Below, piece by piece: positions 1 through 64,000 of a stretch of DNA of 64,000 nucleotides (positions within the stretch are counted from its first letter, which is position 1; each line of letters starts with the position of its first letter). The position numbers were made by a program, and so were the translations under genes. Under the pieces are notes generated by a model. That model had not been told where the DNA came from. It made no database searches and was given only the letters and a program-made list of their open reading frames with translations. Location of the stretch: NCBI GenBank assembly GCA_023230585.1, contig JALNXB010000004.1, positions 10,196-74,195 on the forward strand, in the 5' to 3' direction. The stretch comes from a bacterium. Its GTDB lineage: Bacteria > Ratteibacteria > UBA8468 > B48-G9 > JAFGKM01.

Positions 1-2302
1 ATGGATTTATTGAAACAGTAATAAAATCCCTTGAATTGAGTGTTAAATTTGTAGCGTTCGGGTCATCACAGATAAAGAGAAGGTATAGGTTGTCTTTGTC
101 GTGCCCTGAAGCAACCTTTGTTTGGATGTTTGAAGGGACTTTTTCATCATCAATCAAAACAAAGTCACCTTCCTTTTGAGATGTCCTCCAAAACCTTTCT
201 TTATCAGAACCATCTATAACTATTTTTTCTTTAACAGTTTTTGCATATATTACTTTGGAAGATATTTCCATTATGCCGATTTTTTCTAAGGCAAGTTTTT
301 CTCTAATTAGTGGTACTCTTCTTCTTAGGGTTGAAGGAATACCTGTATCTGAAAGATATCTGTTCGCTTGAGTTCTTATTGGTTCTATAGATTCTTCTGA
401 CAACCTAACGAGAGTTTCTAATCCTTTATCTTCTCCTATTCTTGCAAGAGCCCACGCAGAAAGAAGTTTAACTTCTAACTCTGAATCTATCATACTTCTA
501 AGAAGATAAGTTGAAGATCGCCTGTTAGATAAAAAAACAAAAATTTCAGCTGCAAGTTTCTGGTACTCAACATTGCTACTTTGAATATATTTCACTCCAA
601 AAGGAAAAGCGTCAGAAACATTCATCTTAGCAAGAGCCCACGCACATATAACTTGGTATTCAGGGTCAAAGTGGCGTGTCCCAACTTTTAATTGAGGGAT
701 TGCATCTCTATATTTTGACTCCCCTATAGCAAAAGCCGCAAGTTTTTTGATATTCATATCAGATTCTTGGATAAGGGTTTTTAAACTTCTGCCATAAGTT
801 CGAGAAGGAACTTCTTTTGATATCAGAAGCATCTTTTCTCTAACTTCGGGATATTTGCTGTACGCCATTTTAAGTAATAAATTCGTAAGTTGTCTTGAAC
901 CAGAAAGAATCTCAATCTTATTTAAAGAAACCTCTCTTTCTCTTTTATCAGTGCTTCTTATTTTATATGAAAGTTCATCTATTATCTTGCCAATTAGAAA
1001 ACTCGACTGTCTTTTTACTTGTCGGTTCTTTTCGTATCTTTCTTGGTAAACAAGAATTTTTAAGTAATCATCGTCATATCTAAAAGTGTTATATAAGGCC
1101 TTTATTGCAGAGTGTCTAAAAGAGGCATCTTCATCTTTTGCTTTTTCAATAAGAAACTCTTTTACAGAATCTCCTTTGCCAATATTGCCAAGAATAGTAA
1201 ACGCTTTAATTCTTGAGTTGTGCGGAAATGTGTCATTATCAATAAAAGTTTGTAATAGTTCATAAAAAACAGGGTCATTTATATCTCTGATTAATTTTTC
1301 AGCATACTCCCTTATTTGAGGTGAGTTATCCCCAAGTTTTTCAACTATATAAGGGTAAGAGAGAGGTTCACGAAAATTCTCAAGAGCCCACAATGAGTAC
1401 ATTCTAACCCTGTCATCTTTATCAATTAAGGCGTTAGATATACCAGTAAGGCTTTCAGAAGATTTTAGTCTAACAAGAGTTTTAATGCTTTCTATCTTCA
1501 CCTGTGTGGATTCTTCTAACAGAAGACTCTCTATCTCTTTATTGGCATCTTCTGATTTAAATTTCTCTATAGCCCATAAAGCCCTTATTTTTATCTCGTC
1601 TTTTTCATCTTCAAGCATCTTTATAAAAGAAGGAATCGCTCTTTTATCTTTTGACGCCTCAAGTGCCCATAATGTTCGGAGTCTAACCTCTGGATCTAAG
1701 TTGTCAACAGAATCAAGTAATGGTTTAATCTGGTTATCTGGCAACTTTTTGAACGCTGCACGGGAATTGTCTTTCCACATAAGACTAAATAAAGCCCATA
1801 AAAGTTTGGCTTTAACATCTTGGTTTGTATCGGTTAATTTTGATACAATAAAAGGTACAGTTGTTTCATCACCATATTTGTTTAGCCCAATAGCTGAATA
1901 ATACCTTACTTGCCAATAAGAATCTTTCATACCTTTTTTAAAATCTTCAACAGATGTCTCTTCTCCATATTTAACTAATCCTTGTATTCCGTATAGTCGT
2001 ACCTGCCAATATGTATCATCAAGAGTTTTTTTGTAATAAGGGATGCAGGTAGAATCACCAAGTTGTAAAAGAGCAAAAGAAATTTTTGTTCGAACTTCAT
2101 CGTTCTTTTCAGTACTCAAAACAGCCCCAAGTTCAGGTAAATATATTTTATTACCTGACTTAACCATTTTATCAATTATCTCTATTTTCTTCTGCTTTGT
2201 TCCAAAATTTAATCCTCTTATCTCTACATTATCTTTTGCATAAGAAAGTGAAAATGAAATCATACTAAATACTATTGTTGCAATTTTAATTTTTTTAATC
2301 AT
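1..2302 (-). CDS. Secreted HEAT/PBS-lyase-repeat protein with CBM9/DOMON-like C-terminal region (3' end lies beyond the window)
   Basis: Absent from the ORF track because it runs off the left edge. ATG at 2302 (minus), hand-translated open through position 1 (767 codons). Signal-like N-terminus MIKKIKIATIVFSMISFSLSYA. Many HEAT-type repeats (DPEVRLRTLWALEAS, DEIKIRALWAIEKF, DDRVRMYSLWALENF, YQVICAWALAKM). The last ~70 aa in the window (IDGSDKERFW...DKDNLYLLFICDD) look like a CBM9-type sugar-binding domain. Confidence 0.75.
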   Translation of the reverse strand, partial: MIKKIKIATIVFSMISFSLSYAKDNVEIRGLNFGTKQKKIEIIDKMVKSGNKIYLPELGAVLSTEKNDEVRTKISFALLQLGDSTCIPYYKKTLDDTYWQVRLYGIQGLVKYGEETSVEDFKKGMKDSYWQVRYYSAIGLNKYGDETTVPFIVSKLTDTNQDVKAKLLWALFSLMWKDNSRAAFKKLPDNQIKPLLDSVDNLDPEVRLRTLWALEASKDKRAIPSFIKMLEDEKDEIKIRALWAIEKFKSEDANKEIESLLLEESTQVKIESIKTLVRLKSSESLTGISNALIDKDDRVRMYSLWALENFREPLSYPYIVEKLGDNSPQIREYAEKLIRDINDPVFYELLQTFIDNDTFPHNSRIKAFTILGNIGKGDSVKEFLIEKAKDEDASFRHSAIKALYNTFRYDDDYLKILVYQERYEKNRQVKRQSSFLIGKIIDELSYKIRSTDKREREVSLNKIEILSGSRQLTNLLLKMAYSKYPEVREKMLLISKEVPSRTYGRSLKTLIQESDMNIKKLAAFAIGESKYRDAIPQLKVGTRHFDPEYQVICAWALAKMNVSDAFPFGVKYIQSSNVEYQKLAAEIFVFLSNRRSSTYLLRSMIDSELEVKLLSAWALARIGEDKGLETLVRLSEESIEPIRTQANRYLSDTGIPSTLRRRVPLIREKLALEKIGIMEISSKVIYAKTVKEKIVIDGSDKERFWRTSQKEGDFVLIDDEKVPSNIQTKVASGHDKDNLYLLFICDDPNATNLTLNSRDFITVSINP

Positions 2303-2312
2303 TTTTCTCTCT

Positions 2313-2984
2313 TTAATCGTTGTAAAAAAAAGCAGGAAAACCTATATCAACAATTTTTATTTCACCACAATATTCAGGTCCCTGGTTTATATAAAACCCT
2401 TTTTTAGAAAAACCAAAACTGACAGTTATGTTGCCTTTAATTGCTGAACCACAAACTTCTCCAGTATCAGGATTTAATCCTGAAGGAATATCTGCACATA
2501 CAACAAACTTTTTAGATTCATTTATTTTAGAGACCAATTTAGATGTTGGTTCTTTAAGTTCTCCCTTTATACCAGAACCAAAAAGAGCATCAACTAAAAT
2601 CGGTGCTTCAACCTTGAAATTATGTAATTTTAACTTATCAACTGAATAAGTTATTATATTCATTTTATGCAAAATATTGAAATTTGTAAAGGATAATTGT
2701 GTAAAGTTGTCTGGAGTGCCAAGAAAAAAGACTTTAACAGGAACTCCAAAATTGAATAAATACCTTGCCGCAACAAAGCCGTCTCCCCCATTATTGCCTT
2801 TCCCTGAAAAAATCCAAACTCTTTTATCTTTGTAATTAGAAAGTTTTTTAAAAACAATTTCTGCAAGAGACCTGCCAGCATTTTCCATTAGAATTTTGCG
2901 TGTAATCCCAATCTCTTTTTCTGTTTTTTCTTCTATTTGAACAATCTCTTTTACTGTAAGAACTTTTGTTTTCATATTAAACAT
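2313..2984 (-). CDS. NAD(P)H-hydrate epimerase (stand-alone YjeF N-terminal domain)
   Basis: Motif SGKGNNGGDGFVAARYL and DALFGSG typical of YjeF_N/NnrE. 223 aa, so there is no C-terminal dehydratase domain. Overlaps the murC stop by 8 nt; an internal start at M4 is possible. Confidence 0.8.
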   Translation of the reverse strand: MFNMKTKVLTVKEIVQIEEKTEKEIGITRKILMENAGRSLAEIVFKKLSNYKDKRVWIFSGKGNNGGDGFVAARYLFNFGVPVKVFFLGTPDNFTQLSFTNFNILHKMNIITYSVDKLKLHNFKVEAPILVDALFGSGIKGELKEPTSKLVSKINESKKFVVCADIPSGLNPDTGEVCGSAIKGNITVSFGFSKKGFYINQGPEYCGEIKIVDIGFPAFFYND

Positions 2985-4368
2985 TTAATTTTGCGATTAA
3001 CCCTTTAGCAATTGTATCTACTGGACCTGCTCCAATTGTAAGGATAACGTCTCCTGGTTGAGAAATATCAGCAAGATAATCGACTATCTCGTCAAACGAA
3101 GGTAAATATATCGCTTCCTGCCCGTTCAAATTGATTTTGTCAACAAGAACCTGTGAAGTAACAAGTTTTTTTTCAAGCAAAGAATCTCTTACAAAAAATA
3201 TTTCAGGCACAATAATTTTATCAGCAAGATTAAAAGATTTTGCAAAATCTTTCAATAAAATTCTTGTCCTACTATGTTGATGAGGTTGGAAAACAACAAT
3301 AAGTCTTGATTTTGGGAACAACTTCCTCATTGATTTTAAAGTGCAGGTAATTTCTGTTGGGTGATGTCCATAATCGTCAATCACAGTTATCCCTTTTATA
3401 TTAGCAAGTACCTCAGACCTTCTATGAACACCTTTAAAATCTTCGATTCCTGTTTTAATAAGTTCAAAAGGAATACCAAAACAGTCGGCGCATATCATTG
3501 AAGCAAGAGAATTTAAAATATTGTGGTGTCCGTGTGTTTTAGATTTTATGGTACCTATCTTTTTCTTTTTATAGCAGTAATCAAACTGTGTAAAATCTTC
3601 AAACACTTTTATATTTTCTGCGCGGTAATCTCCAGACAAAATACCGTAAGAGATAGTTGATTTATCCTTTAATTTATTGGCAACATTAGTTGTGTGTTTA
3701 TCATCAGAACAGTAGATAATCTTTCCACCAGCTTTGAGGTTACCAAAAAAACGCTTGAAAGCTCTTTTTATTTCTGTAATATTTTTATAATAGTCGAGAT
3801 GGTCTTTTTCAATATTTGTTACAATTGCAATCTCAGGTGAATAGTTTAAGAATGACCTTCTATATTCACAGGCTTCAACTATAAGAAAATCGCTCGCCCC
3901 AACACCTGAGTTGTTACCTGAGTTTAGCATTTGCCCACCAATAAGAAATGATGGACAAGCGCCAGCTGACTGTAATATAGATACAACCATAGAGGCAGTT
4001 GTAGTTTTACCGTGGGTACCTGCAACAGCAACACCTCTTTTGGTTTTCATAAGCAACCCAACTGCTTCAGGGTAACTTAGCATAGGAATACCATACTCAA
4101 GAGCTTTTATATATTCAGGATTATCAGGAGCAACAGCGTGAGAATATATAAATATATTTATATCTTTAGTTATATTTTTTTTTGTTTGAGTTAAATGTAT
4201 TTTTGCACCCTTAGCTTTCAACTCATCTAAAACAGTAGAGTATGTTTTATCAGAACCTACGACTTCTTTATTTATATTTAACAACATTCTTCCAAGACCG
4301 CTCATTCCTGTACCACCAATACCAGTCATATATATTTTCTTGGAAGACTCAAGTAGATTATTTTTCAT
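2977..4368 (-). CDS. murC: UDP-N-acetylmuramate--L-alanine ligase
   Basis: N-terminal GIGGTGMSGL, Mur ligase P-loop GTHGKTTT, DDYGHHPTE, 463 aa. Located next to murG. Confidence 0.93.
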   Translation of the reverse strand: MKNNLLESSKKIYMTGIGGTGMSGLGRMLLNINKEVVGSDKTYSTVLDELKAKGAKIHLTQTKKNITKDINIFIYSHAVAPDNPEYIKALEYGIPMLSYPEAVGLLMKTKRGVAVAGTHGKTTTASMVVSILQSAGACPSFLIGGQMLNSGNNSGVGASDFLIVEACEYRRSFLNYSPEIAIVTNIEKDHLDYYKNITEIKRAFKRFFGNLKAGGKIIYCSDDKHTTNVANKLKDKSTISYGILSGDYRAENIKVFEDFTQFDYCYKKKKIGTIKSKTHGHHNILNSLASMICADCFGIPFELIKTGIEDFKGVHRRSEVLANIKGITVIDDYGHHPTEITCTLKSMRKLFPKSRLIVVFQPHQHSRTRILLKDFAKSFNLADKIIVPEIFFVRDSLLEKKLVTSQVLVDKINLNGQEAIYLPSFDEIVDYLADISQPGDVILTIGAGPVDTIAKGLIAKLNV

Positions 4369-5440
4369 TTTTTACCAATCCAAGTATTAAGTTTGTATTT
4401 TTTTCTTCAAAATCAACGATAGAAAAATTTTTCATATTTTTCTGTATTTCGCTTCTGTTTTTAAGAAAATTATCAAAGAAATGAGGAAACTCTTTCAAAT
4501 TTTTCTCATTCTGTTTTATAACTGCACATCCTCCTCTTTCTTCAAAATAGGAAGCGTTAAATGCTTGGTGTGCACCTGCATAAGGGTAAGGAACTATGAC
4601 AGCAGGAATTTTCCAAGCATTAATCTCAGTAAGAGTTCCAGCTCCAGCTCTGCAAATAACTACGTCAGCACAACTGTATAGTTGTGCCATATCAAAGTAG
4701 AATTTAAATACTTTAGCTGAGATTCTATTTTTATCGTACAATCTTTGCAATTTTTCAGGAGTTCCACCTGTTAGATGTAAAAACTGTAAATCTAAACCTT
4801 TTAAGTAAGACACGTTTTCGGTAATAAGTCTATTTAAAAAATCTGCACCTTGGCTTCCTCCAAAAACAAGAATAGTTAAACGTTTGGAAGAGAACCCAAA
4901 ATCTTTAAGAATCTTGCTTTTATCAAAATTTTCAGTAAAATCTTTAATAAGAGGAAAACCTGTATGAAAAGTGTTCCTAATAGGGTAACCCTCAAAAACT
5001 GGAAAAGTTATAGCTATCTTATCAGCAAAATATTTTGATAGTTTGGTTACTTTGCCCATTTTATAGTTTTGCTCATGGACAAAAATCTTTATACCGAGTA
5101 CCTTTGAAGCAAGTAAATAAGGTACTGTGGTATAACTACCAGTAATAACTATAGCCTTAAATCTTTTATGAACTAAATGTAAGAAAGCTCTAAAAAAAAC
5201 ATAAATAAATTTTAATGGGGAGAAAATATCTTTACAAGATAACCTTGCATAAGGTATAGTAACAAAACTAAACTCTTTCTTTTTAAGCCATTTTTGTATA
5301 TAATTTTTATGTGGTACAAAAAAAGAGATATCTACATTGTTTTTATTTCGTAATTGCTCCCCTATTGCAAGACCGGGAAAAAAGTGACCCCCAGTAGAGC
5401 CAGTAACAATGGCAATTTTTATTTTATCTGTTTTGTCCAT
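4358..5440 (-). CDS. murG: Undecaprenyl-PP-MurNAc-pentapeptide N-acetylglucosamine transferase
   Basis: GSTGGHFFPGLAIG N-terminal motif, GGSQGA, ICRAGAGTLTE. 360 aa. 11-nt overlap with murC. Confidence 0.9.
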   Translation of the reverse strand: MDKTDKIKIAIVTGSTGGHFFPGLAIGEQLRNKNNVDISFFVPHKNYIQKWLKKKEFSFVTIPYARLSCKDIFSPLKFIYVFFRAFLHLVHKRFKAIVITGSYTTVPYLLASKVLGIKIFVHEQNYKMGKVTKLSKYFADKIAITFPVFEGYPIRNTFHTGFPLIKDFTENFDKSKILKDFGFSSKRLTILVFGGSQGADFLNRLITENVSYLKGLDLQFLHLTGGTPEKLQRLYDKNRISAKVFKFYFDMAQLYSCADVVICRAGAGTLTEINAWKIPAVIVPYPYAGAHQAFNASYFEERGGCAVIKQNEKNLKEFPHFFDNFLKNRSEIQKNMKNFSIVDFEEKNTNLILGLVKNEK

Positions 5441-5577
5441 TAGTATATTATAACAGAAATTTAAAAATTTTTCTTATTTTTTTAAAGTATTATAATAAAA
5501 GGTTAAAAAGTGATTATTATTAAGGTATTATGATAAACATAAAAAGGGAAAAGAAAAAACTCTGCTTACTTAAAGGT

Positions 5578-5646
5578 TAGGCGGATAAACCATACTTCTC
5601 TCTCCTTTGGAACTACTCAAGATAAATCCCACAGAGGAGAAGGAGC
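5578..5646 (+). repeat. Degenerate copy of intergenic repeat module E
   Basis: GGCGGATAAACCATACTTCTCTCTCCTTTGG...CACAGAGGAGAAGGAG aligns loosely with GGCGGATAAACCTCATCCCATTAACTTCTCTG... at 56408-56492. It retains the CTTCTCTC / GAGGAGAAGG inverted repeat. Confidence 0.45.
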
Positions 5647-5680
5647 ATAGTGCTAATTTAATAGAGAAAGGAGATTAAAA

Positions 5681-7582
5681 ATGAGTAAACCATTAGTAAT
5701 CGTAGAATCCCCAACAAAAGCTAAAACCATTGGTGGTATGCTTGGAAACAAATTTAAGATTATGTCTACTATGGGACATATAAGAGACCTTCCAAAAAGT
5801 AAGATTGGAATTGATATAGATAATAATTTTGAACCTAAGTATGAAATAATTTCTGCAAAAAAGAGTTTGGTTTCTAAACTTCGCAAAGCTGCTCAGGAAT
5901 GTGATGAAATATATTTAGCAACTGACGAAGATAGAGAAGGTGAAGCTATTGCTTGGCATATTGCTTTTTCAATTGGGAAAGATTTAGACCAGGTTAAACG
6001 GGTAGCTTTCCACGAAATTATCCCAGAAGCTATCAAAAAGGCATTCGATTCCCCAAGACCTATATACCTTAACCTTGTTAACTCTCAGCAAGCAAGACGT
6101 GTATTAGATAGACTTGTTGGGTATACATTAAGCCCTTTTCTTGCAAAAAACCTTGAAAGAGGCCTTTCTGCTGGTAGGGTTCAATCTGTTGCTCTAAGAT
6201 TGATTGTTGAAAGAGAAAAAGAGATAGAAGCCTTTACGCCAGAAATATATTGGCTTATTAAAGCTGAGGTAGAGAAAGAAGGAAAAGGTTTTACTATGCA
6301 ACTTGTAAGAATGGATGATAAAAAACTTGATAGACATTTTTTAAAAAAACCTGATGATGTTAACAATATATTGGATAATTTAAATAAAGGCGAACTTATT
6401 ACAAAAGACAAAAAAGAATCTATCAGAAAGGTTAAACCTTATCCACCTTTTATAACAAGTACTTTGCAACAAGAGGCTTCAATTAGGCTAAGTTTTTCTT
6501 CTACAAAGACTATGCTTAATGCGCAACAATTATATGAAGGTATATCCATTGAAGATAACAACATAGGTTTAATTACATATATGAGAACAGATTCACCTTC
6601 AGTCGCTAAACCTGCTTTAAACCAGGCATTAAAACATATTAAAGAAACTTTTGGTGAGAATTATCTTCCTAAAAAACCATTCTTTTACAAAAGCAAATCT
6701 TCTACAGCCCAAGAAGCTCATGAGGCAATTAGACCTACTTCTGTTGATATGACGCCTGAAAAGGTAAAACCCTATTTGAACGAAGAACAACATAAACTAT
6801 ATTCTTTAATATGGAATAGATTTGTTGCAAGCCAAATGAAAGAAGCAGAAATTAAAAATGTAACTCTTACTGCTGAAAATGGAAGGTATACCTTTGAAAC
6901 AACTAACAACTCAATTCATTTTGATGGGTTTATGAAAATATGGGAAGTGAAGATAGACCAAGGTGAAAAAGATGTTCCAGACTTCAAAGAAGGAGAAACA
7001 ATACCTGTCACCAACTATATTAAAGAAGAACATACCACCAACCCTCCACCACGATATACAGAGGCAAGTCTAATAAAAACACTTGAGAAATACGGGATAG
7101 GAAGACCTTCTACTTACGCCCCTACCCTATCCATACTATTTAACCGTGGGTATGTTAAAAGAGAAAAGAGAACTCTTATACCATTAAAGATAGGAATACT
7201 TGTTAGCGATATTCTTACCCAATATTTTTCTGATATAATAAACACAAAATTTACCGCTCAAATGGAAGATAATCTTGATAAGATTGTTGAGGGGGATGTA
7301 CAATGGACAGAACTTATAAGTAAATTTTATTCTGAATTTAAACCAATGCTTACAAAAGCCGAAGAGTTGGTGTCTGAAAACATAAAAAAACTTGAAGAAA
7401 AACTGGTAGGTGATAAAGTGTGCCCAACTTGTAATGTACCGCTTGTTGTTAAAAGAGGTAAATTTGGGATGTTTCTTGGATGCCCAAGTTTTCCAAACTG
7501 CAAATATACAGAAAGGATAAAGGAAAATGTTAATTATTCCCGCAATAGATATAAAAAAAGACAAGATAGTAAGACTGTATAA
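5681..7582 (+). CDS. topA: DNA topoisomerase I (short form, single C-terminal zinc ribbon)
   Basis: TOPRIM start LVIVESPTKAKTI, DEDREGEAIAWH, ITYMRTDS active-site Tyr region, C-terminal CPTCNVPLVVKRGKFGMFLGCPSFPNCKY. SD-like AAAGGAG lies upstream of the ATG. Confidence 0.93.
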   Translation: MSKPLVIVESPTKAKTIGGMLGNKFKIMSTMGHIRDLPKSKIGIDIDNNFEPKYEIISAKKSLVSKLRKAAQECDEIYLATDEDREGEAIAWHIAFSIGKDLDQVKRVAFHEIIPEAIKKAFDSPRPIYLNLVNSQQARRVLDRLVGYTLSPFLAKNLERGLSAGRVQSVALRLIVEREKEIEAFTPEIYWLIKAEVEKEGKGFTMQLVRMDDKKLDRHFLKKPDDVNNILDNLNKGELITKDKKESIRKVKPYPPFITSTLQQEASIRLSFSSTKTMLNAQQLYEGISIEDNNIGLITYMRTDSPSVAKPALNQALKHIKETFGENYLPKKPFFYKSKSSTAQEAHEAIRPTSVDMTPEKVKPYLNEEQHKLYSLIWNRFVASQMKEAEIKNVTLTAENGRYTFETTNNSIHFDGFMKIWEVKIDQGEKDVPDFKEGETIPVTNYIKEEHTTNPPPRYTEASLIKTLEKYGIGRPSTYAPTLSILFNRGYVKREKRTLIPLKIGILVSDILTQYFSDIINTKFTAQMEDNLDKIVEGDVQWTELISKFYSEFKPMLTKAEELVSENIKKLEEKLVGDKVCPTCNVPLVVKRGKFGMFLGCPSFPNCKYTERIKENVNYSRNRYKKRQDSKTV

Positions 7583-8399
7583 AGGAGATTTCAATAAAAT
7601 AAGTCATTATGAACCTACTCCAGAAGACGCTTTTATACAATATTTAACTGCAAAAATTGAACGATTACATTTAATATTTCTTTGGGGGGCGTATTCTGGA
7701 AATATTTCTCCTGAAGAAGAGCAAGTGATAGATAAAATTATAAATGTTCGAGATATTTACGCAAAAAACACCTGCACAATACAGATTGGTGGTGGGATGA
7801 GGTCTTCCACAAGAATTTCCGAACTTATAAAAAAAGGTGTAGATTATATTATTGTTGGTACAGCTTTTATTATTCCTCTTGCTTTTGAGGAAGGTTTTAC
7901 AAAAAACGATATAAAAATGTTTTACCAAGCTGGAGGCAAAGAGTTTAATCAAGAAAAAGAATTGCCTGAATTTGGGCTTCCGGATTGTCTGGAGAAAGAT
8001 ATTCGTGAAAAGATTATTGTATCAATAGACTACAGGCAAGAAGAGACCGCTTTAAGCGGGTGGCAGGTAACTATCCCTTTAACTCCACACTATCTTATAA
8101 AAGAATTTATGAAGAAAGGATATAAAAGATTTATTTTAACAAATGTTGAGAAAGATGGTACCCTTGAAGGTATAGATATTGGTTCCATTAAAAACATTTT
8201 AGGTAAACTTGCTTTTGATAAGTGCTACCCTGAAGAAATAATTATTGCTGGCGGGGTTACCTCTGAAAAAGATATACAAAAACTTATGAACCTTAAATAT
8301 AAACCTTCTGGCGTTATTATTGGTAAAGCTCTTTATCAGCAGAGGTTTGATTTAAAAACAGCTGTTGCTAAATTTCAATTAAATGAAAATCAAAATTAA
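7527..8399 (+). CDS. HisA/HisF-family (beta/alpha)8 barrel protein, divergent and orphan
   Basis: N-terminus MLIIPAIDIKKDKIVRLYKGDF is HisA-like, and GGGMRS and IIVGTA are phosphate-binding-like. 290 aa with a ~25-aa insertion. The LHLVDLDGA segment is replaced by LHLIFLWGA. No other his genes are nearby. Confidence 0.6.
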   Translation: MLIIPAIDIKKDKIVRLYKGDFNKISHYEPTPEDAFIQYLTAKIERLHLIFLWGAYSGNISPEEEQVIDKIINVRDIYAKNTCTIQIGGGMRSSTRISELIKKGVDYIIVGTAFIIPLAFEEGFTKNDIKMFYQAGGKEFNQEKELPEFGLPDCLEKDIREKIIVSIDYRQEETALSGWQVTIPLTPHYLIKEFMKKGYKRFILTNVEKDGTLEGIDIGSIKNILGKLAFDKCYPEEIIIAGGVTSEKDIQKLMNLKYKPSGVIIGKALYQQRFDLKTAVAKFQLNENQN

Positions 8400-8979
8400 A
8401 GTTTCGTTCTTTTTTGTTTTAATATTATTTCTCTCTTCCTCGTTTAGGGTATTTCCTCAGGAATTTTCTGGAAAAATATCTACTGCCAACAATGAAGAAT
8501 ATTTTGAAAAAGTTTTAACAAAAATTAAAGAGGCAAAACAATCTGTTTACCTTATTATGTATATATCAAAATATTACGATAAATACCCTAAAAGTCCTGG
8601 AAATATTCTTCTTAAAGAATTAGCAGAAGCAAAAAAGAGAGGTGCAAAGGTAGAGGTTATTTTTAATCGTGGTATAAGAAAGGAGGATTCTTCGCTTACT
8701 AAAGAAAATATGAATACAGGCGCTTTTCTTGCCAAAAACGGTGTAACTGTTCTCTTCGATTCTGAAAAAAAAACCACACATTCAAAACTTCTTATTATTG
8801 ACGAGAAATACGTAGTAATAGGAAGCACCAATTGGACATATTATGCCCTTGCTTTTAACAATGAGACCGCAGTTATAATTGAATCGGTTCCTTTGGCGAA
8901 AGACTATGTAAAATATTTTGAAAAAGTAAAAAAAGAATGTATTTTTTTATTGAAACCATCTAATATTCCATCAAAATAA
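8383..8979 (+). CDS. Phospholipase D/Nuc-family protein with one HKD motif and a signal peptide
   Basis: HSKLLIIDEKYVVIGSTNWT is the HxK(x4)D(x6)GSxN motif. Hydrophobic N-terminus VSFFFVLILFLSSSF. 198 aa. Overlaps the upstream gene by 17 nt. Confidence 0.75.
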   Translation: MKIKIKVSFFFVLILFLSSSFRVFPQEFSGKISTANNEEYFEKVLTKIKEAKQSVYLIMYISKYYDKYPKSPGNILLKELAEAKKRGAKVEVIFNRGIRKEDSSLTKENMNTGAFLAKNGVTVLFDSEKKTTHSKLLIIDEKYVVIGSTNWTYYALAFNNETAVIIESVPLAKDYVKYFEKVKKECIFLLKPSNIPSK

Positions 8980-9052
8980 AACTACTGTAAGCCCTTCTCC
9001 ACTTCTTTTTGTTTTCTACCCGCACACTTTACCATCCTTAACGCCCCCTTTT

Positions 9053-9170
9053 GTTATCCTGAACTTGTTTCAGGATAACAAACTTAACCAACATAACAAG
9101 AGATAGTAAAAACGAGATTCCACCCTACATTCTTCTCTCCTCTGAGGGAGAGGATGCAAGGTGAGGGGGG
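9053..9170 (+). repeat. Composite intergenic repeat (module A hairpin, module B head, module C tail)
   Basis: A: GTTATCCTGAACTTGTTTCAGGATAAC (11-bp stem). B head: GTAAAAACGAGATTCC without its hairpin. GAGGGAGAGGATGCAAGGTGAGGGG also occurs, with one extra base, at 59971-59996. It lies between convergent genes. Confidence 0.85.
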
Positions 9171-9191
9171 CTGCCTTTGCAATTTCTCACA

Positions 9192-10772
9192 TCAAATAGA
9201 TTTATGGAGTTTGTAGTCTATACTATCAATTAATGCTTTCCAGGAAGCTTCAATAATATTTTCAGAAACACCAAGAGTGCCCCAGGTAGAAGTCCCGTCG
9301 ATTGTTTCTATAACAACTCTTGTAACAGCAGCGGTAGCTTGCTCAGGTTGTAAGATTCTTACTTTATAATCTGTAAGTTTCATATCTTTTATTTCAGGAT
9401 AAAACTTCACCAAGGCTTTCCTTAAAGCATTATCTAATGCGTTCACAGGACCGTTACCTTCGCTTGCAGTATGGGCAGTTTCTCTTCCAACCTTTACTTT
9501 AACTGTCGCCTCTGAGACAACCTTTTTACCTCTTTTTTCAACAATCACCCTAAACCCTTCTATCTTAAACAATTGTTTATACTCGCCTATAGATTTTCTC
9601 ACCATTATATCAAAGGAACCTTCTGCCGATTCAAATTGATACCCTTGATTTTCAAGTTTGCTAACAGTATCAAGAAGTTTTTTTATAACCTCTGGTTTCT
9701 TCTCAAGTTCAAAACCTTTAGTCTTTTGAAGTATAGTACTTTTTCCAGACAACTCAGAAAGAAGTATTCTCCTTTCGTTTCCAACAAGTGCTGGATTTAT
9801 ATGTTCATAGGTTCGAGGATTCTTTCCAACAGCATCAATATGAACTCCACCTTTGTGAGCAAAAGCACTAAAACCAACAAACGGCTGAGAGTTAGGGGGA
9901 ACAATATTTGCTTTCTCATACACAAAACGAGAGATTTCTGTAAGATGAACTAAACTATCTTTTTCAAGACACTCTAAACCCATTTTAAGTTTTAATATAG
10001 GAATAATTATTGATAAATCAGCGTTTCCACATCTTTCACCTATACCATTAATAGTCCCTTGTATATGTGTAACACCTGCTTTTACAGCAGAAATAGAATT
10101 TGCAACACCAAGCCCCGCATCGTTATGGGTATGGATACCTATTGGTAACTCTATTTGTTGTTTAACTTTTTTGATAATCTCCTCTATTTCAAAAGGTAGC
10201 GTACCACCGTTTGTTTCGCATAAAACAATCTTTTCTGCGCCTCCTTCAGCGGCAGCAAGTAAAGCTTTCATTGCGTACTCAGGATTCATTTTATATCCAT
10301 CAAAAAAGTGTTCAGCGTCAAAAAAAACCCTCTTCCCCATACTACATAAATACTTTATAGAGTCTTCAATCATAAACAGATTCTCGTCTAAATCTGTCTT
10401 AAAAACATCAGTTACATGTAAATCCCAAGCCTTCCCAAATATTGCAACACATTCGGTTTGACTCTCAATAAGTTTTTTAAGAAAATTATCGTCTTTAGCA
10501 GAAACAGATTTTCTTCTTGTACTTCCAAAGGCTACAATTTTTGATTTTTTTAATTTTTTGTTTCTGATTTTTTTAAAAAAAGTTATATCTTTTGGGTTAG
10601 AACCTGGCCAACCGCCTTCAATAAAATCTATTCCAAAAGAATCGAGTTTTTCTGCAATTCCAAGTTTATCAGATAATGAAAAAGAGATAGATTCTCCCTG
10701 AGAACCATCCCTTAAGGTTGTATCATAAATTTCTACTCTGTTCATAACTACCTCCATACATACTTTTTCCAA
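9192..10772 (-). CDS. Citramalate synthase / 2-isopropylmalate synthase family (CimA-like length)
   Basis: RVEIYDTTLRDGSQGE, HTHNDAGLGVANS, and a C-terminal LeuA-dimer-like regulatory domain. ~520 aa fits CimA-type enzymes. The true start is probably the internal MNRVEIYD (about 10745). Confidence 0.82.
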   Translation of the reverse strand: MEKVCMEVVMNRVEIYDTTLRDGSQGESISFSLSDKLGIAEKLDSFGIDFIEGGWPGSNPKDITFFKKIRNKKLKKSKIVAFGSTRRKSVSAKDDNFLKKLIESQTECVAIFGKAWDLHVTDVFKTDLDENLFMIEDSIKYLCSMGKRVFFDAEHFFDGYKMNPEYAMKALLAAAEGGAEKIVLCETNGGTLPFEIEEIIKKVKQQIELPIGIHTHNDAGLGVANSISAVKAGVTHIQGTINGIGERCGNADLSIIIPILKLKMGLECLEKDSLVHLTEISRFVYEKANIVPPNSQPFVGFSAFAHKGGVHIDAVGKNPRTYEHINPALVGNERRILLSELSGKSTILQKTKGFELEKKPEVIKKLLDTVSKLENQGYQFESAEGSFDIMVRKSIGEYKQLFKIEGFRVIVEKRGKKVVSEATVKVKVGRETAHTASEGNGPVNALDNALRKALVKFYPEIKDMKLTDYKVRILQPEQATAAVTRVVIETIDGTSTWGTLGVSENIIEASWKALIDSIDYKLHKSI

Positions 10773-10794
10773 CCGCTAAATAATGTGCTTACCT

Positions 10795-11976
10795 TCAACT
10801 TTCAAACAATTTTGATGACAAAAGAAGAGCAGCAGTCAGTTCTATTCTTTCAAAAAGAGTTTCCGTTAAAATATATTCATCTTCTGTTCTATCAAGGTCA
10901 CCCACAGGACCAAGACCATCGATTGAAGGTACTCCAACAGAGGAAAGCCAACTGGCATCAGAGCCACCACTGCGGTGTTCTTCTATTACTTTCTGCCCAA
11001 TAGAAGAAGCAACTTCTGAAACAAGGTTAAAAAGTTTTGTCCCTTCTTGACTTTCTGCTAACGGTGGACGGTGTTTACCTTTAATCAAATTAAGTTTACA
11101 ACCATCAACCGTAGGTTTTAATATTGAAGTTTCAATTTTTTGGAGCATTGTGTTGAGTTCAGACTCATCCCAAACTCTTATCTCAAAATTGCATACTGCT
11201 TTATCTGGCACAATGTTAGTAGCAAGTCCTCCTTGCGCCATTCCAACGTTTATAGTTAACCTGTCTCTTCCAAGATTAAGAGATTCTAACCATACAATTC
11301 TATGGGCTATCTCTAATAGAGCACTTATTTTGGACCCATAGTATAACCCTGCGTGGGCAGCTACCCCAGTAGCTTCGAGGGTATAATCGGTAATACCAAT
11401 CCTTTTAGTGACAACAGTACCACCTACTCCTCCATCTTCATAAACAAGACCTTTAACAACTTTGTCTTTTAGCCCAAGAAAGATTTTTTTAGAATCTAAT
11501 GAACCTGTCTCTTCCTCTGAATTAAAAACAACTTTCACTGGTATTTCATCAAGAAGGCCGCAGATATCAAGAACTTTTAAAGCCCAAACTATTACCGTTA
11601 GACCTGCTTTCATATCATTAACTGCAGGACCTATTAATTTGTCGCCCTTTTCGTAAAGTTTATTAAAAGGTACATCTGGTTTAAATAAGGTGTCCATATG
11701 TCCAACAAGAACAACAGGTTTATCATATTTTCCATCTTTGGTATAAATATGGTGCTTTGCATATTTAACACCACCATCAACTGTTTGATGTTGAAAAACT
11801 TTGGGCATTTCGGTACCTAAAATAGCCGCAACCTTATCTACCCCTTCGGTGTTATAAGTGTAACTGTTCTGATTGACAAGAGATTCAAGAAACTTTTTTA
11901 TATTTTCTTTTTCCTTACCTATTACTTGCCTTATTTTAGTAAGTTTTTCCATTATATTGACTCCTTTTTTGGTCAA
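10795..11976 (-). CDS. M20-family metallopeptidase (carboxypeptidase G2 / ArgE-like)
   Basis: VLVGHMDTLF, NSEEETGS and GGSDAS are motifs typical of M20/M25/M40 peptidases. 393 aa. Confidence 0.8.
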   Translation of the reverse strand: MTKKGVNIMEKLTKIRQVIGKEKENIKKFLESLVNQNSYTYNTEGVDKVAAILGTEMPKVFQHQTVDGGVKYAKHHIYTKDGKYDKPVVLVGHMDTLFKPDVPFNKLYEKGDKLIGPAVNDMKAGLTVIVWALKVLDICGLLDEIPVKVVFNSEEETGSLDSKKIFLGLKDKVVKGLVYEDGGVGGTVVTKRIGITDYTLEATGVAAHAGLYYGSKISALLEIAHRIVWLESLNLGRDRLTINVGMAQGGLATNIVPDKAVCNFEIRVWDESELNTMLQKIETSILKPTVDGCKLNLIKGKHRPPLAESQEGTKLFNLVSEVASSIGQKVIEEHRSGGSDASWLSSVGVPSIDGLGPVGDLDRTEDEYILTETLFERIELTAALLLSSKLFES

Positions 11977-12078
11977 AGTTTAAGTGTTAATAAATTGTCC
12001 TATCATTATAACAGAAAACAAGAAAATAAGAAACTTGAAGGGGGTTTAAGATTTTTTTGCATTCTTTCTTCTTATTTA

Positions 12079-12116
12079 GTCATCCTAAACTTGTTTCAGT
12101 AACCTGCCTTTGCATT
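12079..12116 (+). repeat. Degenerate module A copy plus CTGCCTTTGCA tail
   Basis: GTCATCCTAAACTTGTTTCAGTAAC followed by CTGCCTTTGCATTTCT. Compare CTGCCTTTGCAATTTCT at 9171-9187. Confidence 0.55.
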
Positions 12117-12130
12117 TCTTTTGTAGAATT

Positions 12131-12159
12131 TTGACATTTGCAGTAAATTAAAGTAAATT
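12131..12159 (+). promoter_or_regulatory. Candidate promoter of the nfeD-like gene
   Basis: TTGACA (12131-12136), 17-nt spacer, TAAATT (12154-12159). The -10 box ends only 7 nt before the ATG at 12167, implying a very short or absent leader. It overlaps a tandem 10-mer AGTAAATTAA x2 (12142-12161). Confidence 0.35.
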
Positions 12160-12166
12160 AAAGGTT

Positions 12167-13456
12167 ATGAAAAAGATATTATTTTTAATACTTTTAGTAA
12201 CGCTTTTAGTCTCACCACAAAAACTGTTTTCAAAAGAGAATGTAGGATACATATTAAATGTTGATAGTTCTATTGGACCTATCACCTATTATCAAATAAA
12301 GAGTGTTATTAGGTTAGCAGAAAAAAATAGAGCCGATTTTATTATACTTGTTATAGATACACCAGGTGGGTTGTTATCCTCTACAAGAAAGATTGTACAA
12401 GAGATTTTATCAAGCGAAGTTCCAGTTATATCTTACATATCTCCCAGGGGGGCTCAGTGTGCTTCAGCTGGTGTTTTTATTGCTCTTTCAAGTCATATCA
12501 TTGCTATGTCCCCTGCAACAAATATTGGAGCTGCTCACCCAGTTAGTCTTACCTCAAACTCTGATGAAACTGTAAATACAAAACTTGTAAATGATACAGT
12601 AAGTTTTATTAAAAGTATTGCTGTTCACAGAAAAAGAAATCCCGAGTGGGCTGAAAAAGCTGTCAGAGAAAGTATTTCTTCAACAGAGATAGAAGTTCTT
12701 AAGGAGAATGTTATTGATGTTATTTCCCAAGATATTTTCCAACTTACTTCTGAAATAGATGGTAAAAAAATTATTATAAATGAACGTGAAACTATTTTAA
12801 ATACTAAAAATCCGAAAATTATTCCATATAAAGAGAGTTTTAAAGAAGATGTTCTAAAAGTTATAGCACACCCAAATATAGCCTATATATTGTTGATGAT
12901 TGGTTTTGCAGGTATTCTACTTGAGTTTTATAACCCTGGTTTTGGAGTGCCAGGAATAGTGGGAACTATTTCTTTAATTCTTGCTTTTTTTGCCCTCCAC
13001 GCATTACCTATCAATATTGCTGGAATTTTTCTTATTGTTGCAAGTCTTATCTTTTTTGCAATAGAAGCTGTTACCGCTTCCTTTGGGCTTTTTATTATTT
13101 CAGGTATCGTTTCTCTTTTTTTAGGTTCTATGCTTCTGTTTAAACCTACTGCAGATGTTAATATCCCATATTTTTTAATATTTACAATTTCATTTTTTGT
13201 TTCTTTGATGCTCTTTTTGTCATTATTCTTTATAATTAGAACAAAGAAAAAGAAAGTTACTACAGGAAAAGAAGGTATGATAGGGGAGAAAGGTAAGACT
13301 TTAACTGCTTTATCACCTGAAGGAACAGTTTTTGTTCACGGAGAATACTGGACAGGTATTTCAAATGAAGAAGAAATCCCAGCTGATACTGAGGTTGAAG
13401 TAATTGATATCACTAATTTTAAACTTACTGTTAAAAGAACAGAACGGAAAGGGTAA
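12167..13456 (+). CDS. NfeD-family membrane-bound ClpP-class serine protease
   Basis: Signal peptide, ClpP-like domain (DTPGGLLSSTRKIV, PRGAQCASAGVFI), several TM helices, and a C-terminal NfeD OB-like domain (GEKGKTLTALSPEGTVFVHGEYW). No SPFH/stomatin partner follows. Confidence 0.85.
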   Translation: MKKILFLILLVTLLVSPQKLFSKENVGYILNVDSSIGPITYYQIKSVIRLAEKNRADFIILVIDTPGGLLSSTRKIVQEILSSEVPVISYISPRGAQCASAGVFIALSSHIIAMSPATNIGAAHPVSLTSNSDETVNTKLVNDTVSFIKSIAVHRKRNPEWAEKAVRESISSTEIEVLKENVIDVISQDIFQLTSEIDGKKIIINERETILNTKNPKIIPYKESFKEDVLKVIAHPNIAYILLMIGFAGILLEFYNPGFGVPGIVGTISLILAFFALHALPINIAGIFLIVASLIFFAIEAVTASFGLFIISGIVSLFLGSMLLFKPTADVNIPYFLIFTISFFVSLMLFLSLFFIIRTKKKKVTTGKEGMIGEKGKTLTALSPEGTVFVHGEYWTGISNEEEIPADTEVEVIDITNFKLTVKRTERKG

Positions 13457-13462
13457 AGACAT

Positions 13463-13512
13463 AGGCAAGGATAAAAGAGGAGATTGCCACGTCATTTAAA
13501 AACACTCCTCCC
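13463..13512 (+). repeat. Fragment of repeat module F core
   Basis: GGAGATTGCCACGTCATTTAAAAACACTC aligns with GAGATTGCCACGTTAAGAAACACTCGC at 60064-60090. It lies between two plus-strand genes. Confidence 0.55.
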
Positions 13513-13577
13513 AACTCCACAAAACAGCAATAAAAGTAATATAAACATTATTTAACATCCAAACAAAGGAGTAGAAG

Positions 13578-14222
13578 ATGAAAAATTTTTATGAGACTGA
13601 TATTTGGCGTATCTTTAGGATAATGGCTGAGTTTGTTGAAGGGTTTGAAGCTCTTGAAAAAACTAAAAACGGGATAACAGTTTGGGGTTCAGCAAGAGTT
13701 AAGGAAGATAATATTTGGTATAAAAAAGCCGTTAAAACTGGGGAATTACTTGTAAAAGAAGGTTATTCTGTTATTACTGGTGGAGGACCCGGTATAATGG
13801 AGGCAGCTAACAAAGGCGCTTCGCTTGCTAATGGGGATTCTATTGGGCTTAATATAGAACTTCCACACGAACAAAAACCTAACCCTTACATTAAAACTCT
13901 TATATCTTTTAAGTATTTTTTCACGCGAAAAGTTATGTTTTTAAAGTATACAAAAGGATTTATTATTTTCCCAGGCGGCTATGGAACTCTTGATGAGTTT
14001 GCTGAAACCATTACATTGATACAGACTCGACGTATTCACAAATTTCCTATTGTGCTTATGGGTAAAGAGTATTGGGAAGGGCTCCTTAAATGGTTAGATA
14101 AGAGATTATTGGTTGACGATTACATAGAAAAACAAGATTTAAATCTTTTTCAGATAGCAGAAGAGCCAGAAGAGGCTATAGAGATAATTCAGGATTTTCG
14201 TAAAAATAATATCCCTTACTAA
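13578..14222 (+). CDS. LOG-family (TIGR00730) nucleotide phosphoribohydrolase
   Basis: GGGPGIMEAANKGA and PGGYGTLDEF signature motifs. 214 aa. Confidence 0.88.
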   Translation: MKNFYETDIWRIFRIMAEFVEGFEALEKTKNGITVWGSARVKEDNIWYKKAVKTGELLVKEGYSVITGGGPGIMEAANKGASLANGDSIGLNIELPHEQKPNPYIKTLISFKYFFTRKVMFLKYTKGFIIFPGGYGTLDEFAETITLIQTRRIHKFPIVLMGKEYWEGLLKWLDKRLLVDDYIEKQDLNLFQIAEEPEEAIEIIQDFRKNNIPY

Positions 14223-14307
14223 TTCTCTTAAATTTTAAATTAAGAAAGTTGACTTTTTGATAGGAAATCTTATTTGAAAAGACCGTTTTGATACTGTTAA
14301 TAACGGA

Positions 14308-15666
14308 TTATTGGCTATTTACAAACTGATATATTTCAGAAAGATACGCTTTTGCAATAGATTGGTTTTCTCCTTCAACATATACCCTTAAAATAGGTTC
14401 TGTCCCTGAAGGTCTAATATGTATCCAGCCATCTTTTCTTATAATTTTTATACCATCATCAAGGTTTACTTCTTCGTTTTTACTATATTTATCTCTTATG
14501 GCTTGTAATATACTGGTTTTCTTGACTTCTTCTAATACCAATTTTTCTTTTATCATAATATATCTTGGTAAAACTGATAGTATTTCGGAAACTTTTTTAT
14601 CTTTAACTGCCATAAGTTCAAGTATAAGAGCCATTGCAACATAACTATCTCTACCGTAATGTATTGAAGGTAAAATAACTCCACCGTTACCTTCACCACC
14701 TATAATAGCATTCTTTTCTTTCATCTTTTCAACAACATTTACCTCACCAATCTTACTCCTGTAAACATTTACATCAAACATATTTGATACATACTCAATA
14801 ATTGAAGAGGTAGACAAGTTGACTGCAACAGAGCCTCTCTCTTTTTCAAGAATATTTAATACCGATAATGCAAGGGTTAACTCTTCACCAGGTATAACCC
14901 CATCTTCACAAACAAATGCCAACCTATCACAATCTGGGTCTTGAGCAAACCCTATATCTGCTTTTTCCTCAACAACTTTTTTAGATAACTCTTTAAGGTT
15001 CTCAGGTAACGGTTCAGGATTATGAGAAAAGACACCGGGCGGTTCTGCGTTTATAACCACCGTCTTACAACCAAGTCCTTCTAAAAACAAACGGGTTTCA
15101 AAAGCCCCTACCCCTTGGCAAACATCAACAACTACTTTAAATTTCCTCTCTCTTATTTTTGCAAGGTTCACTTTATTATATATATCATTAAAAAAAGATT
15201 CTCTATATGTTTCGTTTTGAGAGGAAATTATTTTACCAGGTTGAGAAGGTATTTGATAAGAATCAATATTCTTATATATACTTAAAAACTCTGCCCCTTC
15301 TTTTTCATTTAGAAAGGTCCCTTTAGATGATACAAACTTTAAACCGTTATACTCTTTAGGGTTATGGCTTGCAGATATCATAACACCGCATACATTGGGA
15401 TTCTTCTCTATTATGTATGTAAGTAGAGGAGTTGAGCCAACATTTAGATCTATAACATTTATTCCAGCAGAAAGTAGCCCAGACAAAAGAGCATACTTTA
15501 AAGTTGAACCGCTAATTCGTGTATCTTGCGCTACAAAAACATCCTTACCGCTTGAATAAACTCCAAAGGCAAATCCAAATTTATAAACAGTTTCAGGAGA
15601 TAATGGTAACGGGTAAATACCTCTAATTCCTGCAACGCTTATAATAAGTTTTTTCTCCATATTCAT
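14308..15666 (-). CDS. Phosphohexomutase (phosphoglucosamine / phosphomanno / phosphoglucomutase family)
   Basis: Active-site ISASHNPKEYNGLKF, metal loop FAQDPDCDRL, GGEGNGG sugar loop. 452 aa. Confidence 0.85.
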   Translation of the reverse strand: MNMEKKLIISVAGIRGIYPLPLSPETVYKFGFAFGVYSSGKDVFVAQDTRISGSTLKYALLSGLLSAGINVIDLNVGSTPLLTYIIEKNPNVCGVMISASHNPKEYNGLKFVSSKGTFLNEKEGAEFLSIYKNIDSYQIPSQPGKIISSQNETYRESFFNDIYNKVNLAKIRERKFKVVVDVCQGVGAFETRLFLEGLGCKTVVINAEPPGVFSHNPEPLPENLKELSKKVVEEKADIGFAQDPDCDRLAFVCEDGVIPGEELTLALSVLNILEKERGSVAVNLSTSSIIEYVSNMFDVNVYRSKIGEVNVVEKMKEKNAIIGGEGNGGVILPSIHYGRDSYVAMALILELMAVKDKKVSEILSVLPRYIMIKEKLVLEEVKKTSILQAIRDKYSKNEEVNLDDGIKIIRKDGWIHIRPSGTEPILRVYVEGENQSIAKAYLSEIYQFVNSQ

Positions 15667-15675
15667 TATTACCTC

Positions 15676-16353
15676 TTACAATTGTTCCATCTTTATAAAG
15701 ACTTTTTCTAGCCCCATAGTTTCTATATCTTCAAGTGTATAACTATCTTTTATGAGAAAATTACCTACCTTGGTTCGCTTTAATTCTGTTTGTGTTCCTC
15801 CACAACCAAGTTTATTACCTATATCTCTGCATAAGGCTCTAATATAAGTTCCTTTTGAACAAACAACCCTAAATTGTATATAGGGTATTTGAAGATTTAA
15901 AAGTTCAATATCTTTAATAAAAACTTTTCTTGGGGAAGGTGCAACTATAACACCTTTTCTATAATGTTTGTATAGTGGCTTACCTTTATGCTTAATAGCA
16001 GAAACAATAGGCGGTATCTGCTCAATCTCTCCTTTAAATCCCCTAACTACTTCCATAACTTGAGATTCATCCACAGATACTGGATTTTCTTCTACTACTT
16101 TTCCGTCAATATCGTCGGTATCAGTCTTTTTTCCAAGAACCATTTTTGCCACGTACTCTTTTTCCATTCCCATAAACATAGTAGCTAATTTTGTTGCTTT
16201 ACCTATACATACAACAAGAACCCCCTGCGCAAGAGGGTCAAGGGTTCCTGAATGACCAATCTTTTCTTTAATATTATATTTTCTTTTAAAAAACCTTATT
16301 ACATCGTAGGAAGTAATACCTGACGGTTTATTTACCACTATTATTCCGTTCAT
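15676..16353 (-). CDS. truB: tRNA pseudouridine(55) synthase
   Basis: MNGIIVVNKPSGITSYDV and GHSGTLDPLAQGVL (catalytic Asp). The track ORF starts at 16464, but its first 37 codons overlap the upstream gene, so I use the internal Met at 16353. Confidence 0.86.
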   Translation of the reverse strand: MNGIIVVNKPSGITSYDVIRFFKRKYNIKEKIGHSGTLDPLAQGVLVVCIGKATKLATMFMGMEKEYVAKMVLGKKTDTDDIDGKVVEENPVSVDESQVMEVVRGFKGEIEQIPPIVSAIKHKGKPLYKHYRKGVIVAPSPRKVFIKDIELLNLQIPYIQFRVVCSKGTYIRALCRDIGNKLGCGGTQTELKRTKVGNFLIKDSYTLEDIETMGLEKVFIKMEQL

Positions 16354-17329
16354 TATTCTTTTTAATCTCCGCAACAATTTTTTTAATAGATTCTGATATA
16401 GATAAATTCTCCAACTCGCACCCTGCTGCCTGTTTGTGCCCACCCCCACCAAACTTTCTTGCAACCGTTTCTACATCATACCCATCCTTACTTCTTAAAC
16501 TAACCTTAATATTCTTGTCTTCTTTTAATAAAAAAACAGTTTTAAATTCTTTTAAAGCAAGCAACATCTCTACAAAACCTTCTGTGTTTTCTGCTGTTGT
16601 TTTAGTTGCTTCATACATTTTTTTGTCAACATACATCCAAGCAATTTTTTCTTTCAGGTTATAGTCTAAAGTTTGTAAAGAAAGAGTAAGCAACTCAATA
16701 TATTTTAAAGGTTTTTGCATATAAATTTTTCCAGATATTTCTGCAGGGGATATACCTGTATCGAGTAATTTCTGGACAGCGTTTAAAGTGTTTTTACCTA
16801 CATTATATATAAAACTACCTGTATCTGTAATTATTGAAGTATAAAGACAGATCGCTTGCTCCTTTGAAAGTTGGTCGTATCTTTCCAGGACCTTCAGTAC
16901 CATCTCTCCTGTTGAGGAGTAACCAGCATCAACAAAATTAATTGTCCCAAAACAAGTATTCAAAAAATGGTGGTCAATATTAATTATAGTAGATGTTTTT
17001 TTAACAAAGGAAGCAATTTCTCCTGCCCTTTCCAGAGTGCCACAATCTAAAACTATACTTACATTTGGCTCAGCAAGAGATTTGCTCGGGGAGTTTTTTA
17101 TATCATTGATATAAGGAAGAAAATTATAGATTTCAGGGGCTTTATCTTGATTAACTATCTCAACAGTTTTTCCAAGTTTTTTAAGGAGAAGATATATGGC
17201 TATTTCACTTCCAAGCCCGTCTCCATCAATATTATAATGAGAAGTTATAATAAAATTATCTTCATTATTAAAAAGAGCAACTATCTTATCTATTAGTAAA
17301 GTTTCTTTGTCAAACTCTTTCATAGTCAT
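16328..17329 (-). CDS. DHH/DHHA1 phosphoesterase (NrnA-like oligoribonuclease / pAp phosphatase)
   Basis: HYNIDGDGLGS, NIDHH and GGGGH motifs. 333 aa. Confidence 0.85.
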   Translation of the reverse strand: MTMKEFDKETLLIDKIVALFNNEDNFIITSHYNIDGDGLGSEIAIYLLLKKLGKTVEIVNQDKAPEIYNFLPYINDIKNSPSKSLAEPNVSIVLDCGTLERAGEIASFVKKTSTIINIDHHFLNTCFGTINFVDAGYSSTGEMVLKVLERYDQLSKEQAICLYTSIITDTGSFIYNVGKNTLNAVQKLLDTGISPAEISGKIYMQKPLKYIELLTLSLQTLDYNLKEKIAWMYVDKKMYEATKTTAENTEGFVEMLLALKEFKTVFLLKEDKNIKVSLRSKDGYDVETVARKFGGGGHKQAAGCELENLSISESIKKIVAEIKKNNERNNSGK

Positions 17330-18428
17330 ACAGATTTTCCCTTAACCTTTCTTTAAGGTTTTCTATCCCCTCGCCTGTAACAGCTGAAACAAGAACGCCA
17401 TCACTTAGATTGTTCTGCATAATGTTTTTTTCTTCTGGTGCCAATAAATCTATCTTATTATAAACATCTATCCTTTTTTTATCGTCTACACCAAGCATTT
17501 TGAAAACGTCAGAAACAGTGTCTTTCTGTCGTGCAAGATTGTTTTTTGATATATCAAAAACAACCATTATCAGGTCAGCGTATTTTACTTCTTCAAGTGT
17601 TGATTTGAACGCTTCTATCAAATGGTGCGGTATATTATAAAGAAGTCCAACAGTATCACTTACAAGACATATTTTTTCATTACCAATATGAACAGCCCTG
17701 GTAACTGGGTCAAGAGTAGCAAACAATTTGTTTGCTACATATAAATCCGAAGAACTCAACCTATTCAAAAGTCTACTTTTACCAACATTTGTGTACCCCA
17801 TTAGAGCAACTACAGGAAAATTTTCTCTGCGTTTTGATTCTCTTATAATTTTTCGGTGTTTTTCTACACCTTTTATTTCGCGCCTTAACTTATATATTCG
17901 AGATTTGATTCTTCTACGATGAACCTCAAGTTTCATTTCGCCAGGACCTTTTGTAGCAAAACCTCCTCCTATTCTTGATAGTTCAATACCGTGTCCGGTC
18001 AAGCGAGAAAGAATATAATCAAGTTGTGCCAATTCAACCTGAATCTTACCTTCTTTGGTTTTAGCGTGGTTACCAAATATATGAAGAATTAGTCCAGTTC
18101 TATCTATAACTTGTAAACCCAAAGATTCTTCTAAATTTCTTTGTTGGATAGGTGATAAGTCATCACTGAAAACAATAAAAGATGGGGTTAAAACATCTGT
18201 ATCTTTCTTTAATTCATTTAGTTTACCTGCCCCGAGATAAGTAGCAGGATTAACATAGTTAAGTTTAATTAAATATTCTTTAAGAATTACAAACCCAAGA
18301 GTGCGAGATAACGATTGGAGTTCAGTAATTTCTTCTTGTGTATCTCTGGTATATCTTTTCTTAAAATTGACAAGAAAAATCTTTTTACCTACAAATGGTT
18401 CGTTAGGTAATTGGTCAATATTTTTCAC
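17310..18428 (-). CDS. hflX: GTPase HflX
   Basis: HflX N-domain (LSPIQQRNLEE, LAQLDY) and G-domain GYTNVGKSRLLNRL, DTVG, NKID. 372 aa. Confidence 0.9.
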   Translation of the reverse strand: MKNIDQLPNEPFVGKKIFLVNFKKRYTRDTQEEITELQSLSRTLGFVILKEYLIKLNYVNPATYLGAGKLNELKKDTDVLTPSFIVFSDDLSPIQQRNLEESLGLQVIDRTGLILHIFGNHAKTKEGKIQVELAQLDYILSRLTGHGIELSRIGGGFATKGPGEMKLEVHRRRIKSRIYKLRREIKGVEKHRKIIRESKRRENFPVVALMGYTNVGKSRLLNRLSSSDLYVANKLFATLDPVTRAVHIGNEKICLVSDTVGLLYNIPHHLIEAFKSTLEEVKYADLIMVVFDISKNNLARQKDTVSDVFKMLGVDDKKRIDVYNKIDLLAPEEKNIMQNNLSDGVLVSAVTGEGIENLKERLRENLYDYERV

Positions 18429-18742
18429 TTTTGGACAATATTCTCCACCTTTAAAACCATCAAACTATCTCTATACCCAATACCTCTCTTATATCCTGTT
18501 TTAGCTTTCTTCTTAAAAGAATAGATTTTTTTACCCTTTTTCTCGCTAATAATTTCACACTGAACAAGAAAATTTTTAAGTTTTTCTTCCTCAACAATAA
18601 TTGAGTCTTTATCGTCAAGTATACATATTGGAGTAAACTCTACCTTCTCTCCAACTTTTTTATCTTTCAATTTTAGTATGGTAAACTCCAAACCTTTTTT
18701 TACTCTAACTTGTGTTCCACCTAAATCTATTAATGCATCCAT
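18425..18742 (-). CDS. rplU: 50S ribosomal protein bL21
   Basis: 105 aa. The pattern GGTQVRVKKG...F..I...........KKGKKIYSFKKKAKTGYKRGIGYRDSL matches the bL21 layout (GGKQ.RV..G ... KI..FK.KRRK...R..GHRQ). 4-nt overlap with hflX. Confidence 0.8.
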   Translation of the reverse strand: MDALIDLGGTQVRVKKGLEFTILKLKDKKVGEKVEFTPICILDDKDSIIVEEEKLKNFLVQCEIISEKKGKKIYSFKKKAKTGYKRGIGYRDSLMVLKVENIVQK

Positions 18743-18792
18743 TTGTTTTCTCCTTTATTTTGCATTTTTTATAAAATGTTCTAATTTTGTTT

Positions 18793-19056
18793 TTTTTCCT
18801 CGCCTGCTAACAACCTCCCCTCACCTTGAATCCTCTTCCCTAAGGGGAGAGGCGAGTGGGGCGGAGATTGCCATCTTTTGCCTTCAGCCCCTCGGGGGGT
18901 GTTCGGGATAAATCCAGAATAACATACAAGGGTAACCTCATCCCATTAACTTCTCTGCAAACCCTTGGGGACTTACTACCCTAATACCCTCAAGGGAGAA
19001 GGTAAAGAGAGGTGCATTTTTTTTCGCCTTCGACGACTTTATCTTTACCCGCTAAC
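18793..19056 (+). repeat. Composite intergenic repeat (modules C, E, F-head fragment)
   Basis: C: TTTCCTCGCCTGCTAACAACCTCCCCTCACCTTGAATCCTCTTCCCTAAGGGGAGAGGCGAGTGGGGCGGAGATTGCCA, about 90% identical by eye to 29213-29290. E: CTCATCCCATTAACTTCTCTGCAAACCCTTGGGGACTTACTACCC. It lies between the valS stop and the rplU start. Confidence 0.88.
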
Positions 19057-19075
19057 TTAAATACATAAGTAATTA

Positions 19076-21748
19076 CTAATTTCCACCAGTTATAAAATCT
19101 ATATCTTTCTGTATATTCTCTATTTTTTCTTGGATCTGAGTTCTCTTTTCTTCTTCTTTTGATATTACTTCATCGGGTGCTTTTTCCAAAAATTCAGGAT
19201 TAGTAAGTTTATTTTTTATCCTTACAAGTATATCTTCTAGTTTTTCTTTCTCTTTTTGAAGTTTCTTCTCTTCAATTGTAAAATCCACTATACCTGCAAG
19301 AGAAATGCCAAACTTCCCTTGGGTTAGGTTCTTTACAATAAGACTCTTAATATTTGGGGTATCTATGTTAAACGGTTTAATGTTTTCGATGCTTGCAAGC
19401 CTTTTTATGATACCAGTTTCAAGAGTGTCAAACTCTTTTTCAAAAAAACAATCAATATTTTTAGCCAAAGGAATCCTAAAACGTGTCCTAATATCTCTTA
19501 TTGTAGTAATAATTTCTATTAGATTATTAACACTGTTACAAGATTCAACATCGTAAAAATCACTCTTTTTAGGCCAACTACTTACAATAATACTATCTGT
19601 TTCCATATCACAATATTTAGAGGTAAGTTGCCAAATCTTTTCAGTGATAAACGGTATAAAAGGGTGTAGCAACTTCATTAAAGTAATATTCACATAAAAA
19701 AGTATAGGTAGAACGTTTTCCTTAAAATAATTGTTTCCATCATATACCTTAGAAATTTCAAGGTACCAATCACAGAAGTAGTGCCAATAAAAATCATACA
19801 GATAATTTAGAGCTTCGTTGAGGCGAAATAGTTTCATCGATTCATCAACTTTTTTTATAAGCAACTCCAACTCTGAAAGCAGCCATAAGTCAACAAAATT
19901 AAGGTCTTCTTTCTTTATTGTTAAATCTACCTTTTGAATATCTTCTTTTTCTACAGACGACAATATAAACCTTGAAGCGTTCCAAATTTTATTGGTAAAA
20001 TTCCTACCTTTAATATAAAAAGTTGGCGACAAGAATACATCCTGCCCTAAAGCAGTCATTGAAATTAAACTAAACCTTAAACTGTCAGCACCGTATTCTT
20101 CAATCAATTTAACTGGGTCTATAACATTCCCCAGAGATTTACTCATTTTTTTGCCGGTTTTATCTCTAACAGTTCCGTTAATAAATATGTTTTCAAAGGG
20201 TGATTCACCTATAAACTCGTAACCAGCCATAACCATACGGGCTACCCAGAAAAAAAGTATATCTGGCGCTGTCACAAGAGTGTTAGTTGGGTAAAAAGTA
20301 TCAAGTTCTTCTGTTTTAGCCGGCCATCCAAAAACTGAGAAAGGCCATAACCACGAAGAAAACCAGGTGTCAAGAACATCTGTTTCTTGATAAATATCTG
20401 AAGAACCACAGAAAGGGCATTTTTCTGGTTTACCGTTAGACACAAAGGTCCCTTTTTCGTTATTATCATTTGTAAAACAAGAGTTGCAATACCATACAGG
20501 AATCCTATGTCCCCACCATATCTGCCGACTTATACACCAATCCTTTATTTCGTATAGCCATTTCAAATAAACTTTCTTCCATCTATCAGGATAAAACTTT
20601 ATATTATCATTTTCAGCAGCATTAATAGCAGGAATAGCTAAAGTTTTCATTGAAACAAACCACTGTTTAGAAAGATATGGCTCTATTACAGTATCGCACC
20701 TATAACAACACCCTACCCTATTAGAATATGGTTCAATTTTTTCAAGCAATCCTTCTGCTTCCAGTTTTTCAATAATCTTTTCTCTACATAAAAACCTATT
20801 TAGCCCCTCAAACTCTCCTGCATTTTCATTCATAACCCCATACTTATCTATTACAGTCACAGAATCAAGGTTATGCCTAACTCCAATATCAAAATCGTTA
20901 GGGTCATGGTTGGGTGTAACCTTTACAGCACCAGTTCCAAACTCTATGTCAACGAAATTGTCTCCAATGATTTTTATTATACGGTTCATTAAAGGAAGTT
21001 TAATATCTTTGCCTATTAAGTGTTTAAACCTATCATCTTTTGGGTTAACAGCAACAGCAGTATCGCCAAGCATTGTTTCTGGCCTTGTTGTTGCAACAAC
21101 TAAATAACCGCCTGAGACAATTGGATATTTTATATAATATAGGTGACCCTCTTCATCCTTATAGTCAACCTCTTCATCAGATAAAGCAGTTGTGCAACGA
21201 GGGCACCAATTGATAATTCTTTCACCTCTGTATATCAAACCTTTATTATAAAGATGGATGAAGGCTTCAATTACAGCCTTAGAAAGAGATTGGTCCATTG
21301 TGAACCTTAGTTTATCCCAATCACAAGAGGCTCCAAGAGCCTTAAGTTGAAAAATTATTCGTGAACCATATTTTTCTTTCCATTTCCATACTTCTTCAAT
21401 AAATTTTTCTCTCCCTATCTCATATCTTTTAATTCCTTTATCGGCAAGCATCTTTTCAACAACATTCTGAGTTGCAATACCTGCATGGTCTGTACCGGGA
21501 ACCCATAACGCATCATATTTTTCCATCCTTTTTTGCCTAATAATAGCATCTTGTATAGTATTATTTAAGGCGTGCCCCATATGTAAAAAACCAGTTACAT
21601 TGGGTGGTGGTATAACAATAACGTAAGGGTCAAGAGATTCTTTATCTTTATTTTTATTTACCTTAAAATACCCATTTTTTTCCCAGAACTCGTAAAGTTC
21701 TGTTTCTATCCCCTTTGGGTCATATTGTGAAGCAAGGTTTTCTTTCAT
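19076..21748 (-). CDS. valS: Valine--tRNA ligase
   Basis: PPPNVTGFLHMGHA (HIGH) and KMSKSLGN (KMSKS), with a C-terminal coiled coil. 890 aa. Confidence 0.96.
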   Translation of the reverse strand: MKENLASQYDPKGIETELYEFWEKNGYFKVNKNKDKESLDPYVIVIPPPNVTGFLHMGHALNNTIQDAIIRQKRMEKYDALWVPGTDHAGIATQNVVEKMLADKGIKRYEIGREKFIEEVWKWKEKYGSRIIFQLKALGASCDWDKLRFTMDQSLSKAVIEAFIHLYNKGLIYRGERIINWCPRCTTALSDEEVDYKDEEGHLYYIKYPIVSGGYLVVATTRPETMLGDTAVAVNPKDDRFKHLIGKDIKLPLMNRIIKIIGDNFVDIEFGTGAVKVTPNHDPNDFDIGVRHNLDSVTVIDKYGVMNENAGEFEGLNRFLCREKIIEKLEAEGLLEKIEPYSNRVGCCYRCDTVIEPYLSKQWFVSMKTLAIPAINAAENDNIKFYPDRWKKVYLKWLYEIKDWCISRQIWWGHRIPVWYCNSCFTNDNNEKGTFVSNGKPEKCPFCGSSDIYQETDVLDTWFSSWLWPFSVFGWPAKTEELDTFYPTNTLVTAPDILFFWVARMVMAGYEFIGESPFENIFINGTVRDKTGKKMSKSLGNVIDPVKLIEEYGADSLRFSLISMTALGQDVFLSPTFYIKGRNFTNKIWNASRFILSSVEKEDIQKVDLTIKKEDLNFVDLWLLSELELLIKKVDESMKLFRLNEALNYLYDFYWHYFCDWYLEISKVYDGNNYFKENVLPILFYVNITLMKLLHPFIPFITEKIWQLTSKYCDMETDSIIVSSWPKKSDFYDVESCNSVNNLIEIITTIRDIRTRFRIPLAKNIDCFFEKEFDTLETGIIKRLASIENIKPFNIDTPNIKSLIVKNLTQGKFGISLAGIVDFTIEEKKLQKEKEKLEDILVRIKNKLTNPEFLEKAPDEVISKEEEKRTQIQEKIENIQKDIDFITGGN

Positions 21749-22045
21749 TTAATATTCCTTAAGAGTGTCTATATTATTTCTTTCTTTTATAACCATAAAA
21801 TTATAACTATCGTTAAGTATTTCGCTTATTCTTAACAAAGTTAATTCAATTTCTGATTTACGGCTGTTGATTGTACATAACCCAATAGTGCTTCTTTGCC
21901 ACTTGTCTTGATATTCAAGTTCAGCAATCGCTATATTAAATTTTGCTTTTAATTTATCTTGAATAGAGCGTATAACTTTTCTCTTATCTTTAAGTCCGTT
22001 ACATCCAGGAATTATGAGTTCAACAGTCAATGTCCCAACAAACAT
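21749..22045 (-). CDS. DUF503 (YlxP-like) protein
   Basis: 98 aa. VGTLTVELIIPGCNGLKDKRKVIRSIQDKLKAKFN is the typical DUF503 N-terminus. It abuts the valS start. Confidence 0.72.
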   Translation of the reverse strand: MFVGTLTVELIIPGCNGLKDKRKVIRSIQDKLKAKFNIAIAELEYQDKWQRSTIGLCTINSRKSEIELTLLRISEILNDSYNFMVIKERNNIDTLKEY

Positions 22046-22083
22046 AATTATCTTTTATATATTATTAAAAGTTAACAACAAAC

Positions 22084-22395
22084 TTATTTTTCAGGGGTGT
22101 TTTCTCTTTTTATATGAGCGATAGCATTTCTAACAAAATCTACTTTAACACCTTCTTTCAATTCAACAGTTACAATATTATCTTTTATTTTTGCGACAGT
22201 GCCTAAGATACCGCCGACAGTTGTTATTTTATCTCCTTCTTTAATTTCGCTGAGCATTTTATTATGTTGTTTCTGTTTCTTTTGCTGAGGAAGAATTAGT
22301 AGAAAATAAAAAACAAAAAAGATTAAAATAAGCGGTAAAATACCTAAAAGTGGATTCTGTGCCCCACCCGCTACCTGTGCTTGTCCTAAAAACAT
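22084..22395 (-). CDS. yajC: Preprotein translocase subunit YajC
   Basis: Single TM followed by LPQQKKQKQHNKMLSEIKEGDKITTVGGILGTV. 103 aa. Downstream of tgt, as in many bacteria. Confidence 0.85.
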   Translation of the reverse strand: MFLGQAQVAGGAQNPLLGILPLILIFFVFYFLLILPQQKKQKQHNKMLSEIKEGDKITTVGGILGTVAKIKDNIVTVELKEGVKVDFVRNAIAHIKRENTPEK

Positions 22396-22458
22396 ATCAG
22401 CCTCCTATTGTTTTATGCGTTATTTATTAAGAAAATTTTTAATACCTTTCTCATAGAA

Positions 22459-23571
<1,113 letters not shown>

Positions 23572-23606
23572 TTATACCCTTTCTTTTTTCATCCTACTAT
23601 TGTTTA

Positions 23607-23970
23607 CCCCCCAATTCCTTTTCCGCCTTCGGCGAGATTGCCACGCTAAGAAGCCCCTCCTACGCCAAGGCTTCGGCGGGTAAAGCTCGCAAAATAAACT
23701 ACAAAAGACGGAATAGGGGGTAGTAAAAACGAGATTCCGGATCAAGTCCGGAATGACATATAGGGGGGAGTCTAATTTTTTATCATTACGTCTTTCGTTT
23801 TTGTTTAAGTTGCTAACTGCACCTCCACCTACGCCAAGGTATACCTGCCGAAGCTTGTATTTTAGCGTAGGTTGGCTTCGGTGGATAAATCTCATCCCAT
23901 TAACCTCTCTGCAAACTCTTAGGGACTTACTACCCCAAACATCCCCAAGGGGAGAGGGCAAAAAGGGGAA
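23607..23970 (+). repeat. Largest composite intergenic repeat (modules F, B, G, D, E)
   Basis: F: CCCCCCAATTCC...GAGATTGCCACG...GGAATAGGGGG. B: GTAAAAACGAGATTCCGGATCAAGTCCGGAATGACAT. G: GAGTCTAATTTTTTATCATTACGTCTTTCGTTTTT. D: CCTACGCCAAGGTATACCTGCCGAAGCTTGTATTTTAGCGTAGG. E follows. It fills the tgt-queA gap and generates two phantom ORFs. Confidence 0.9.
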
Positions 23971-24028
23971 GGTATATGCACCATAGTACCAAAGAGAGTA
24001 GATAACACCCCTTACTTTTTTACCCTTA

Positions 24029-25051
24029 CTAAAGTATTAACATTGAATCCCCATAAGAGTAAAACCTATATTTTTTTTCAACCGCAAGAAGGTACGCTTT
24101 TTCAGTTAAACTTAACCCAGCAAACCCACTTACAAGATATAAATGTGTTGAAGAAGGAAGATGAAAATTTGTAAGCATACTATCAACTACCTTAAATTGA
24201 AAATTTGGTTTAATAAATAAATCAGTATAACCTGAAAACGGGGCTAACCTTCCATTAATAACCGAACTCTCAAGAGCCCTTACAACACTTGTTCCAACAG
24301 CAAAAACTTTTTTATCACTCTCTTTTGCCGAGTTAATTACTGAAACTGCCTCTTGATTTAGTTCGTAATACTCTTCTCCAACAACATTCTTATCTTCTTT
24401 TAAAAGTTTAAAAGAAGCCCATCCAATATGTAGAGTAACGTAAACAATCTTAACTCCCTTCTTTTCGATATTTTGTAAAACCTCTGGTGTAAAATGGAGT
24501 CCAGCAGTATGGGCAGCAACAGAACCGTCTTTCTCACCATAAATTGTCTGGTAATCTTCTACGTCACTCTTTTCAACTTTCCTTTTTATGTATGGAGGCA
24601 AAGGCACTTCACCAAAACAAAAAATTTCATTCCCATCATCATTATTACTTAAATTAAAGTCAGCAATATAACTTCCATTAGTATTTTTCTCTTTTATTGC
24701 AACTACAACAAAACCTTCTTGTCCTTCTTTTTCTATTTTACAGGTATGCCCTACCTTTATATTTCCTCTTAATAAAACCTCCCATCTGTACGAGGAAATC
24801 TTGTTCAAAAGGAAGACCTCAACTTTCCCACCTGTATCTTTTTTCCCTTTAAGGCGAGCAGGCACAACCTTGCTGTTATTAAGAACAAGAACATCCCCTT
24901 CCTCAAAATAGTAGGGCGCTTTTAAAAAAAACTTCTCATCTATATTGCCTGTCTTACGGTTCAAAACCATTAAACGTGAAGAATCTCTTTTTTTTAAAGG
25001 GTATTGTGCAATAAGGTTTTCAGGTAAGTGATACTCAAATATTTTACTCAT
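24029..25051 (-). CDS. queA: S-adenosylmethionine:tRNA ribosyltransferase-isomerase
   Basis: YHLPENLIAQYPLKKRDSSRLMVL, LPPYI, TNFHLPSST. 340 aa. Confidence 0.93.
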   Translation of the reverse strand: MSKIFEYHLPENLIAQYPLKKRDSSRLMVLNRKTGNIDEKFFLKAPYYFEEGDVLVLNNSKVVPARLKGKKDTGGKVEVFLLNKISSYRWEVLLRGNIKVGHTCKIEKEGQEGFVVVAIKEKNTNGSYIADFNLSNNDDGNEIFCFGEVPLPPYIKRKVEKSDVEDYQTIYGEKDGSVAAHTAGLHFTPEVLQNIEKKGVKIVYVTLHIGWASFKLLKEDKNVVGEEYYELNQEAVSVINSAKESDKKVFAVGTSVVRALESSVINGRLAPFSGYTDLFIKPNFQFKVVDSMLTNFHLPSSTHLYLVSGFAGLSLTEKAYLLAVEKKYRFYSYGDSMLIL

Positions 25052-26754
25052 ATTTTTTTAAATAAATATATTGTTGGGTGGGTATAAATCATATCGTGTA
25101 CTGTTATATCAGAATCAAACTTGAAAGGACCTATTTTGGGAGGGTTCTTAAAAATCTTTACAACTTTATAGCCGTAACCTTCAATCTCAGATAAAAGAGC
25201 ATTCTCATTACTCTTTCTGGAACCAAGCCTAAGAAAATACTGGAGTTCTCCAATAATAAGGTGACTTCCTTCTTTTAAATTAGCAATATTTTCCTTATCC
25301 GAAACAACCACATTGTAGATTTTCGTATTAACAGGTGGAACTTCAAATATCCACGGATCTTTTGTAAACGCTATTGTTGAGCCAGCAGGTATATTTGATT
25401 CAATAAATTCCGCCGAAACAATTCTAACATCTTTGGTACACATAAATAAAGAATAAGAAAATGACTTCAATAACGGTATTAACAATATAAAAGATATAAT
25501 AACTGTACAACATATTTTCCAGAAACGAGACTTTACAGCATCAGTTATGAAGGTTATAAACAGAGCACCTCCAACAGCAAGAAAAGGAAGCATAAGGAGA
25601 TAGTATCTTGTATATTTTAGTCCACCTGTTAAGAAAAGCGGCAACATAGTAAAAAAAACTCCTGCCAAAAACAATTTCTCTCTTCCTTTTTTAAAAATTA
25701 GATATATTATTCCGATGTACATAACAAGATAGAATAAAGAAAATCCTGACTTCATTGCTATATGAGTATTAAAAAAAACAGCTGAAATATGGTTATATAA
25801 ATTTGGACCAAAAGCACAAAATTCTCGTGTTTCAACTTGATAAAATAGACCTCTTCTAAATTCTGAGAAAGCAAGTACAGAATACGGATTGGTAATAATA
25901 AAGCCAACCACAACAAATATTAATGTTTTTAAAGCCTCAAGCGACAACAGTTTTTTAAACGATTCTTTTTTGTTCCAATATACAAGAGGAAGAAGAGCCA
26001 ACAAAACCAGCGCTGGATATTTGGTTCCAGCTGCAATTCCCGTAGTTAACCCCGCAAGATAAAAAAACTTTATCTTACCTCTTTGGAGAAAAAGTGTAAT
26101 AAAATATATTGTAACAGATATCCAGAAAACCATAGGAACATCAACGGTGATATAACGGCTGTTCAACACATAAATAGGGGAAACCGCCATAATAAAAGCA
26201 GAATAAAATGCCGCCTTCTTGCCAAAAAGGTTCTCAATGGCTTTGTAAAGAAAGAATACTCCAAGTATAGATAGTAAAACCACACCTCCCCTACTTACCA
26301 AATAAAATCGTCCCATCTGGTCTGGATGTAGAAAATAGAAGGATAAGTCAGAAGTCAAATGTATAAACCCTAAAATATAACCCAGCCCAAGTAGAAAAGC
26401 CACAAAATATATAAAGAATGTTCCATATTCAAAATAATGAGGATTGAAATCAAACTTTTTAGGGCTCATATTGCTTATGCTTTTTATTATATTGTGTTCA
26501 TCAGGGTGAAAAGAGCGTATTATATTAAAAAGAGAGCGAGGAAGCTTCTCTTGAGGCGGAGATATTCCTTTGGATATTTCCCAACTATTTTTAATATATT
26601 CTTCTGATATACCAACTGTCATTTGTTCTGTTTCTTCTTTGTTGGTATAATAAAATCGCCTATAATCATCTCTGGGTATACCCCAATTAAAACCCAAAAG
26701 ATTTAGGAGTGCAGACAAAATAAGAACAACTATTAAGCCTGTTTTTCCTTTCAT
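25048..26754 (-). CDS. GT-C fold polyprenyl-phosphate-sugar-dependent glycosyltransferase (ArnT/PMT, GT39/83-like)
   Basis: 568 aa, more than 10 predicted TM helices, N-terminal loop with acidic residues, AVSPIYVLNSRYITVDVP, soluble C-terminal domain. 4-nt overlap with queA. Confidence 0.72.
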   Translation of the reverse strand: MKGKTGLIVVLILSALLNLLGFNWGIPRDDYRRFYYTNKEETEQMTVGISEEYIKNSWEISKGISPPQEKLPRSLFNIIRSFHPDEHNIIKSISNMSPKKFDFNPHYFEYGTFFIYFVAFLLGLGYILGFIHLTSDLSFYFLHPDQMGRFYLVSRGGVVLLSILGVFFLYKAIENLFGKKAAFYSAFIMAVSPIYVLNSRYITVDVPMVFWISVTIYFITLFLQRGKIKFFYLAGLTTGIAAGTKYPALVLLALLPLVYWNKKESFKKLLSLEALKTLIFVVVGFIITNPYSVLAFSEFRRGLFYQVETREFCAFGPNLYNHISAVFFNTHIAMKSGFSLFYLVMYIGIIYLIFKKGREKLFLAGVFFTMLPLFLTGGLKYTRYYLLMLPFLAVGGALFITFITDAVKSRFWKICCTVIISFILLIPLLKSFSYSLFMCTKDVRIVSAEFIESNIPAGSTIAFTKDPWIFEVPPVNTKIYNVVVSDKENIANLKEGSHLIIGELQYFLRLGSRKSNENALLSEIEGYGYKVVKIFKNPPKIGPFKFDSDITVHDMIYTHPTIYLFKKI

Positions 26755-26885
26755 ATTAAATTCTCCTTTTTATATAAAGAGATTATTATATTAGTTTGAA
26801 GATATAAGGTAGTTATCTCTTTGGCAAAAGATAAGTGTTTACTACAACACAATCAGAAAACAATCTATTAGGTTTGAGAGCATAA

Positions 26886-27623
26886 CTATTCTTTACTATT
26901 CTTTGTTTTTCTCTCCATATTCAAACGCTTACGCATCTTGAAAACAGTTTTGAGAGTTTCTGGTATATGGCTGAGCCGAACCGTTGTTTTGCCTCGCTTT
27001 CGAGGAAAGTGGCAAACGCCTCTTTCTCCAATGCGAAAACCCGCCTTCCCCGCTTTAGCAATAATTTCTGTATCTACAAAGAAGTCATTACATTCTATTG
27101 TGATACTCTCCAATACATATCTGTGAAATAGTTTGAAAGCACAATCCACGTCTCTTACCTTTATTTGAAATAAGAAAAAAACTAGCCAGTTGTAACCCCA
27201 TGATAAAAAGATTCGTACAGGAGAATCTTTGCGCTTAACCCTGTACCCAACTGCAAGGTCATATCTTTTCATCATTGGAAGAAAATCTTTAAGTTCAAAC
27301 ATATCAAATTGATTATCAGCATCTGTATAAAAAATGTACTCATATCTTACCACTGAGAACCCTGTTTTAAGTGCAGCTCCATACCCTTGGTTTGTATTAT
27401 GCCGCAAAACTCTAACACAGTCAGGGTTGCGTTGCACTAAGTCTTCAGCAACCTCGTAGGTACCATCAACACTCCCATCATCTACCAGAATAACTTCATA
27501 TTTGTTTGCTATAGCAGAAAGAACTTCAATAGAATTTGAGATAACTTCTTCAATGTTTTCTTTCTCATTGTATGCCGGAATTACAATTGAAATATTCATA
27601 TTATTTTTCATTTGTTTTATCAA
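26886..27623 (-). CDS. GT2 polyprenyl-phosphate glycosyltransferase (Dpm1/ArnC-like)
   Basis: ISIVIPAYNEKENI, VDDGSVDGT, DADNQ (DxD). 245 aa. Confidence 0.83.
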   Translation of the reverse strand: MIKQMKNNMNISIVIPAYNEKENIEEVISNSIEVLSAIANKYEVILVDDGSVDGTYEVAEDLVQRNPDCVRVLRHNTNQGYGAALKTGFSVVRYEYIFYTDADNQFDMFELKDFLPMMKRYDLAVGYRVKRKDSPVRIFLSWGYNWLVFFLFQIKVRDVDCAFKLFHRYVLESITIECNDFFVDTEIIAKAGKAGFRIGERGVCHFPRKRGKTTVRLSHIPETLKTVFKMRKRLNMERKTKNSKE

Positions 27624-27635
27624 ATAGAAAAAACT

Positions 27636-28349
27636 TCAAGTAGATATTTTCCTTATCTTAAAAAGAGAGATAAACATTTTTATTGGGTCGGTAAAAATAT
27701 TTACTTTTGATACATCTGAGTTTATCCATTTAACAGGTACCTCTTTTACCTTTAAATTATTTTTTACCGCTCTATAAAGTATTTCGACATCAAAAGCAAA
27801 ACTTTCGGTCTGCAGATTTGAGAATAAAAAAAGCCCAGCTTCTTTAGTAAACAGTTTGAAACCACATTGGGTATCCCTAAAATCTTTCAAAACTATCAAT
27901 CTTACTAATAAAGGAAAAATCTTACCAGCCAATCGTCTATGAAAAGGTTGAGGGATAACAATGTTAGAATCCTTTAAACCTCTTGAAGCAATAGATATAT
28001 CATAACCATCAGAAATTGCTTTATTAAGTTTTTTTAACTCTTCAATAGGTGTTGATAAATCAGCATCAGAAAAAAGAATAAGTTCTCCTTTAGAAGCCAT
28101 CACTCCTGTTTTAATAGCTGCACCTTTGCCAGAATTAACCTTATGTTTTAAGAGTAACATCTTAGAGTATTTTTTTATAAACTTCTCAAGTATTTCAACA
28201 GTATCATCTTTACTACCGTCATCAACAATAATTATTTCAAAACTATCGTACTCTTTTTCCATATACCTATCTATCTTTTCTAAGGTAGGTAAAATACGTT
28301 CTGATTCATTATATGCTGGTATTATAATCGAGATATCCATTTTTTCCAT
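27636..28349 (-). CDS. GT2 polyprenyl-phosphate glycosyltransferase (dolichyl-P-glucose synthase-like)
   Basis: ISIIIPAYNESERI, VDDGSKDDT, SDADLSTP. 237 aa. Confidence 0.83.
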   Translation of the reverse strand: MEKMDISIIIPAYNESERILPTLEKIDRYMEKEYDSFEIIIVDDGSKDDTVEILEKFIKKYSKMLLLKHKVNSGKGAAIKTGVMASKGELILFSDADLSTPIEELKKLNKAISDGYDISIASRGLKDSNIVIPQPFHRRLAGKIFPLLVRLIVLKDFRDTQCGFKLFTKEAGLFLFSNLQTESFAFDVEILYRAVKNNLKVKEVPVKWINSDVSKVNIFTDPIKMFISLFKIRKIST

Positions 28350-29026
28350 ATTGTATAAAAATATAGTTGAGCGTAAGGAAGTGTTTTAGAGAGTTTAAAT
28401 TTTGATTTACCTTTTTTTCTACCAGTCCAAACAGTAGGTACATCACAAATTTTGTACCCTGAAAGAAAAAAATTCACACATGCTTCCATAGAAATCGCAA
28501 ACCCTTTCTGTTTAAGCGGAAATGAGAGGAGTAGATCTCTTCTATACATTTTATAAGCGTTACCTACATCTTTGGTAGGTATACCAGTAAAAATATTTAG
28601 AGATAACCCTACAATCCTTGAAAAAAAACCTTGGACAAGAGGACCACCTATTTTTTTTCCACCCCTGATATAACGTGAGCCACATATTAAATCAAACCCT
28701 TTATCTGTTTTTTCAAGCATTTTAGGTAAAGTTAAAGGGTCATCACAACTATCAGCCATAAATGGTACTACAAATTTACCAGTAGCACTTTCAAAACCAG
28801 ATTTTAGAGCATTGGCAAAACCAGATTCTCTATGGTTATCTATCTTTTTTACAAAAGAATGTTTTTTACCAATATCTTCAACAATTTTAGATGTCTTATC
28901 TATAGAGTGGTCATTGACAACAAGTATTTCAGTTTCAAGGTTTTTAACTATGGGTATCAACCCGTTTATTGTCTCTTCAATAACATCTTCTTCGTCTCTT
29001 GCTGGTATGATAACTGTTAGTTTCAT
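28322..29026 (-). CDS. GT2 polyprenyl-phosphate glycosyltransferase (Dpm1-like)
   Basis: LTVIIPARDEEDVI, VNDHSIDKT, MADSCDDP. 234 aa. Overlaps the downstream GT2 gene by 28 nt. Confidence 0.8.
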   Translation of the reverse strand: MKLTVIIPARDEEDVIEETINGLIPIVKNLETEILVVNDHSIDKTSKIVEDIGKKHSFVKKIDNHRESGFANALKSGFESATGKFVVPFMADSCDDPLTLPKMLEKTDKGFDLICGSRYIRGGKKIGGPLVQGFFSRIVGLSLNIFTGIPTKDVGNAYKMYRRDLLLSFPLKQKGFAISMEACVNFFLSGYKICDVPTVWTGRKKGKSKFKLSKTLPYAQLYFYTIWKKWISRL

Positions 29027-29077
29027 TCAAAATTCTCCAATTTATTACCGTTTTTTTCTCTCAATCCACTATAGTTT

Positions 29078-29398
29078 GTCATCTTGAACCTGTTTCAGGT
29101 TCTCTAACCTTACCCACGCTGGTAGTAGGCACAACGTAAAAACGAGATTCCAGATCAAGTCCGGAATGACATACAAGAGAGAGTCTACTTTTTTATCACT
29201 ACGCCTTTCGTTTTTCCTCGCCTGCTAACAGCCTCCCCTCACCCTTGATCCCTCTCCCCCAAGAGGAGAGGCGAGTGAGGCGGAGATTGCCACGTTAATA
29301 AGCCCCTCCTACGCCAAGGTATACCTGCCAAAGCTTCTATTTTAGCGTAGGTTGGCTTCGACGAAAACTCGCAAGATAAACTACAAAAGACGGAATGA
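29078..29398 (+). repeat. Composite intergenic repeat (modules A, B, G, C, F with D insertion)
   Basis: All modules are present in one array. The A-linker-B part is about 86% identical by hand count to 42319-42414. It splits the glycan operon between a GT2 gene and the SDR gene. Confidence 0.9.
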
Positions 29399-29411
29399 GA
29401 AAAACAATCCC

Positions 29412-30527
29412 TTAAATTAGTCCTCTCTTTTTCAACTCATTAGATGCTTTTATAAACTTATCTTCTGATTTTGCAGTTTTTGACCAATCAATAAGTCTTT
29501 TTAACCCTTCCTCAAAAGAAACCTTAGGCACAAAACCTATATCTTTCTTTATTTTTGTTGTATCAGCGTAACAATGTCTGACATCTCCCTTTCTAAATTT
29601 AAATGTTATCTCTGGTTTAAGGTCTTTAACTTTTAAGAGTTTTATAAGAAGTTGCGCAATACCAGCAATACTAACTGGTTTACCTGAACCTACATTATAA
29701 ATCTGATAATTCGCATCTTCTTTTTCCATAGATAAAATACATGCATCAACAATATCCTCTACCCAAATAAAATCTCTCGTTTGAAGCCCATCCTCATATA
29801 TAACTGGCGGATTGTTATTCTTTATTCTGCTTAAAAATATTGCCGCAACCCCTGTATAAGGGTTAGATAATGATTGTCTTGGACCATAAACATTAAAAAA
29901 TCTTAGTGCTGTAACAGGTATACCATAAGTCTTACCTATAAGTATGGACATTTCTTCTTGCTCTTTTTTGCTAATGGCATATATAGAGTTAGAAACAAGA
30001 GGGGTATCTTCTGTTGTAGGTATTGGTTTTAAGGTTCCGTTACAGGTAGGACACACTGGTTCCCAAGAAGTGATTTTTGAGCCATAAAACTCTCGTAAAG
30101 GCGGTTTAACTATCCCGCAACTTGAGCAAGTATAGAGCCCTTCACCGTAGATACTCATTGATGAAGCAACAACAAATTTTTTTACTGTATGTTTTTCATT
30201 AACAAGAATATCCAAAAGATTTGCAGTACCTCTAATGTTGGCGTCAACATATTTTGATATCTGATACTGAGATTGACCCACCCCAACAGCAGCTGCCAGA
30301 TGGATTATATAATCACAATTCTGAACAACTTCTTTAAAAACATTTTTGTTTCTTACATCTCCTCTAACAAATTTTGCACCTATATTGTAATATTCAGGCA
30401 GACCATTAGGGTGGACCTGTTTTTCAAGGTTATCAAAAACCGTTGTTTTATACCCTTTTTTAACAAGTTTATCAACAACATAACTTCCTATAAAACCCAA
30501 ACCACCAGTAACAAGAACTCTTTTCAC
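29412..30527 (-). CDS. NAD-dependent sugar epimerase/dehydratase (extended SDR) with an inserted CxxC...CxxC zinc ribbon
   Basis: VLVTGGLGFIGSYV Rossmann motif and YAISK catalytic YxxxK. The insertion is YTCSSCGIVKPPLREFYGSKITSWEPVCPTCNG (aa ~133-163). Confidence 0.8.
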   Translation of the reverse strand: MKRVLVTGGLGFIGSYVVDKLVKKGYKTTVFDNLEKQVHPNGLPEYYNIGAKFVRGDVRNKNVFKEVVQNCDYIIHLAAAVGVGQSQYQISKYVDANIRGTANLLDILVNEKHTVKKFVVASSMSIYGEGLYTCSSCGIVKPPLREFYGSKITSWEPVCPTCNGTLKPIPTTEDTPLVSNSIYAISKKEQEEMSILIGKTYGIPVTALRFFNVYGPRQSLSNPYTGVAAIFLSRIKNNNPPVIYEDGLQTRDFIWVEDIVDACILSMEKEDANYQIYNVGSGKPVSIAGIAQLLIKLLKVKDLKPEITFKFRKGDVRHCYADTTKIKKDIGFVPKVSFEEGLKRLIDWSKTAKSEDKFIKASNELKKRGLI

Positions 30528-31501
30528 TTTTCCTCCTGTTTGGTGTTAAGAATTTTCTCTTGAAAATAATCTAAGGTTTTTCTAAGACCTTCTTCAAGAG
30601 CCACTTTTGGTTGCCAACCCAACAACTCCTTGGCTTTACTTATATCTGGTCGGCGTCGTTTAGGATCGTCTTCGAGAGGTGCCATAAACACCATATTTGA
30701 TTTTTTGTTTTGTAGTTTCTGTATCAATTCAGCCAACTCTATAACAGTAAATTCTCCTGGATTTCCAAGATTTACTGGGAGATGATAATCTTTTTCTATC
30801 AATAAGGTTATACCTTTTATAAGGTCATCAACGTAACAAAAACTTCTAGTCTGCTTACCGTCTCCATAAATAGTGAAAGATTGATTTGATAAAGATTGGT
30901 GTATAAAGTTAGGAATAACCCTACCATCGTTTAACCTCATACGAGGACCATAAGTATTAAAAATCCTTACAATATGGGTATTCAAATTGTATTTCCTGTT
31001 GTAAGCCATAGTTATTGCTTCACCATATCTTTTCCCTTCATCATATACAGAACGGACTCCAATTGAATTAACGTTACCCCAATATTCTTCATTCTGTACT
31101 GGTATTAAAGGGTCACCGTAAACTTCTGAAGTAGAAGAATATAAGAACGCAGCACCAGAAGAGAGGGCAAGCTTAAGACAATTTTCTGTTCCAATAGAAT
31201 TTACTCTCAAGGTTTCAAAAGGAAATTTAAAATAGTCGGGAGGTGAAGCTGGACTTGCAAGATGGTAAACATAATTAAAATCTGTAGGCATATTTTCTGG
31301 AGTAAAATCTATGACATCTTTTTCAATAAAAGTAAAGTTTCTATCGTTTAAATATTCTTCAATATTATCTCTGCTACTGGTAATAAAATTATCCATACAC
31401 CAGACCTCACAGTTGTTCTTCAAATAATGTCCGCAAAGAAAACTTCCAAGAAAACCTGCACCTCCACTAATAAAGACTTTTTTCTTATCCATTTTTACCA
31501 A
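30524..31501 (-). CDS. UDP-glucuronate decarboxylase (UDP-xylose synthase-like)
   Basis: VFISGGAGFLGSFL, YDEGKRYGE, IVRIFNTYGPRM. 325 aa. Immediately downstream of ugd. Confidence 0.85.
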   Translation of the reverse strand: MVKMDKKKVFISGGAGFLGSFLCGHYLKNNCEVWCMDNFITSSRDNIEEYLNDRNFTFIEKDVIDFTPENMPTDFNYVYHLASPASPPDYFKFPFETLRVNSIGTENCLKLALSSGAAFLYSSTSEVYGDPLIPVQNEEYWGNVNSIGVRSVYDEGKRYGEAITMAYNRKYNLNTHIVRIFNTYGPRMRLNDGRVIPNFIHQSLSNQSFTIYGDGKQTRSFCYVDDLIKGITLLIEKDYHLPVNLGNPGEFTVIELAELIQKLQNKKSNMVFMAPLEDDPKRRRPDISKAKELLGWQPKVALEEGLRKTLDYFQEKILNTKQEEK

Positions 31502-32810
31502 TCCCTTTATAAATAAATCCTAATTCTTTAAGTTTGTCTTTATCTAAACAGTTTCTCCCATCTATTATATATGGAGTTACCATTAGATTCTTAACTTTTG
31601 TAAAATCGAGAGCCAAAAATTCTTTCCATTCTGTTAGAAGTAACATCAGAGCAGTCTCTTCTACTGCCTCATACGCATTATCACAATAAACAACATTCGG
31701 AATTTCCTTTTTTGCTGTTTCCATAGATTCTGGGTCATAACATTTAAGAACTGCCCCTTCATCTAATAAAAGTTTTACAATTTTTATCGCTGGCGATTCT
31801 CTTATATCATCAGTATTAGGTTTAAAAGAGAGCCCTAAAACCCCAATCTTTTTCCCTTTCAAGTTCCATAACATCTTTTTTGCTTTACTTATAAGAAGAA
31901 ACTTTTGTTCACGGTTGATTTGCTGAACCTCTTTAAGTAGGTCGAAAGAGTATCCAAGTTCTTTTGAAAGTTGAATAAAAGCAGATACATCTTTAGGAAA
32001 ACACCCTCCCCCCCAGCCAATACCTGCCCTTAAAAATTCTTTGCCTATCCTTTTATCATATCCCATACCTTCTGCAACTTTTTCTATATCAGCCCCAACC
32101 CTTTCACAAATCTGAGAAATACCGTTTATGTAAGATATTTTTAAAGCAAGAAAAGAGTTTGAAGCGTGTTTAATTATTTCAGCACTCTTAACATCAGTAA
32201 AAATTATTGGAGCTTTAATTGATTTGTATATATCCTCAAACACAGTTTTTGCCCTTTCATTTTCTACCCCAACAACAATCCTATCTGGCTCCAAAAAATC
32301 TCTTATAGCGTTACCTTCGCTTAAAAATTCTGGGTTTGCAGCCACATCAAACTCTATCCCAGTTGGTGCTATAAGAGCAAGGGTTCTTTTTACCCATTCA
32401 CCAGTTAAAACAGGTACAGTACTCTTTTCAACAATAAGTTTATAAATAGGCTGGTTAGTATCTCTTTTTATATTAGCAAGTGATTTTGCTATCTCAACAG
32501 TAACATTCTCCACATACGAAAGGTCAGCACCGCCATCATCTGTTGCAGGAGTTCCAACAGCTATAAAAATTATTTCACTATTTACTGCCACCTCTTTTAC
32601 TGAAGTTGTAAAAGAAATATTACCACTTTTTACAACCTCTTCAATCAATTCTTTAAGCCCTGGCTCATAAAAAGGCATCTCAAGTTTGTTGATTTTTTCT
32701 ATCTTATCAATATCTTTATCTGCACAAATAACAGTATGTCCAAGTTTAGCAAAACACCCAGCCGTTACAAGCCCTACATGACCAGCGCCTATAATACCTA
32801 TTTTTTTCAT
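31485..32810 (-). CDS. ugd: UDP-glucose 6-dehydrogenase
   Basis: IGIIGAGHVGLVTAGCFA and the catalytic GWGGGCFPKD. 441 aa. Confidence 0.93.
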   Translation of the reverse strand: MKKIGIIGAGHVGLVTAGCFAKLGHTVICADKDIDKIEKINKLEMPFYEPGLKELIEEVVKSGNISFTTSVKEVAVNSEIIFIAVGTPATDDGGADLSYVENVTVEIAKSLANIKRDTNQPIYKLIVEKSTVPVLTGEWVKRTLALIAPTGIEFDVAANPEFLSEGNAIRDFLEPDRIVVGVENERAKTVFEDIYKSIKAPIIFTDVKSAEIIKHASNSFLALKISYINGISQICERVGADIEKVAEGMGYDKRIGKEFLRAGIGWGGGCFPKDVSAFIQLSKELGYSFDLLKEVQQINREQKFLLISKAKKMLWNLKGKKIGVLGLSFKPNTDDIRESPAIKIVKLLLDEGAVLKCYDPESMETAKKEIPNVVYCDNAYEAVEETALMLLLTEWKEFLALDFTKVKNLMVTPYIIDGRNCLDKDKLKELGFIYKGIGKNG

Positions 32811-32882
32811 TTTAAAATTCTCCTAACTATCTTTCTCGCCCTAAATACTCATCTCTACATAGAGCCAAAAAGTAATAAACTC

Positions 32883-33929
32883 TCACTTTTTTTTATTTAC
32901 TTTCTCTATCAAAGAAATATTTTTCCAAATCCATCCTGTAAGTTGCTCTATCCCTTTTTCTTTTGATATTTTAGGTTTCCACCCAACTTCCGTTTCAAGT
33001 TTAGAATTATCGCTAACAAAAACTTTTTGGTCACCAGGACGCCAATCCGAAAACGAATACTCAATATCTAATTTAAGGGACCCTTTCAATAACTCTATAA
33101 ATTCCAGTAAAGAAAGAGTATTGTCAGCACCACCACCTATGTTGTAAATTTTACCTTCTGTTTTTTTAATCTTTTTAACAGCAGATAAATACGCTTTTAC
33201 CAAATCAGAAACTTCAAGAAGGTCTCTTATCTGTTTACCGTCCCCATATATATTTAGTTTTCCATCAAGAATACTCTTAATTATAAAATGTGCTACCCAC
33301 CCTTGGTCTTCGTTTCCATACTGGAATTTTCCATATATACAAGATTGTCTAAAAACAATTGTTTTTAGTCCATATATTCTATGGTAATCTCTAACGTATT
33401 GGTCGGCAACACCTTTAGAAACTCCATAAGGTGAGTATAAATCAAGACACTCTTTTTCTGAGACACCCTTTCTTTTGCTACAAAGTAGGTACCTTTTTTT
33501 ACCTTCCTTTAATTTTATATGTGATAAAGCGCCATATACCTTGTTGGTTGAAGCAAAAGTGAAAATTGCTTCAGGTACAACCTTTCTTGTTGCTTCCAAA
33601 AGGTAGAGTGTTCCTTCAGCATTGATTTTAAAATCCTCAACAGGGTCTTCTACCGACTTAGTTACTGCAACCTGTGCAGCAAGATGATAAATCTCTTTAC
33701 ATTCTTGCATAACATCTTTAAGTTGGTTATAATCCCTAATATCTCCCTTAACAAATTCAAGATTTTTATATTTTTGCGATAGCAGATAGTTAAGGTTATT
33801 TTCTGTACCTTTCCTTGAAAGGTTATCAAAGACAACAACAAAATTATTTTTATTTTTTAATAGTTCAATAACAAGATTAACCCCAATAAAACCTGCTCCA
33901 CCTGTTACTATGATTTTTTTCTTATTCAT
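32883..33929 (-). CDS. Extended SDR nucleotide-sugar epimerase (CDP-paratose 2-epimerase-like)
   Basis: IIVTGGAGFIGVNL, YSPYGVSKGVADQY, and GNEDQGWVAHF, which I recall as typical of tyvelose/paratose epimerases. 348 aa. Confidence 0.68.
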   Translation of the reverse strand: MNKKKIIVTGGAGFIGVNLVIELLKNKNNFVVVFDNLSRKGTENNLNYLLSQKYKNLEFVKGDIRDYNQLKDVMQECKEIYHLAAQVAVTKSVEDPVEDFKINAEGTLYLLEATRKVVPEAIFTFASTNKVYGALSHIKLKEGKKRYLLCSKRKGVSEKECLDLYSPYGVSKGVADQYVRDYHRIYGLKTIVFRQSCIYGKFQYGNEDQGWVAHFIIKSILDGKLNIYGDGKQIRDLLEVSDLVKAYLSAVKKIKKTEGKIYNIGGGADNTLSLLEFIELLKGSLKLDIEYSFSDWRPGDQKVFVSDNSKLETEVGWKPKISKEKGIEQLTGWIWKNISLIEKVNKKK

Positions 33930-35436
33930 TTGTCTCCCTCTCTATATGATAAACCCAGAGAAAATGGTATTCTTTCTTTTCCCTGTTTTTTAAAAAATCA
34001 AGAAAAGAGAAATTTTTTACAAACATTTCTTCTTTAATTTTAACAGATTTTTTGTTTAATAAGAAATCTTTAACTTTTTCGTTCCATTCTGGTTCAACAA
34101 AACCGTAATCTAAAAGTAGCCAATAACTATTATATTTGTTTTTAATTTTTAACAACTCTTCATCTAAATCCCGCATATTTGAAGGATTAACTTCAAACAT
34201 AGTAGAAGTACCTTTGTAATACCAATCCCAAGGAGAGTATTTAGGAAAAAAATCGGTAAACCGTCTTTCTCTTTTTTCAGTGAACAAAACCGCTTCTCCC
34301 TCTCTTTCTTCTTCTTGTATCATTTTGCTTACCTCTCTATACGGGGTAAGTTTGCTAACATCGTGGTACTCTAAACTATCACCTTTATAATAAAAATATA
34401 TCGGTGGTAGAAGAAATAATGGTAGGAGAAATGAAAACACTTTTTTTTGCAGAACTTTTCTTTCCATATTCACACCAGAAGATATAAGAATAAAAAATAA
34501 AGGTTGTAAAAGAATAAGGTTTTGAGGAATCGTTGCTTTAACAGTAAAATATAAAATTATTGAAATACCTAACGAAATAATAGAAAAATTTTCCAGCACC
34601 TCCTTCTTTTTTTTAAAAACACCTTTTAAGAAAAAGAAAACAAAAAGAAGACCTCCAGGTACAACAAAAATTAAATTTAAAGGTGAGAGTGTTTCCCCAA
34701 AAGTGAAGTAGAAAAACGTATACCCAAGCCGCAAAAAGGGATTTGTTATTGTATGGTAAGCACCTTTAACATAATTTAGTTGAGGTAATAAGAATATTCC
34801 GAGATAAGGAACAGAAAAGAGTGCGATAACCAAAACAGGCAATATGAAAGGTTTTAGTTGGTCTTTTTTCTTACTTAAAAACAATATTATTACCTGAGAT
34901 AATAAAATTATTCCTCCATAATGGTGGAGGTAGACCGAGAGTATCGTTGAAAAAGACCAGAAAAAAACAAATTTAAACCGATTTTCTTTTAAGAGCGATA
35001 AGAAAGAATATAATGATACGAGTGAAAAGAAGGTAAGCATACTGTAAGATTTTATCATCTGTGACCATAAGATTGCAGCAGGAGATAAAACAAAAAGAGT
35101 TAAAGGTAGAACGATTTTTTCTTTATTAAAAAAATTTCTTAATAAAAAATAAAAAATGATAATTGACCCTCCACCAAAAACTGCTGGCAAAAACCTTAAG
35201 CCAAACTCACTTTGGGTAAATTTTAAAATAAAATGGTATATATAATAGAAGAAAGGTGGATGTGCATCTCTTTCTATAATCCACCTCACCATATCAGATG
35301 AATTTAGTTTCGCAAGAGAGATTGCAATAAATTCATCACACCAGAGACTTCTTTTAGAAATCAAAAAAAATCTTAAAAAAATCCCTACGGATATTAAACA
35401 AATTATTCCTATGTATGACTTGTTTTTTTTAATCAT
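33922..35436 (-). CDS. GT-C fold membrane glycosyltransferase (ArnT/PMT-like)
   Basis: 504 aa. RSLWCDEFIAI in the first periplasmic loop, ~11 TM helices, soluble C-terminal domain. Confidence 0.7.
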   Translation of the reverse strand: MIKKNKSYIGIICLISVGIFLRFFLISKRSLWCDEFIAISLAKLNSSDMVRWIIERDAHPPFFYYIYHFILKFTQSEFGLRFLPAVFGGGSIIIFYFLLRNFFNKEKIVLPLTLFVLSPAAILWSQMIKSYSMLTFFSLVSLYSFLSLLKENRFKFVFFWSFSTILSVYLHHYGGIILLSQVIILFLSKKKDQLKPFILPVLVIALFSVPYLGIFLLPQLNYVKGAYHTITNPFLRLGYTFFYFTFGETLSPLNLIFVVPGGLLFVFFFLKGVFKKKKEVLENFSIISLGISIILYFTVKATIPQNLILLQPLFFILISSGVNMERKVLQKKVFSFLLPLFLLPPIYFYYKGDSLEYHDVSKLTPYREVSKMIQEEEREGEAVLFTEKRERRFTDFFPKYSPWDWYYKGTSTMFEVNPSNMRDLDEELLKIKNKYNSYWLLLDYGFVEPEWNEKVKDFLLNKKSVKIKEEMFVKNFSFLDFLKNREKKEYHFLWVYHIERETNE

Positions 35437-36230
35437 AAAATATCTTTTTTGAGAATTACAATTAAACTCTTGTTTGAAAATAAAAATTTATACAAAAAGG
35501 GTATAACTCCCTTTAAATTAAGTTTTGTTAAAGTTTGAAATTCTTTTACCTTAAAACTATTAAAAAAAAGAAGCTCTAAACTTTCTGATATTATCTTAAA
35601 TGAATCAGTATAAAAATGAAACATTTGTGCCGGTATATGAAGTAAAGATTTGCTTTTTCCAGTAAAAGATAACAAATTAGTAAAAAAAAGAGTAAACCGT
35701 GAATAGTAAGGTGTTTTAATTATAATAACGCCACCTGGTTTTAATAACTTTTTACAACTTTTAAGATAAGATAATGGGTCTTCCAAATGGGCAAGAACAT
35801 CAAAAATTGTTATTATATCAAAATAATTTTCAGGCAGTCTGGCTTCTGATAAAGAAATCTGGTTAACAGTAAACCCTTTTTCTTGAGAATACGAAGCAGC
35901 AAAAGAAGAAACCTCCTGCCCATAAACCTCGCACCCTTTCTCTTCTGCAACCTCCAGCAAAATACCTATACCGCAACCTACATCCAGAAGTTTACCTTTT
36001 AGTTTTACATAATTTTCAATCTTTGAGAGTAGTTTAATTAAGTACCTTTTTCTTTCTAAGTAGTAGTTGATATACCATTTGTGAAAATAATTTTTATCGT
36101 ATATCTTCTCAGGGTGTGGTGGCAAAGGATACAAAAAAGCAGTTTCGCAATTTTTACATTTGTATAATTTGTATTTACTGTCTCTCCATACCAACTTACT
36201 CTTATTTGAACAAATTGAACATTTAACCAT
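35433..36230 (-). CDS. Class I SAM-dependent methyltransferase with N-terminal zinc ribbon
   Basis: CSICSNKSKLVWRDSKYKLYKCKNCETAF followed by the SAM motif LLDVGCGIG. 265 aa. Confidence 0.8.
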   Translation of the reverse strand: MVKCSICSNKSKLVWRDSKYKLYKCKNCETAFLYPLPPHPEKIYDKNYFHKWYINYYLERKRYLIKLLSKIENYVKLKGKLLDVGCGIGILLEVAEEKGCEVYGQEVSSFAASYSQEKGFTVNQISLSEARLPENYFDIITIFDVLAHLEDPLSYLKSCKKLLKPGGVIIIKTPYYSRFTLFFTNLLSFTGKSKSLLHIPAQMFHFYTDSFKIISESLELLFFNSFKVKEFQTLTKLNLKGVIPFLYKFLFSNKSLIVILKKDIL

Positions 36231-36233
36231 ATA

Positions 36234-36908
36234 TCAGAACCTATGTTTTAAAAGAGTCCATATAGCTATGGCGCCATCTTTCCATCTAATTTTTTTACCT
36301 TCTTTGATATTTCTCGGTGCATACTTGATTGGAACCTCATATATTTTGTACCTTTTCTTAAGAACCTTTGCTGTTACTTCCGGACAAAACTCAAACCCCA
36401 TACACTCAAGTTTTATTGATTTAATTAAGTCTGTCTTAAACATCTTATAGCAGGTTGGCTCATCAGTAATTTTTGTGCCATAAAGAATATTGGTTATCAC
36501 AGATAGCAGTCGACCACCGAAATAGAAAGCTAATGAAGATTTTTTACCTTTCCCTAAAATTCTTGAACCGTAAATAACCGACAAGTTTTTCTCTTTCATA
36601 ACCTCCAACATCTTAATCCAATCAAATGGGTCATATTCAAGGTCACCGTCTTGTATAACAACAACATCTCCGCTTATATATTTAAGTCCTTCTCTTATGG
36701 CTGAACCTTTACCTTGGTTCTTATCTTTTAATACAACTTTCAGGTTATCTGAAGATAAACCTTTAAGAATATCTCTGGTTCCATCGGTGCTGCCATCATC
36801 GACTATAATAATTTCCTTATCTAAAGGAACCGCTTGAACCCTCTTAAGAATTTCTTCAATTGTTTTAATTTCATTAAATACAGGAATTATAACCGATAAT
36901 TTCATCAC
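36234..36908 (-). CDS. GT2 polyprenyl-phosphate glycosyltransferase (ArnC-like)
   Basis: LSVIIPVFNEIKTI, VDDGSTDGT, QDGDLEYDP. 224 aa. Confidence 0.83.
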   Translation of the reverse strand: MMKLSVIIPVFNEIKTIEEILKRVQAVPLDKEIIIVDDGSTDGTRDILKGLSSDNLKVVLKDKNQGKGSAIREGLKYISGDVVVIQDGDLEYDPFDWIKMLEVMKEKNLSVIYGSRILGKGKKSSLAFYFGGRLLSVITNILYGTKITDEPTCYKMFKTDLIKSIKLECMGFEFCPEVTAKVLKKRYKIYEVPIKYAPRNIKEGKKIRWKDGAIAIWTLLKHRF

Positions 36909-36944
36909 CCCTCCTTTTTTTTACAAGCCTGACCATCCAAACCT

Positions 36945-38135
36945 TTAACATCCACCCTTCTCCCGCTTGATTGTCGGAATAACCCATTCCTCCACCTTAA
37001 AAAAACCGTACACTGCCAATATAATATAAAACGGCTCTATAGGCAACCGATATCTTATGGAAGCAAGAAAAACCATATGAAAAATAGTGAAAAACACTAT
37101 TAATAGATGCATAAATTGTGCACCACGCTTTTTTAATGTTAGAAAAAAACCTAACAGAAAGAAAGGCATCATTACTCCAAAACTCATTATGCTTATACCT
37201 TTGTAAAGAGGTTTTGTATAATCTAAAGCGTTTGGGATAATATTCCAGAACCTCTTAAATTTGTTTGCCAAGAGCCATACAAACCGTTTAGGGTTCTCCT
37301 TGATAACATCAAAAGTCATTTTATATAGTATTTGGTCTCTTTCAGTTTCTTCAACAGACATTATATTTTCTGGAAAAAACTGGCAAGGTCCACCATCAGA
37401 ATTTGGGTTATTACCTTCCCAAAAAACATACCCTCCCATAGTAGTACCGGGAATAACTTTTTTGAAAAGAGTATAGTTGCGGATAACCCAAGGGCTTATA
37501 GTAAGAGAAAAAAAGAGCAATAGTATGAAAGATTTTTGCAATTTTGGTTTTACTGCTTCTTTAGTTATTAAAATAAGAAATAATATAAATGGCAAAAAAC
37601 TCTGCATTGTAGGCCTGCATAAACCAGCAAGCCCAAGAGTTATACCTGCAAATATATAATATTTTATATTTTTTTCAAGATTTACAAATATATAAAAGGT
37701 TAAAACTACCAAAAAAAGAAATAGGGTTTCAGTTAACAAAAACCCGTTATAAAAGATAAAGAAGGGATAAAAAACACTTATTATTCCAGAGACAATGCCT
37801 ACCTTTTTAGAAAAGACCTTTTCCCCTATAAGATAAATCAATGGGACTGTTAAAGATGATAAGAACACCTGAAAAATTCGGATACCAGTAAGACCTAATT
37901 TGAAATAATAAAAAATACTTGCTATCAGAGGATATAAAGGAGGTCTAAAACCTTTAATATGTTCACCTGCTATTAGACCTTTACCAGAAAAAAAGTTCTG
38001 TATCATTCTGTAATACTCACTCTCATCATCAAAGTAGAACTCTTTTTTTAAAGTTAATATAAAAATTAATCGTATTACAAAACTTGCTATAAAAAGAATT
38101 AAAACGATTTTTCTATTTTCTTGTTGCTTTTCCAT
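36945..38135 (-). CDS. GT-C fold membrane glycosyltransferase (ArnT-like)
   Basis: 396 aa, YFDDESEYY then RPPLYPL loop, ~10 TM helices. 37-nt overlap with the upstream deacetylase gene. Confidence 0.7.
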   Translation of the reverse strand: MEKQQENRKIVLILFIASFVIRLIFILTLKKEFYFDDESEYYRMIQNFFSGKGLIAGEHIKGFRPPLYPLIASIFYYFKLGLTGIRIFQVFLSSLTVPLIYLIGEKVFSKKVGIVSGIISVFYPFFIFYNGFLLTETLFLFLVVLTFYIFVNLEKNIKYYIFAGITLGLAGLCRPTMQSFLPFILFLILITKEAVKPKLQKSFILLLFFSLTISPWVIRNYTLFKKVIPGTTMGGYVFWEGNNPNSDGGPCQFFPENIMSVEETERDQILYKMTFDVIKENPKRFVWLLANKFKRFWNIIPNALDYTKPLYKGISIMSFGVMMPFFLLGFFLTLKKRGAQFMHLLIVFFTIFHMVFLASIRYRLPIEPFYIILAVYGFFKVEEWVIPTIKREKGGC

Positions 38136-38800
38136 ATCTTTACCTTAAAAATTAAAAAATTGTTATGACTATAAATCCCTGTTCTTGGTATTGTGTACTC
38201 TGTTACCTCTAACTTTCTTTTACCCGGTGTTACAAACGCTCCTGCATAACCAGCTTCTTTTACTGCATCAACCACTCTTTGATTAAAATCTCCATAAGGA
38301 TAACAGAAAAAATCAACCTTTTTTCCTATCTTATCTTCAATAATTTTTTTTGAGTCATATACTTCTGTTTTCAGTTCTTTGTTTTCAAGGGTGGGTAGGT
38401 GTAAATGTTTCAACCCGTGAGAACCAAACTCTACCTGCCTCCCAACCATCTCTTTTATCTCTTTCCAGTTTAAAAACCGCTCCTTATCAGAAAACTCGTA
38501 TCTTGGAAGTGTCTTATTTGTCCCTATAAAATCAACACTAATAAATATAATGGGTCTAATATGTAACTTTTCCATAACCGGTAACCCATACCAGAGATTA
38601 TCAGCAAAACCATCATCAAAAGTTACACAAAACCTATTCTTTTCAAGAAGTATTTTAGTTCCTGTTGAAATTTCATTTATACTGGTTGGTATAAACTTTC
38701 GTCTGATTAAATATTTCATCTGTCTTTTAAAAGTTTCAGGCGAAACACTTAAAGCATCCTTTTTATACCAAGGGTTAACTCTATGATACGCTAAGACCAT
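38099..38800 (-). CDS. Polysaccharide deacetylase (CE4 / ArnD-like)
   Basis: VTFDDGFADN (metal Asp-Asp) and FGSHGLKHLHL (His-His). 233 aa. Confidence 0.8.
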   Translation of the reverse strand: MVLAYHRVNPWYKKDALSVSPETFKRQMKYLIRRKFIPTSINEISTGTKILLEKNRFCVTFDDGFADNLWYGLPVMEKLHIRPIIFISVDFIGTNKTLPRYEFSDKERFLNWKEIKEMVGRQVEFGSHGLKHLHLPTLENKELKTEVYDSKKIIEDKIGKKVDFFCYPYGDFNQRVVDAVKEAGYAGAFVTPGKRKLEVTEYTIPRTGIYSHNNFLIFKVKIWKSNKKIEKSF

Positions 38801-40701
38801 TATAAACTTTCTCCTTCAATAAAAACTCTATACCATAACTCAAAGACCAATAAAGACCATAAACGAGAAGTATGTAGCGCTTTACCAGAAATATGTTCTT
38901 GAACCATTTTTCTTACTTCAAGATTATTAAAAAATCCTCTCTTATCAAACTTGTCTGATAAAAGATACGAAGAAATATAATCTTTAAGTTCTCCTTTAAA
39001 CCATTTACCTAAAGGAACTCCGAACCCCATTTTTTTTCTATAAATAATCTCTTTGGGAATAAAACCACCTACCTTTTTTTTGAGTATATACTTGGTAGTG
39101 TTTTTTTTCAATTTAAGGTTAGGCGGAAAAGAGGCCATCAGTTCAATAAACTTATGGTCAAGAAAAGGGCTAACAGTTTCAAGTGTGTTTGACATTGTAG
39201 CAACATCCATCTTAACAGAGAGAACTTCTGGTAGATAAAGGTGTTGGTCGGTATAAAGGATTTTTTCAAGTAAAGAAATATTGCCTGCTTGTGTCCAGAG
39301 AGTTTTTAATAGATGAAACGGGTCAAAATCCTTTAAGGCATTCTTTATCATTGGAGAGTATAGTCGTTCTTTATATTCACTTGCAAAAGCAGTTAATGTT
39401 CTCCCGTAAGCGTGTCCATATCCGTTTTTTTCCAGTTCATATAACCATTTCCCAACCTTAAAAAAACTGCTTGATGGGTTCTTTTCACACACTTTAATAA
39501 AAGAGTTGATAAATTTCTCTTTTATTCCAGAAGGCAAAACCTTCATTAGTTTACTAATTTTTTCCAACATCAAAGTTTGCCAATAACGGGTATATCCTGC
39601 TAAAGTTTCATCTCCACCATCACCGTTAAAAATTATTTCAACAGATTTTTTTGTTTCGTAAGCAAGACAGTAAGTAGCAAGCATAGAAGAATCAGCAAAG
39701 GGTTCATTATAATGCCATAGGAGTTTAGGTAAAATCTTCATAATATCAGGTTTAACTATAAACTCATAATGTTCAGAGCCAAAAAAACTTCCTACAAGAG
39801 AAGCGTACTTCAATTCATTAAACTCTTCTTCCTCAAACCCTACAGAAAAAGTTTTAATTTTATTGGGAGATAATTGATTAACTATACCTGCTATTACAGT
39901 TGAATCTAACCCTCCAGATAGGAAAACCCCAAAAGAAGTATCGTCAGAGATGCATATTTTTGTTGAATCAACAAGGTTTGCCCATAACAGTTGAGAATAT
40001 TCGTCTTCATTTTTTAGTATAAGTTTTTTTGTGTAGTCAATATCCCAATACTTTTTTATTTTCAGATTATTATTCTTCCATAAAAGATAGTGGGCAGGCG
40101 GTAATTTCTTTATTCCTTTAAAGATTGTCTTTGGGGAAGGAACTGCTTGATATGTAATAAACAAATCGAGTGAATGAAGGTCGATTTCTTTTTTCATTTC
40201 TGGATGGAGGAGTAAAGATTTAATTTCGGATGCAAAAATAATTCCACAAGATGTATCAGAATATACCAAAGGTTTTTTACCTACCCTATCTCTGGCAAGA
40301 AAAAGTTCTTTGTTTCTGTTATCCCATAAACCAAAAGAAAAAACTCCTCTTAGGTCATTAAGAAGTTTTACACCTTTTTCTTCGTACAGATGTATAATTA
40401 CCTCTTTATCAGAACTACTCTTAAACCTATGCCCCTTTTTTTGAAGAGTAATTTTTAAATCTTTATAATTATAAATATTACCATCACATACAAGAAAAAT
40501 TGTATTATCTTCATTTGAGATACATTGGTCTGTTGAATCAGAGTTGGATAATTTAAAATCCTTATAACCTAACCCTATATTCTCTTTTACAAAAACCTTC
40601 TCTTCTCTATTGCCTCTGTGTGAAATAGTTTTTAACATTCTACTCAAAAGAAGAGTGTCTATTTTTTGGTTTTCATTTATAATTCCACATATAGCGCCCA
40701 T
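38800..40701 (-). CDS. Asparagine synthase (glutamine-hydrolysing) family amidotransferase
   Basis: N-terminal nucleophile region MGAICGI, PP-loop LSGGLDST. 633 aa. The location in a glycan cluster suggests a WbpS-like sugar/uronate amidotransferase role. Confidence 0.88.
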   Translation of the reverse strand: MGAICGIINENQKIDTLLLSRMLKTISHRGNREEKVFVKENIGLGYKDFKLSNSDSTDQCISNEDNTIFLVCDGNIYNYKDLKITLQKKGHRFKSSSDKEVIIHLYEEKGVKLLNDLRGVFSFGLWDNRNKELFLARDRVGKKPLVYSDTSCGIIFASEIKSLLLHPEMKKEIDLHSLDLFITYQAVPSPKTIFKGIKKLPPAHYLLWKNNNLKIKKYWDIDYTKKLILKNEDEYSQLLWANLVDSTKICISDDTSFGVFLSGGLDSTVIAGIVNQLSPNKIKTFSVGFEEEEFNELKYASLVGSFFGSEHYEFIVKPDIMKILPKLLWHYNEPFADSSMLATYCLAYETKKSVEIIFNGDGGDETLAGYTRYWQTLMLEKISKLMKVLPSGIKEKFINSFIKVCEKNPSSSFFKVGKWLYELEKNGYGHAYGRTLTAFASEYKERLYSPMIKNALKDFDPFHLLKTLWTQAGNISLLEKILYTDQHLYLPEVLSVKMDVATMSNTLETVSPFLDHKFIELMASFPPNLKLKKNTTKYILKKKVGGFIPKEIIYRKKMGFGVPLGKWFKGELKDYISSYLLSDKFDKRGFFNNLEVRKMVQEHISGKALHTSRLWSLLVFELWYRVFIEGESL

Positions 40702-40759
40702 ATTAATCTCTTTTATCCCTCAAGCGTTCAATTTTTTGTATATTAAATTAAATTTCAAT

Positions 40760-42238
40760 TTACTTATTAAAAAAAATACTTATATTTGCGTTAATAAATA
40801 TGCTTTCATACAAACTCTCATACGAGATTACTGGCATATACCACATAGTTAAATAACAGAAAAAAATGACACTAAAAATTGTTTTATATGATAATTTATG
40901 AACTCTGCTTGTTTGAAATAAATGGGGTGTAAATTGCTCGGTAACCTGATGTTCTGATTCAGTAATCTCGTCTTTATCTTTTAAAAAAATAGTTGTAGAA
41001 AATAACATAAGCATAAAGTGTATATTTAGCCACCTTCCCCAATCACAGGCAAGTAAAAATAAGGGAGAAGAAAATACAAATAGCAATAATAAAGTTGAAA
41101 ATATCTTCAGATTACTTATTTGATATTTTAAATACTTTACAAAAAAATAAAATGGTATCAATCCTAAAAAAGTGCAGATACTATAAGTTATATAATAATT
41201 ATTAGTTTTTAAAAAATGTAAATTCTCTTTTATCCAATAAGTATTCCAATATGGGTCAAGTATTCCGTTATGGACTTCTGAACTTAAACCTCTTCTAACT
41301 AAATCGGCTCCAATTATTGGGCCATTGATATCTCTACCAAAAAGGAATATTAAAATCATTGCAAGAAGAGGTAAAAGTATAAACAATGAGTGTTGCCAAA
41401 AACTGTAAACTTGGTTTTCAACTTTGGATTTTAAATAGGCAATTAGCATAAAGTAAGGTGTGTAGAAAAATATTAACTCGTGAAAAAAAGTTGCAAAAAC
41501 AATTAAAAGAGAGAATAACAAGTTTGAAAAAAATGAATAATTTTTTTTCTTTTCTAAAGAGAGAAGATATAAAGCAAATATAAAAAATAAAATTATCTCT
41601 TTCCTACCTGCGCCAGCACTATCTAAAATAGGAAAACGTAATGTTGCCGGAGAAAGCAGAATTATTAAAAATAAAAAATTGATTTTTTTCTTATATATTA
41701 AACAGAAAAGCAGTACCATATATCCCAGATAAAAGAACGTCTGCACAGCTAAAACAATTGTATCAGGTTTTGTTTTCAATAAGTCAGATAAAAAAAGTAT
41801 TAAATAGCCAGATAATCCCCTTCGGACAAAACCTCCCGCAAAACTGATTAACCAATCTACGAAAGAATAAATTGAACAAGAAACAGCACAAGCATATAAT
41901 GTAAATAAATATTTTATTATAAAAGATATAAAAAATAATGGAATAATCAATCTTATGAACTTATTTCTTACCTTCTTCTTTACAAAAAACCAAGCTTTAA
42001 TAGAAATTAGAACAAGTACTAAATTGAACAACTTGTAAATTCCTACCGAATATCCACCAAGAGATATTCTTTGTTTTGTATTTAATATATTTGAAATTTC
42101 ATCTATTCTTGTTTCAGATATTATATTTTGGAGCCCGTATTTAAAACCAATAAATAACAACAAAAAAAGAGACACCAAAACAATGAATAGTGATAAAACT
42201 TTGAAAATTATCTTTTTATCTTCTCTGTTTTTTTTCAT
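40760..42238 (-). CDS. Polytopic membrane protein of unknown function (candidate Wzy-like polymerase)
   Basis: 492 aa with at least 10 hydrophobic segments and no motif I recognise. It sits between the amidotransferase and GT4 genes. The function is a guess from context only. Confidence 0.45.
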   Translation of the reverse strand: MKKNREDKKIIFKVLSLFIVLVSLFLLLFIGFKYGLQNIISETRIDEISNILNTKQRISLGGYSVGIYKLFNLVLVLISIKAWFFVKKKVRNKFIRLIIPLFFISFIIKYLFTLYACAVSCSIYSFVDWLISFAGGFVRRGLSGYLILFLSDLLKTKPDTIVLAVQTFFYLGYMVLLFCLIYKKKINFLFLIILLSPATLRFPILDSAGAGRKEIILFFIFALYLLSLEKKKNYSFFSNLLFSLLIVFATFFHELIFFYTPYFMLIAYLKSKVENQVYSFWQHSLFILLPLLAMILIFLFGRDINGPIIGADLVRRGLSSEVHNGILDPYWNTYWIKENLHFLKTNNYYITYSICTFLGLIPFYFFVKYLKYQISNLKIFSTLLLLFVFSSPLFLLACDWGRWLNIHFMLMLFSTTIFLKDKDEITESEHQVTEQFTPHLFQTSRVHKLSYKTIFSVIFFCYLTMWYMPVISYESLYESIFINANISIFFNK

Positions 42239-42318
42239 TTTTTTCGACGCCTTTTGCTTGTTTTACTATCTATTTTTGCCTTCTACTTGTTCACATTATC
42301 GCCTGAACGTCAAAATTT

Positions 42319-42422
42319 GTTATCCTGAACTTGTTTCAGGATCTCTAACCTAACTCACGTTGGTAATAAGCACTACGTAAAAAACGAGATTCCGGATCAA
42401 GTCCGGAATGACATGCAAGGGG
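42319..42422 (+). repeat. Intergenic repeat (module A, linker, module B) overlapping the 3' end of a GT4 gene
   Basis: GTTATCCTGAACTTGTTTCAGGATCTCTAACCTAACTCACGTTGGTAATAAGCACTACGTAAAAAACGAGATTCCGGATCAAGTCCGGAATGACATGCAAGGGG. The GT4 stop codon (42397-42399) lies inside module B. Confidence 0.9.
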
Positions 42423-43524
42423 AATATCCGCAGTTATCCTCATACAACTTCTCATAATTTTTAACCATCTTCTCAAGGGACAGGTTCTCTTTTACAAACT
42501 TATATCCACTCTCCCCCATCATTTTTCTTTTCTTATCGTCTTTTAATAAAGATAAAATACTTTTTGCAAGTTCCTCAGGATTTTTTGCTGGTATAACAAA
42601 CCCGCTAACCTTGTTTTTTACTATCTCAACAGTCCCGCCAACACCTGTCCCTATAACAGCCTTTTTTAAAGCCATACCTTCAATAAGAAGGTTAGGTAAC
42701 CCTTCCCATAAGGAAGACAGCACTACAATATCGCTTACCTTCATAACGTCCGATAAATCATTTCTATAACCAGTAAAGATAACAAATTTGTTCAACTTTA
42801 ACTTATCAGTCAACTCTAAAAGTTCCTCACGTTTTTCGCCTTCGCCTACTATAAGAAATTTTACTTCATCAAACTCTTTAACAACCATTGAAGCCGCCTG
42901 TAAAAAATAGTCAAGCCCTTTCTCAGCACATAGACGCCCTCCCGTTAAAACAACTATTTCGTCTTTTATTCCAAACTCTTCTTTAATTTTTTCTTTATAT
43001 TCAACCCTATCAAAAAAGGGCATATCAATACCATTGTAAATTACGCTCAACTTGTCTGAATATTTACCAAGAGTTTTTTTATACCTTTCTTTAACTTCTT
43101 TTGAGTTGCAAACTATATTTTGGCTATATTTAGCAAAAAACCTATCTATAAAAAAATAAAAAGGTGTCTTCCAGAAATCCATACTCAACTCTGAACCTAT
43201 AATAACAGGAACCCGATTTATTACCCCTGCCAGGCGACCCCATAGATTAGAAGTAAACATTGAGGTGTGAACGATATCCGGCTTTTCTGATTTTATTACC
43301 TTTATAAGGCGCACCAAAAAAAGAATATCAAGCTTCCATCTCTTTCCAATAATATGCACCTTGCATATCTTTTCAAAATCTTTCTGCATCCTACCGCCTC
43401 TTAAGGCAACCATAATCGGCTCAAACCTCTTTCTATCCAGATCCCTTATTAGAAGTTGTAACTGTTTTTCAGCCCCACCAACTTCTAATGTTCCAAGCAC
43501 ATAACAGATTTTTAAAATTTTCAT
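42397..43524 (-). CDS. GT4 (GT-B) glycosyltransferase
   Basis: SLWEGLPNLLIEGMALKKAVIGT is the E(x7)E region. 375 aa. The final codons ...CMSFRT plus the stop lie inside repeat module B. Confidence 0.85.
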   Translation of the reverse strand: MKILKICYVLGTLEVGGAEKQLQLLIRDLDRKRFEPIMVALRGGRMQKDFEKICKVHIIGKRWKLDILFLVRLIKVIKSEKPDIVHTSMFTSNLWGRLAGVINRVPVIIGSELSMDFWKTPFYFFIDRFFAKYSQNIVCNSKEVKERYKKTLGKYSDKLSVIYNGIDMPFFDRVEYKEKIKEEFGIKDEIVVLTGGRLCAEKGLDYFLQAASMVVKEFDEVKFLIVGEGEKREELLELTDKLKLNKFVIFTGYRNDLSDVMKVSDIVVLSSLWEGLPNLLIEGMALKKAVIGTGVGGTVEIVKNKVSGFVIPAKNPEELAKSILSLLKDDKKRKMMGESGYKFVKENLSLEKMVKNYEKLYEDNCGYSPCMSFRT

Positions 43525-44645
43525 TAGGTAACCAATTTAGTATATAAATCAATTGTGTTTTTTATTGCTTTCTCCCAAGAGAAGAATTTTGCTCTTTCAA
43601 GCCCTTTAGTAATCAGTTCTTTACGATAGATTTCATTAGACAAAACCTTATCTATTGCATCTCTGATACTTTCTTCACTTAACGGGTCAACAAGCACCCC
43701 TGCCTCACCAGATATCTCTGGCATTGCAGTAATGTTTGATGTTATAACAGGGCATCCACAAGCCATCGCCTCTATAATAGGTAACCCCAACCCTTCATAA
43801 AGCGATGGAAAAACAAGACATTCTGCATTATTATAAACTTCTGGTAGTTTATCATCCCCAAGGTATCCAGAAAAAATAATGCGTTCACCAAGATTTAGTT
43901 CTGTTATCTGTTTTTTTAATGACCCTAAAAGCATCTCTTTATCACCAACAAGCAAAAGATTGACATCTTTATGTTTGTCTTTCAATGAATTGAAAACATT
44001 TATTATTCTTGTAATATTCTTTCTTTCAACAGAAGTAGCAACACAAACTATATACGGTTTTTCAGTTTCGTTCTTATTCTTTTTTTCTTTATCACCATAA
44101 TAATAGAAATTGTTTCTTATACCGTGGTATATAACAGATATTTTTTCTTCAGGGATATTATAAAAATCCATAAGAATATTTTTAACATAACCTGAAACAG
44201 CAATGATTTTGTCTGCCCTCTTTAAATATATTGGAAAATGTTTGTACCATTTATCTTTATACCAGGTTACCTTCAATTCTTTAAAGTCCAACCCGTGAAC
44301 AGTAATAATACCCTTTATTCCTTTCAATTTTGGTAAGAAGAAACCTATTCCGTGAAAAATATCTATATCTTTAGCCGGAAGCAATTTGCTAATTAGACCA
44401 ACATTTCTGGATTCAAAAAAATCTACTACCTGTTTAGGTATCTTACTTACATACAGAGAGAAGTTTTCTCCTTTAGGGATATAGACAAGTTCCTTCCTCT
44501 CTTGATAATTTCTCCAAAAATAACCGTAAATAATATACTCGTTAACTTTATCAAAATTTCCAAGGTACCTTAAAAATTCTTGCCCCCACAATTCCAACCC
44601 AGCAGGTTGGGTCTTACCAAAAGCTGCATCTATCAATATTTTCAT
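43524..44645 (-). CDS. GT4 (GT-B) glycosyltransferase
   Basis: PSLYEGLGLPIIEAMACGCPVITS. 373 aa. Confidence 0.85.
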   Translation of the reverse strand: MKILIDAAFGKTQPAGLELWGQEFLRYLGNFDKVNEYIIYGYFWRNYQERKELVYIPKGENFSLYVSKIPKQVVDFFESRNVGLISKLLPAKDIDIFHGIGFFLPKLKGIKGIITVHGLDFKELKVTWYKDKWYKHFPIYLKRADKIIAVSGYVKNILMDFYNIPEEKISVIYHGIRNNFYYYGDKEKKNKNETEKPYIVCVATSVERKNITRIINVFNSLKDKHKDVNLLLVGDKEMLLGSLKKQITELNLGERIIFSGYLGDDKLPEVYNNAECLVFPSLYEGLGLPIIEAMACGCPVITSNITAMPEISGEAGVLVDPLSEESIRDAIDKVLSNEIYRKELITKGLERAKFFSWEKAIKNTIDLYTKLVT

Positions 44646-44767
44646 TTTGCTCCATTATATTTTGGTTTAAACAAACTTAAAAGATTAAAAACAATCTCGC
44701 ATTTCAGTTTTTAGTTAGTAAATATTCGGTAAACCCCGTCATATTTTTGTTATAGTGACGGAGAAAA

Positions 44768-44816
44768 GCTCCCCTCACCTTTCATCCTCTCCCCCAGAGG
44801 AGAGTAGTGGGAGATT
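44768..44816 (+). repeat. Module C variant
   Basis: GCTCCCCTCACCTTTCATCCTCTCCCCCAGAGGAGAGTAGTGGGAGATT keeps the nested CCTCTCC / GGAGAGG hairpin. Confidence 0.7.
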
Positions 44817-44864
44817 ATACATTTCTCTATAAACTTCACAATGTTCACCAAGCACTACTCATTT

Positions 44865-45956
44865 TTAATAAGTATCTAATCCTCTCTTTTTTCTAAAAAA
44901 AATCAAAATCTTACGAAACATAGAACTAAACCCTAAATAATAGAAACACACATACTTAACTGCCCAGATAATTTTAACTGTATTTGCACTTGAAACTGGC
45001 AAATTAAACGACTTTAAATTTTTTAAAAAAGATAAATAATATCTCTGTGCAGTTTTATACTCACTTTTTAATAACGCTCTTTGCCCGGAAGCAAATTCTT
45101 CGGAGAGTTTCCATAGTTCATATTTTTTCCAGGAAGATTTTGAAACAAGTTTTTCTTCTTTAGCGTACCCAGAATAATAGTCCATTACAACAAAAAAGAT
45201 AGAGTTGTCTGTTCCAAAAATTTGCGAACCTTGACCTGAATGAACACGGTAATACATAAGTTTTTTATGAAGAATTCCTATATTGGTTACCTGTAAAATA
45301 CGTAGCCACATATCCAGATCGTTTGCAGTAAATATCATATCTTTTTTCAGTTTATACTTACTTAACAATTCCAACCAAACTTTGTTCTTAGTATTTAAAA
45401 AGTAGTTCTCTTCCTTAAAAGAGCCTATCTGTGAAAACATTTCCCGAACAAACATACCGCTCGGACATATCAGAAAATCCCAAAATTCAAGAAAACCATT
45501 ATACCCACTTTTAAAATTCAAACTGTTAACATCTAAAAATTTTTCAGGAAATTCCCTTGTTCCTGTTGTTTTACCTAAGGTATCAATCTCAAACGCTTCA
45601 GTAAACACTGCCCCTACACCATTATTGGAATTAAGAAATTCCACCTGCTTTTCAACAATTTGAGGTGTATATATATCATCTGAATGGTAGAAAGAAATAA
45701 AATCTCCTTTAGCATAACGTAAAATTGCATTATAGTTACCGTAACAGTATAAATTTTCTCTATTCTCTCTAAAAATTATTCTCGGGTCGTTATATGAAAG
45801 AACTATATTTTTTGTATCGTCTGTAGAACCATTGTCAGACACAATAATTTCAAGGTTTGTGTAGGACTGAGCAATGATAGAATCAAGACATTCTTTAATA
45901 TATCTACCACTATTATATGTTGGTACACCTATTGTAATAAGTCGATTTTTTTTCAT
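44865..45956 (-). CDS. GT2 glycosyltransferase
   Basis: ITIGVPTYNSGRYIKECLDSIIAQSY, SDNGSTDDT, HSDD. 363 aa. Confidence 0.8.
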   Translation of the reverse strand: MKKNRLITIGVPTYNSGRYIKECLDSIIAQSYTNLEIIVSDNGSTDDTKNIVLSYNDPRIIFRENRENLYCYGNYNAILRYAKGDFISFYHSDDIYTPQIVEKQVEFLNSNNGVGAVFTEAFEIDTLGKTTGTREFPEKFLDVNSLNFKSGYNGFLEFWDFLICPSGMFVREMFSQIGSFKEENYFLNTKNKVWLELLSKYKLKKDMIFTANDLDMWLRILQVTNIGILHKKLMYYRVHSGQGSQIFGTDNSIFFVVMDYYSGYAKEEKLVSKSSWKKYELWKLSEEFASGQRALLKSEYKTAQRYYLSFLKNLKSFNLPVSSANTVKIIWAVKYVCFYYLGFSSMFRKILIFFRKKRGLDTY

Positions 45957-47443
45957 TTTATAAAAAGAAACTTAATTTTATTTTCTAAACTATCAATAAA
46001 AGAAATCTTTAAGGAATAAAAAATCCATTTACGTGCAAGAATAAATTGAATAACAAACCAGTATATCCCTGAAATAAAAAGGATTAGCAAAGACTTTATC
46101 ATACTAAATGTATTTCCATATCTATAGAGTAAAGGTGTTAGACAAAACATTGGTAAAGATAAGATTACAGCATACCCCATTCTTAACCAAGGTATTCTAA
46201 TAGGTAACTGTCTTTTCATATTTGAATACAAATGCACAATATAGAGTAGCCAACCGAGAGATAAAGCAATCCCACCGCCTAAAAAAGGGTTTTTTGGTAC
46301 CAGTAAAAAGATAAATAGTAGCGAAGAAAAGGCAAGCGTAACTCCTGGAGTTATAAGCGGTTTAGTTTCAAACTGAGCATGAGAAACAAGTGTTATAACA
46401 GAAGATACCATCTGCATACCTCCTATTACAGCACCCCAAAGTATTATATATCCTGCCTTATGAAATTTCTCGCCTGTAAAAACTTTTGCTATAAGTGGAC
46501 CGTTCATAAATATATAGATTGCCATTATAATAACAGCAGGGAAAAAAGCATAAGCGTACCTGTTCCATGCCTCCGCTCTTTCTGTTTCGGTGCTGTTAGA
46601 TATCTCTTTATAAAATAAAGGTCTATAATACTGGTTAAAAAGGTCTTCAAAAGGTACCATCAACTTGTTGCCCATACCTATACCAACAGTAAAAATACCC
46701 ACCATCTCAAAACTGGTAATTTTTTTAAACACAAAAAGGTACCCTTGAGATTGTAGCCAGTAAAGAAAAGAACTGATAGCAAAAGGCCAAGAAAATTTGA
46801 GAACATTTTTAATAGAACCGCTTGTATATAGTTTGTCTTTTACAATATATGTTTTAGTTGAAGCTTTAAATAAGTAAAAAACTGCTGGAACAAGTATTAG
46901 CCCTTGGGCTATTAAATTTCCAAATAACCAGTATTCTGCTGATGGGTTAATCTTTAATGCAAAAAATGAACTAAACAACAACCCCAGCCAGACAGTTAGT
47001 ATAGAAAATAGAACAAATTGCAAACGTTTACCATAAATATTTATCCAACCAATAAAAGATGTGTTTCCGTTTGAGAATAGAACACTTCCTATAGTTAAAA
47101 AAATTACCCAAGAAACAGTTACTCCAACATTAAAAAAAACTCTTAAAATCATAATTAAAAATGTAGCAAATACAGAGACCAAAAAATAGTAACCTAAAAT
47201 AGAGGTCACATACTTTTTTATCATACCTTCTTTGTTCCACTCAAGAAGTTTTCTTGTAACATAATTACCAACAGGAGCAATAAAAATCAAACCAAACCAC
47301 CCATAAATAACAGATAGTATATTTAAACGTCCTACTTCGTAGGGTGATATAAGAGTGGTAAAAATTCGTATAGAAAATACTGAGGTTAAAATTAAAAGCA
47401 TTTTACCTATGGTTAAAATAACTATATCTCTTGTTTTTCTCAT
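45953..47443 (-). CDS. Wzx-like oligosaccharide flippase (MOP superfamily)
   Basis: 496 aa with ~12-14 TM helices, and size and position typical of Wzx. No sharp motif. Confidence 0.6.
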   Translation of the reverse strand: MRKTRDIVILTIGKMLLILTSVFSIRIFTTLISPYEVGRLNILSVIYGWFGLIFIAPVGNYVTRKLLEWNKEGMIKKYVTSILGYYFLVSVFATFLIMILRVFFNVGVTVSWVIFLTIGSVLFSNGNTSFIGWINIYGKRLQFVLFSILTVWLGLLFSSFFALKINPSAEYWLFGNLIAQGLILVPAVFYLFKASTKTYIVKDKLYTSGSIKNVLKFSWPFAISSFLYWLQSQGYLFVFKKITSFEMVGIFTVGIGMGNKLMVPFEDLFNQYYRPLFYKEISNSTETERAEAWNRYAYAFFPAVIIMAIYIFMNGPLIAKVFTGEKFHKAGYIILWGAVIGGMQMVSSVITLVSHAQFETKPLITPGVTLAFSSLLFIFLLVPKNPFLGGGIALSLGWLLYIVHLYSNMKRQLPIRIPWLRMGYAVILSLPMFCLTPLLYRYGNTFSMIKSLLILFISGIYWFVIQFILARKWIFYSLKISFIDSLENKIKFLFIK

Positions 47444-47457
47444 AATGTTGTGTATAT

Positions 47458-48459
47458 TTAATTTTCAGAAAATTTCTCTACTATCTCTTTAAACAACGTT
47501 TCAACAAAACACTCTGCACTAAAAGGATATATTTTATCGCTTAAAACAAAGTTTTTTATTGAGTCCAGATACCTTATATACTCGCTATCTCTCATATCCT
47601 TCAAATAACGGTAGAGTTCTTCATAATTTTTAAAGTTTCTTTTATCAATAAAAGTGTTAGCAGGTATATAGTCGGTTATATTGGGAGCACCAAAGTAAAC
47701 AGGAACACAACCAGCAAAAAAAGAATTAAAGATTTTCTCTGTAATATATCCAGGAATATCCCTGCCGTTTTCATAGCAGATTGAAAATTTGTAGTTGGAC
47801 ATAACTTCTGATGCAGGTGCGGGAAATTTAAAACTGCTTCTTCGTGGAGCAAGCACTTTTGCCAACTTATCAAACCTATTCAATCGTTTCAATACACCTT
47901 TAAAAACCGCTTTATCCCACCCAAAACCGTATAAATCAAAATCTTCAGAATGATGTTTTTCGAACCATCTTATCGCTTTTATTCTTTCGGAGTATAACTC
48001 CAAAGGATGTTTATAGTATTTATTAGAATTTACCATCACACATAATTTATTCTTCTGAGAAATATTTATATCAAATGTTTTAGGAATTTTGTGTGAGTAA
48101 TTTATTTTAAAATATTTTTTACCGTCAATCAGGGTATCGTCCCAGGTGAAAATTTTCTTAAAATATTTATGTTTTTCCAAATCCCAGTTTTCAGGATAAA
48201 CAATTCTTGACTCTATTAATAGCAAATAATTGTCCGGAACAATATATTTAGATTCTGGCATATCGTTATAAATAATAAACTCCGAATCCTTTATAGGATT
48301 AATATCTTGGGTACTTAAATCAATATCATTTTCTAAAAACTTTTCTCTTAACATATAAAAACCATACATACAGTCGTTAGTATTAAAATTTTTATCAAAA
48401 ACATCAAACTGTTTATTGTTTAAATAATAATTTCCAGTAAAAAATGTTGTTTTTTTCAT
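47458..48459 (-). CDS. GT10-family alpha-1,3/4-fucosyltransferase
   Basis: YKFSICYENGRDIPGYITEKIFNSFFAGCVPVYFGAPNI matches the FucT signature (YKF.LCFEN....GYVTEKI.DA....T.PIYWG) known from Helicobacter pylori FutA/B. Confidence 0.8.
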   Translation of the reverse strand: MKKTTFFTGNYYLNNKQFDVFDKNFNTNDCMYGFYMLREKFLENDIDLSTQDINPIKDSEFIIYNDMPESKYIVPDNYLLLIESRIVYPENWDLEKHKYFKKIFTWDDTLIDGKKYFKINYSHKIPKTFDINISQKNKLCVMVNSNKYYKHPLELYSERIKAIRWFEKHHSEDFDLYGFGWDKAVFKGVLKRLNRFDKLAKVLAPRRSSFKFPAPASEVMSNYKFSICYENGRDIPGYITEKIFNSFFAGCVPVYFGAPNITDYIPANTFIDKRNFKNYEELYRYLKDMRDSEYIRYLDSIKNFVLSDKIYPFSAECFVETLFKEIVEKFSEN

Positions 48460-49457
48460 TTGTCTATCATTACAAAAATTTCTTTGAACCGCTCAACATA
48501 AGTCGGTCCATCTTTTAAAACTCTTTTATGCCCGTTTGCCAATATATTTTTTCTTATATCTTCATTTTCAAGATAATAGTTTAATTTCAAAATTAAATCT
48601 TCAAGACCTGTATATACAACTACCTCTTTACCGATATCAAAATAATCTTCTAAAGCAGGAACATAATTAGTTAATTGAAAACCACCAAAAGCAGGAATCT
48701 CAAAATTTCTCTGTTTTAACTGTTCAACTCTTTTATCCGATTTTAAAAACTCTTTAATATTTCTATAATGAGAAAATATATATCTTACATCATACGAAAC
48801 ACTATTAGATATATTTAAATTTATTCGAGATGTTAAGAAAATTTCGTTCATCTTTTCCCATTGAACAATTCCATTCTTCCAACCAACTCCAAAACATTCT
48901 ATATGAATTTTTTGCTTCTTTAATTGCTTTACCAACCACCCTCTAAAAGCACTGTACCCGCCAACAAAAGATATATCATATTGATATTTAACCCTATCAA
49001 AATCTAAAGTAGCAATATAACCACTTGAAGCACCTCTACTTAAAATAACGTTTTTATAACCTATACTTTTATATTTAGGTAAAGAATATTTATCAGTTGT
49101 AACACTATAAGTGAAATGGGGAGCATAATGTTTTGTAAAATTTTCAAACCTCCAATGGTCGTCCCAGAACCAATTTATAGTTGTATATTTTTCTTTAAGA
49201 ATATCAAGTGTTTCATAAGAGAATTCATCTCTCATTAGTATAAAAAGAATTATGTCTGGTTGTACCTTTTGTGAATATTCAATTAAAAGTTTCTGGAGTT
49301 CTTCTTTATTTTCTTTATAATCGTCCCACCAGAAAGGATAAACATCATACCCAAGTTGTTTTAGTGAGGAATACCAGCCACCACCCTTATATTCTATTGT
49401 TTCACCTCTGGATTTAATGCCATAATCGAAATGGAGAAAAACTGGTAGAATTTTCAT
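48456..49457 (-). CDS. CgeB/DUF3880-type glycosyltransferase-like protein
   Basis: ISFVGGYS...RGWLV and RNFEIPAFGGFQLTN resemble the CgeB-family C-terminal GT-B half. 333 aa. Confidence 0.55.
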   Translation of the reverse strand: MKILPVFLHFDYGIKSRGETIEYKGGGWYSSLKQLGYDVYPFWWDDYKENKEELQKLLIEYSQKVQPDIILFILMRDEFSYETLDILKEKYTTINWFWDDHWRFENFTKHYAPHFTYSVTTDKYSLPKYKSIGYKNVILSRGASSGYIATLDFDRVKYQYDISFVGGYSAFRGWLVKQLKKQKIHIECFGVGWKNGIVQWEKMNEIFLTSRINLNISNSVSYDVRYIFSHYRNIKEFLKSDKRVEQLKQRNFEIPAFGGFQLTNYVPALEDYFDIGKEVVVYTGLEDLILKLNYYLENEDIRKNILANGHKRVLKDGPTYVERFKEIFVMIDK

Positions 49458-50755
49458 TTAACTCCTTTTAAGAAGTTCTTAAACGTTTTTACCATATAAC
49501 TTAATTTTTCTTCAGTTAGCCCTGGGTATACCCCTACCCAAAAAAGGTTGTTCATTATTAGGTCAGTATTATTTAAGTTTCCAGATGTTCTACACTTTAT
49601 ATTTTTATAGGCAGGCTGTTTTATAAGGTTACCTCCAAAAAGCATTCTTGTTGCAACCTTCTTTTCTTCAAGGTGTTTAACAATATCTGCCCGTTGAAAA
49701 GGTACATCCTTATTTACCAGTAATGGAAATCCAAACCAGTTAGGTATCGCTTCTTTCTCCCATTTAGGTAACGTAAAAAACTCTTCATACTCTTTTAAGT
49801 TGGCATAAAGATACTCAAAATTCTTTTGGCGAGCTTTAATAAACATCGGAAGTTTATCCATCTGAGCCACCCCAATTGATGCCTGTAGATCTGTCATTTT
49901 AAGGTTATATCCAATATGAGAAAATATATATTTATGGTCATACCCAAAAGGCATATTTCCGTGTTGGGTGGAAAACCTATTGCCACAAGTATTATCAAAA
50001 CCCGGTTCACACCAACAGTCCCGCCCCCAATCTCTAAAAGAAAGGATAATTTTTTTAAGTAGTGGGGAGTTGGTCATAACCGCTCCGCCCTCTCCTGTTG
50101 TTATAATATGTGGTGGGTAAAAACTACAAGTTGAAACATCACCAAAGGTTCCAGTATACTTATTATTATATTTTGAGCCCAAACTATCACAATTATCTTC
50201 AATAAACCATAAGTTATATTTTTTTGATATTTCTGTTATTTTATTTAGATCTGCTGGATTTCCAAGTGTATGTGGAATAAAAATCGCTTTTGTCTTTTCT
50301 GTAATTGCTTCTTCAATAAGTGTGGTATCAATATTGTAAGAGCCAATCTTTACATCAAGAAAGACAGGTGTGAGGTTGTTCTGTATTATAGGATTTAGTG
50401 TAGTAGGAAACCCGCAAGAGGTAGTAATAACCTCATCTCCCGGTAGAAGTCTCTTTTCTTTTAATAAAGGAGATGTAAGAGCAGAAACAGCCAATAGGTT
50501 AGCAGATGAACCAGAATTAACAAGGATTGAGTACCTCAAACCAAGAAAACTTGATAACCTTTTTTCAAACTCTTTTGCATATTTTCCAGCAGTAAGCCAA
50601 AAATCAAGAGAAGCGTCAACAAGGTTGATTAACTCTTTTTCGTCATAAACCCTACCTCCATAATTAACATAACTTTTCCCGGGAATAAATTCATCTTGTT
50701 CTTTAAGTTCATAAAGTTCTTTAACCTTTTCGAGAATTTCTTTTTTTATCTTCAT
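49454..50755 (-). CDS. rfbH: CDP-6-deoxy-D-xylo-4-hexulose 3-dehydrase (E1, RfbH/DdhC/AscC type)
   Basis: Near-collinear with my recollection of Salmonella RfbH: GDEVITTSCGFPTT, FYPPHIITTGEGG (His in place of the PLP Lys), RDWGRDCWCEPGFDNTCGNRF. The C-X57-C-X1-C-X7-C spacing was counted by hand and is intact. Confidence 0.9.
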   Translation of the reverse strand: MKIKKEILEKVKELYELKEQDEFIPGKSYVNYGGRVYDEKELINLVDASLDFWLTAGKYAKEFEKRLSSFLGLRYSILVNSGSSANLLAVSALTSPLLKEKRLLPGDEVITTSCGFPTTLNPIIQNNLTPVFLDVKIGSYNIDTTLIEEAITEKTKAIFIPHTLGNPADLNKITEISKKYNLWFIEDNCDSLGSKYNNKYTGTFGDVSTCSFYPPHIITTGEGGAVMTNSPLLKKIILSFRDWGRDCWCEPGFDNTCGNRFSTQHGNMPFGYDHKYIFSHIGYNLKMTDLQASIGVAQMDKLPMFIKARQKNFEYLYANLKEYEEFFTLPKWEKEAIPNWFGFPLLVNKDVPFQRADIVKHLEEKKVATRMLFGGNLIKQPAYKNIKCRTSGNLNNTDLIMNNLFWVGVYPGLTEEKLSYMVKTFKNFLKGVK

Positions 50756-51666
50756 AATAGTCCAATAATTGTTTTGAATATTGCGTTAGCGGATAGATTA
50801 TGTTTTTCTCTCAAGTATTTATAGTCACCCACTTCTTTCACAAATATTTCAGAAATACCAATTCTTTTAAAAAGAACATTTCTACAAGAATAATCTGATA
50901 AAATTTCAGCAACTGCACTCCCCAATCCGCCATTTACACTATGTTCTTCAACGGTAAATATTGCTCTTGTTTCTTTCGTTGCTTTTAAAATGATTTCCTT
51001 GTCAATTGGCTTAACAGTGTGCATACTTATTACTCTTGAACTTATATTGCATTCTGTTAATTTTTCTGCAACCTTTATCACATTCTCAAGTATATCGCCT
51101 GTAGAAAAAATAGTAATATCTTTGCCTTCTTTTACTGTTATTCCTATACCTAATTTAAAGTTCTGTTTAGTTGAATAGATTGTTTCTCTGGCTCTTCCTA
51201 TTCTTATATATACTGGACCATTATGTTCAATTGAACGTCTTACAGTTAATTCCATTTCTAATGTATCAGCAGGAGAAACAACAACCATATTTGGAAGCAT
51301 TCTCATTATTCCAATATCTTCAATGGCATAATGGGTAAAACCTGCAGACCCATAAGCAAAGCCAGCTCCAACACCTACTAATTTTACATTAGTACTTTGA
51401 TAACATATATCGTTACGTATCTGTTCAAAACATCTCATAGTTAAAAATGGAATTATAGAATAAGCAAAAGCAATTTTTCCTGATAAAGCAAGCCCAGAAG
51501 CAATACCTATCATATTTTGCTCTGCAACACCTACATCAAAAAATCTTCTTGGAAATTGTTCCTTAAATTTTTCAAACACAGAAAAACCCAAATCTCCCGT
51601 AAGCAAGAAAATTTCCTTGTTTTCTCTTGACAGTTCCATAAGAGTATTAATAAATGTTTGTCTCAT
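50752..51666 (-). CDS. Transketolase, C-terminal (pyrimidine-binding) subunit
   Basis: FDVGVAEQNMIGIASGLA and HYAIEDIGIMRMLPNM. 304 aa. 4-nt overlaps with both neighbours. Confidence 0.87.
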   Translation of the reverse strand: MRQTFINTLMELSRENKEIFLLTGDLGFSVFEKFKEQFPRRFFDVGVAEQNMIGIASGLALSGKIAFAYSIIPFLTMRCFEQIRNDICYQSTNVKLVGVGAGFAYGSAGFTHYAIEDIGIMRMLPNMVVVSPADTLEMELTVRRSIEHNGPVYIRIGRARETIYSTKQNFKLGIGITVKEGKDITIFSTGDILENVIKVAEKLTECNISSRVISMHTVKPIDKEIILKATKETRAIFTVEEHSVNGGLGSAVAEILSDYSCRNVLFKRIGISEIFVKEVGDYKYLREKHNLSANAIFKTIIGLL

Positions 51667-52478
51667 TGTAATTCCAACTCCTGTAAAGCCGCTATTACCT
51701 CTTCCTGATTAGGTGATTTATAATGCCATTCAAGTTTATTTTCCATAAAAGAGACACCCTTCCCTTTTACTGTATGAGCAATAACCATACTTGGCTTATC
51801 TTTTTCAAAAGGAACCTTATCTAATGTCTCTATCAACTGCTTAAAATTATGTCCATCTACTTCTTTAACTGCCCAGCCAAAAGATTCCCACTTTTCTACA
51901 AACGGCTCCAAACCTATAACTTCATCAGTTGTACCAAACGCCTGTAGTTTATTATAATCAATAATAGCTACCAAGTTTTCCAATTTATGGTGTGCGGCAA
52001 AAAGTGCCCCTTCCCAAATAGAACCTTCATTGCACTCTCCGTCAGACATCAGTATAAACACGCGTGATTTTGTTTTGTCATACCTCATAGAAATTGCTAT
52101 TCCTATTCCAATTGGAAGACCGTGCCCCAAGGAACCAGCAGAAGTTTCAATACCGGGTACAATCCCTTTTGTGATATGTCCAAACAATTGCCCCCCATTA
52201 ATTGCATAAGTATCAAGAATTTTCTCTGAGAAAAAATTCCTTTTTGCCAAAGTAGCGTATAATGCACTGCAAGCATGCCCTTTGCTTAAAATAAATCTAT
52301 CTCTGTTGTTATCCTCTAGATTCTTAGGATTGATTTTTAAAATTTTGAAGTATAGAGTAACCAATATCTCGACACAAGAGAATGCCGAGCCGATATGAGA
52401 ACTTTTTGATTTAGCGTGCATAGAAAGTATTTTTTTTCTTATTTCTAATGCTAATTTCTTATAATCTTCTTTAGTCAT
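51663..52478 (-). CDS. Transketolase, N-terminal (ThDP-binding) subunit
   Basis: SHIGSAFSCVEIL, SKGHACSALYA, GSLGHGLPIGIG, SDGECNEGSIWEG. 271 aa. Confidence 0.87.
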   Translation of the reverse strand: MTKEDYKKLALEIRKKILSMHAKSKSSHIGSAFSCVEILVTLYFKILKINPKNLEDNNRDRFILSKGHACSALYATLAKRNFFSEKILDTYAINGGQLFGHITKGIVPGIETSAGSLGHGLPIGIGIAISMRYDKTKSRVFILMSDGECNEGSIWEGALFAAHHKLENLVAIIDYNKLQAFGTTDEVIGLEPFVEKWESFGWAVKEVDGHNFKQLIETLDKVPFEKDKPSMVIAHTVKGKGVSFMENKLEWHYKSPNQEEVIAALQELELQ

Positions 52479-52522
52479 TTATTTCGTTTCCCACAGTAGG
52501 TCAATTACATACTTTGATAGTT

Positions 52523-53494
52523 TCATAGTATATCTCCATTGGACACCTCACCTTCATACATTAAACTATTTTCTTTAAACCATATTAATGTTTTATTTAA
52601 CCCATTATCAAGACTGTGTTTAGGCTGCCAGTTTAAAATTTGTTCTGTTTTTGAAATATCTGCTTGCCAGATTTTTGGTTCAATTCTTGGATTTGAAACA
52701 GAACCCCATTTTGGTTTTATTTTCTTACCTGTTAAAAATAGAATTTTTTCTACAACTTCACCAACAGAATGCTGCAACCCTGAACCAATATTAAAAACAT
52801 CCGTATTCAACCTATCTTTCATATCTACTGCTTTTAGATATGCGTTGACTACATCTTCAATAAAAACAAAATCTCTGACAGAAGTTGGTGAAGAAACTTC
52901 GGGTGCAATATCTTTCAAGGAAGATAAAATTACTGATGGAATCAATCTTGTTGCTCCTTCATAATAACCATAAGGAGAAAATAATCGTAATGTTATCACA
53001 GGTAATCCAGTCCTAAATTTCATTTGACAAAACTGGGTTGCGAAAGCTTTTGAAATACCATAAGAAGAAAAAGGAGTTAAGGGAGAATCTTCTTTAATAG
53101 GTTCTTCTTTAACTCCATATTCAGATGAAGAACCTGTATTGATAAAAAGTTTAAACCCAACCTTTTCACAAGCTTCTATAAGATTAATTGTTCCAAGAAG
53201 ATTGGTATCTATGGTTTTTTTTAAATCTCTCTGATAAGGAAACCCGCCATAAACAGCTGTGTGGAATATTATTTCGGGGCGTATCGTTAAAACTAATTTT
53301 TCAACTGCTTGGTTATCTGTCAAATCGGCAGAAAATTCTGACACATCTTTAAGAATATCGTTTATTCTCCACTTGTTTGAAGTTGCACGGGTTAAAAGAT
53401 AAATATCTGCCCCTTTTTTCAGGCAACTTTTTACAAGGTTTGCCCCAACAAATCCTGTTGCGCCAGTAATTAACACTCTTTTATTTGTTAACAT
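52523..53494 (-). CDS. Extended SDR nucleotide-sugar reductase/epimerase
   Basis: VLITGATGFVGANL, YGISK YxxxK. 323 aa. Lies between the 4,6-dehydratase and the transketolase halves. Confidence 0.78.
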   Translation of the reverse strand: MLTNKRVLITGATGFVGANLVKSCLKKGADIYLLTRATSNKWRINDILKDVSEFSADLTDNQAVEKLVLTIRPEIIFHTAVYGGFPYQRDLKKTIDTNLLGTINLIEACEKVGFKLFINTGSSSEYGVKEEPIKEDSPLTPFSSYGISKAFATQFCQMKFRTGLPVITLRLFSPYGYYEGATRLIPSVILSSLKDIAPEVSSPTSVRDFVFIEDVVNAYLKAVDMKDRLNTDVFNIGSGLQHSVGEVVEKILFLTGKKIKPKWGSVSNPRIEPKIWQADISKTEQILNWQPKHSLDNGLNKTLIWFKENSLMYEGEVSNGDIL

Positions 53495-54452
53495 TTTTAA
53501 AATACCACAAAATAGTTTTTTTTAATCCGTCTTGAAGAGTGTATTTAGGTTGCCATTTTAAAATTCCTTTCGCTTTAGAGGAAGATAAATATTGGTCTTT
53601 TATTTCGCATTTTACTTCATTAAGAATTTTATAATTGGGCTCTTGTTTTGCTATCCTATATATTTCTTCCACAAGTTCAACCACAGATATAGGTTTTTCG
53701 TTACTAAAATTGAATGCTTCCCCTGCAAGATTCTCTCTGTTCAAGTTTTCTGCAAGCATAATATATCCTTCAACTATATCATCAATAAATATGTAGTCAC
53801 GAGTAAAAAGTCCGTTACTCCTAATTAAAAACTCTCTACTCAATATAGCACACCTAACAGCATCAGGTACAATACGAGAGAAATTATAGTCCCCGGGACC
53901 ATATATGTTTCCACAACGGGTAATAGCAACAGGTAAATCATAGGTTTGAAAATATGATTGAGAAAGCAGGTCAGCACAACTTTTTGAAACATCGTAAGGG
54001 TGTTGACCTTTTAAAGGTGAATCTTCTTTATATGGGAGTTGTTGTTCTCCGTATGCTTTGTCGCTTGAAGCAGTTATGACACAATTAACTGTATCAGATT
54101 GTCTACAAACCTCAAGAATATTCCAGGTTCCCTTTATATTAGATGAAAAAGCGTTAAGAGGTTTTTTTAAACATTCGCCAACGATAGCTTCAGCAGCAAG
54201 ATGAAATACAACCTGTATCTTGTTTTCTTTTATAATATTTTCAACAATTTTATATTCGCTTACACTTGCTTTTATAATAGTTATCTGGGCAAGATCTTTT
54301 TGGGTTAAAATAGTTTCTTTACGTTCTGTTATAATATCTATACCAAAAACATCCGCTCCCAAAGAAAGAAGTTTTTTGGTTAAGTGAGAACCCACAAACC
54401 CTTCGTATCCAGTTATTAAGACCTTTTTATCTTTCCAAAAAACCTTTGGCAT
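53481..54452 (-). CDS. CDP-glucose 4,6-dehydratase-like SDR
   Basis: FWKDKKVLITGYEGFVGSHL, SSDKAYGE, YDVSK. The track ORF begins at 54548, but that extension reads through repeat DNA. The internal Met at 54452 has AGGAG 7 nt upstream. Confidence 0.7.
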   Translation of the reverse strand: MPKVFWKDKKVLITGYEGFVGSHLTKKLLSLGADVFGIDIITERKETILTQKDLAQITIIKASVSEYKIVENIIKENKIQVVFHLAAEAIVGECLKKPLNAFSSNIKGTWNILEVCRQSDTVNCVITASSDKAYGEQQLPYKEDSPLKGQHPYDVSKSCADLLSQSYFQTYDLPVAITRCGNIYGPGDYNFSRIVPDAVRCAILSREFLIRSNGLFTRDYIFIDDIVEGYIMLAENLNRENLAGEAFNFSNEKPISVVELVEEIYRIAKQEPNYKILNEVKCEIKDQYLSSSKAKGILKWQPKYTLQDGLKKTILWYFKNVNK

Positions 54453-54471
54453 TAGTATCTCCTGTAAAAAA

Positions 54472-54580
54472 ACCTCTCCCCTTAATCCTTTCTTCCTGCA
54501 CACATTGTCATTTATGGAGCGGTGCAAAAACGAGATTGTCGCAGTCACAAAAAACGTTCCTTCGCAAAGACGGAGTGAGC
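54472..54580 (+). repeat. Degenerate repeat (B-head / F-tail like)
   Basis: CAAAAACGAGATTGTCGCAGTCACAAAAAACGTTCCTTCGCAAAGACGGAGTGAG resembles GAGATTGCCACGTTAAGAAACACTCGCAAAAACGGAATGG. It lies between rfbF and the 4,6-dehydratase gene. Confidence 0.5.
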
Positions 54581-54587
54581 AAAATTG

Positions 54588-55370
54588 TTACCATACTTTC
54601 CAAGGTGGTTCTTCTGATGCCCACAAATTCCTCAAAACATCCAACTCCCTTTGTGTATCCATACATTGCCAGAAACCATTATGTAAACAAACATTCAACT
54701 GATTATCTTTCACAAGATTTTCAAGTGGCTCTTTCTCAAGATAACACCTGTCATCATCCCATAAATATTCAAAAAATTCTTTATTGAAAACAAAAAAACC
54801 TCCATTAATAAAACTTTTTTTAACTTGAGGTTTTTCTCCAAATTTAACTACTTGGTCATCTTTTATTAGCAGTTCACCAAATCTTGAGGAAGGATGCACT
54901 CCGGTAATTGTCCCAATTTTTTTATGAGATTTATGGTATTCCAACAAATCTTTTATATTTATATCAGCTACGCCGTCACCATAAGTAAGCATAAAAATAT
55001 CGTCATTCTCAACATACTTCTCAATCCTCTTAACCCTTGCACCTGTCTGGGCTTTTTCACCTGTATCAGCAAAGGTAATTTTCCAATTTTTTTCATAAGA
55101 TTTGGTATAGGTTTTTATATTATTACTTCCCAATTTTAATGTAAAATCTGAGTTCATTATCTCATAATTAAGAAAATATTCTTTTATCATCTTACCTTTA
55201 TATCCAAGACAGAGTATAAAATCATCAAAACCATAGTGGGCATATATCTTCATTATATGCCAAAGGACAGGCATCCCACCAACCTCAACAAGAGGTTTAG
55301 GGCGAAACTCTGTTTCTGCCTCCATTCGTGTGCCTCTACCGCCACATAGAATCACTACTTTAGATTTCAT
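54588..55370 (-). CDS. rfbF: Glucose-1-phosphate cytidylyltransferase
   Basis: KVVILCGGRGTRM..RPKPLVEVGGMPVLWHIMKIYAHYGFDDFILCLGYKG is classic RfbF. I use the start at 55370 (MKSKVVIL), which forms an ATGA overlap with the fcl stop; the track start is 55397. Confidence 0.88.
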   Translation of the reverse strand: MKSKVVILCGGRGTRMEAETEFRPKPLVEVGGMPVLWHIMKIYAHYGFDDFILCLGYKGKMIKEYFLNYEIMNSDFTLKLGSNNIKTYTKSYEKNWKITFADTGEKAQTGARVKRIEKYVENDDIFMLTYGDGVADINIKDLLEYHKSHKKIGTITGVHPSSRFGELLIKDDQVVKFGEKPQVKKSFINGGFFVFNKEFFEYLWDDDRCYLEKEPLENLVKDNQLNVCLHNGFWQCMDTQRELDVLRNLWASEEPPWKVW

Positions 55371-56302
55371 TTGTCCTCCATATTTTTTCGGTACCAATCA
55401 ATTGTTTTTTCAAGTCCTTCGTCTAAAGAGATAGACGGGTTCCACCCTAAGTTAAGAACTTTTGTAACGTCAAGCAATTTACGTGGAGTTCCGTCTGGTT
55501 TGCTAGTATCAAATTTTATTTCACCTTTATACTCTGTTATCTTCCTTATTTTTTGCACAAGTTCCTTAATTGTAAGATCAACCCCTACCCCTACATTTAT
55601 AATTTCATTTGAATTATATACATCCATCAAGAAGACCAAACACTCGGCAAGGTCGTCGATATATAAAAACTCTCTCCTTGCTTTCCCAGTACCCCATATT
55701 TCAACAAAAGGTAGATTATCTTTTTGAGCTTTACAAAACTTCATAATTAAAGCAGGTATAACGTGAGAATCCTGCAAATTAAAATTGTCATAAGGACCAT
55801 AAAGATTAGTAGGCATTACGCTTATAAAGTTGGTGTTAAATTGCCTGTTATATGCTTGGCACATTTTAATACCTGCAATCTTTGATATAGCATATGGTTC
55901 ATTGGTAGGTTCAAGGGTATCTGTCAAAAGGTACTCTTCTTTAATAGGTTGTTTAGCAAATTTTGGATAAATACAAGAACTTCCAAGAAAAAGCAGTTTT
56001 TTAACCCCGTGTTTATATGAAGAATTGATAATATTTGTTTGTATTGATAAGTTATCATATATAAAGTCAGCAGGGTAGTTTGAATTTGCAAGTATTCCAC
56101 CAACTTTTGCTGCAGATAAGAAAACATAATCAGGTCTTTCTTTCTTAAAAAAGTTATCAACTAAAACCTGTTTTCTTAAATCCATCTGTTTACTTGTCTT
56201 AAATACCAGATTATTATAACCGTTAGATTTCAAGTATCTTAATATACTGCTTCCAACAAGTCCTCTATGACCCGCTATATAGATTTTATCTTTTTTTTCC
56301 AT
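55367..56302 (-). CDS. fcl: GDP-L-fucose synthase (GDP-4-keto-6-deoxymannose 3,5-epimerase/4-reductase)
   Basis: IYIAGHRGLVGSSI, SSCIYP, YAISK. 311 aa. Downstream of gmd. Confidence 0.9.
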   Translation of the reverse strand: MEKKDKIYIAGHRGLVGSSILRYLKSNGYNNLVFKTSKQMDLRKQVLVDNFFKKERPDYVFLSAAKVGGILANSNYPADFIYDNLSIQTNIINSSYKHGVKKLLFLGSSCIYPKFAKQPIKEEYLLTDTLEPTNEPYAISKIAGIKMCQAYNRQFNTNFISVMPTNLYGPYDNFNLQDSHVIPALIMKFCKAQKDNLPFVEIWGTGKARREFLYIDDLAECLVFLMDVYNSNEIINVGVGVDLTIKELVQKIRKITEYKGEIKFDTSKPDGTPRKLLDVTKVLNLGWNPSISLDEGLEKTIDWYRKNMEDK

Positions 56303-56312
56303 CTTGTTTCTA

Positions 56313-56492
56313 CCATTCCTTTTTTGACTTCGGCGAGTCTTATCCCGAGTACCCCCGAGGGAATTGCAACGTTACGAAACCCCTCCTACGCTAAAATACA
56401 AGCTTCGGCGGATAAACCTCATCCCATTAACTTCTCTGTAAACCCCTGAAGACTCACTATCCCAAGAGCCTATAGGGTAGAGGGAGAACGGG
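56313..56492 (+). repeat. Composite intergenic repeat (F-head, D fragment, E)
   Basis: CCATTCCTTTTTTGACTTCGGCGAG..., CCCCTCCTACGCTAAAATACAAGCTTCGGCGGATAAACCTCATCCCATTAACTTCTCTGTAAACCCCTGAAGACTCACTATCCC. It lies between gmd and fcl. Confidence 0.85.
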
Positions 56493-56498
56493 AAAAAA

Positions 56499-57542
56499 CT
56501 ATGAGACCTTTGTCCAGTTAAAATTTTCTTTTTCAACTATTTTAATACCTTCACCTACCGGTTTTAACCCTACTTCCACCATATCATAATCAACCATTAT
56601 TTTTATAAGTTCTTCAAACCTAATACGAGGTTTCCACTTTAACTCCTTTTTTGCTTTCTCTATATCAGCGATAAGATCATTGACCTCTTTAGGACGAAAA
56701 TAGGTTGGGTCTATCTTTACATATTTTTTCCAATCAAGGTTTGCGTAAGAGAAAGATTTTTCTACAAACTCCTCAACAGAATGAGATTCACCTGTACCTA
56801 TAACAAAGTTATTAGGTTTTTCTTGTTGAAGAATAGCCCACATAGCTTCAGCATATTCAGGAGCAAACCCCCAATCTCTTTTTGCTTTAAGATTACCTAA
56901 ATATAGGAAATCCTGTTCTCCTTTAAGAATTCGTGCAATAGCTCGAGTGATTTTACGGCTTACAAAAGTTTCTCCTCTCCTTGGAGATTCGTGGTTAAAT
57001 AAGATACCATTACATATAAAAAGGTTGTATGAATCTCGGTAATTTTCTGCTATCCAGTAGGAATAAACCTTTGCTATTGCGTAAGGACTACAAGGTTTAA
57101 AAGGGGTGTTTTCGTTTTGAGGTGGCGGCGAATCTCCAAACATCTCGCTACTACTTGCTTGGTAAAATTTTGTTTTTATACCGCTTCGTCTTACTGCTTC
57201 CAAAAGACGGGTTGTCCCAAGCCCAGTAATATTACCGGTATATTCAGGCATATCAAAACTAACTCTTACATGACTCTGAGCTCCAAGGTGGTATATTTCT
57301 GAAGGTTTAATATTATAAATAAGGTTATCCAGTTGAGCACTATCGCTCATATCTCCGTAATGAAGAAAAAGGCGAGTGTCTGGAGAATGAAAATCAGAAA
57401 ATATATGGTCAATTCTAACAGTGTTAAAAGTGCTTGCTCTACGAATAATACCGTGGACTTCGTATCCTTTTTTTAGTAGAAATTCTGCAAGGTAACTGCC
57501 GTCTTGACCTGTTATGCCAGTAATTAACGCTTTTTGTCTCAT
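56499..57542 (-). CDS. gmd: GDP-mannose 4,6-dehydratase
   Basis: [50 protein letters not shown]. 347 aa. Confidence 0.95.
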
Positions 57543-57617
57543 TTTTCTCCAAAGTTTATTAATATTGTTTAATATATTTTAAACAAATTAAACTATTTTG
57601 TCAAGAGATGAGGGAGA

Positions 57618-57678
57618 ATAAAACGAGATTTGGACCAAGCCCGGAATTACATATAGGGGTAGTCTCATCTTTTATCCC
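57618..57678 (+). repeat. Degenerate modules B and G
   Basis: ATAAAACGAGATTTGGACCAAGCCCGGAATTACATATAGGGGTAGTCTCATCTTTTATCCC, compared with 23722-23800. Confidence 0.65.
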
Positions 57679-57680
57679 TT

Positions 57681-58190
57681 TTATTTTTTAAAGAAAGATT
57701 TTAACAGATCTATATTTTCAATAAAAAGGTCTGAATACTTTAAGAAGTCCTCTACTTTGGAGATAGAATCTAAGATATGTTTCCTCTGCTTATTAATCTT
57801 TTTTTCTTCTACTTTTGAAGATGGTTTAATTGAATCCTTTAATTCTGCAAGAGATTCTCTCATTGTTACCGTTCGTTTTTCTAAACCAGTTTTAAGTTTT
57901 TCTACCACTATTGACTCTATATCTTGGTTAGCTTTATAAAAACTTCTTACATATCCTTTTTTCCAGACCTTTTTTACAGCGTTCCACTCTTCAAGTTTCT
58001 TCATATTTATACTTATGTTTCCTCTACTTGCACCAAGCAATCTTCCTATCTCGGCCGGTGAAAGAGGGTCTGGACTTATGTATAAAAGAGCGTATATCTG
58101 ACATACGGTACGGTTTAAGCCAAGGCTTTCACCAATATTGCCAAGCATTTCTATAAATCTATCCCTTATTTTTTCTATATTTTTTTCCAT
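57681..58190 (-). CDS. Winged-helix transcriptional regulator (GbsR/MarR-like, COG1510-type)
   Basis: LGLNRTVCQIYALLYISPDPLSPAEIGRLLGASRGNISINMKKLEEWNAVKKVW is an HTH plus wing. 169 aa with a coiled C-terminus. Confidence 0.7.
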   Translation of the reverse strand: MEKNIEKIRDRFIEMLGNIGESLGLNRTVCQIYALLYISPDPLSPAEIGRLLGASRGNISINMKKLEEWNAVKKVWKKGYVRSFYKANQDIESIVVEKLKTGLEKRTVTMRESLAELKDSIKPSSKVEEKKINKQRKHILDSISKVEDFLKYSDLFIENIDLLKSFFKK

Positions 58191-58233
58191 AGTTTTAATT
58201 ATCTACAAAATTGTCCACCAATAACTAATCTTC

Positions 58234-59826
58234 TTAATTAAAATTTCTCTTTGAAAATTGAAGGTCACTTAAAAATTTGTAAGCTGGCTCAAAACCAGGG
58301 TTTATCCTTATAGTTTCTTCAAGATAATATGTAGCGGCTTCTTTTTTACCCATATCTGCAAGGATACAAGCAAGCATAAAGTTTGACCTAAAATCTCCCG
58401 GCATAAAATCGTAATATGCCTTTGCTTTTCTGTACCCATCGTCTAAATCTCTTTTTAAAAGTGCATACTCAATATTTTTAACACTTAACCCTGCAAAGGT
58501 TTCAAATGACACCTTAGGTATTAAAGGACCTGGGATAATATTAAATAAGGATGAAAATCCACCAACCCCTAACCACACTAATATCGGTATAAGAACTTTT
58601 TTTGCTTTGAACTTCTCAATACTCCATACAATAAAGTAGGCAGATAAAACAGTAAAACATCCAACTGCTGGTAAACGGAACCTATCAACAATAAAAAATA
58701 GAGTCACCCACACAACATTTATTATAGAGTATGAAGCAAATATAAAATTCCGTTTAAAATTTTTAATAGAAAGAACTATCAGCCCTCCCATTCCTAAAGG
58801 GAAAACAAATCCAAATTTAACAAACGCAACCCTTATAAAGGGAATTACTTTATCCAAAAGATACATATCAAGGTTCTGTGGCCATTCATAACTTGTAAAG
58901 AAAAGCCCAAGTTTCATAAAAAAGAGTTTCCAGAAGGCAAATGATAAAGGACTTAAAAGTTCTCCTTTGGGATAGTAGAATAACCCGATAGAATCTGCAC
59001 TGTTACCTATCTGCCAGTTAACAAGACCGTTTGTGCATATTGGCACAATCTCCCCTCCAACAAAATAGTTTCTAAGAGTAATAGGCAATATGGTTATTCC
59101 TGAAACAACAAGAAGTATTAACATTACAAATATAGGTTGAAATTTGACAGAACCTTTTGTAGGAAGTAATTTTTTTTGAGGATATAGGTATAGCCCTAAT
59201 AACAAAAAGGGGAGATATATAGCAATTGTAGGTTTTGAAAGAGCAGCAAGCCCAAGAACAATTCCAGACCAAACCCATCTTGATATATTTGGTTTTTCTA
59301 AGGCATAGAATATAAGAACAATAAAAAGTATAAAAAGGAAGTATATCAGAGAATCGCTTAAAACAGAAGAAGCATAAACTATTGAAGTTCTGTAAAAAAC
59401 ACTAAGAAATGCAGCAATAAGACCTACCTTCTCATTATAGATTTTTTTACCAATATAAAATAGTAAGAAAGATAAAAAAGTGTTCATTAATAATTGAAAA
59501 AATATTACCAAATTTAAGTTTGAGAAGAAGGCCTTGTATAAAAGAGCAAGAAAATATGGATATAAAGGGGTCATATAAAAAATATTACCGTCTACGTACA
59601 CGGGGTGTTTAATTATTTGCTGTGCCCAAAGCATAAATGTTTTCTGGTCGTGTTTATCCATTAAGAGAGGATTGAAATAGACTGTATCTTTAAAATAATA
59701 AAGAAAGATAATTCTTATCAATAAGCCAACTGCAAGTATGCCAAGTAACATAAGGTTTGTTCTATTGTTCAGTATTTTTTTTAGGTTTATTTTTTCCATA
59801 ATTTGTTTTATTTTCCCCTTTTTCAT
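58234..59826 (-). CDS. GT-C fold membrane glycosyltransferase (ArnT/PMT-like) with C-terminal TPR region
   Basis: 530 aa, ~12 TM helices, C-terminal TPR-like segment (YRKAKAYYDFMPGDFRSNFMLACILADMGKKEAATYYLEETIRINPGFEPAY). Confidence 0.73.
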   Translation of the reverse strand: MKKGKIKQIMEKINLKKILNNRTNLMLLGILAVGLLIRIIFLYYFKDTVYFNPLLMDKHDQKTFMLWAQQIIKHPVYVDGNIFYMTPLYPYFLALLYKAFFSNLNLVIFFQLLMNTFLSFLLFYIGKKIYNEKVGLIAAFLSVFYRTSIVYASSVLSDSLIYFLFILFIVLIFYALEKPNISRWVWSGIVLGLAALSKPTIAIYLPFLLLGLYLYPQKKLLPTKGSVKFQPIFVMLILLVVSGITILPITLRNYFVGGEIVPICTNGLVNWQIGNSADSIGLFYYPKGELLSPLSFAFWKLFFMKLGLFFTSYEWPQNLDMYLLDKVIPFIRVAFVKFGFVFPLGMGGLIVLSIKNFKRNFIFASYSIINVVWVTLFFIVDRFRLPAVGCFTVLSAYFIVWSIEKFKAKKVLIPILVWLGVGGFSSLFNIIPGPLIPKVSFETFAGLSVKNIEYALLKRDLDDGYRKAKAYYDFMPGDFRSNFMLACILADMGKKEAATYYLEETIRINPGFEPAYKFLSDLQFSKRNFN

Positions 59827-59828
59827 TT

Positions 59829-60106
59829 TAACATCCTGAACTTGTTTCAGAATCTTTCACTTAATCCACGTAACATAGGTAGTAAAAACGAGATTCCGGA
59901 TCAAGTCCGGAATGACAAGCAGATAGGGAGAAGGTGACATAGCCACACATTAACCTTTCTGCAAACCCCCGAGGGAGAGAGGATGCAAGGTGAGGGGTTC
60001 TTTTTCTTTTATGTTTTTATCCTTGCCTTTGCTTTTTTACCCCCATTCCTTTCCGCCTTCGGCGAGATTGCCACGTTAAGAAACACTCGCAAAAACGGAA
60101 TGGGGG
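59829..60106 (+). repeat. Composite intergenic repeat (modules A, B, E/C fragment, F)
   Basis: A: AACATCCTGAACTTGTTTCAGAAT. B is a perfect copy at 59882-59917. F has a perfect 10-bp closing stem, CCCCCATTCC (60040-60049) / GGAATGGGGG (60097-60106), around GAGATTGCCACGTTAAG. Confidence 0.9.
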
Positions 60107-60135
60107 TAGAGGCAAAAAGCGTGTAATCTCCTCTT

Positions 60136-61095
60136 TTATTTATGTTTCTCTTTTAAGCAATCTTTAATAATATCTTCAATATTATACTCAATCTTATAGT
60201 CAATCAGGTTTCTAATTTTTGTTGTGTCAGGCACCCTTCTCTTCATATCTTCAAACCCTTTCTTATAGATATCTTTGGGGTCAATAAACAAAATTTCAGA
60301 TTTGCTACCTGTTATTCTAATTATTGTTTCTGCAAGCTCTTTAACAGTTATCTCTTCAGAACTACCAATATTAAACACATCTCCATATATCTCTTCTTTT
60401 TTTACAAGTTGAAGCAGAGCGTTTATAACATCTAAGACGTGCATAAAACATCTTGTCTGTTCTCCAGAACCAAAAACAGTAAGCGGGTTGTTGGCTAACG
60501 CTTGAGATATAAAACGCGGAATAACCATACCATACCTTTCGCTCTGACGAGGTCCAACTGTATTAAAAAGCCTCACAATAGATATAGGAAGGTTCTTCTC
60601 CTCAAAAAAAGCAAAAGCAAGAAATTCATCAATAGCTTTTGCGCAGGCGTAACTCCATCTTTTCTTTTTTGTGTTCCCAATTATTATATCAGCATCTTCT
60701 GTAAAAGGAACTCTGTCGTTCTTGCCATAAATTTCTGAAGTTGATGCAACTAAAGTTCTTTTCATAAAGGAAGCAGATGATTTTAATACATTGTAAGTAC
60801 CTTCAACATTTATAATAACTGAATCAACTGGGTTTTCCATTACTCGTTTAACCCCCACAACAGCTGCAAGATGAAAAACAAAATCTACTTCCCTTATCAT
60901 TTCATTAAGGATTGCTTCATTTAAAATTGTATCAATTGTAAGATGAAAACCTTTCTTTTTTATTAAATGTTCTACATTGTTAAGGTTTCCTGTCGATAAA
61001 TCGTCTATTACAAAAACCTCGTTACCTTCTTTCAATAATCTTTCGGCAAGATGAGAACCAATAAAACCACATCCACCTGTAATTAGATATTTCAT
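60136..61095 (-). CDS. NAD-dependent nucleotide-sugar epimerase/dehydratase (extended SDR)
   Basis: YLITGGCGFIGSHL, YACAK YxxxK. 319 aa. It has its own TTGTCA-18-TATAAT promoter and a GGAG SD upstream. Confidence 0.8.
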   Translation of the reverse strand: MKYLITGGCGFIGSHLAERLLKEGNEVFVIDDLSTGNLNNVEHLIKKKGFHLTIDTILNEAILNEMIREVDFVFHLAAVVGVKRVMENPVDSVIINVEGTYNVLKSSASFMKRTLVASTSEIYGKNDRVPFTEDADIIIGNTKKKRWSYACAKAIDEFLAFAFFEEKNLPISIVRLFNTVGPRQSERYGMVIPRFISQALANNPLTVFGSGEQTRCFMHVLDVINALLQLVKKEEIYGDVFNIGSSEEITVKELAETIIRITGSKSEILFIDPKDIYKKGFEDMKRRVPDTTKIRNLIDYKIEYNIEDIIKDCLKEKHK

Positions 61096-61136
61096 TTTCG
61101 CTCCAGATGTTTTTATTCTCTGTTTTTATTTCTACT

Positions 61137-61166
61137 ATTATACATTTTAATAAAAATATTTGACAA
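61137..61166 (-). promoter_or_regulatory. Sigma70-like promoter for the SDR gene at 60136-61095
   Basis: On the minus strand: TTGTCA (61166-61161), 18-nt spacer, TATAAT (61142-61137). About 40 nt upstream of the ATG, which has a GGAG SD. Confidence 0.55.
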
Positions 61167-61188
61167 AAATAAAAAAAAACCTTTAAAT
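61160..61188 (+). promoter_or_regulatory. Candidate plus-strand promoter, back-to-back with the minus-strand promoter
   Basis: TTGACA (61160-61165) shares the palindromic TTTGACAAA core with the opposite -35 box. After a 17-nt spacer comes the weak -10 TTAAAT (61183-61188). Confidence 0.4.
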
Positions 61189-61206
61189 ATATGTTGATAA
61201 TTTAAG

Positions 61207-61235
61207 TTTCTGTTTATAACTTAACAGAAATTTTT
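61207..61235 (+). terminator. Terminator-like hairpin in the plus-strand leader
   Basis: TTTCTGTT (61207-61214), 8-nt loop, AACAGAAA (61223-61230): a perfect 8-bp AT-rich stem followed by TTTTT. Confidence 0.35.
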
Positions 61236-61286
61236 GGTTAAGGAGGTGAAATATACGGTTATTCAAAAATAGCCAATTAAATTCAA

Positions 61287-61361
61287 ATGAGAAGAAAGAA
61301 ACGCAAACTAAGATGGCGCTCCAAAAGAGCTAATCATAGAAAAAAAGGTACAATGGGTTAA
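61287..61361 (+). CDS. Candidate 24-aa hyper-basic small protein (MRRKKRKLRWRSKRANHRKKGTMG)
   Basis: Hand-translated; too short for the ORF track. It lies between a plus-strand TTGACA promoter and a hairpin+T-run terminator whose loop holds the stop codon. No SD directly upstream, so coding status is uncertain. Confidence 0.3.
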   Translation: MRRKKRKLRWRSKRANHRKKGTMG

Positions 61362-61380
61362 TCCCATTTTTATATATTTT
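61352..61380. terminator. Probable bidirectional intrinsic terminator (small ORF on plus, prs on minus)
   Basis: AATGGG (61352-61357), loop TTAAT, CCCATT (61363-61368), then a T-rich run TTTTATATATTTTT. On the other strand a T-run follows after 5 nt. Confidence 0.45.
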
Positions 61381-61384
61381 TCTA

Positions 61385-62314
61385 CTAAATAAATAACGAA
61401 CTGACAGAAGTTTCAAGGTGAGTTCTTTTTATAGCTTCAGCAAGTAGTTCTGAAACTGTTAACGTAGTAAACTTATCAGGCAGATTAGAGGTTGGAATAG
61501 TATCTGTTATAATAATCTCTTTAATTGGAGATTGAAGTAAATTAGCAACCGCTTCAGCCGAAAATACAGGATGAGTACAGGTGGCATAAACTTTTGAAAC
61601 TTTGTGCTGGAACAGAATATGAGCTGCTTCAATAATTGTGCTTCCGGTTGAAATTAAATCGTCAACAATAACCGCTTCGCACCCTTTTACGTCTCCAATT
61701 AAATGAACTGTTTCTACTTGATCTGGAGACAGTCGTCTTTTATCTACAATAGCAAGAGAACCGTTTAGCCTTTTTGCAAACGCTCTTGCTGTCTTAACAC
61801 CTCCAACATCAGGTGCAACAACTACCACTTTTTTAAGTTTCTTCTCTAAAAGATATTTTACAATTACCGGAGCAGCAAAAAGATGGTCAACAGGTATATC
61901 AAAAAAACCTTGTACTTGTGGAGCGTGAAGATCCATTGTTAACACTCTGTCAACACCTGCTGAAACAAGCAGGTTGGCAACAAGTTTAGCTGTTATAGGA
62001 ACTCTCGGTTTATCTTTACGATCTTGGCGAGCGTAGCCATAATATGGAAGAACTGCTGTTAATCTTCTTGGGGAGGCTCTCCTTATAGCGTCTAAAGTTA
62101 TAAGCAACTCCATAAGGTTTTCGTTCACAGGAGGGCATGTCGGTTGTATTATAAAAACATCTTTACCTCTTACGTTCTCTTCTATCTTTATTCCTATTTC
62201 ACCGTCTTTAAATTTATAAATCTCAACATTACCTAAATCTTTGTTGAGGCATTTTGCAATCTTTTTAGCAAGGTTTAAATTCGAACTTCCTGAAAACAAC
62301 AAGCAATTATTCAT
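61385..62314 (-). CDS. prs: Ribose-phosphate pyrophosphokinase
   Basis: YYGYARQDRK, DLHAPQVQGFF, and the PRPP loop VDDLISTGSTI. 309 aa. Confidence 0.95.
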   Translation of the reverse strand: MNNCLLFSGSSNLNLAKKIAKCLNKDLGNVEIYKFKDGEIGIKIEENVRGKDVFIIQPTCPPVNENLMELLITLDAIRRASPRRLTAVLPYYGYARQDRKDKPRVPITAKLVANLLVSAGVDRVLTMDLHAPQVQGFFDIPVDHLFAAPVIVKYLLEKKLKKVVVVAPDVGGVKTARAFAKRLNGSLAIVDKRRLSPDQVETVHLIGDVKGCEAVIVDDLISTGSTIIEAAHILFQHKVSKVYATCTHPVFSAEAVANLLQSPIKEIIITDTIPTSNLPDKFTTLTVSELLAEAIKRTHLETSVSSLFI

Positions 62315-63053
62315 TGTTATTCCCCTTTAAAATTAGTTCAACTCTTTTAAAATCATCATCTGTGTTGATACCGAGACATTCTTCTAACTTGTCTGTTGTG
62401 TAGGTGTCAATTTTTTTACCCTCATCGTACAATATTTTAATAACATCAGTTAAGTAATACTCTCCCTTTACTTTATCTTTTTTTACCTTCTTTAGAGCGT
62501 TAAAGAGTTCAAAAGAGTTAAAAATATATATGCCTGAATTAATTTCTTTAATTTCTTTTTCTATATCGGATGCGTTTATCTCTTCTACAATAGAATGTAC
62601 CGAACCTTTAGAATCTCTTTTTATTCTTCCGTACCCAAAAGGGTCATACATAGATACGCTAAGAATCGTCCCAACATTCTGGTCTTGCCTATGTTTATCA
62701 ATTAGAGAAGAGAGGGTTTCTTTACTTATTAGAGGAACATCTCCACAGAGTATTAAAACGTCACCATCAAACCCGTTTAAATTTTTGTCTGCTTGCAATA
62801 CAGCGTGCCCTGTTCCTAATGGATTTAGTTGTTCTGCATATTCAACATTTTTTTCTTTAAGAATCTCAAAAATTTCCTCTTTTTTATACCCAACAATTAT
62901 TACAATTTTTTCGGGTGAAAGTTTATCTATAGTATCGATGATATAGAGAAGTAATGGTTTATTTAAGAGTTTCCTAGCAACTTTTTGAGTTTTTCCGCCA
63001 AGTCGTTTTCCTCTACCTGCTGCTAATATTATAATAGCAAGTTTTTTTTGCAT
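62307..63053 (-). CDS. Sugar-1-phosphate nucleotidyltransferase corresponding to the GlmU N-terminal (uridyltransferase) domain only
   Basis: AIIILAAGRGKRL, GTGHAV, LILCGDVPL. Only 248 aa, so there is no left-handed beta-helix acetyltransferase domain. 8-nt overlap with prs. Confidence 0.78.
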   Translation of the reverse strand: MQKKLAIIILAAGRGKRLGGKTQKVARKLLNKPLLLYIIDTIDKLSPEKIVIIVGYKKEEIFEILKEKNVEYAEQLNPLGTGHAVLQADKNLNGFDGDVLILCGDVPLISKETLSSLIDKHRQDQNVGTILSVSMYDPFGYGRIKRDSKGSVHSIVEEINASDIEKEIKEINSGIYIFNSFELFNALKKVKKDKVKGEYYLTDVIKILYDEGKKIDTYTTDKLEECLGINTDDDFKRVELILKGNNNE

Positions 63054-63104
63054 AATGGTCCTGATTGTTTTGTGGTTAATGAAATGTTATTTGACAAAAG
63101 GATG

Positions 63105-63175
63105 CTGCCCGGCGAGGATTTGAACCTCGAATATCGGATCCAAAGACCGGTGTGTTACCATTACACTACCGGGCA
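63105..63175 (-). tRNA. tRNA-Gln (anticodon UUG)
   Basis: The reverse complement folds by hand into a cloverleaf. Acceptor UGCCCGG/CCGGGCA with a U1-A72 pair, D arm GUGU-AAUGGUA-ACAC, anticodon loop CUUUGGA, T arm CGAGG-UUCAAAU-CCUCG, discriminator G. No encoded CCA. The anticodon stem has only 3 Watson-Crick pairs. Confidence 0.8.
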
Positions 63176-63228
63176 AGAATAAGAATCTTTTTAAAATAGA
63201 ACAAAAATCATAAATTTATAAAATTTCT

Positions 63229-63594
63229 TTATTTTTTTGATTCAAAATCGTACTCTTCAAGAACTTTGCTCTGCAGATACTCACGAAACTCTGTTTTTAT
63301 TGGATGAGCTAAATCCCTATGATGTTGTGAAGGCACAACATCTTTTTCTATTATAGGATTTAAACCAATGCCGCAAGAACCGCAAAACTTGTTTGTTACG
63401 GCATTTTTAAAACCGCATTTTTGACAATCTCTTTGCATTTTCTTGCTTGGCATAGCAACAAAAAGTCCTTTTTTACCTTCTATTATTCTAATATCTCTGA
63501 CTACAAAAACATCATCAAAGGTAACAGATGCATAAGCTCTTAGTCTGCTGTTTGGTCTACCTACAAGAGAAATTCTTGTTTCAGTAATCTCCAT
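63229..63594 (-). CDS. spoVG: SpoVG-family protein with an inserted zinc ribbon
   Basis: MEITETRISLV...RLRAYASVTFDDVFVVRDIRIIEGKKGLFVAMPSKK ... HRDLAHPI matches SpoVG. About 35 extra residues, DCQKCGFKNAVTNKFCGSCG, sit where canonical SpoVG has a short loop. Confidence 0.85.
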   Translation of the reverse strand: MEITETRISLVGRPNSRLRAYASVTFDDVFVVRDIRIIEGKKGLFVAMPSKKMQRDCQKCGFKNAVTNKFCGSCGIGLNPIIEKDVVPSQHHRDLAHPIKTEFREYLQSKVLEEYDFESKK

Positions 63595-63606
63595 TATCCC
63601 TCCTTT

Positions 63607-64000
63607 CTAAGAAGTTGTTACACTGCAAGCTACCAAGCTTTTCCATCCTTTAACTGTTACTTCTTCGGCTTTCTCTTCAGCTTCCTTTTTAGTTTTATAT
63701 ATAGCAAAGAGAGTACCGCCACTACCTGATAAAAATATTCTTTTACCAGTACTTCTTTCCAAACTATTCTTCACCTCCTTTATTTTTGGATATAGGTTGT
63801 AACAGCTTTCAGATAACCTATTTTCAAGCAGTTTCTCAAGATTCGAGATATTTGAGTTGTTAACCAAACTAAGTATCATTTTAATTTTTTCAGAAGCTTT
63901 TGTCAAATCTCCTTTAACCCCCATTCTATCCATATTCATATAAACACTTTTTGTAGAGACAGGAAAGTTTGGAATAAAGAGATTATAAAACAGCGGTTCT
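63607..64000 (-). CDS. ispE: 4-diphosphocytidyl-2-C-methyl-D-erythritol kinase, C-terminal part (5' end beyond window)
   Basis: The track ORF starts at an internal Met (63939), but the frame stays open to position 64000 (...EPLFYNLFIPNFPVSTKSVYMNMD...). GHMP-kinase C-terminal motif RIFLSGSGGTLFAIY. Confidence 0.72.
   Translation of the reverse strand, partial: EPLFYNLFIPNFPVSTKSVYMNMDRMGVKGDLTKASEKIKMILSLVNNSNISNLEKLLENRLSESCYNLYPKIKEVKNSLERSTGKRIFLSGSGGTLFAIYKTKKEAEEKAEEVTVKGWKSLVACSVTTS

Follow-up and report, generated by a model that had tools for sequence, protein, structure and literature searches.

What are the hairpin-rich modules that recur between the genes of this 64,000-nt stretch of a Ratteibacteria contig (the window), and what kind of enzyme handles them? 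The preliminary description sorted them into modules A to G, found them in one orientation throughout and proposed REP/BIME- or IS200/IS605-like spread through single-stranded DNA (ssDNA). Our analysis indicates that the repeats are probably intergenic mosaic arrays built around hairpins of the Ssn-related-motif (SRM, NTS) type.

A recurrent family of intergenic modules was confirmed at all 13 loci originally listed. Copy numbers were far above chance (A, 5; B, 4 full copies; G, 2; against 0 expected from shuffles), and C, D, E and F were likewise recovered as repeats by self-BLAST of the window. Nine loci are strong (9053, 18793, 23607, 29078, 42319, 44768, 56313, 57618 and 59829) and four are short and diverged (5578, 12079, 13463 and 54472), each of these four still scoring above 495-500 of 500 shuffles when aligned with at least one of the reference copies. 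Stringent self-BLAST covered ~1.47 kb of the window; because the diverged copies add to this length, the original tally of roughly 2 kb is fair. The features are:

5578..5650, plus strand: diverged, internally deleted module E (GGCGGATAAACC...) between divergent genes; local alignment scores of 12-13 against three E copies (shuffle mean 7.2; reached by 0-5/500 shuffles); no BLAST recovery at E<=0.01.
9053..9079, plus strand: module A, a forward SRM-type hairpin, GTT-ATCCTGAA-cttgt-TTCAGGAT-AAC; self-complementary, exact pattern match.
9105..9121, minus strand: truncated module B, GTAAAAACGAGATTCC half only, its hairpin broken and followed by inverted C; self-BLAST family.
9128..9172, minus strand: inverted module C; over 41 nt it is 90% complementary to the copy of C at 44767-44807.
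12079..12102, plus strand: diverged module A (pattern match, 3 mismatches) between divergent genes; alignment score 18 (shuffle mean 6.3; reached by 0/500 shuffles).
13480..13507, minus strand: F core fragment (GAGATTGCCACG...AAACACTC) between two plus-strand genes; score 15-16, reached by 0-1/500 shuffles against two F copies and by 18/500 against a third.
18798..19012, plus strand: array in the valS/rplU gap (self-BLAST), with C 18798-18864, a GAGATTGCCA fragment, degenerate B 18893-18925 and E 18934-19012.
23608..23968, plus strand: array in the queA/tgt gap (pattern and self-BLAST), with F without D 23608-23720, B 23723-23760, G 23768-23802, D 23825-23874 and E 23880-23968.
29075..29396, plus strand: array (pattern and self-BLAST), with A 29075-29105, B 29136-29173, G 29181-29215, C 29216-29283 and F 29283-29396, in which D (29320-29354) is nested.
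42316..42346, plus strand: module A, a forward SRM-type hairpin; its left edge is the breakpoint of a strain-level gene replacement.
42378..42414, minus strand: module B, reading TGTC-ATTCCGGA-cttga-TCCGGAAT-CTCG on that strand; overlaps the end of GT gene 42397-43524.
44769..44813, plus strand: isolated module C, kept at the orthologous site in strain L131.
54531..54577, minus strand: F-core variant (CGAGATTGTCGCAGTCAC...TTCGCAAAGACGGAGTG), intergenic; the variant is also present in L131.
56313..56484, plus strand: array of an F5-like segment (to 56394), a short inverted D (56385-56414) and E (56407-56484).
57620..57676, minus strand: diverged module B with a G-like tail; 85% identity over 59 nt to 23726-23784.
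59830..60110, plus strand: array (pattern and self-BLAST), with A 59830-59855, B 59882-59918, inverted C 59966-60004 and F without D 60040-60110, its closing stem being CCCCCATTCC/GGAATGGGGG.
68898-69023, ~5 kb beyond the window end: array with B and C flipped.

The arrays sit within a glycan-biosynthesis cluster, and some copies adjoin the housekeeping genes valS/rplU and queA/tgt. As first described, coding sequence is avoided except at one 3' end, where the B at 42378-42414 covers 18 nt of the GT gene, its stop codon and the 5 codons before it. A second overlap, at 54472, is only apparent and stems from an over-long GTG ORF of 355 aa; the gene as called has 323 aa, and the Rossmann domain starts at residue 42 of the longer ORF. 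The 129-aa ORF (23572-23961) spanning the queA/tgt array had no Pfam match. Two arrays folded as ssDNA better than 100/100 shuffles (23600-23990, z = -2.9; 29060-29411, z = -3.6), in line with the hairpin richness noted at the outset. When the same organism was assembled independently from short reads, three contig ends fell inside arrays (18942, 23643 and 68930). The modules extend well beyond this region: E alone was found in 21 further stretches of JGI metagenomes (19 came from a single sample), and a related population, Ga0172382, carries dozens of well-kept repeat copies.

Judged by their sequences, A and B are one hairpin type on opposite strands, GTCAT-palindrome-ATCTCG, and A, B and the F core are variants of one unit. 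In this unit a (Y)GTC head on the 5' side precedes a palindrome whose first bases are AT(T)CC or ATCC; a C follows the palindrome directly, and the tail is TCG. The sequence is TGTCATCCTGAACTTGTTTCAGGATCTC for A and, on the minus strand, TGTCATTCCGGACTTGATCCGGAATCTCG for B. Because the forward reading is on the plus strand for A and on the minus strand for B and the F core, the common unit is a convergent doublet, with GTC heads facing outwards and one directional hairpin per DNA strand. The four B copies match the B consensus at 35-37 of 37 nt, with perfect or near-perfect stems, in a genome of 33% GC. Modules C, D, E and G and the outer F are lineage-specific, mostly hairpin-forming spacer repeats, and no counterpart of C-G was found outside the lineage. 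The modules as a whole follow a loose, orientation-biased grammar (A B (G) D E; F5 (D) F3) and are shuffled independently of one another, not as a block. The spacer repeats have probably piled up beside and inside the A/B/F-core hairpins through recombination and nested insertion, as in D within F or the inverted C after a broken B.

Ssn GIY-YIG nucleases cut SRMs only as ssDNA (Chenal et al. 2025, Nat Commun 16:2388, PMC11893778). In the published NTS, CGTCATTCCCGCGMAVGCGGGAATCYRG, the three bases 5' of the palindrome govern cleavage and the C just after it governs binding (PMC11893778). By their architecture, which is also that of Neisseria NTS/dRS3, the core hairpins of the window probably belong to this repeat type, described in 2025 as the ssDNA target of the small Ssn enzymes. 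A survey with the B-derived pattern AACGAGATTCC-N9-15-GGAATGAC matched at least 120 stretches in most bacterial phyla, including CPR; B's membership in this cross-phylum set is partly circular, because the loci were retrieved with its own pattern. Stem positions left unconstrained by the pattern covary, 52 of 54 being paired among the matches listed (GC 24, AT 24, CG 4), and the unconstrained base 5' of GTC was C or T in 111 of the 122 matches listed. The hairpin and its GTC/CTCG flanks are conserved across phyla and the T-run is not. The hairpin type is thus widespread and under structural constraint. A forward SRM-like hairpin lay upstream of 55 of the 119 reverse hairpins among the cross-phylum matches listed, mostly at a gap of 6-31 nt, as against 7/119 downstream and 7/595 at random positions. 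The window shares a nearly base-identical A-B doublet with Wolfebacteria, Berkelbacteria and Thermodesulfovibrionales, a likeness that spans CPR bacteria, Nitrospirota and the Ratteibacteria/Omnitrophota-like host.

Six of the 8-kb blocks listed carry an ORF of 94-98 aa (~95 aa) with a single GIY-YIG domain, within ~150 nt of a hairpin in five of the six; at two loci a forward and reverse doublet lies on both sides of the gene. A Pfam scan of three of these ORFs matched PF01541 at E values of 6e-15 to 2e-18, and the sole PDB sequence match of the six putative Ssn proteins was a weak one to a UPF0213 protein. No GIY-YIG ORF was found in 253 kb from the lineage, made up of the source contig (81 kb) and related JGI contigs (172 kb), and we therefore infer the enzyme link in the Ratteibacteria host. 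The published SRM search expression gave 0 matches in the window; it also misses nine of ten hairpins immediately beside GIY-YIG genes in the loci fetched.

The alternative first put forward, spread on one strand during replication by a RAYT (Y1/HUH) or an IS200/IS605-like element, we regard as very improbable. Modules A, B, E, F and G do share one orientation within the window, and extragenic palindromes in mosaic arrays, with inverted doublets, do recall REP/BIME and REPIN elements, where a small dedicated enzyme acts on ssDNA hairpins. However, two C copies (9128-9172 and 59966-60004) are inverted relative to those on the plus strand at 18798, 29216 and 44769, the D at 56385-56414 is inverted as well, and functional hairpins occupy both strands. 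Moreover, the array at 68898-69023 is flipped although the genes there remain on the minus strand and the GC skew remains negative. Neither uniform orientation nor its dependence on the chromosome strand was upheld. The head is GTCAT, not GTAG or GTGG, and the doublet arms have different, not mutually complementary, stems, so that a REPIN-type long hairpin is impossible. A phmmer search with E. coli RayT (E<=10) found no homologue in ~1.15 Mb of repeat-bearing loci (~0.9 Mb from the cross-phylum set, 172 kb from the lineage and the 81-kb contig), against six Ssn-like genes of the GIY-YIG, not HUH/Y1, family. IS200/IS605 elements also have imperfect hairpins recognised in ssDNA, are cut at a distance from the hairpin and do not duplicate their target, but their end hairpins share one strand and flank tnpA (and tnpB), whereas the paired hairpins of the arrays lie on opposite strands without TnpA. 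What survives of the original proposal is a set of mosaic extragenic hairpins whose nearest characterised relatives are handled as ssDNA by a small nuclease; the RAYT does not. The window contains no transposase, as stated before, and no Ssn-type gene; its flanks are likewise free of transposases.

Equally improbable is an origin as ordinary MITEs, which would depend on a conventional DDE insertion sequence and show terminal inverted repeats as well as target-site duplications. The doublet ends TGTCAT...ATGACA resemble a short terminal inverted repeat, but this is formed by two inverted SRM heads, and the seven doublet boundaries inspected showed no target-site duplication. Nor did the lineage loci contain a recurrent transposase-like family, and independent shuffling does not fit a single mobile unit.

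Strain comparison bears on another possibility, that SRM-type sequences and filler arrived with horizontally acquired glycan cassettes and persist as relics, recombination scars with no dedicated nuclease. The 93%-identical strain L131 lacks the gene at 40760-42238 and has an F-C-SRM-B'-E array in its place; the break between the two sequences falls on the left edge of A. This gene swap, the position of arrays at cassette boundaries of a variable glycan cluster, the near-identity of the A-B doublet in distant phyla and the lack of an Ssn gene in the 253 kb of lineage sequence would all suit relics; moreover, ssnA is missing from 19% of genomes with >200 SRMs (PMC11893778). Still, we consider this explanation unlikely. 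The B copies have kept consensus and stems in a genome of low GC content, copies adjoin housekeeping genes, and the well-kept copies of Ga0172382 argue for ongoing maintenance or spread.

RNA-level elements of long operons (terminators, attenuators or mRNA-stabilising 3' hairpins), with orientation set by transcription, are about as doubtful. Where the flanking genes run in one direction, the A-B-E composite of the wider lineage points against them in 22 of 25 cases, so that the forward hairpin of B and its T-run fall on the sense strand. Within 18-30 kb no site is more terminator-like than B read on the minus (sense) strand (ATTCCGGACTTGATCCGGAAT CTCGTTTTTA), and every array lies between genes. 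The bias, however, fits gene direction and replication direction equally and therefore cannot separate the two, and across phyla it is weak (27:16). The T-run begins 4 nt past the stem, a terminator needs neither the 200-400 nt nor the 4-6 different hairpin modules of such arrays, and the copies between divergent genes (5578 and 12079) are unlike terminators. The consensus RNA structure of E is almost nil (-4 kcal/mol), and there was no Rfam match. As a secondary effect, an RNA-level role would not conflict with the Ssn model. The 22:3 bias, which that model does not predict, points to an added transcription- or replication-linked constraint, and the model accounts for C-G only as filler.

By homology with Neisseria and Wolbachia SsnA, the Ssn model would work as follows. 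In ssDNA formed during uptake, replication or repair, the hairpins would extrude and be bound by a ~95-aa single-domain GIY-YIG nuclease, presumably encoded elsewhere in the genome, which would nick a few nucleotides 5' of the GTC head. Such nicking may shorten or limit recombination tracts, and we propose that the arrays would therefore be boundaries and hot spots for the exchange of neighbouring surface-glycan genes. In favour of this reading, the arrays lie in a glycan-biosynthesis cluster, and in L131 an array replaces a gene up to the edge of module A. An Ssn gene in the host, cleavage of the hairpins and a biological effect are predicted by the same analogy.

Compared with the published NTS/SRM, the core hairpins share directionality, the (C/T)GTC head, the ATTCC/ATCC palindrome start, the C right after it and a YNG tail. 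They are likewise intergenic, multi-copy and clustered beside surface-structure genes, and in other fetched genomes the same hairpin type adjoins the small GIY-YIG genes. They differ in their stems (TCCGGA, CCTGAAC and TTGC), the published degenerate expression does not match them, and the lineage sequence available has no ssn gene. The text of PMC11893778 contains no account of a convergent doublet with two stems, of its near-identity between CPR, Nitrospirota and the Ratteibacteria lineage, or of the candidate phylum. NIMEs, in which dRS3 inverted repeats flank RS elements, were stated in 2007 to be unseen outside Neisseria (Bentley et al. 2007, PMC1797815). SRM-type hairpins together with C-G filler make the arrays of this glycan gene cluster NIME-like: short inverted-repeat hairpins (ATTCC...GGAAT) are interleaved with several families of 35-110-bp modules, GC-richer than the surrounding DNA, strain-variable and beside variable surface-structure genes. 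Unlike in NIMEs, the host is not Neisseria, the hairpin is not ATTCCC-N8-GGGAAT, and the Ratteibacteria modules have a loose grammar, an orientation bias and filler that is itself hairpin-rich. Because the core hairpins would be Ssn targets, stacked as in Neisseria arrays, the Ratteibacteria arrays are best seen as a fresh instance of a known Ssn-target repeat type.

Reverse-complemented, the window forms part of a 100-kb metagenome contig (ENA ERZ27247376 k141_1845705), 81 kb of which were rebuilt. Its GC content is 33%; from 14.3 kb to its end nearly all genes lie on the minus strand, and the GC skew is negative throughout. The closest named relatives of its ValRS, at 61-64% identity, come from MAGs of Candidatus Ratteibacteria, Omnitrophica and Elusimicrobia, which puts the source, an uncultivated bacterium, close to these lineages. 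The housekeeping genes topA, leuA, valS, rplU, tgt and queA lie near repeats, and a long surface-glycan cluster with GT1/2/4/10 glycosyltransferases, epimerases, PMT_2, DegT and AsnB (Pfam) extends from ~26 kb on. Two sets of DNA were used for comparison, namely 21 related JGI loci of the same lineage (172 kb) and 120 cross-phylum loci (~0.9 Mb).

The intergenic repeat family is real. Pattern searches yielded five copies of module A, four of B and two of G, against an expectation of zero from shuffled sequences, and modules C, D, E and F were found again by repeat finding and self-BLAST. Nine of the 13 loci in the preliminary description are strong, whereas those at 5578, 12079, 13463 and 54472 hold only short, diverged copies, each outscoring 495-500 of 500 shuffles when aligned to one or more of the reference copies. 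Stringent self-BLAST coverage of the repeats amounts to ~1.47 kb of the window, and the two largest arrays, folded as single strands, beat all 100 shuffles (z = -2.9 and -3.6). The copies are intergenic, as first reported, with the exception of one CDS 3' end: the B copy at 42378-42414 takes in the stop codon and the last five codons of a glycosyltransferase gene (18 nt of CDS). An apparent CDS overlap at 54472 was dismissed as an artefact, because the ORF with its GTG start is over-long. A search of Rfam at the gathering cut-off and at E<=1 returned nothing on the modules, only a tRNA and a chance snoRNA match.

The family is not confined to one region. About 11 A/B hairpins, and F cores in addition, lie within the 81 kb of the source contig, related contigs hold dozens of module copies, and the 26-nt core of E matches 21 further stretches in JGI metagenomes, 19 of them from sample Ga0172382 and one being L131, a ~93%-identical strain. 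In an assembly of this organism made independently from short reads (Logan), two contigs (L002 and L004) end within arrays at 18942, 23643 and 68930, which is what genome-wide repeats do to assemblies. A 129-aa ORF at 23572-23961 (minus strand) spans the array between queA and tgt; it has no Pfam match, consists almost entirely of repeat modules and is very likely a spurious gene call. For annotation, it matters that spurious ORFs run through the arrays and that short-read assemblies break within them.

The hairpins A and B resemble a motif described recently in Neisseria. About half of the dRS3 copies there belong to NTS (CGTCATTCCCGCGMAVGCGGGAATCYRG), the Neisseria version of the Ssn-related motif (SRM), and NTS-like SRMs are found in many phyla (Chenal et al. 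2025, PMC11893778). SsnA is a 94-aa single-domain GIY-YIG protein that binds these motifs solely when they are single-stranded, and then just one of the two strands; its cut falls a few nucleotides upstream. Cleavage is governed by the three bases 5' of the palindrome and binding by the C that follows it (PMC11893778). SRMs lie near 71% of ssnA homologues, and ssnA is present in 81% of genomes with >200 SRMs (PMC11893778). In the window, B reads TGTC-ATTCCGGA-cttga-TCCGGAAT-CTCG on the minus strand and A reads TGTC-ATCCTGAA-cttgt-TTCAGGAT-CTC. Each is a semi-palindrome with an 8-9-bp stem and a 3-5-nt loop, within the ~20-50 nt of an SRM core. The head expected 5' of the palindrome, GTC preceded by a base other than G, is present as TGTC in all four full copies of B; in A it is GTC in three of five copies and GTT in the other two. 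The palindrome of an SRM is followed directly by C and then YNG, and B has ...GGAAT-CTCG in 4/4 copies. In A, three of five copies continue as GGAT-CTC, GGTT-CTC and GAAT-CTT, the copy at 9053 has an A base, and the copy at 12079 is degenerate. Like SRMs, the hairpins are intergenic and occur in many copies in the DNA examined (the 81-kb contig and related contigs). Modules A and B share exactly the NTS/SRM architecture.

The published SRM expression, HGTCWYN(0-2)YYVSBRHN(0-5)WNVSBRGN(0-2)RNCYNB, has no match in the window. It recognises NTS but misses nine of the ten hairpins immediately beside GIY-YIG genes in the loci retrieved. The expression is thus narrower than the family, so that its failure in the window is weak evidence against membership, and surveys using it undercount. 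A structural scan for GTY, palindrome and C was rejected as too unspecific (five matches against two expected).

The preliminary description had all copies co-oriented on one strand. This does not hold. Module C is inverted at 9128-9172 and 59966-60004, where the match spans its non-palindromic half and hence reflects true inversion, and module D is inverted at 56385-56414. In an array at 68898-69023, 5 kb past the window end, both B and C are flipped, although the genes are still on the minus strand and the GC skew is still -0.12; the proposal that orientation tracks the chromosome strand is therefore wrong. More fundamentally, A and B represent a single hairpin type read in opposite directions, and directional hairpins thus occupy both strands in roughly equal numbers. 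A loose grammar governs the order of the modules (A B (G) D E; F5 (D) F3), and D and C flip freely within it.

Relative to co-directional flanking genes, the composite is antiparallel in 22 cases and parallel in three (81-kb contig plus the 21 related loci). Since gene direction and GC skew go hand in hand in this DNA, the bias cannot separate transcription from replication, and across other phyla it is weak (27 to 16 among the matches listed). A role as terminator or transcript stabiliser would fit the 22:3 bias. An intrinsic terminator has its U-tract immediately behind a GC-rich stem, on the sense strand; B passes a lax scan for such sites on that strand, with TTTTT beginning after a 4-nt spacer. 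This T-run, however, is specific to the lineage and is not kept across phyla. We regard this role as unlikely to be the explanation of the arrays and best seen as a possible secondary one.

A search pattern was derived from B with the inner stem and loop freed (AACGAGATTCC-N9-15-GGAATGAC) and run against one genome per GTDB species. At least 120 stretches matched; the phyla among the matches listed are Bacteroidota, Proteobacteria, Chloroflexota, Nitrospirota, Verrucomicrobiota, Firmicutes, Spirochaetota and several CPR phyla, and complete genomes have one or two matches per chromosome among those listed. The stem is extended by at least three pairs in 52 of the 123 matches listed, compared with 1.4% of shuffles. 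Positions 3 and 9 of the 11-nt class form a pair in 52 of 54 listed matches (GC 24, AT 24, CG 4). The base before GTC, which was absent from the search pattern, is C or T in 111 of the 122 matches listed. The freed positions show the behaviour of a hairpin under selection. Two structural classes were found, one fully paired and one with a T.C/C.T internal loop (ATTCC-TC-NN-loop-NN-TC-GGAAT). The commonest version in the cross-phylum loci has the conserved T.C/C.T 2x2 internal loop (34/54 of the 11-nt class among the matches listed). In one frame the T.C/C.T-loop hairpin translates as E-I-P-R-F-A-R-N-D-K; such peptides are frequent in spurious metagenome ORFs. The B-type pattern had a single match (L129) among the 2.9 million viral contigs of IMG/VR, which offers no hint that the hairpin came from phages.

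Upstream of the reverse hairpin there is a forward SRM-like one in 55 of the 119 cross-phylum matches listed, mostly across a gap of 6-31 nt, compared with 7/119 downstream and 7/595 at random positions. The usual unit is therefore a convergent pair, or doublet, with its GTC heads outward, of which the A-B pair in the window is one example. The two arms normally differ in stem. The A-B doublet of the window recurs with nearly the same bases in Wolfebacteria, Berkelbacteria and a Thermodesulfovibrionales MAG, where only the spacer varies. The text of Chenal et al. 2025 (PMC11893778) mentions neither the convergent arrangement nor these phyla. With Ssn cutting 5' of the head, each strand of a doublet would have one cut site, at the outer edge. 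Conservation almost base for base in very distant phyla makes the doublet a concrete hypothesis for a functional or mobile unit.

Conventional MITEs of a DDE insertion sequence would carry terminal inverted repeats and a target-site duplication. No duplication was seen at the inspected doublet boundaries and the modules recombine independently of each other, which makes MITEs a very improbable explanation. Another form of mobility can be proposed with low confidence: the doublet (forward SRM, 6-45-nt spacer, reverse SRM) might be a non-autonomous unit mobilised in trans by a GIY-YIG Ssn through ssDNA intermediates. The mosaic arrays would then be insertion graveyards, since copies would insert beside or into existing hairpins. 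If so, the system would be REPIN-like, but its enzyme would come from a nuclease family that is not known to transpose bacterial DNA, and the doublet would move between groups as far apart as CPR, Nitrospirota and Ratteibacteria/Omnitrophota-like bacteria.

The link between hairpin and nuclease was seen in the cross-phylum set. An ORF of 94-98 aa with a GIY-YIG motif is present in six of the ~120 listed 8-kb loci (L040, L058, L067, L072, L083 and L123). Three of the six were scanned and matched Pfam PF01541 over the whole length and nothing else substantial; the six are candidates for the cd10448 type, that of ssnA. A hairpin lies within ~150 nt of the GIY-YIG gene in five of the six loci, and in two Chloroflexota loci a forward and reverse doublet flanks the gene on each side. 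A profile of the six proteins matched nothing in either the 81-kb contig or the related contigs (172 kb). An Ssn partner in this genome is therefore putative. The opposite reading, in which the hairpins are relics or hitch-hikers in a genome that has no such nuclease, is consistent with the missing ssn gene in these 81 kb and 172 kb, and we consider it improbable.

The preliminary description had invoked a RAYT or an IS200/IS605-like enzyme, a guess that was right in kind and probably wrong in family. A phmmer search with E. coli RayT gave no match at E<=10 in ~1.15 Mb (the contig, the 120 loci and the 21 lineage loci). REP sequences combine a GT(A/G)G head with an imperfect palindrome, whereas the heads here are GTCAT or GTTAT. 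For IS200/IS605, the contig has no tnpA, and the paired hairpins lie on opposite strands, not on the same strand. With head, RAYT gene, tnpA and same-strand hairpins all lacking in the DNA searched, mobility of the RAYT/IS200 type is highly unlikely. The Pfam listings contain no transposase or nuclease gene in the window and no Y1_Tnp in the contig, in agreement with the earlier remark that the window has no transposase. None of the recurrent protein families beside the arrays in the lineage loci is nuclease- or transposase-like; the largest are epimerase-like and pseudopilin-like, judged from sequence alone. Seven or more paralogues in the related population (loci L130-L150), one of them at 3782-4483 of L133, carry a prepilin-type N-terminal signal; their only relevance is that in Neisseria the function of Ssn is linked to the uptake of DNA.

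Among the remaining modules, F has a core, GAGATTGCCACG...CTCGCAA, that represents a reverse SRM (ATTGC class) in degraded form; L131 keeps the intact form, GTCATTGCGAG...CTCGCAAT. Modules C-G gave no matches in the ~0.9 Mb of cross-phylum loci. Copies of D and E in the window, together with a small hairpin outside all module families, are as follows.

23825-23880, module D, one of three allelic forms with common flanks CCTACGC ... GCTTCGG
29305-29360, module D, one of the same three forms
56378-56419, module D, one of the same three forms
18937-18963, module E core, CCTCATCCCATTAACCTCTCTGCAAAC, 27 nt
23891-23917, module E core
56418-56444, module E core (23 more copies in L130-L150)
44735-44765, small hairpin CCGTCA-N18-TGACGG, just upstream of an isolated C copy and kept in L131

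Module D was correctly described as an optional insertion inside F, and it also occurs before E. Its three forms have a 4-nt linker, a 10-nt linker, or a long form that holds the reverse complement of the 10-nt form. The long form looks like the self-insertion of one copy, inverted, into another, which would give interleaved, pseudoknot-like pairings. The E core is almost invariant and lies outside any predicted stem, although some of this invariance follows from the search pattern itself; the core may be a site where a protein binds. The RNA consensus fold of 23 E copies reached -4 kcal/mol with little covariation, and E is unconvincing as a structured RNA, given this weak fold.

Taken together, we consider it probable that the arrays are built on SRM-type hairpins served by an Ssn encoded elsewhere in the genome. 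The nuclease would act on the hairpins as ssDNA, and its action would shape recombination around the glycan cassettes. Strain variation was examined in L131 (LSQX01357618.1). Window positions 40729-42313 correspond to L131 240-594, which is without the 492-aa gene at 40760-42238; this gene has no Pfam match, and the DNA around it has ~28% GC. In its place L131 has a 355-nt array composed of an F variant, C, the intact form of the F-core hairpin, a B variant (B') and E, and the right breakpoint of the difference coincides with module A's left edge. Both strains have the C copy at 44769, which leaves no insertion boundary to be defined there.

The arrays are of a known kind, recently described, and the novelty is modest: the published motif is too narrow, the doublet spans phyla, and NIME-like arrays occur in a candidate phylum. 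In neisserial intergenic mosaic elements (NIMEs), short hairpins formed by inverted repeats alternate with 50-150-bp repeats of many families (Bentley 2007, PMC1797815), and these elements vary between strains and sit beside surface-structure genes (PMC1797815). The arrays of the window fit this description, strain variability included. Their repeat families (C 68 nt, E ~80, G 35 and F ~70-115) occur in shuffled combinations, and the swap of a gene for an array in L131 fits the NIME picture. The arrays bracket strain-variable glycan cassettes, in parallel to the Neisseria repeat arrays beside variable surface genes. In the strict sense they are not NIMEs, because the host is not Neisseria and the hairpins, B (ATTCCGGA-N5-TCCGGAAT) and A (ATCCTGAA-N5-TTCAGGAT), are related to dRS3, the 20-bp inverted repeat ATTCCC-N8-GGGAAT on either side of the RS elements, but distinct from it. 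Ssn/SRM hairpins and NIME-like arrays, the latter once thought to be specific to Neisseria, appear to reach an uncultivated, AT-rich candidate phylum.

What the first reader, a model, noticed from the sequence alone, without database searches (positions are those of the whole stretch)
49454..55370. CDP-3,6-dideoxyhexose cassette with an embedded split transketolase (rfbF-rfbG-SDR-tktN-tktC-rfbH)
Seen: six contiguous minus-strand genes.
- Glc-1-P cytidylyltransferase (54588-55370).
- 4,6-dehydratase-like SDR (53481-54452).
- A second SDR (52523-53494).
- Transketolase ThDP-binding half (51663-52478).
- Transketolase pyrimidine-binding half (50752-51666).
- E1 3-dehydrase (49454-50755).

The tktN/tktC and tktC/rfbH junctions each overlap by 4 nt, which implies co-translation.

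Established: RfbF/RfbG/RfbH (plus E3) generate CDP-4-keto-3,6-dideoxy-D-glucose. In the Yersinia yersiniose A pathway a ThDP enzyme (YerE) adds a two-carbon branch to that intermediate and a reductase (YerF) finishes it. Pyruvate-dehydrogenase-E1-like pairs do a comparable job in some antibiotic sugar pathways.

Inference: the split transketolase may be a non-homologous ThDP branch- or chain-extending enzyme acting on the CDP-ketosugar, with the adjacent SDR as the reductase. The product would be a branched or extended dideoxy sugar. I am not aware of a biochemical characterisation of this gene arrangement.
Basis: partly seen in the sequence, partly recalled or inferred. Interest (0 to 1): 0.68.

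Follow-up and report, generated by a model that had tools for sequence, protein, structure and literature searches.

The report
Transketolase-like pair inside a CDP-dideoxysugar cassette
An uncultured bacterium's cell-surface sugar locus embeds a remodelled, non-housekeeping two-gene transketolase-like enzyme among the genes that make a CDP-activated 4-keto-3,6-dideoxy sugar, probably to add a two-carbon branch to that sugar, a reaction never shown for this enzyme type.

Summary
Six contiguous minus-strand genes (49454-55370) encode RfbF, a CDP-glucose-4,6-dehydratase-like SDR, a second SDR, TktN, TktC and a genuine E1/RfbH 3-dehydrase. Five junctions in the operon are ATGA start/stop overlaps.

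The Tkt pair is not a housekeeping transketolase. It keeps every cofactor and donor-side catalytic residue. Two acceptor-site residues are replaced: His461 (E. coli numbering) is Gly and Asp469 is Ala. All 120 closest homologues have that Gly. All 120 relatives of the characterised C. hydrogenoformans split transketolase keep His and Asp. The two groups are reciprocally monophyletic.

The clade occurs in at least 599 matched stretches across many phyla, inside glycan loci. The window's own subclade always sits with RfbF, the 4,6-dehydratase and E1, in permuted gene orders. Other members pair with ColD-like 3-dehydratases or with sugar aminotransferases.

Best reading: a ThDP enzyme that adds a glycolaldehyde unit to C4 of CDP-4-keto-3,6-dideoxyglucose, after which the second SDR reduces the branch ketone. 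This is inferred, not shown.

No E3 reductase is present in the window or in any related locus. I found no paper describing this arrangement. I rate it a new variant of a known kind.

The parts
54588..55370 (-). rfbF, glucose-1-phosphate cytidylyltransferase
   Evidence: TIGR02623 equivalog, 341 bits against a cut-off of 300. The ATG at 55370 overlaps the fcl stop as ATGA.
53481..54452 (-). SDR1, probable CDP-glucose 4,6-dehydratase (Eod/RfbG type)
   Evidence: Best NCBIfam hit is TIGR02622 at 215 bits, below its cut-off of 278. Its SSDK motif and N-terminal FW..K.V..TG..GF.GS.L motif align with the solved CDP-glucose 4,6-dehydratases 1WVG and 1RKX, whereas dTDP-type enzymes have TDE. An AGGAG ribosome-binding site precedes ATG 54452.
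52523..53494 (-). SDR2, extended SDR reductase or epimerase with no equivalog; proposed reductase of the branch ketone (YerF-like role)
   Evidence: Pfam Epimerase, 5e-48. No NCBIfam family reaches its cut-off. The best solved structures are generic, around 1e-30. It has YGISK and SSSEY but no Asp-Glu or Asp-Lys dehydratase pair, and LLTR after beta-2 suggests NADPH (read from the sequence; inference). An SDR2-type gene flanks tktN or tktC in L001, L004, L008, L009, L064 and L072.
51663..52478 (-). tktN, ThDP/diphosphate-binding half of the transketolase-like enzyme
   Evidence: Transketolase_N, 9e-38. 3e-76 to the N-terminal chain of the C. hydrogenoformans split transketolase 6YAK. The His equivalents of human His37, 77, 110 and 258, plus Asp155 and Asn185, are kept. 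GDG is SDG, as in 59 of 64 clade members.
50752..51666 (-). tktC, pyrimidine-binding and C-terminal half of the transketolase-like enzyme, with a remodelled acceptor site
   Evidence: Transket_pyr plus Transketolase_C. 1e-69 to 6YAJ. Arg2, Ser29, Glu49, His112 and Arg155 are kept. The human His416 position is Gly100 and the Asp424 position is Ala108.
49454..50755 (-). rfbH/E1, PMP- and [2Fe-2S]-dependent CDP-4-keto-6-deoxyglucose 3-dehydrase
   Evidence: NF011936, 686 bits against a cut-off of 423. His216 replaces the aminotransferase Lys, and the motif C189-X57-C247-X-C249-X7-C257 is present.
47458..49457 (-). Two translationally coupled glycosyltransferases (Glyco_trans_1_2, then GT10-like) that are conserved together with the cassette
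   Evidence: Pfam. ATGA overlaps. Orthologues at 64% and 61% identity sit directly after E1 in L002 and L006, and a GT10-like gene is present in L001 and L005.
55367..57542 (-). gmd and fcl (GDP-fucose synthesis), immediately upstream in the same operon; context only, not part of the conserved core
   Evidence: TIGR01472, 495 bits. NF047922, 476 bits, just under its cut-off of 500. Present in only some related loci.

Best explanation
This is a dedicated pathway for a modified CDP-3,6-dideoxyhexose.

Shown by family assignment:
- RfbF makes CDP-glucose.
- SDR1 converts it to CDP-4-keto-6-deoxyglucose.
- E1 removes the 3-hydroxyl, giving CDP-4-keto-3,6-dideoxyglucose. Electrons must come from a reductase encoded elsewhere.

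Inferred:
- The TktN/TktC heteromer is a ThDP enzyme of the transketolase superfamily. It keeps the machinery that forms the dihydroxyethyl-ThDP carbanion from a ketol donor such as xylulose-5-P, fructose-6-P or hydroxypyruvate.
- Its acceptor pocket is rebuilt. It has lost the His that helps hold a sugar phosphate and the Asp that binds the acceptor's alpha-hydroxyl. It has gained aromatic and hydrophobic residues.
- It therefore takes the C4 ketone of the CDP-sugar, rather than an aldose phosphate, as its electrophile.
- The product would be a 4-C-(hydroxyacetyl) tertiary alcohol. The NADPH-type SDR2 would reduce its side-chain ketone to a 4-C-(1,2-dihydroxyethyl)-3,6-dideoxyhexose.
- A downstream glycosyltransferase would then transfer this sugar into the surface glycan.

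Functionally this mirrors YerE/YerF in yersiniose synthesis, using a different ThDP superfamily and probably a hydroxylated C2 unit.
For: Translational coupling: tktN/tktC, tktC/rfbH and rfbH/GT are ATGA overlaps.

Conserved context:
- The closest TktC homologues (64-73% identity) lie in the same cassette on four independent metagenome contigs.
Four more loci (L011, L015, L019, L064) carry only a ColD-like 3-dehydratase.
- About a dozen of these loci also carry RfbF and a 4,6-dehydratase, in permuted orders and in different phyla.
- Two mechanistically different 3-dehydratases pair with the same transketolase-like subclades. That points to the 3-deoxy-4-keto sugar as the shared substrate.

Not a housekeeping enzyme:
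- 120 of 120 clade members have Gly at the His461 position (E. coli numbering), and 119 of 120 lack Asp469.
- 120 of 120 relatives of the characterised split transketolase keep His, Glu, Asp and Arg at the four positions tested.
- The groups are reciprocally monophyletic, with 42% identity between them.
- NCBIfam transketolase equivalogs score 208 and 267 bits against a cut-off of 488.

Donor side intact: all four TktN His residues, the activating Glu and the yeast His481 equivalent are conserved.

Established knowledge (from my own recall, not checked here): yeast Asp477 / E. coli Asp469 binds the acceptor's C2-OH, and its replacement opens transketolase to non-hydroxylated acceptors. A 3-deoxy-4-ketosugar has no hydroxyl next to the carbonyl on the C3 side.

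Precedent: YerE acts on exactly this CDP-ketosugar, and split transketolases have been proposed for hydroxyacetyl branching in miharamycin and amipurimycin (PMC12247030).
Against: - There are no biochemical data for any member of the clade.
- SDR2 could equally be an ordinary C4 ketoreductase (abequose or paratose synthase type). That would leave the transketolase-like pair without a keto acceptor.
- Arg2, Ser29 and Arg155, three of the four classical phosphate-binding residues, are kept. A sugar-phosphate acceptor is therefore not excluded.
- About half of the clade lies in other contexts, either aminotransferase-linked or catabolic-looking. Context alone does not fix the substrate.
- No E3 reductase is encoded here, so the E1 step needs an external partner.
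- No natural 3,6-dideoxy-4-C-(1,2-dihydroxyethyl)hexose is known to me.
- The donor cannot be identified from sequence.
Confidence: 0.5

Rival explanations
1. Same enzyme logic with a different donor. The pair behaves like DXP synthase or YerE. It decarboxylates pyruvate and adds an acetyl (hydroxyethyl) unit, so the product after SDR2 is a yersiniose-type 4-C-(1-hydroxyethyl)-3,6-dideoxyhexose.
For: DXP synthase belongs to the same superfamily. TktC scores 179 bits against TIGR00204 (dxs), and several clade members are named DXS by their sources. Yersiniose-type sugars are known from LPS (PMC12247030).
Against: Best overall similarity is to true transketolase: Transketolase_N at 130 bits against DXP_synthase_N at 37 bits, and about 50% identity to 6YAJ/6YAK. 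The His residues that hold the donor's C1-hydroxyl in transketolase are all kept. In engineered transketolases these are the residues changed to accept pyruvate (my own recall).
Confidence: 0.15
2. The cassette makes an ordinary CDP-3,6-dideoxyhexose, with SDR2 as the C4 ketoreductase. The transketolase-like pair does something else for the glycan, such as making a non-sugar substituent or acting on another nucleotide sugar of the locus.
For: RfbF, the 4,6-dehydratase, E1 and one reductase are exactly the classical gene set. The same clade also occurs with aminotransferases or without any CDP genes. GDP-4-keto-6-deoxymannose is also made in this operon by gmd.
Against: The window's whole subclade is E1-linked. 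tktC is translationally coupled to rfbH. gmd and fcl are absent from most related cassettes, while RfbF, SDR1 and E1 persist. Some cassettes (L025, L066) have no SDR2-type gene, so a classical pathway there would lack its last step.
Confidence: 0.2
3. The pair replaces the missing E3. It oxidises its ThDP-bound enamine and passes two electrons to the [2Fe-2S] cluster of E1, so 3-deoxygenation is driven by a ketol donor instead of NADH.
For: No E3/AscD-type gene, judged by the plant-type ferredoxin motif, occurs in the 64-kb window or within 10 kb in any of the 18 E1-linked loci. tktC and rfbH are translationally coupled. Transketolase is known to oxidise its intermediate with artificial acceptors such as ferricyanide (my own recall).
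Against: TktN and TktC have no Fe-S or flavin motif. The same clade pairs with ColD-like dehydratases and with Lys-type aminotransferases, which need no electrons. This idea does not explain the remodelled acceptor pocket. Anaerobes can supply reduced ferredoxin or flavodoxin from elsewhere.
Confidence: 0.05
4. A plain pentose-phosphate split transketolase that lies here by chance.
For: The domain architecture and most catalytic residues are those of transketolase, with about 50% identity to a characterised split transketolase. Whether the genome has another tkt gene could not be checked.
Against: His461 and Asp469 (E. coli numbering) are lost in the whole clade but kept in 120 of 120 relatives of the characterised enzyme. 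The clade is separate. Scores fall below the equivalog cut-offs. Synteny with glycan genes is conserved across phyla.
Confidence: 0.03

Closest known systems
YerE/YerF branch of the yersiniose A pathway (Yersinia pseudotuberculosis) and other YerE-like enzymes (ErwE, JanthE, MMAR_2332)
   Same: The upstream genes (cytidylyltransferase, 4,6-dehydratase, E1) and the presumed acceptor, CDP-4-keto-3,6-dideoxyglucose, are the same. A ThDP enzyme is followed by a reductase, all within a cell-surface glycan locus (PMC12247030).
   Different: YerE belongs to the decarboxylase (acetolactate-synthase-like) ThDP superfamily and uses 2-keto acids. Here the enzyme is a two-subunit member of the transketolase superfamily and is not homologous in domain order. 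The transferred unit is probably hydroxylated. No E3 gene is present.
Split-gene transketolases proposed for the hydroxyacetyl branch of miharamycin and amipurimycin, plus 13 Streptomyces split transketolases found in silico (Krug et al. 2024, as cited in PMC12247030)
   Same: Split transketolase genes sit inside a sugar-modifying cluster, with a proposed ketone acceptor and a hydroxyacetyl unit. They too are uncharacterised in vitro.
   Different: Those lie in actinomycete antibiotic clusters and act on nucleoside-sugar intermediates. This clade lies in surface-glycan loci of many non-actinomycete phyla and is tied to CDP-sugar genes.
Housekeeping split transketolase (Carboxydothermus hydrogenoformans, PDB 6YAJ/6YAK)
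   Same: Same fold and subunit split, about 50% identity, the same cofactor and donor-side residues, and Arg, Ser and Arg of the phosphate site.
   Different: His461 becomes Gly and Asp469 becomes Ala (E. coli numbering), Glu423 (human numbering) is lost, GDG becomes SDG, the channel loops are remodelled (Tyr69 and Tyr105 are invariant in the clade), and the clade is separate.
Pyruvate-dehydrogenase-E1-like alpha/beta pairs ('alpha-KADH2') of aldgarose, kosinostatin, kibdelomycin and similar sugars
   Same: A two-subunit ThDP enzyme adds a C2 branch to an NDP-ketosugar. The branch ketone is then reduced, methylated or transaminated, which parallels the SDR-linked and aminotransferase-linked classes seen here.
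   Different: A different superfamily: TktN scores 130 bits on Transketolase_N but only 30 bits on E1_dh. Those enzymes use pyruvate as donor and occur in actinomycete secondary metabolism.
Classical CDP-3,6-dideoxyhexose pathways (Salmonella rfb, Yersinia asc/ddh)
   Same: RfbF, the 4,6-dehydratase and E1 are present with all their hallmarks.
   Different: No E3 (RfbI/AscD) is present, no recognisable RfbS, RfbJ or RfbE equivalog is present, and tktN/tktC are inserted.

Membership tests
Transketolase, EC 2.2.1.1 (housekeeping) | Transketolase_N, Transket_pyr and Transketolase_C domains | tested here: met
   Pfam hits at 9e-38, 8e-31 and 4e-25.
Transketolase, EC 2.2.1.1 (housekeeping) | ThDP/Mg motif (GDG...N), the cofactor-activating Glu, and the donor-side His residues (E. 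coli 26, 66, 100, 261, 473) | tested here: met
   All are present. The only change is GDG to SDG, which is clade-wide.
Transketolase, EC 2.2.1.1 (housekeeping) | Acceptor and phosphate site: Arg358, Ser385, His461, Asp469, Arg520 (E. coli numbering) | tested here: not met
   Both Arg residues and the Ser are kept. His461 is Gly and Asp469 is Ala. In the clade 120 of 120 have the Gly and 119 of 120 lack the Asp, whereas 120 of 120 relatives of the characterised split transketolase keep both.
Transketolase, EC 2.2.1.1 (housekeeping) | Reaches the curated equivalog score and groups with characterised enzymes | tested here: not met
   NF004559 gives 208 bits (TktC) and 267 bits (TktN) against a cut-off of 488 for a full-length enzyme. 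The clade is separate and monophyletic.
CDP-3,6-dideoxyhexose pathway (Rfb/Asc/Ddh) | Glucose-1-phosphate cytidylyltransferase | tested here: met
   TIGR02623, 341 bits against a cut-off of 300.
CDP-3,6-dideoxyhexose pathway (Rfb/Asc/Ddh) | CDP-glucose 4,6-dehydratase | tested here: inconclusive
   TIGR02622 gives 215 bits, below its cut-off of 278. However, the Ser-Asp-Lys and YxxxK motifs and the N-terminal motif align with 1WVG and 1RKX.
CDP-3,6-dideoxyhexose pathway (Rfb/Asc/Ddh) | E1 3-dehydrase: His in place of the Schiff-base Lys, and the C-X57-C-X-C-X7-C [2Fe-2S] motif | tested here: met
   NF011936, 686 bits against a cut-off of 423. His216 and Cys189, 247, 249 and 257 are present.
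CDP-3,6-dideoxyhexose pathway (Rfb/Asc/Ddh) | E3 reductase (AscD/RfbI: plant-type [2Fe-2S] plus an FNR-like domain) in the cluster | tested here: not met
   No ORF in any frame of the window has the CX4CX2CX20-40C motif. None of the 18 E1-linked relatives has one within 10 kb. This was a motif search only, so a divergent reductase could be missed.
CDP-3,6-dideoxyhexose pathway (Rfb/Asc/Ddh) | Terminal C4 ketoreductase or epimerase (RfbS, RfbJ, RfbE, AscE/F) | tested here: inconclusive
   SDR2 is the only candidate. No NCBIfam equivalog is reached, and the best solved matches are generic.
YerE-type sugar-branching enzymes (decarboxylase superfamily) | A single-chain ThDP enzyme with the acetolactate-synthase-like three-domain architecture | tested here: not met
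   No such domains appear in any cassette gene. The ThDP enzyme here is transketolase-type and split into two genes.
Ketone-accepting split transketolases (miharamycin/amipurimycin type; proposed only) | Split transketolase genes embedded among genes that make a keto-sugar | tested here: met
Ketone-accepting split transketolases (miharamycin/amipurimycin type; proposed only) | Sequence relationship to the Streptomyces enzymes, and demonstrated activity on a ketone acceptor | not testable with these tools
The activity is undemonstrated even for them.
PDH-E1-like alpha/beta pairs ('alpha-KADH2') | An E1_dh alpha subunit | tested here: not met
   E1_dh scores 30 bits against 130 bits for Transketolase_N.

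The most novel reading that the evidence does not exclude
The window belongs to a large, unrecognised family of NDP-4-ketosugar C-glycolyltransferases: transketolase-like enzymes that take a ketone on a nucleotide sugar as acceptor. The family is spread over hundreds of mostly uncultured bacterial species.

Here it would make a new C8 branched sugar, 3,6-dideoxy-4-C-(1,2-dihydroxyethyl)hexose, for a surface glycan. In sister classes the branch ketone would instead be aminated or methylated.

These would be the first natural transketolases shown to form tertiary alcohols.
Probability: 0.4. Interest if true: 0.75.

Novelty: new variant of a known kind. Interest (0 to 1): 0.62.

Why it matters
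ThDP-dependent branching of CDP-4-keto-3,6-dideoxyglucose is known only from YerE-type enzymes. Transketolases that accept ketones are so far only a hypothesis drawn from a few Streptomyces antibiotic clusters. A 2025 review lists them as an open need for making chiral tertiary alcohols (PMC12247030).

This finding supplies three things:
- A concrete, widespread and sequence-defined clade to test.
- A simple diagnostic signature: Gly at the E. coli His461 position, a non-Asp residue at 469, and SDG in place of GDG.
- An obvious candidate substrate.

If confirmed, it would add a new class of branched sugars to bacterial surface glycans, including those of candidate phyla. It would add a new biocatalyst type for hydroxyacetyl transfer to ketones. 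It would also explain why many 'transketolase' or 'DXS' annotations in glycan loci are wrong.

Tried and rejected
- **Leptospira rfb locus.** I suspected this from the MarR-gmd-fcl start and the 33% G+C content. I rejected it because the window's proteins fall in clusters of only 1-4 members, from a 100-kb metagenomic contig. The Leptospira rfb papers also never mention transketolase.
- **Searching for an E3.** A ferredoxin-motif scan of all six frames of the window and of all 85 loci found nothing real.
- **Assigning SDR2.** Neither NCBIfam nor the solved-structure search gave a specific match.
- **Literature.** Searches combining transketolase with rfbH, CDP/dideoxy/O-antigen, Leptospira rfb, 'split transketolase' plus polysaccharide, glucose-1-phosphate cytidylyltransferase, and pillarose returned only the 2025 review as relevant.
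- **Krug et al. 2024** is not held in the library.
- **Structure prediction.** I did not run it. Homology to solved transketolases is unambiguous, and the active site forms across subunits, which single-chain models do not show.

Full report
**1. Observation.**
The region 49454-55370 holds six contiguous minus-strand ORFs, exactly as described. The family scans give:

| Gene | Coordinates | Best family hit |
|---|---|---|
| RfbF | 54588-55370 | TIGR02623 glucose-1-phosphate cytidylyltransferase, 341 bits (cut-off 300) |
| SDR1 | 53481-54452 | TIGR02622 CDP-glucose 4,6-dehydratase, 215 bits (below cut-off 278) |
| SDR2 | 52523-53494 | extended SDR, no equivalog |
| TktN | 51663-52478 | Transketolase_N, 9e-38 |
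| TktC | 50752-51666 | Transket_pyr 8e-31 plus Transketolase_C 4e-25 |
| RfbH/E1 | 49454-50755 | NF011936, 686 bits (cut-off 423) |

The mechanical ORF list extends RfbF and SDR1 upstream to TTG and GTG codons. ATG 55370 forms an ATGA overlap with the fcl stop, and ATG 54452 follows an AGGAG ribosome-binding site.

The tktN/tktC and tktC/rfbH junctions are ATGA overlaps. So are fcl/rfbF, rfbH/GT and GT/GT10.

**2. Surroundings.**
The cassette lies inside a polysaccharide locus of about 36 kb (roughly 25.0-61.1 kb), all on the minus strand. Its contents are:
- gmd and fcl directly upstream, and a MarR-type regulator before them.
- Two translationally coupled glycosyltransferases directly downstream (Glyco_trans_1_2 and GT10-like).
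- GT2 and GT4 enzymes, and four PMT_2/ArnT-like membrane transferases.
- UDP-glucose dehydrogenase, further SDRs, an AsnB-like amidotransferase, a deacetylase and a methyltransferase.

Housekeeping genes flank the locus: queA, tgt and valS on one side and prs on the other.

The organism is uncultured. The window's proteins belong to 90%-identity clusters of 1-4 members, on a contig of about 100 kb. G+C content is about 33%.

**3. The sugar-nucleotide enzymes.**
E1 carries both hallmarks of the PMP/[2Fe-2S] 3-dehydrase. His216 stands where aminotransferases have the Schiff-base Lys. The motif C189-X57-C247-X-C249-X7-C257 is present. To my knowledge this is the spacing described for Yersinia E1.

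SDR1 aligns its SSDK and YDVSK motifs, and its N-terminal FW..K.V..TG motif, with the solved CDP-glucose 4,6-dehydratases 1WVG and 1RKX. dTDP-type enzymes have TDE at that point.

SDR2 has YGISK but no dehydratase acid/base pair. It has Thr-Arg after beta-2, which by the usual SDR rules suggests an NADPH-dependent reductase (inference). Its best solved relatives are generic, around 1e-30.

No E3 (AscD/RfbI) gene exists here. No reading frame of the window carries a plant-type ferredoxin motif. None of the 18 E1-linked related loci has one within 10 kb.

**4. The Tkt pair is a transketolase-superfamily enzyme but not a transketolase.**
The closest solved structure is the characterised split transketolase of Carboxydothermus hydrogenoformans, 6YAJ/6YAK. 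E-values are 1e-69 and 3e-76, with about 50% identity.

Mapping onto human, yeast and E. coli numbering shows that everything needed to bind ThDP and form the carbanion from a ketol donor is kept:
- The four N-half His residues.
- Asp and Asn of the metal motif.
- The activating Glu.
- The equivalent of yeast His481.

Arg, Ser and Arg of the phosphate site are kept too. Two invariant acceptor-site residues are replaced:
- His416 (human) / His469 (yeast) / His461 (E. coli) is Gly100.
- Asp424 / Asp477 / Asp469 is Ala108, so 'GEDG' becomes 'GSAG'.

This is a clade property, not an accident of one gene. Among the 120 best database homologues, 120 have the Gly and 119 lack the Asp, carrying Ala, Leu or Tyr instead. 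Among 120 relatives of the characterised enzyme, 120 keep each of His, Glu, Asp and Arg.

The two sets are reciprocally monophyletic in a neighbour-joining tree. Identity is 60% and 73% within the sets and 42% between them.

Other clade-specific changes cluster in the same substrate-channel loops. Window residues 23-31, 68-72 and 98-108 are affected, and Tyr69 and Tyr105 are invariant in the clade. GDG is SDG in 59 of 64 TktN sequences.

The halves do not cluster with housekeeping split transketolases.

**5. Comparative context.**
The closest TktC homologues (64-73% identity) lie in the same cassette on independent metagenome contigs. One is an Omnitrophota MAG, where E1 is again followed by the same two glycosyltransferases. 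Another has the order TktN-TktC-SDR-RfbF-SDR-E1.

A scan of species genomes hit its 600-stretch limit, and 599 of those stretches encode a relative. I examined the best 80 loci, which come from many phyla.

I clustered the neighbouring ORFs and classified the DegT-family neighbours by active-site signature. Three context classes emerged.

| Class | Typical neighbours | Extent |
|---|---|---|
| I | RfbF, CDP-type 4,6-dehydratase, usually a second SDR, TktN, TktC and E1, in permuted orders | 18 loci with E1; 4 more loci carry only a ColD-like His-type 3-dehydratase without the Cys motif; some add an NDP-hexose C-methyltransferase |
| II | PglC-like transferase, TylF-like methyltransferase, TktN, TktC, Lys-type DegT aminotransferase, class I/II aminotransferase, PglF-like dehydratase | about 20 loci |
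| III | ROK regulators, classical SDRs, URO-D-like genes (looks catabolic) | one subclade |

In a neighbour-joining tree the window groups with the E1-linked loci L001, L002, L004, L005, L006 and L009.

**6. Mechanism.**
*Shown by family assignment:* the cassette makes CDP-4-keto-3,6-dideoxyglucose, given an external electron donor for E1.

*Inferred:* TktNC forms dihydroxyethyl-ThDP from a ketol donor and adds it to the C4 ketone. This gives a 4-C-(hydroxyacetyl) tertiary alcohol. SDR2 then reduces the side-chain ketone.

The reasons are:
- The donor side is intact and the acceptor side is rebuilt.
- The lost Asp is the residue that binds the acceptor's alpha-hydroxyl in yeast and E. coli transketolase. 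Its replacement is what opens engineered transketolases to non-hydroxylated acceptors (my own recall). A 3-deoxy-4-ketosugar has no hydroxyl at C3.
- In a hexose 1-diphosphate, the C4 carbonyl is three bonds from C1. That is the same spacing as the carbonyl and the phosphate-bearing carbon in erythrose-4-P or xylulose-5-P. The retained Arg pair could therefore hold the sugar-proximal phosphate (inference).
- Two mechanistically different 3-dehydratases (E1 and ColD-like) co-occur with the clade. This points to their common product as the substrate.
- YerE does the analogous reaction on exactly this substrate (PMC12247030).
- In the PDH-E1-like branching systems the branch ketone is later reduced, methylated or transaminated. 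That matches the SDR, methyltransferase and aminotransferase partners seen in classes I and II.

*Not resolved:* the donor, the stereochemistry, whether SDR2 acts on the ring or on the branch, and who reduces E1.

**7. Rivals.**
- Same logic with pyruvate as donor, giving a yersiniose-type product: 0.15.
- An ordinary 3,6-dideoxyhexose, with the pair doing another job: 0.20.
- The pair acts as an E3 substitute, feeding electrons to E1: 0.05.
- A chance housekeeping transketolase: 0.03.

The last is contradicted by sections 4 and 5. The E3 idea is prompted by the consistent absence of E3. It is weakened because the same clade pairs with ColD-like enzymes and aminotransferases, which need no electrons.

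**8. Comparison with the known.**
It works like YerE/YerF but is not a member, because the ThDP superfamily is different. It is a member of the transketolase superfamily but fails two defining active-site features of transketolase proper, and it fails the curated score.

The nearest described idea is the split transketolase proposed for the hydroxyacetyl branch of miharamycin and amipurimycin, together with 13 Streptomyces split transketolases found in silico. None has been tested in vitro. The 2025 review assigns transketolase-type branching to specialised metabolites, and assigns LPS branching to YerE-like enzymes only.

I found no paper linking transketolase genes with rfbF, rfbH or CDP-sugar cassettes.

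**9. Verdict.**
I rate it a new variant of a known kind: ThDP-dependent C-branching of a CDP-ketosugar carried out by a previously unrecognised, widespread transketolase-like clade. Interest is 0.62.

Noticed in passing
window 1-64000; loci L001-L085: No E3/AscD/RfbI-type reductase gene (plant-type ferredoxin motif) lies anywhere in the window, or within 10 kb of E1 in any of the 18 E1-linked relatives. E1 nevertheless keeps its full [2Fe-2S] Cys motif. The electron donor is unexplained.
   Followed up: partly
L010, L012, L018, L022, L029, L032, L039, L043, L055, L057, L065, L070, L077 (around the TktC match): A second conserved module uses the same transketolase-like clade: PglC-like transferase, TylF-like methyltransferase, TktN, TktC, Lys-type DegT aminotransferase, class I/II aminotransferase and a PglF-like dehydratase. 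It may make an aminated or methylated C-branched amino sugar. The class I/II aminotransferase could supply hydroxypyruvate from serine (speculation). One carrier is cultured: Roseovarius sp. E0-M6 (L065).
   Followed up: partly
L016, L024, L026, L053, L054, L059, L062, L067, L074, L076: A third subclade of the transketolase-like pair (signature Gly-Pro-Leu) sits with ROK regulators, classical short-chain dehydrogenases and URO-D-like genes in Verrucomicrobiota, Kiritimatiellota and Clostridia. The context looks catabolic rather than biosynthetic.
   Followed up: partly
L002 5930-7192; L009 3490-4644; cluster c17 in L030, L041, L058: An NDP-hexose C-methyltransferase (Methyltransf_13/14) is inserted between the dehydratase/SDR genes and tktN in several CDP-class cassettes. 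This implies a sugar that is both C-methylated and C2-branched.
   Followed up: partly
L025 4838-5569; L066 11233-11985: In two cassettes that lack an SDR2-type gene, the gene after tktC is a histidine-phosphatase-family protein (L025) or an acetaldehyde-dehydrogenase-like protein (L066). These may be clues to the donor, or to alternative processing of the branch.
   Followed up: no
window 25048-26754, 33922-35436, 36945-38135, 58234-59826: Four PMT_2/ArnT-like GT-C membrane glycosyltransferases lie in one locus. That is unusual for a single O-antigen or capsule cluster, and suggests periplasmic or outer-face glycosylation from lipid-linked donors.
   Followed up: no
window 40760-42238 and 45953-47443: Two ORFs of 492 and 496 aa have no Pfam hit. 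They are probably a polymerase, ligase or flippase. They were not examined further.
   Followed up: no
window 38099-40701: An AsnB-like glutamine amidotransferase and a polysaccharide deacetylase overlap by one base. AsnB-like genes also recur near the transketolase-like pair in six other loci (cluster 13). They may amidate a uronic acid made through the UDP-glucose dehydrogenase at 31485-32810.
   Followed up: no
window 51663-52478 (TktN residues 145-147): The ThDP-binding GDG motif is SDG here and in 59 of 64 clade members. A YerE-like enzyme with a CDG variant (JanthE) is noted in the 2025 review.
   Followed up: partly
database annotations of clade members: Their sources name members of this clade 'transketolase', '1-deoxy-D-xylulose-5-phosphate synthase' or 'hypothetical protein'. 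These names are probably systematic mis-annotations.
   Followed up: no
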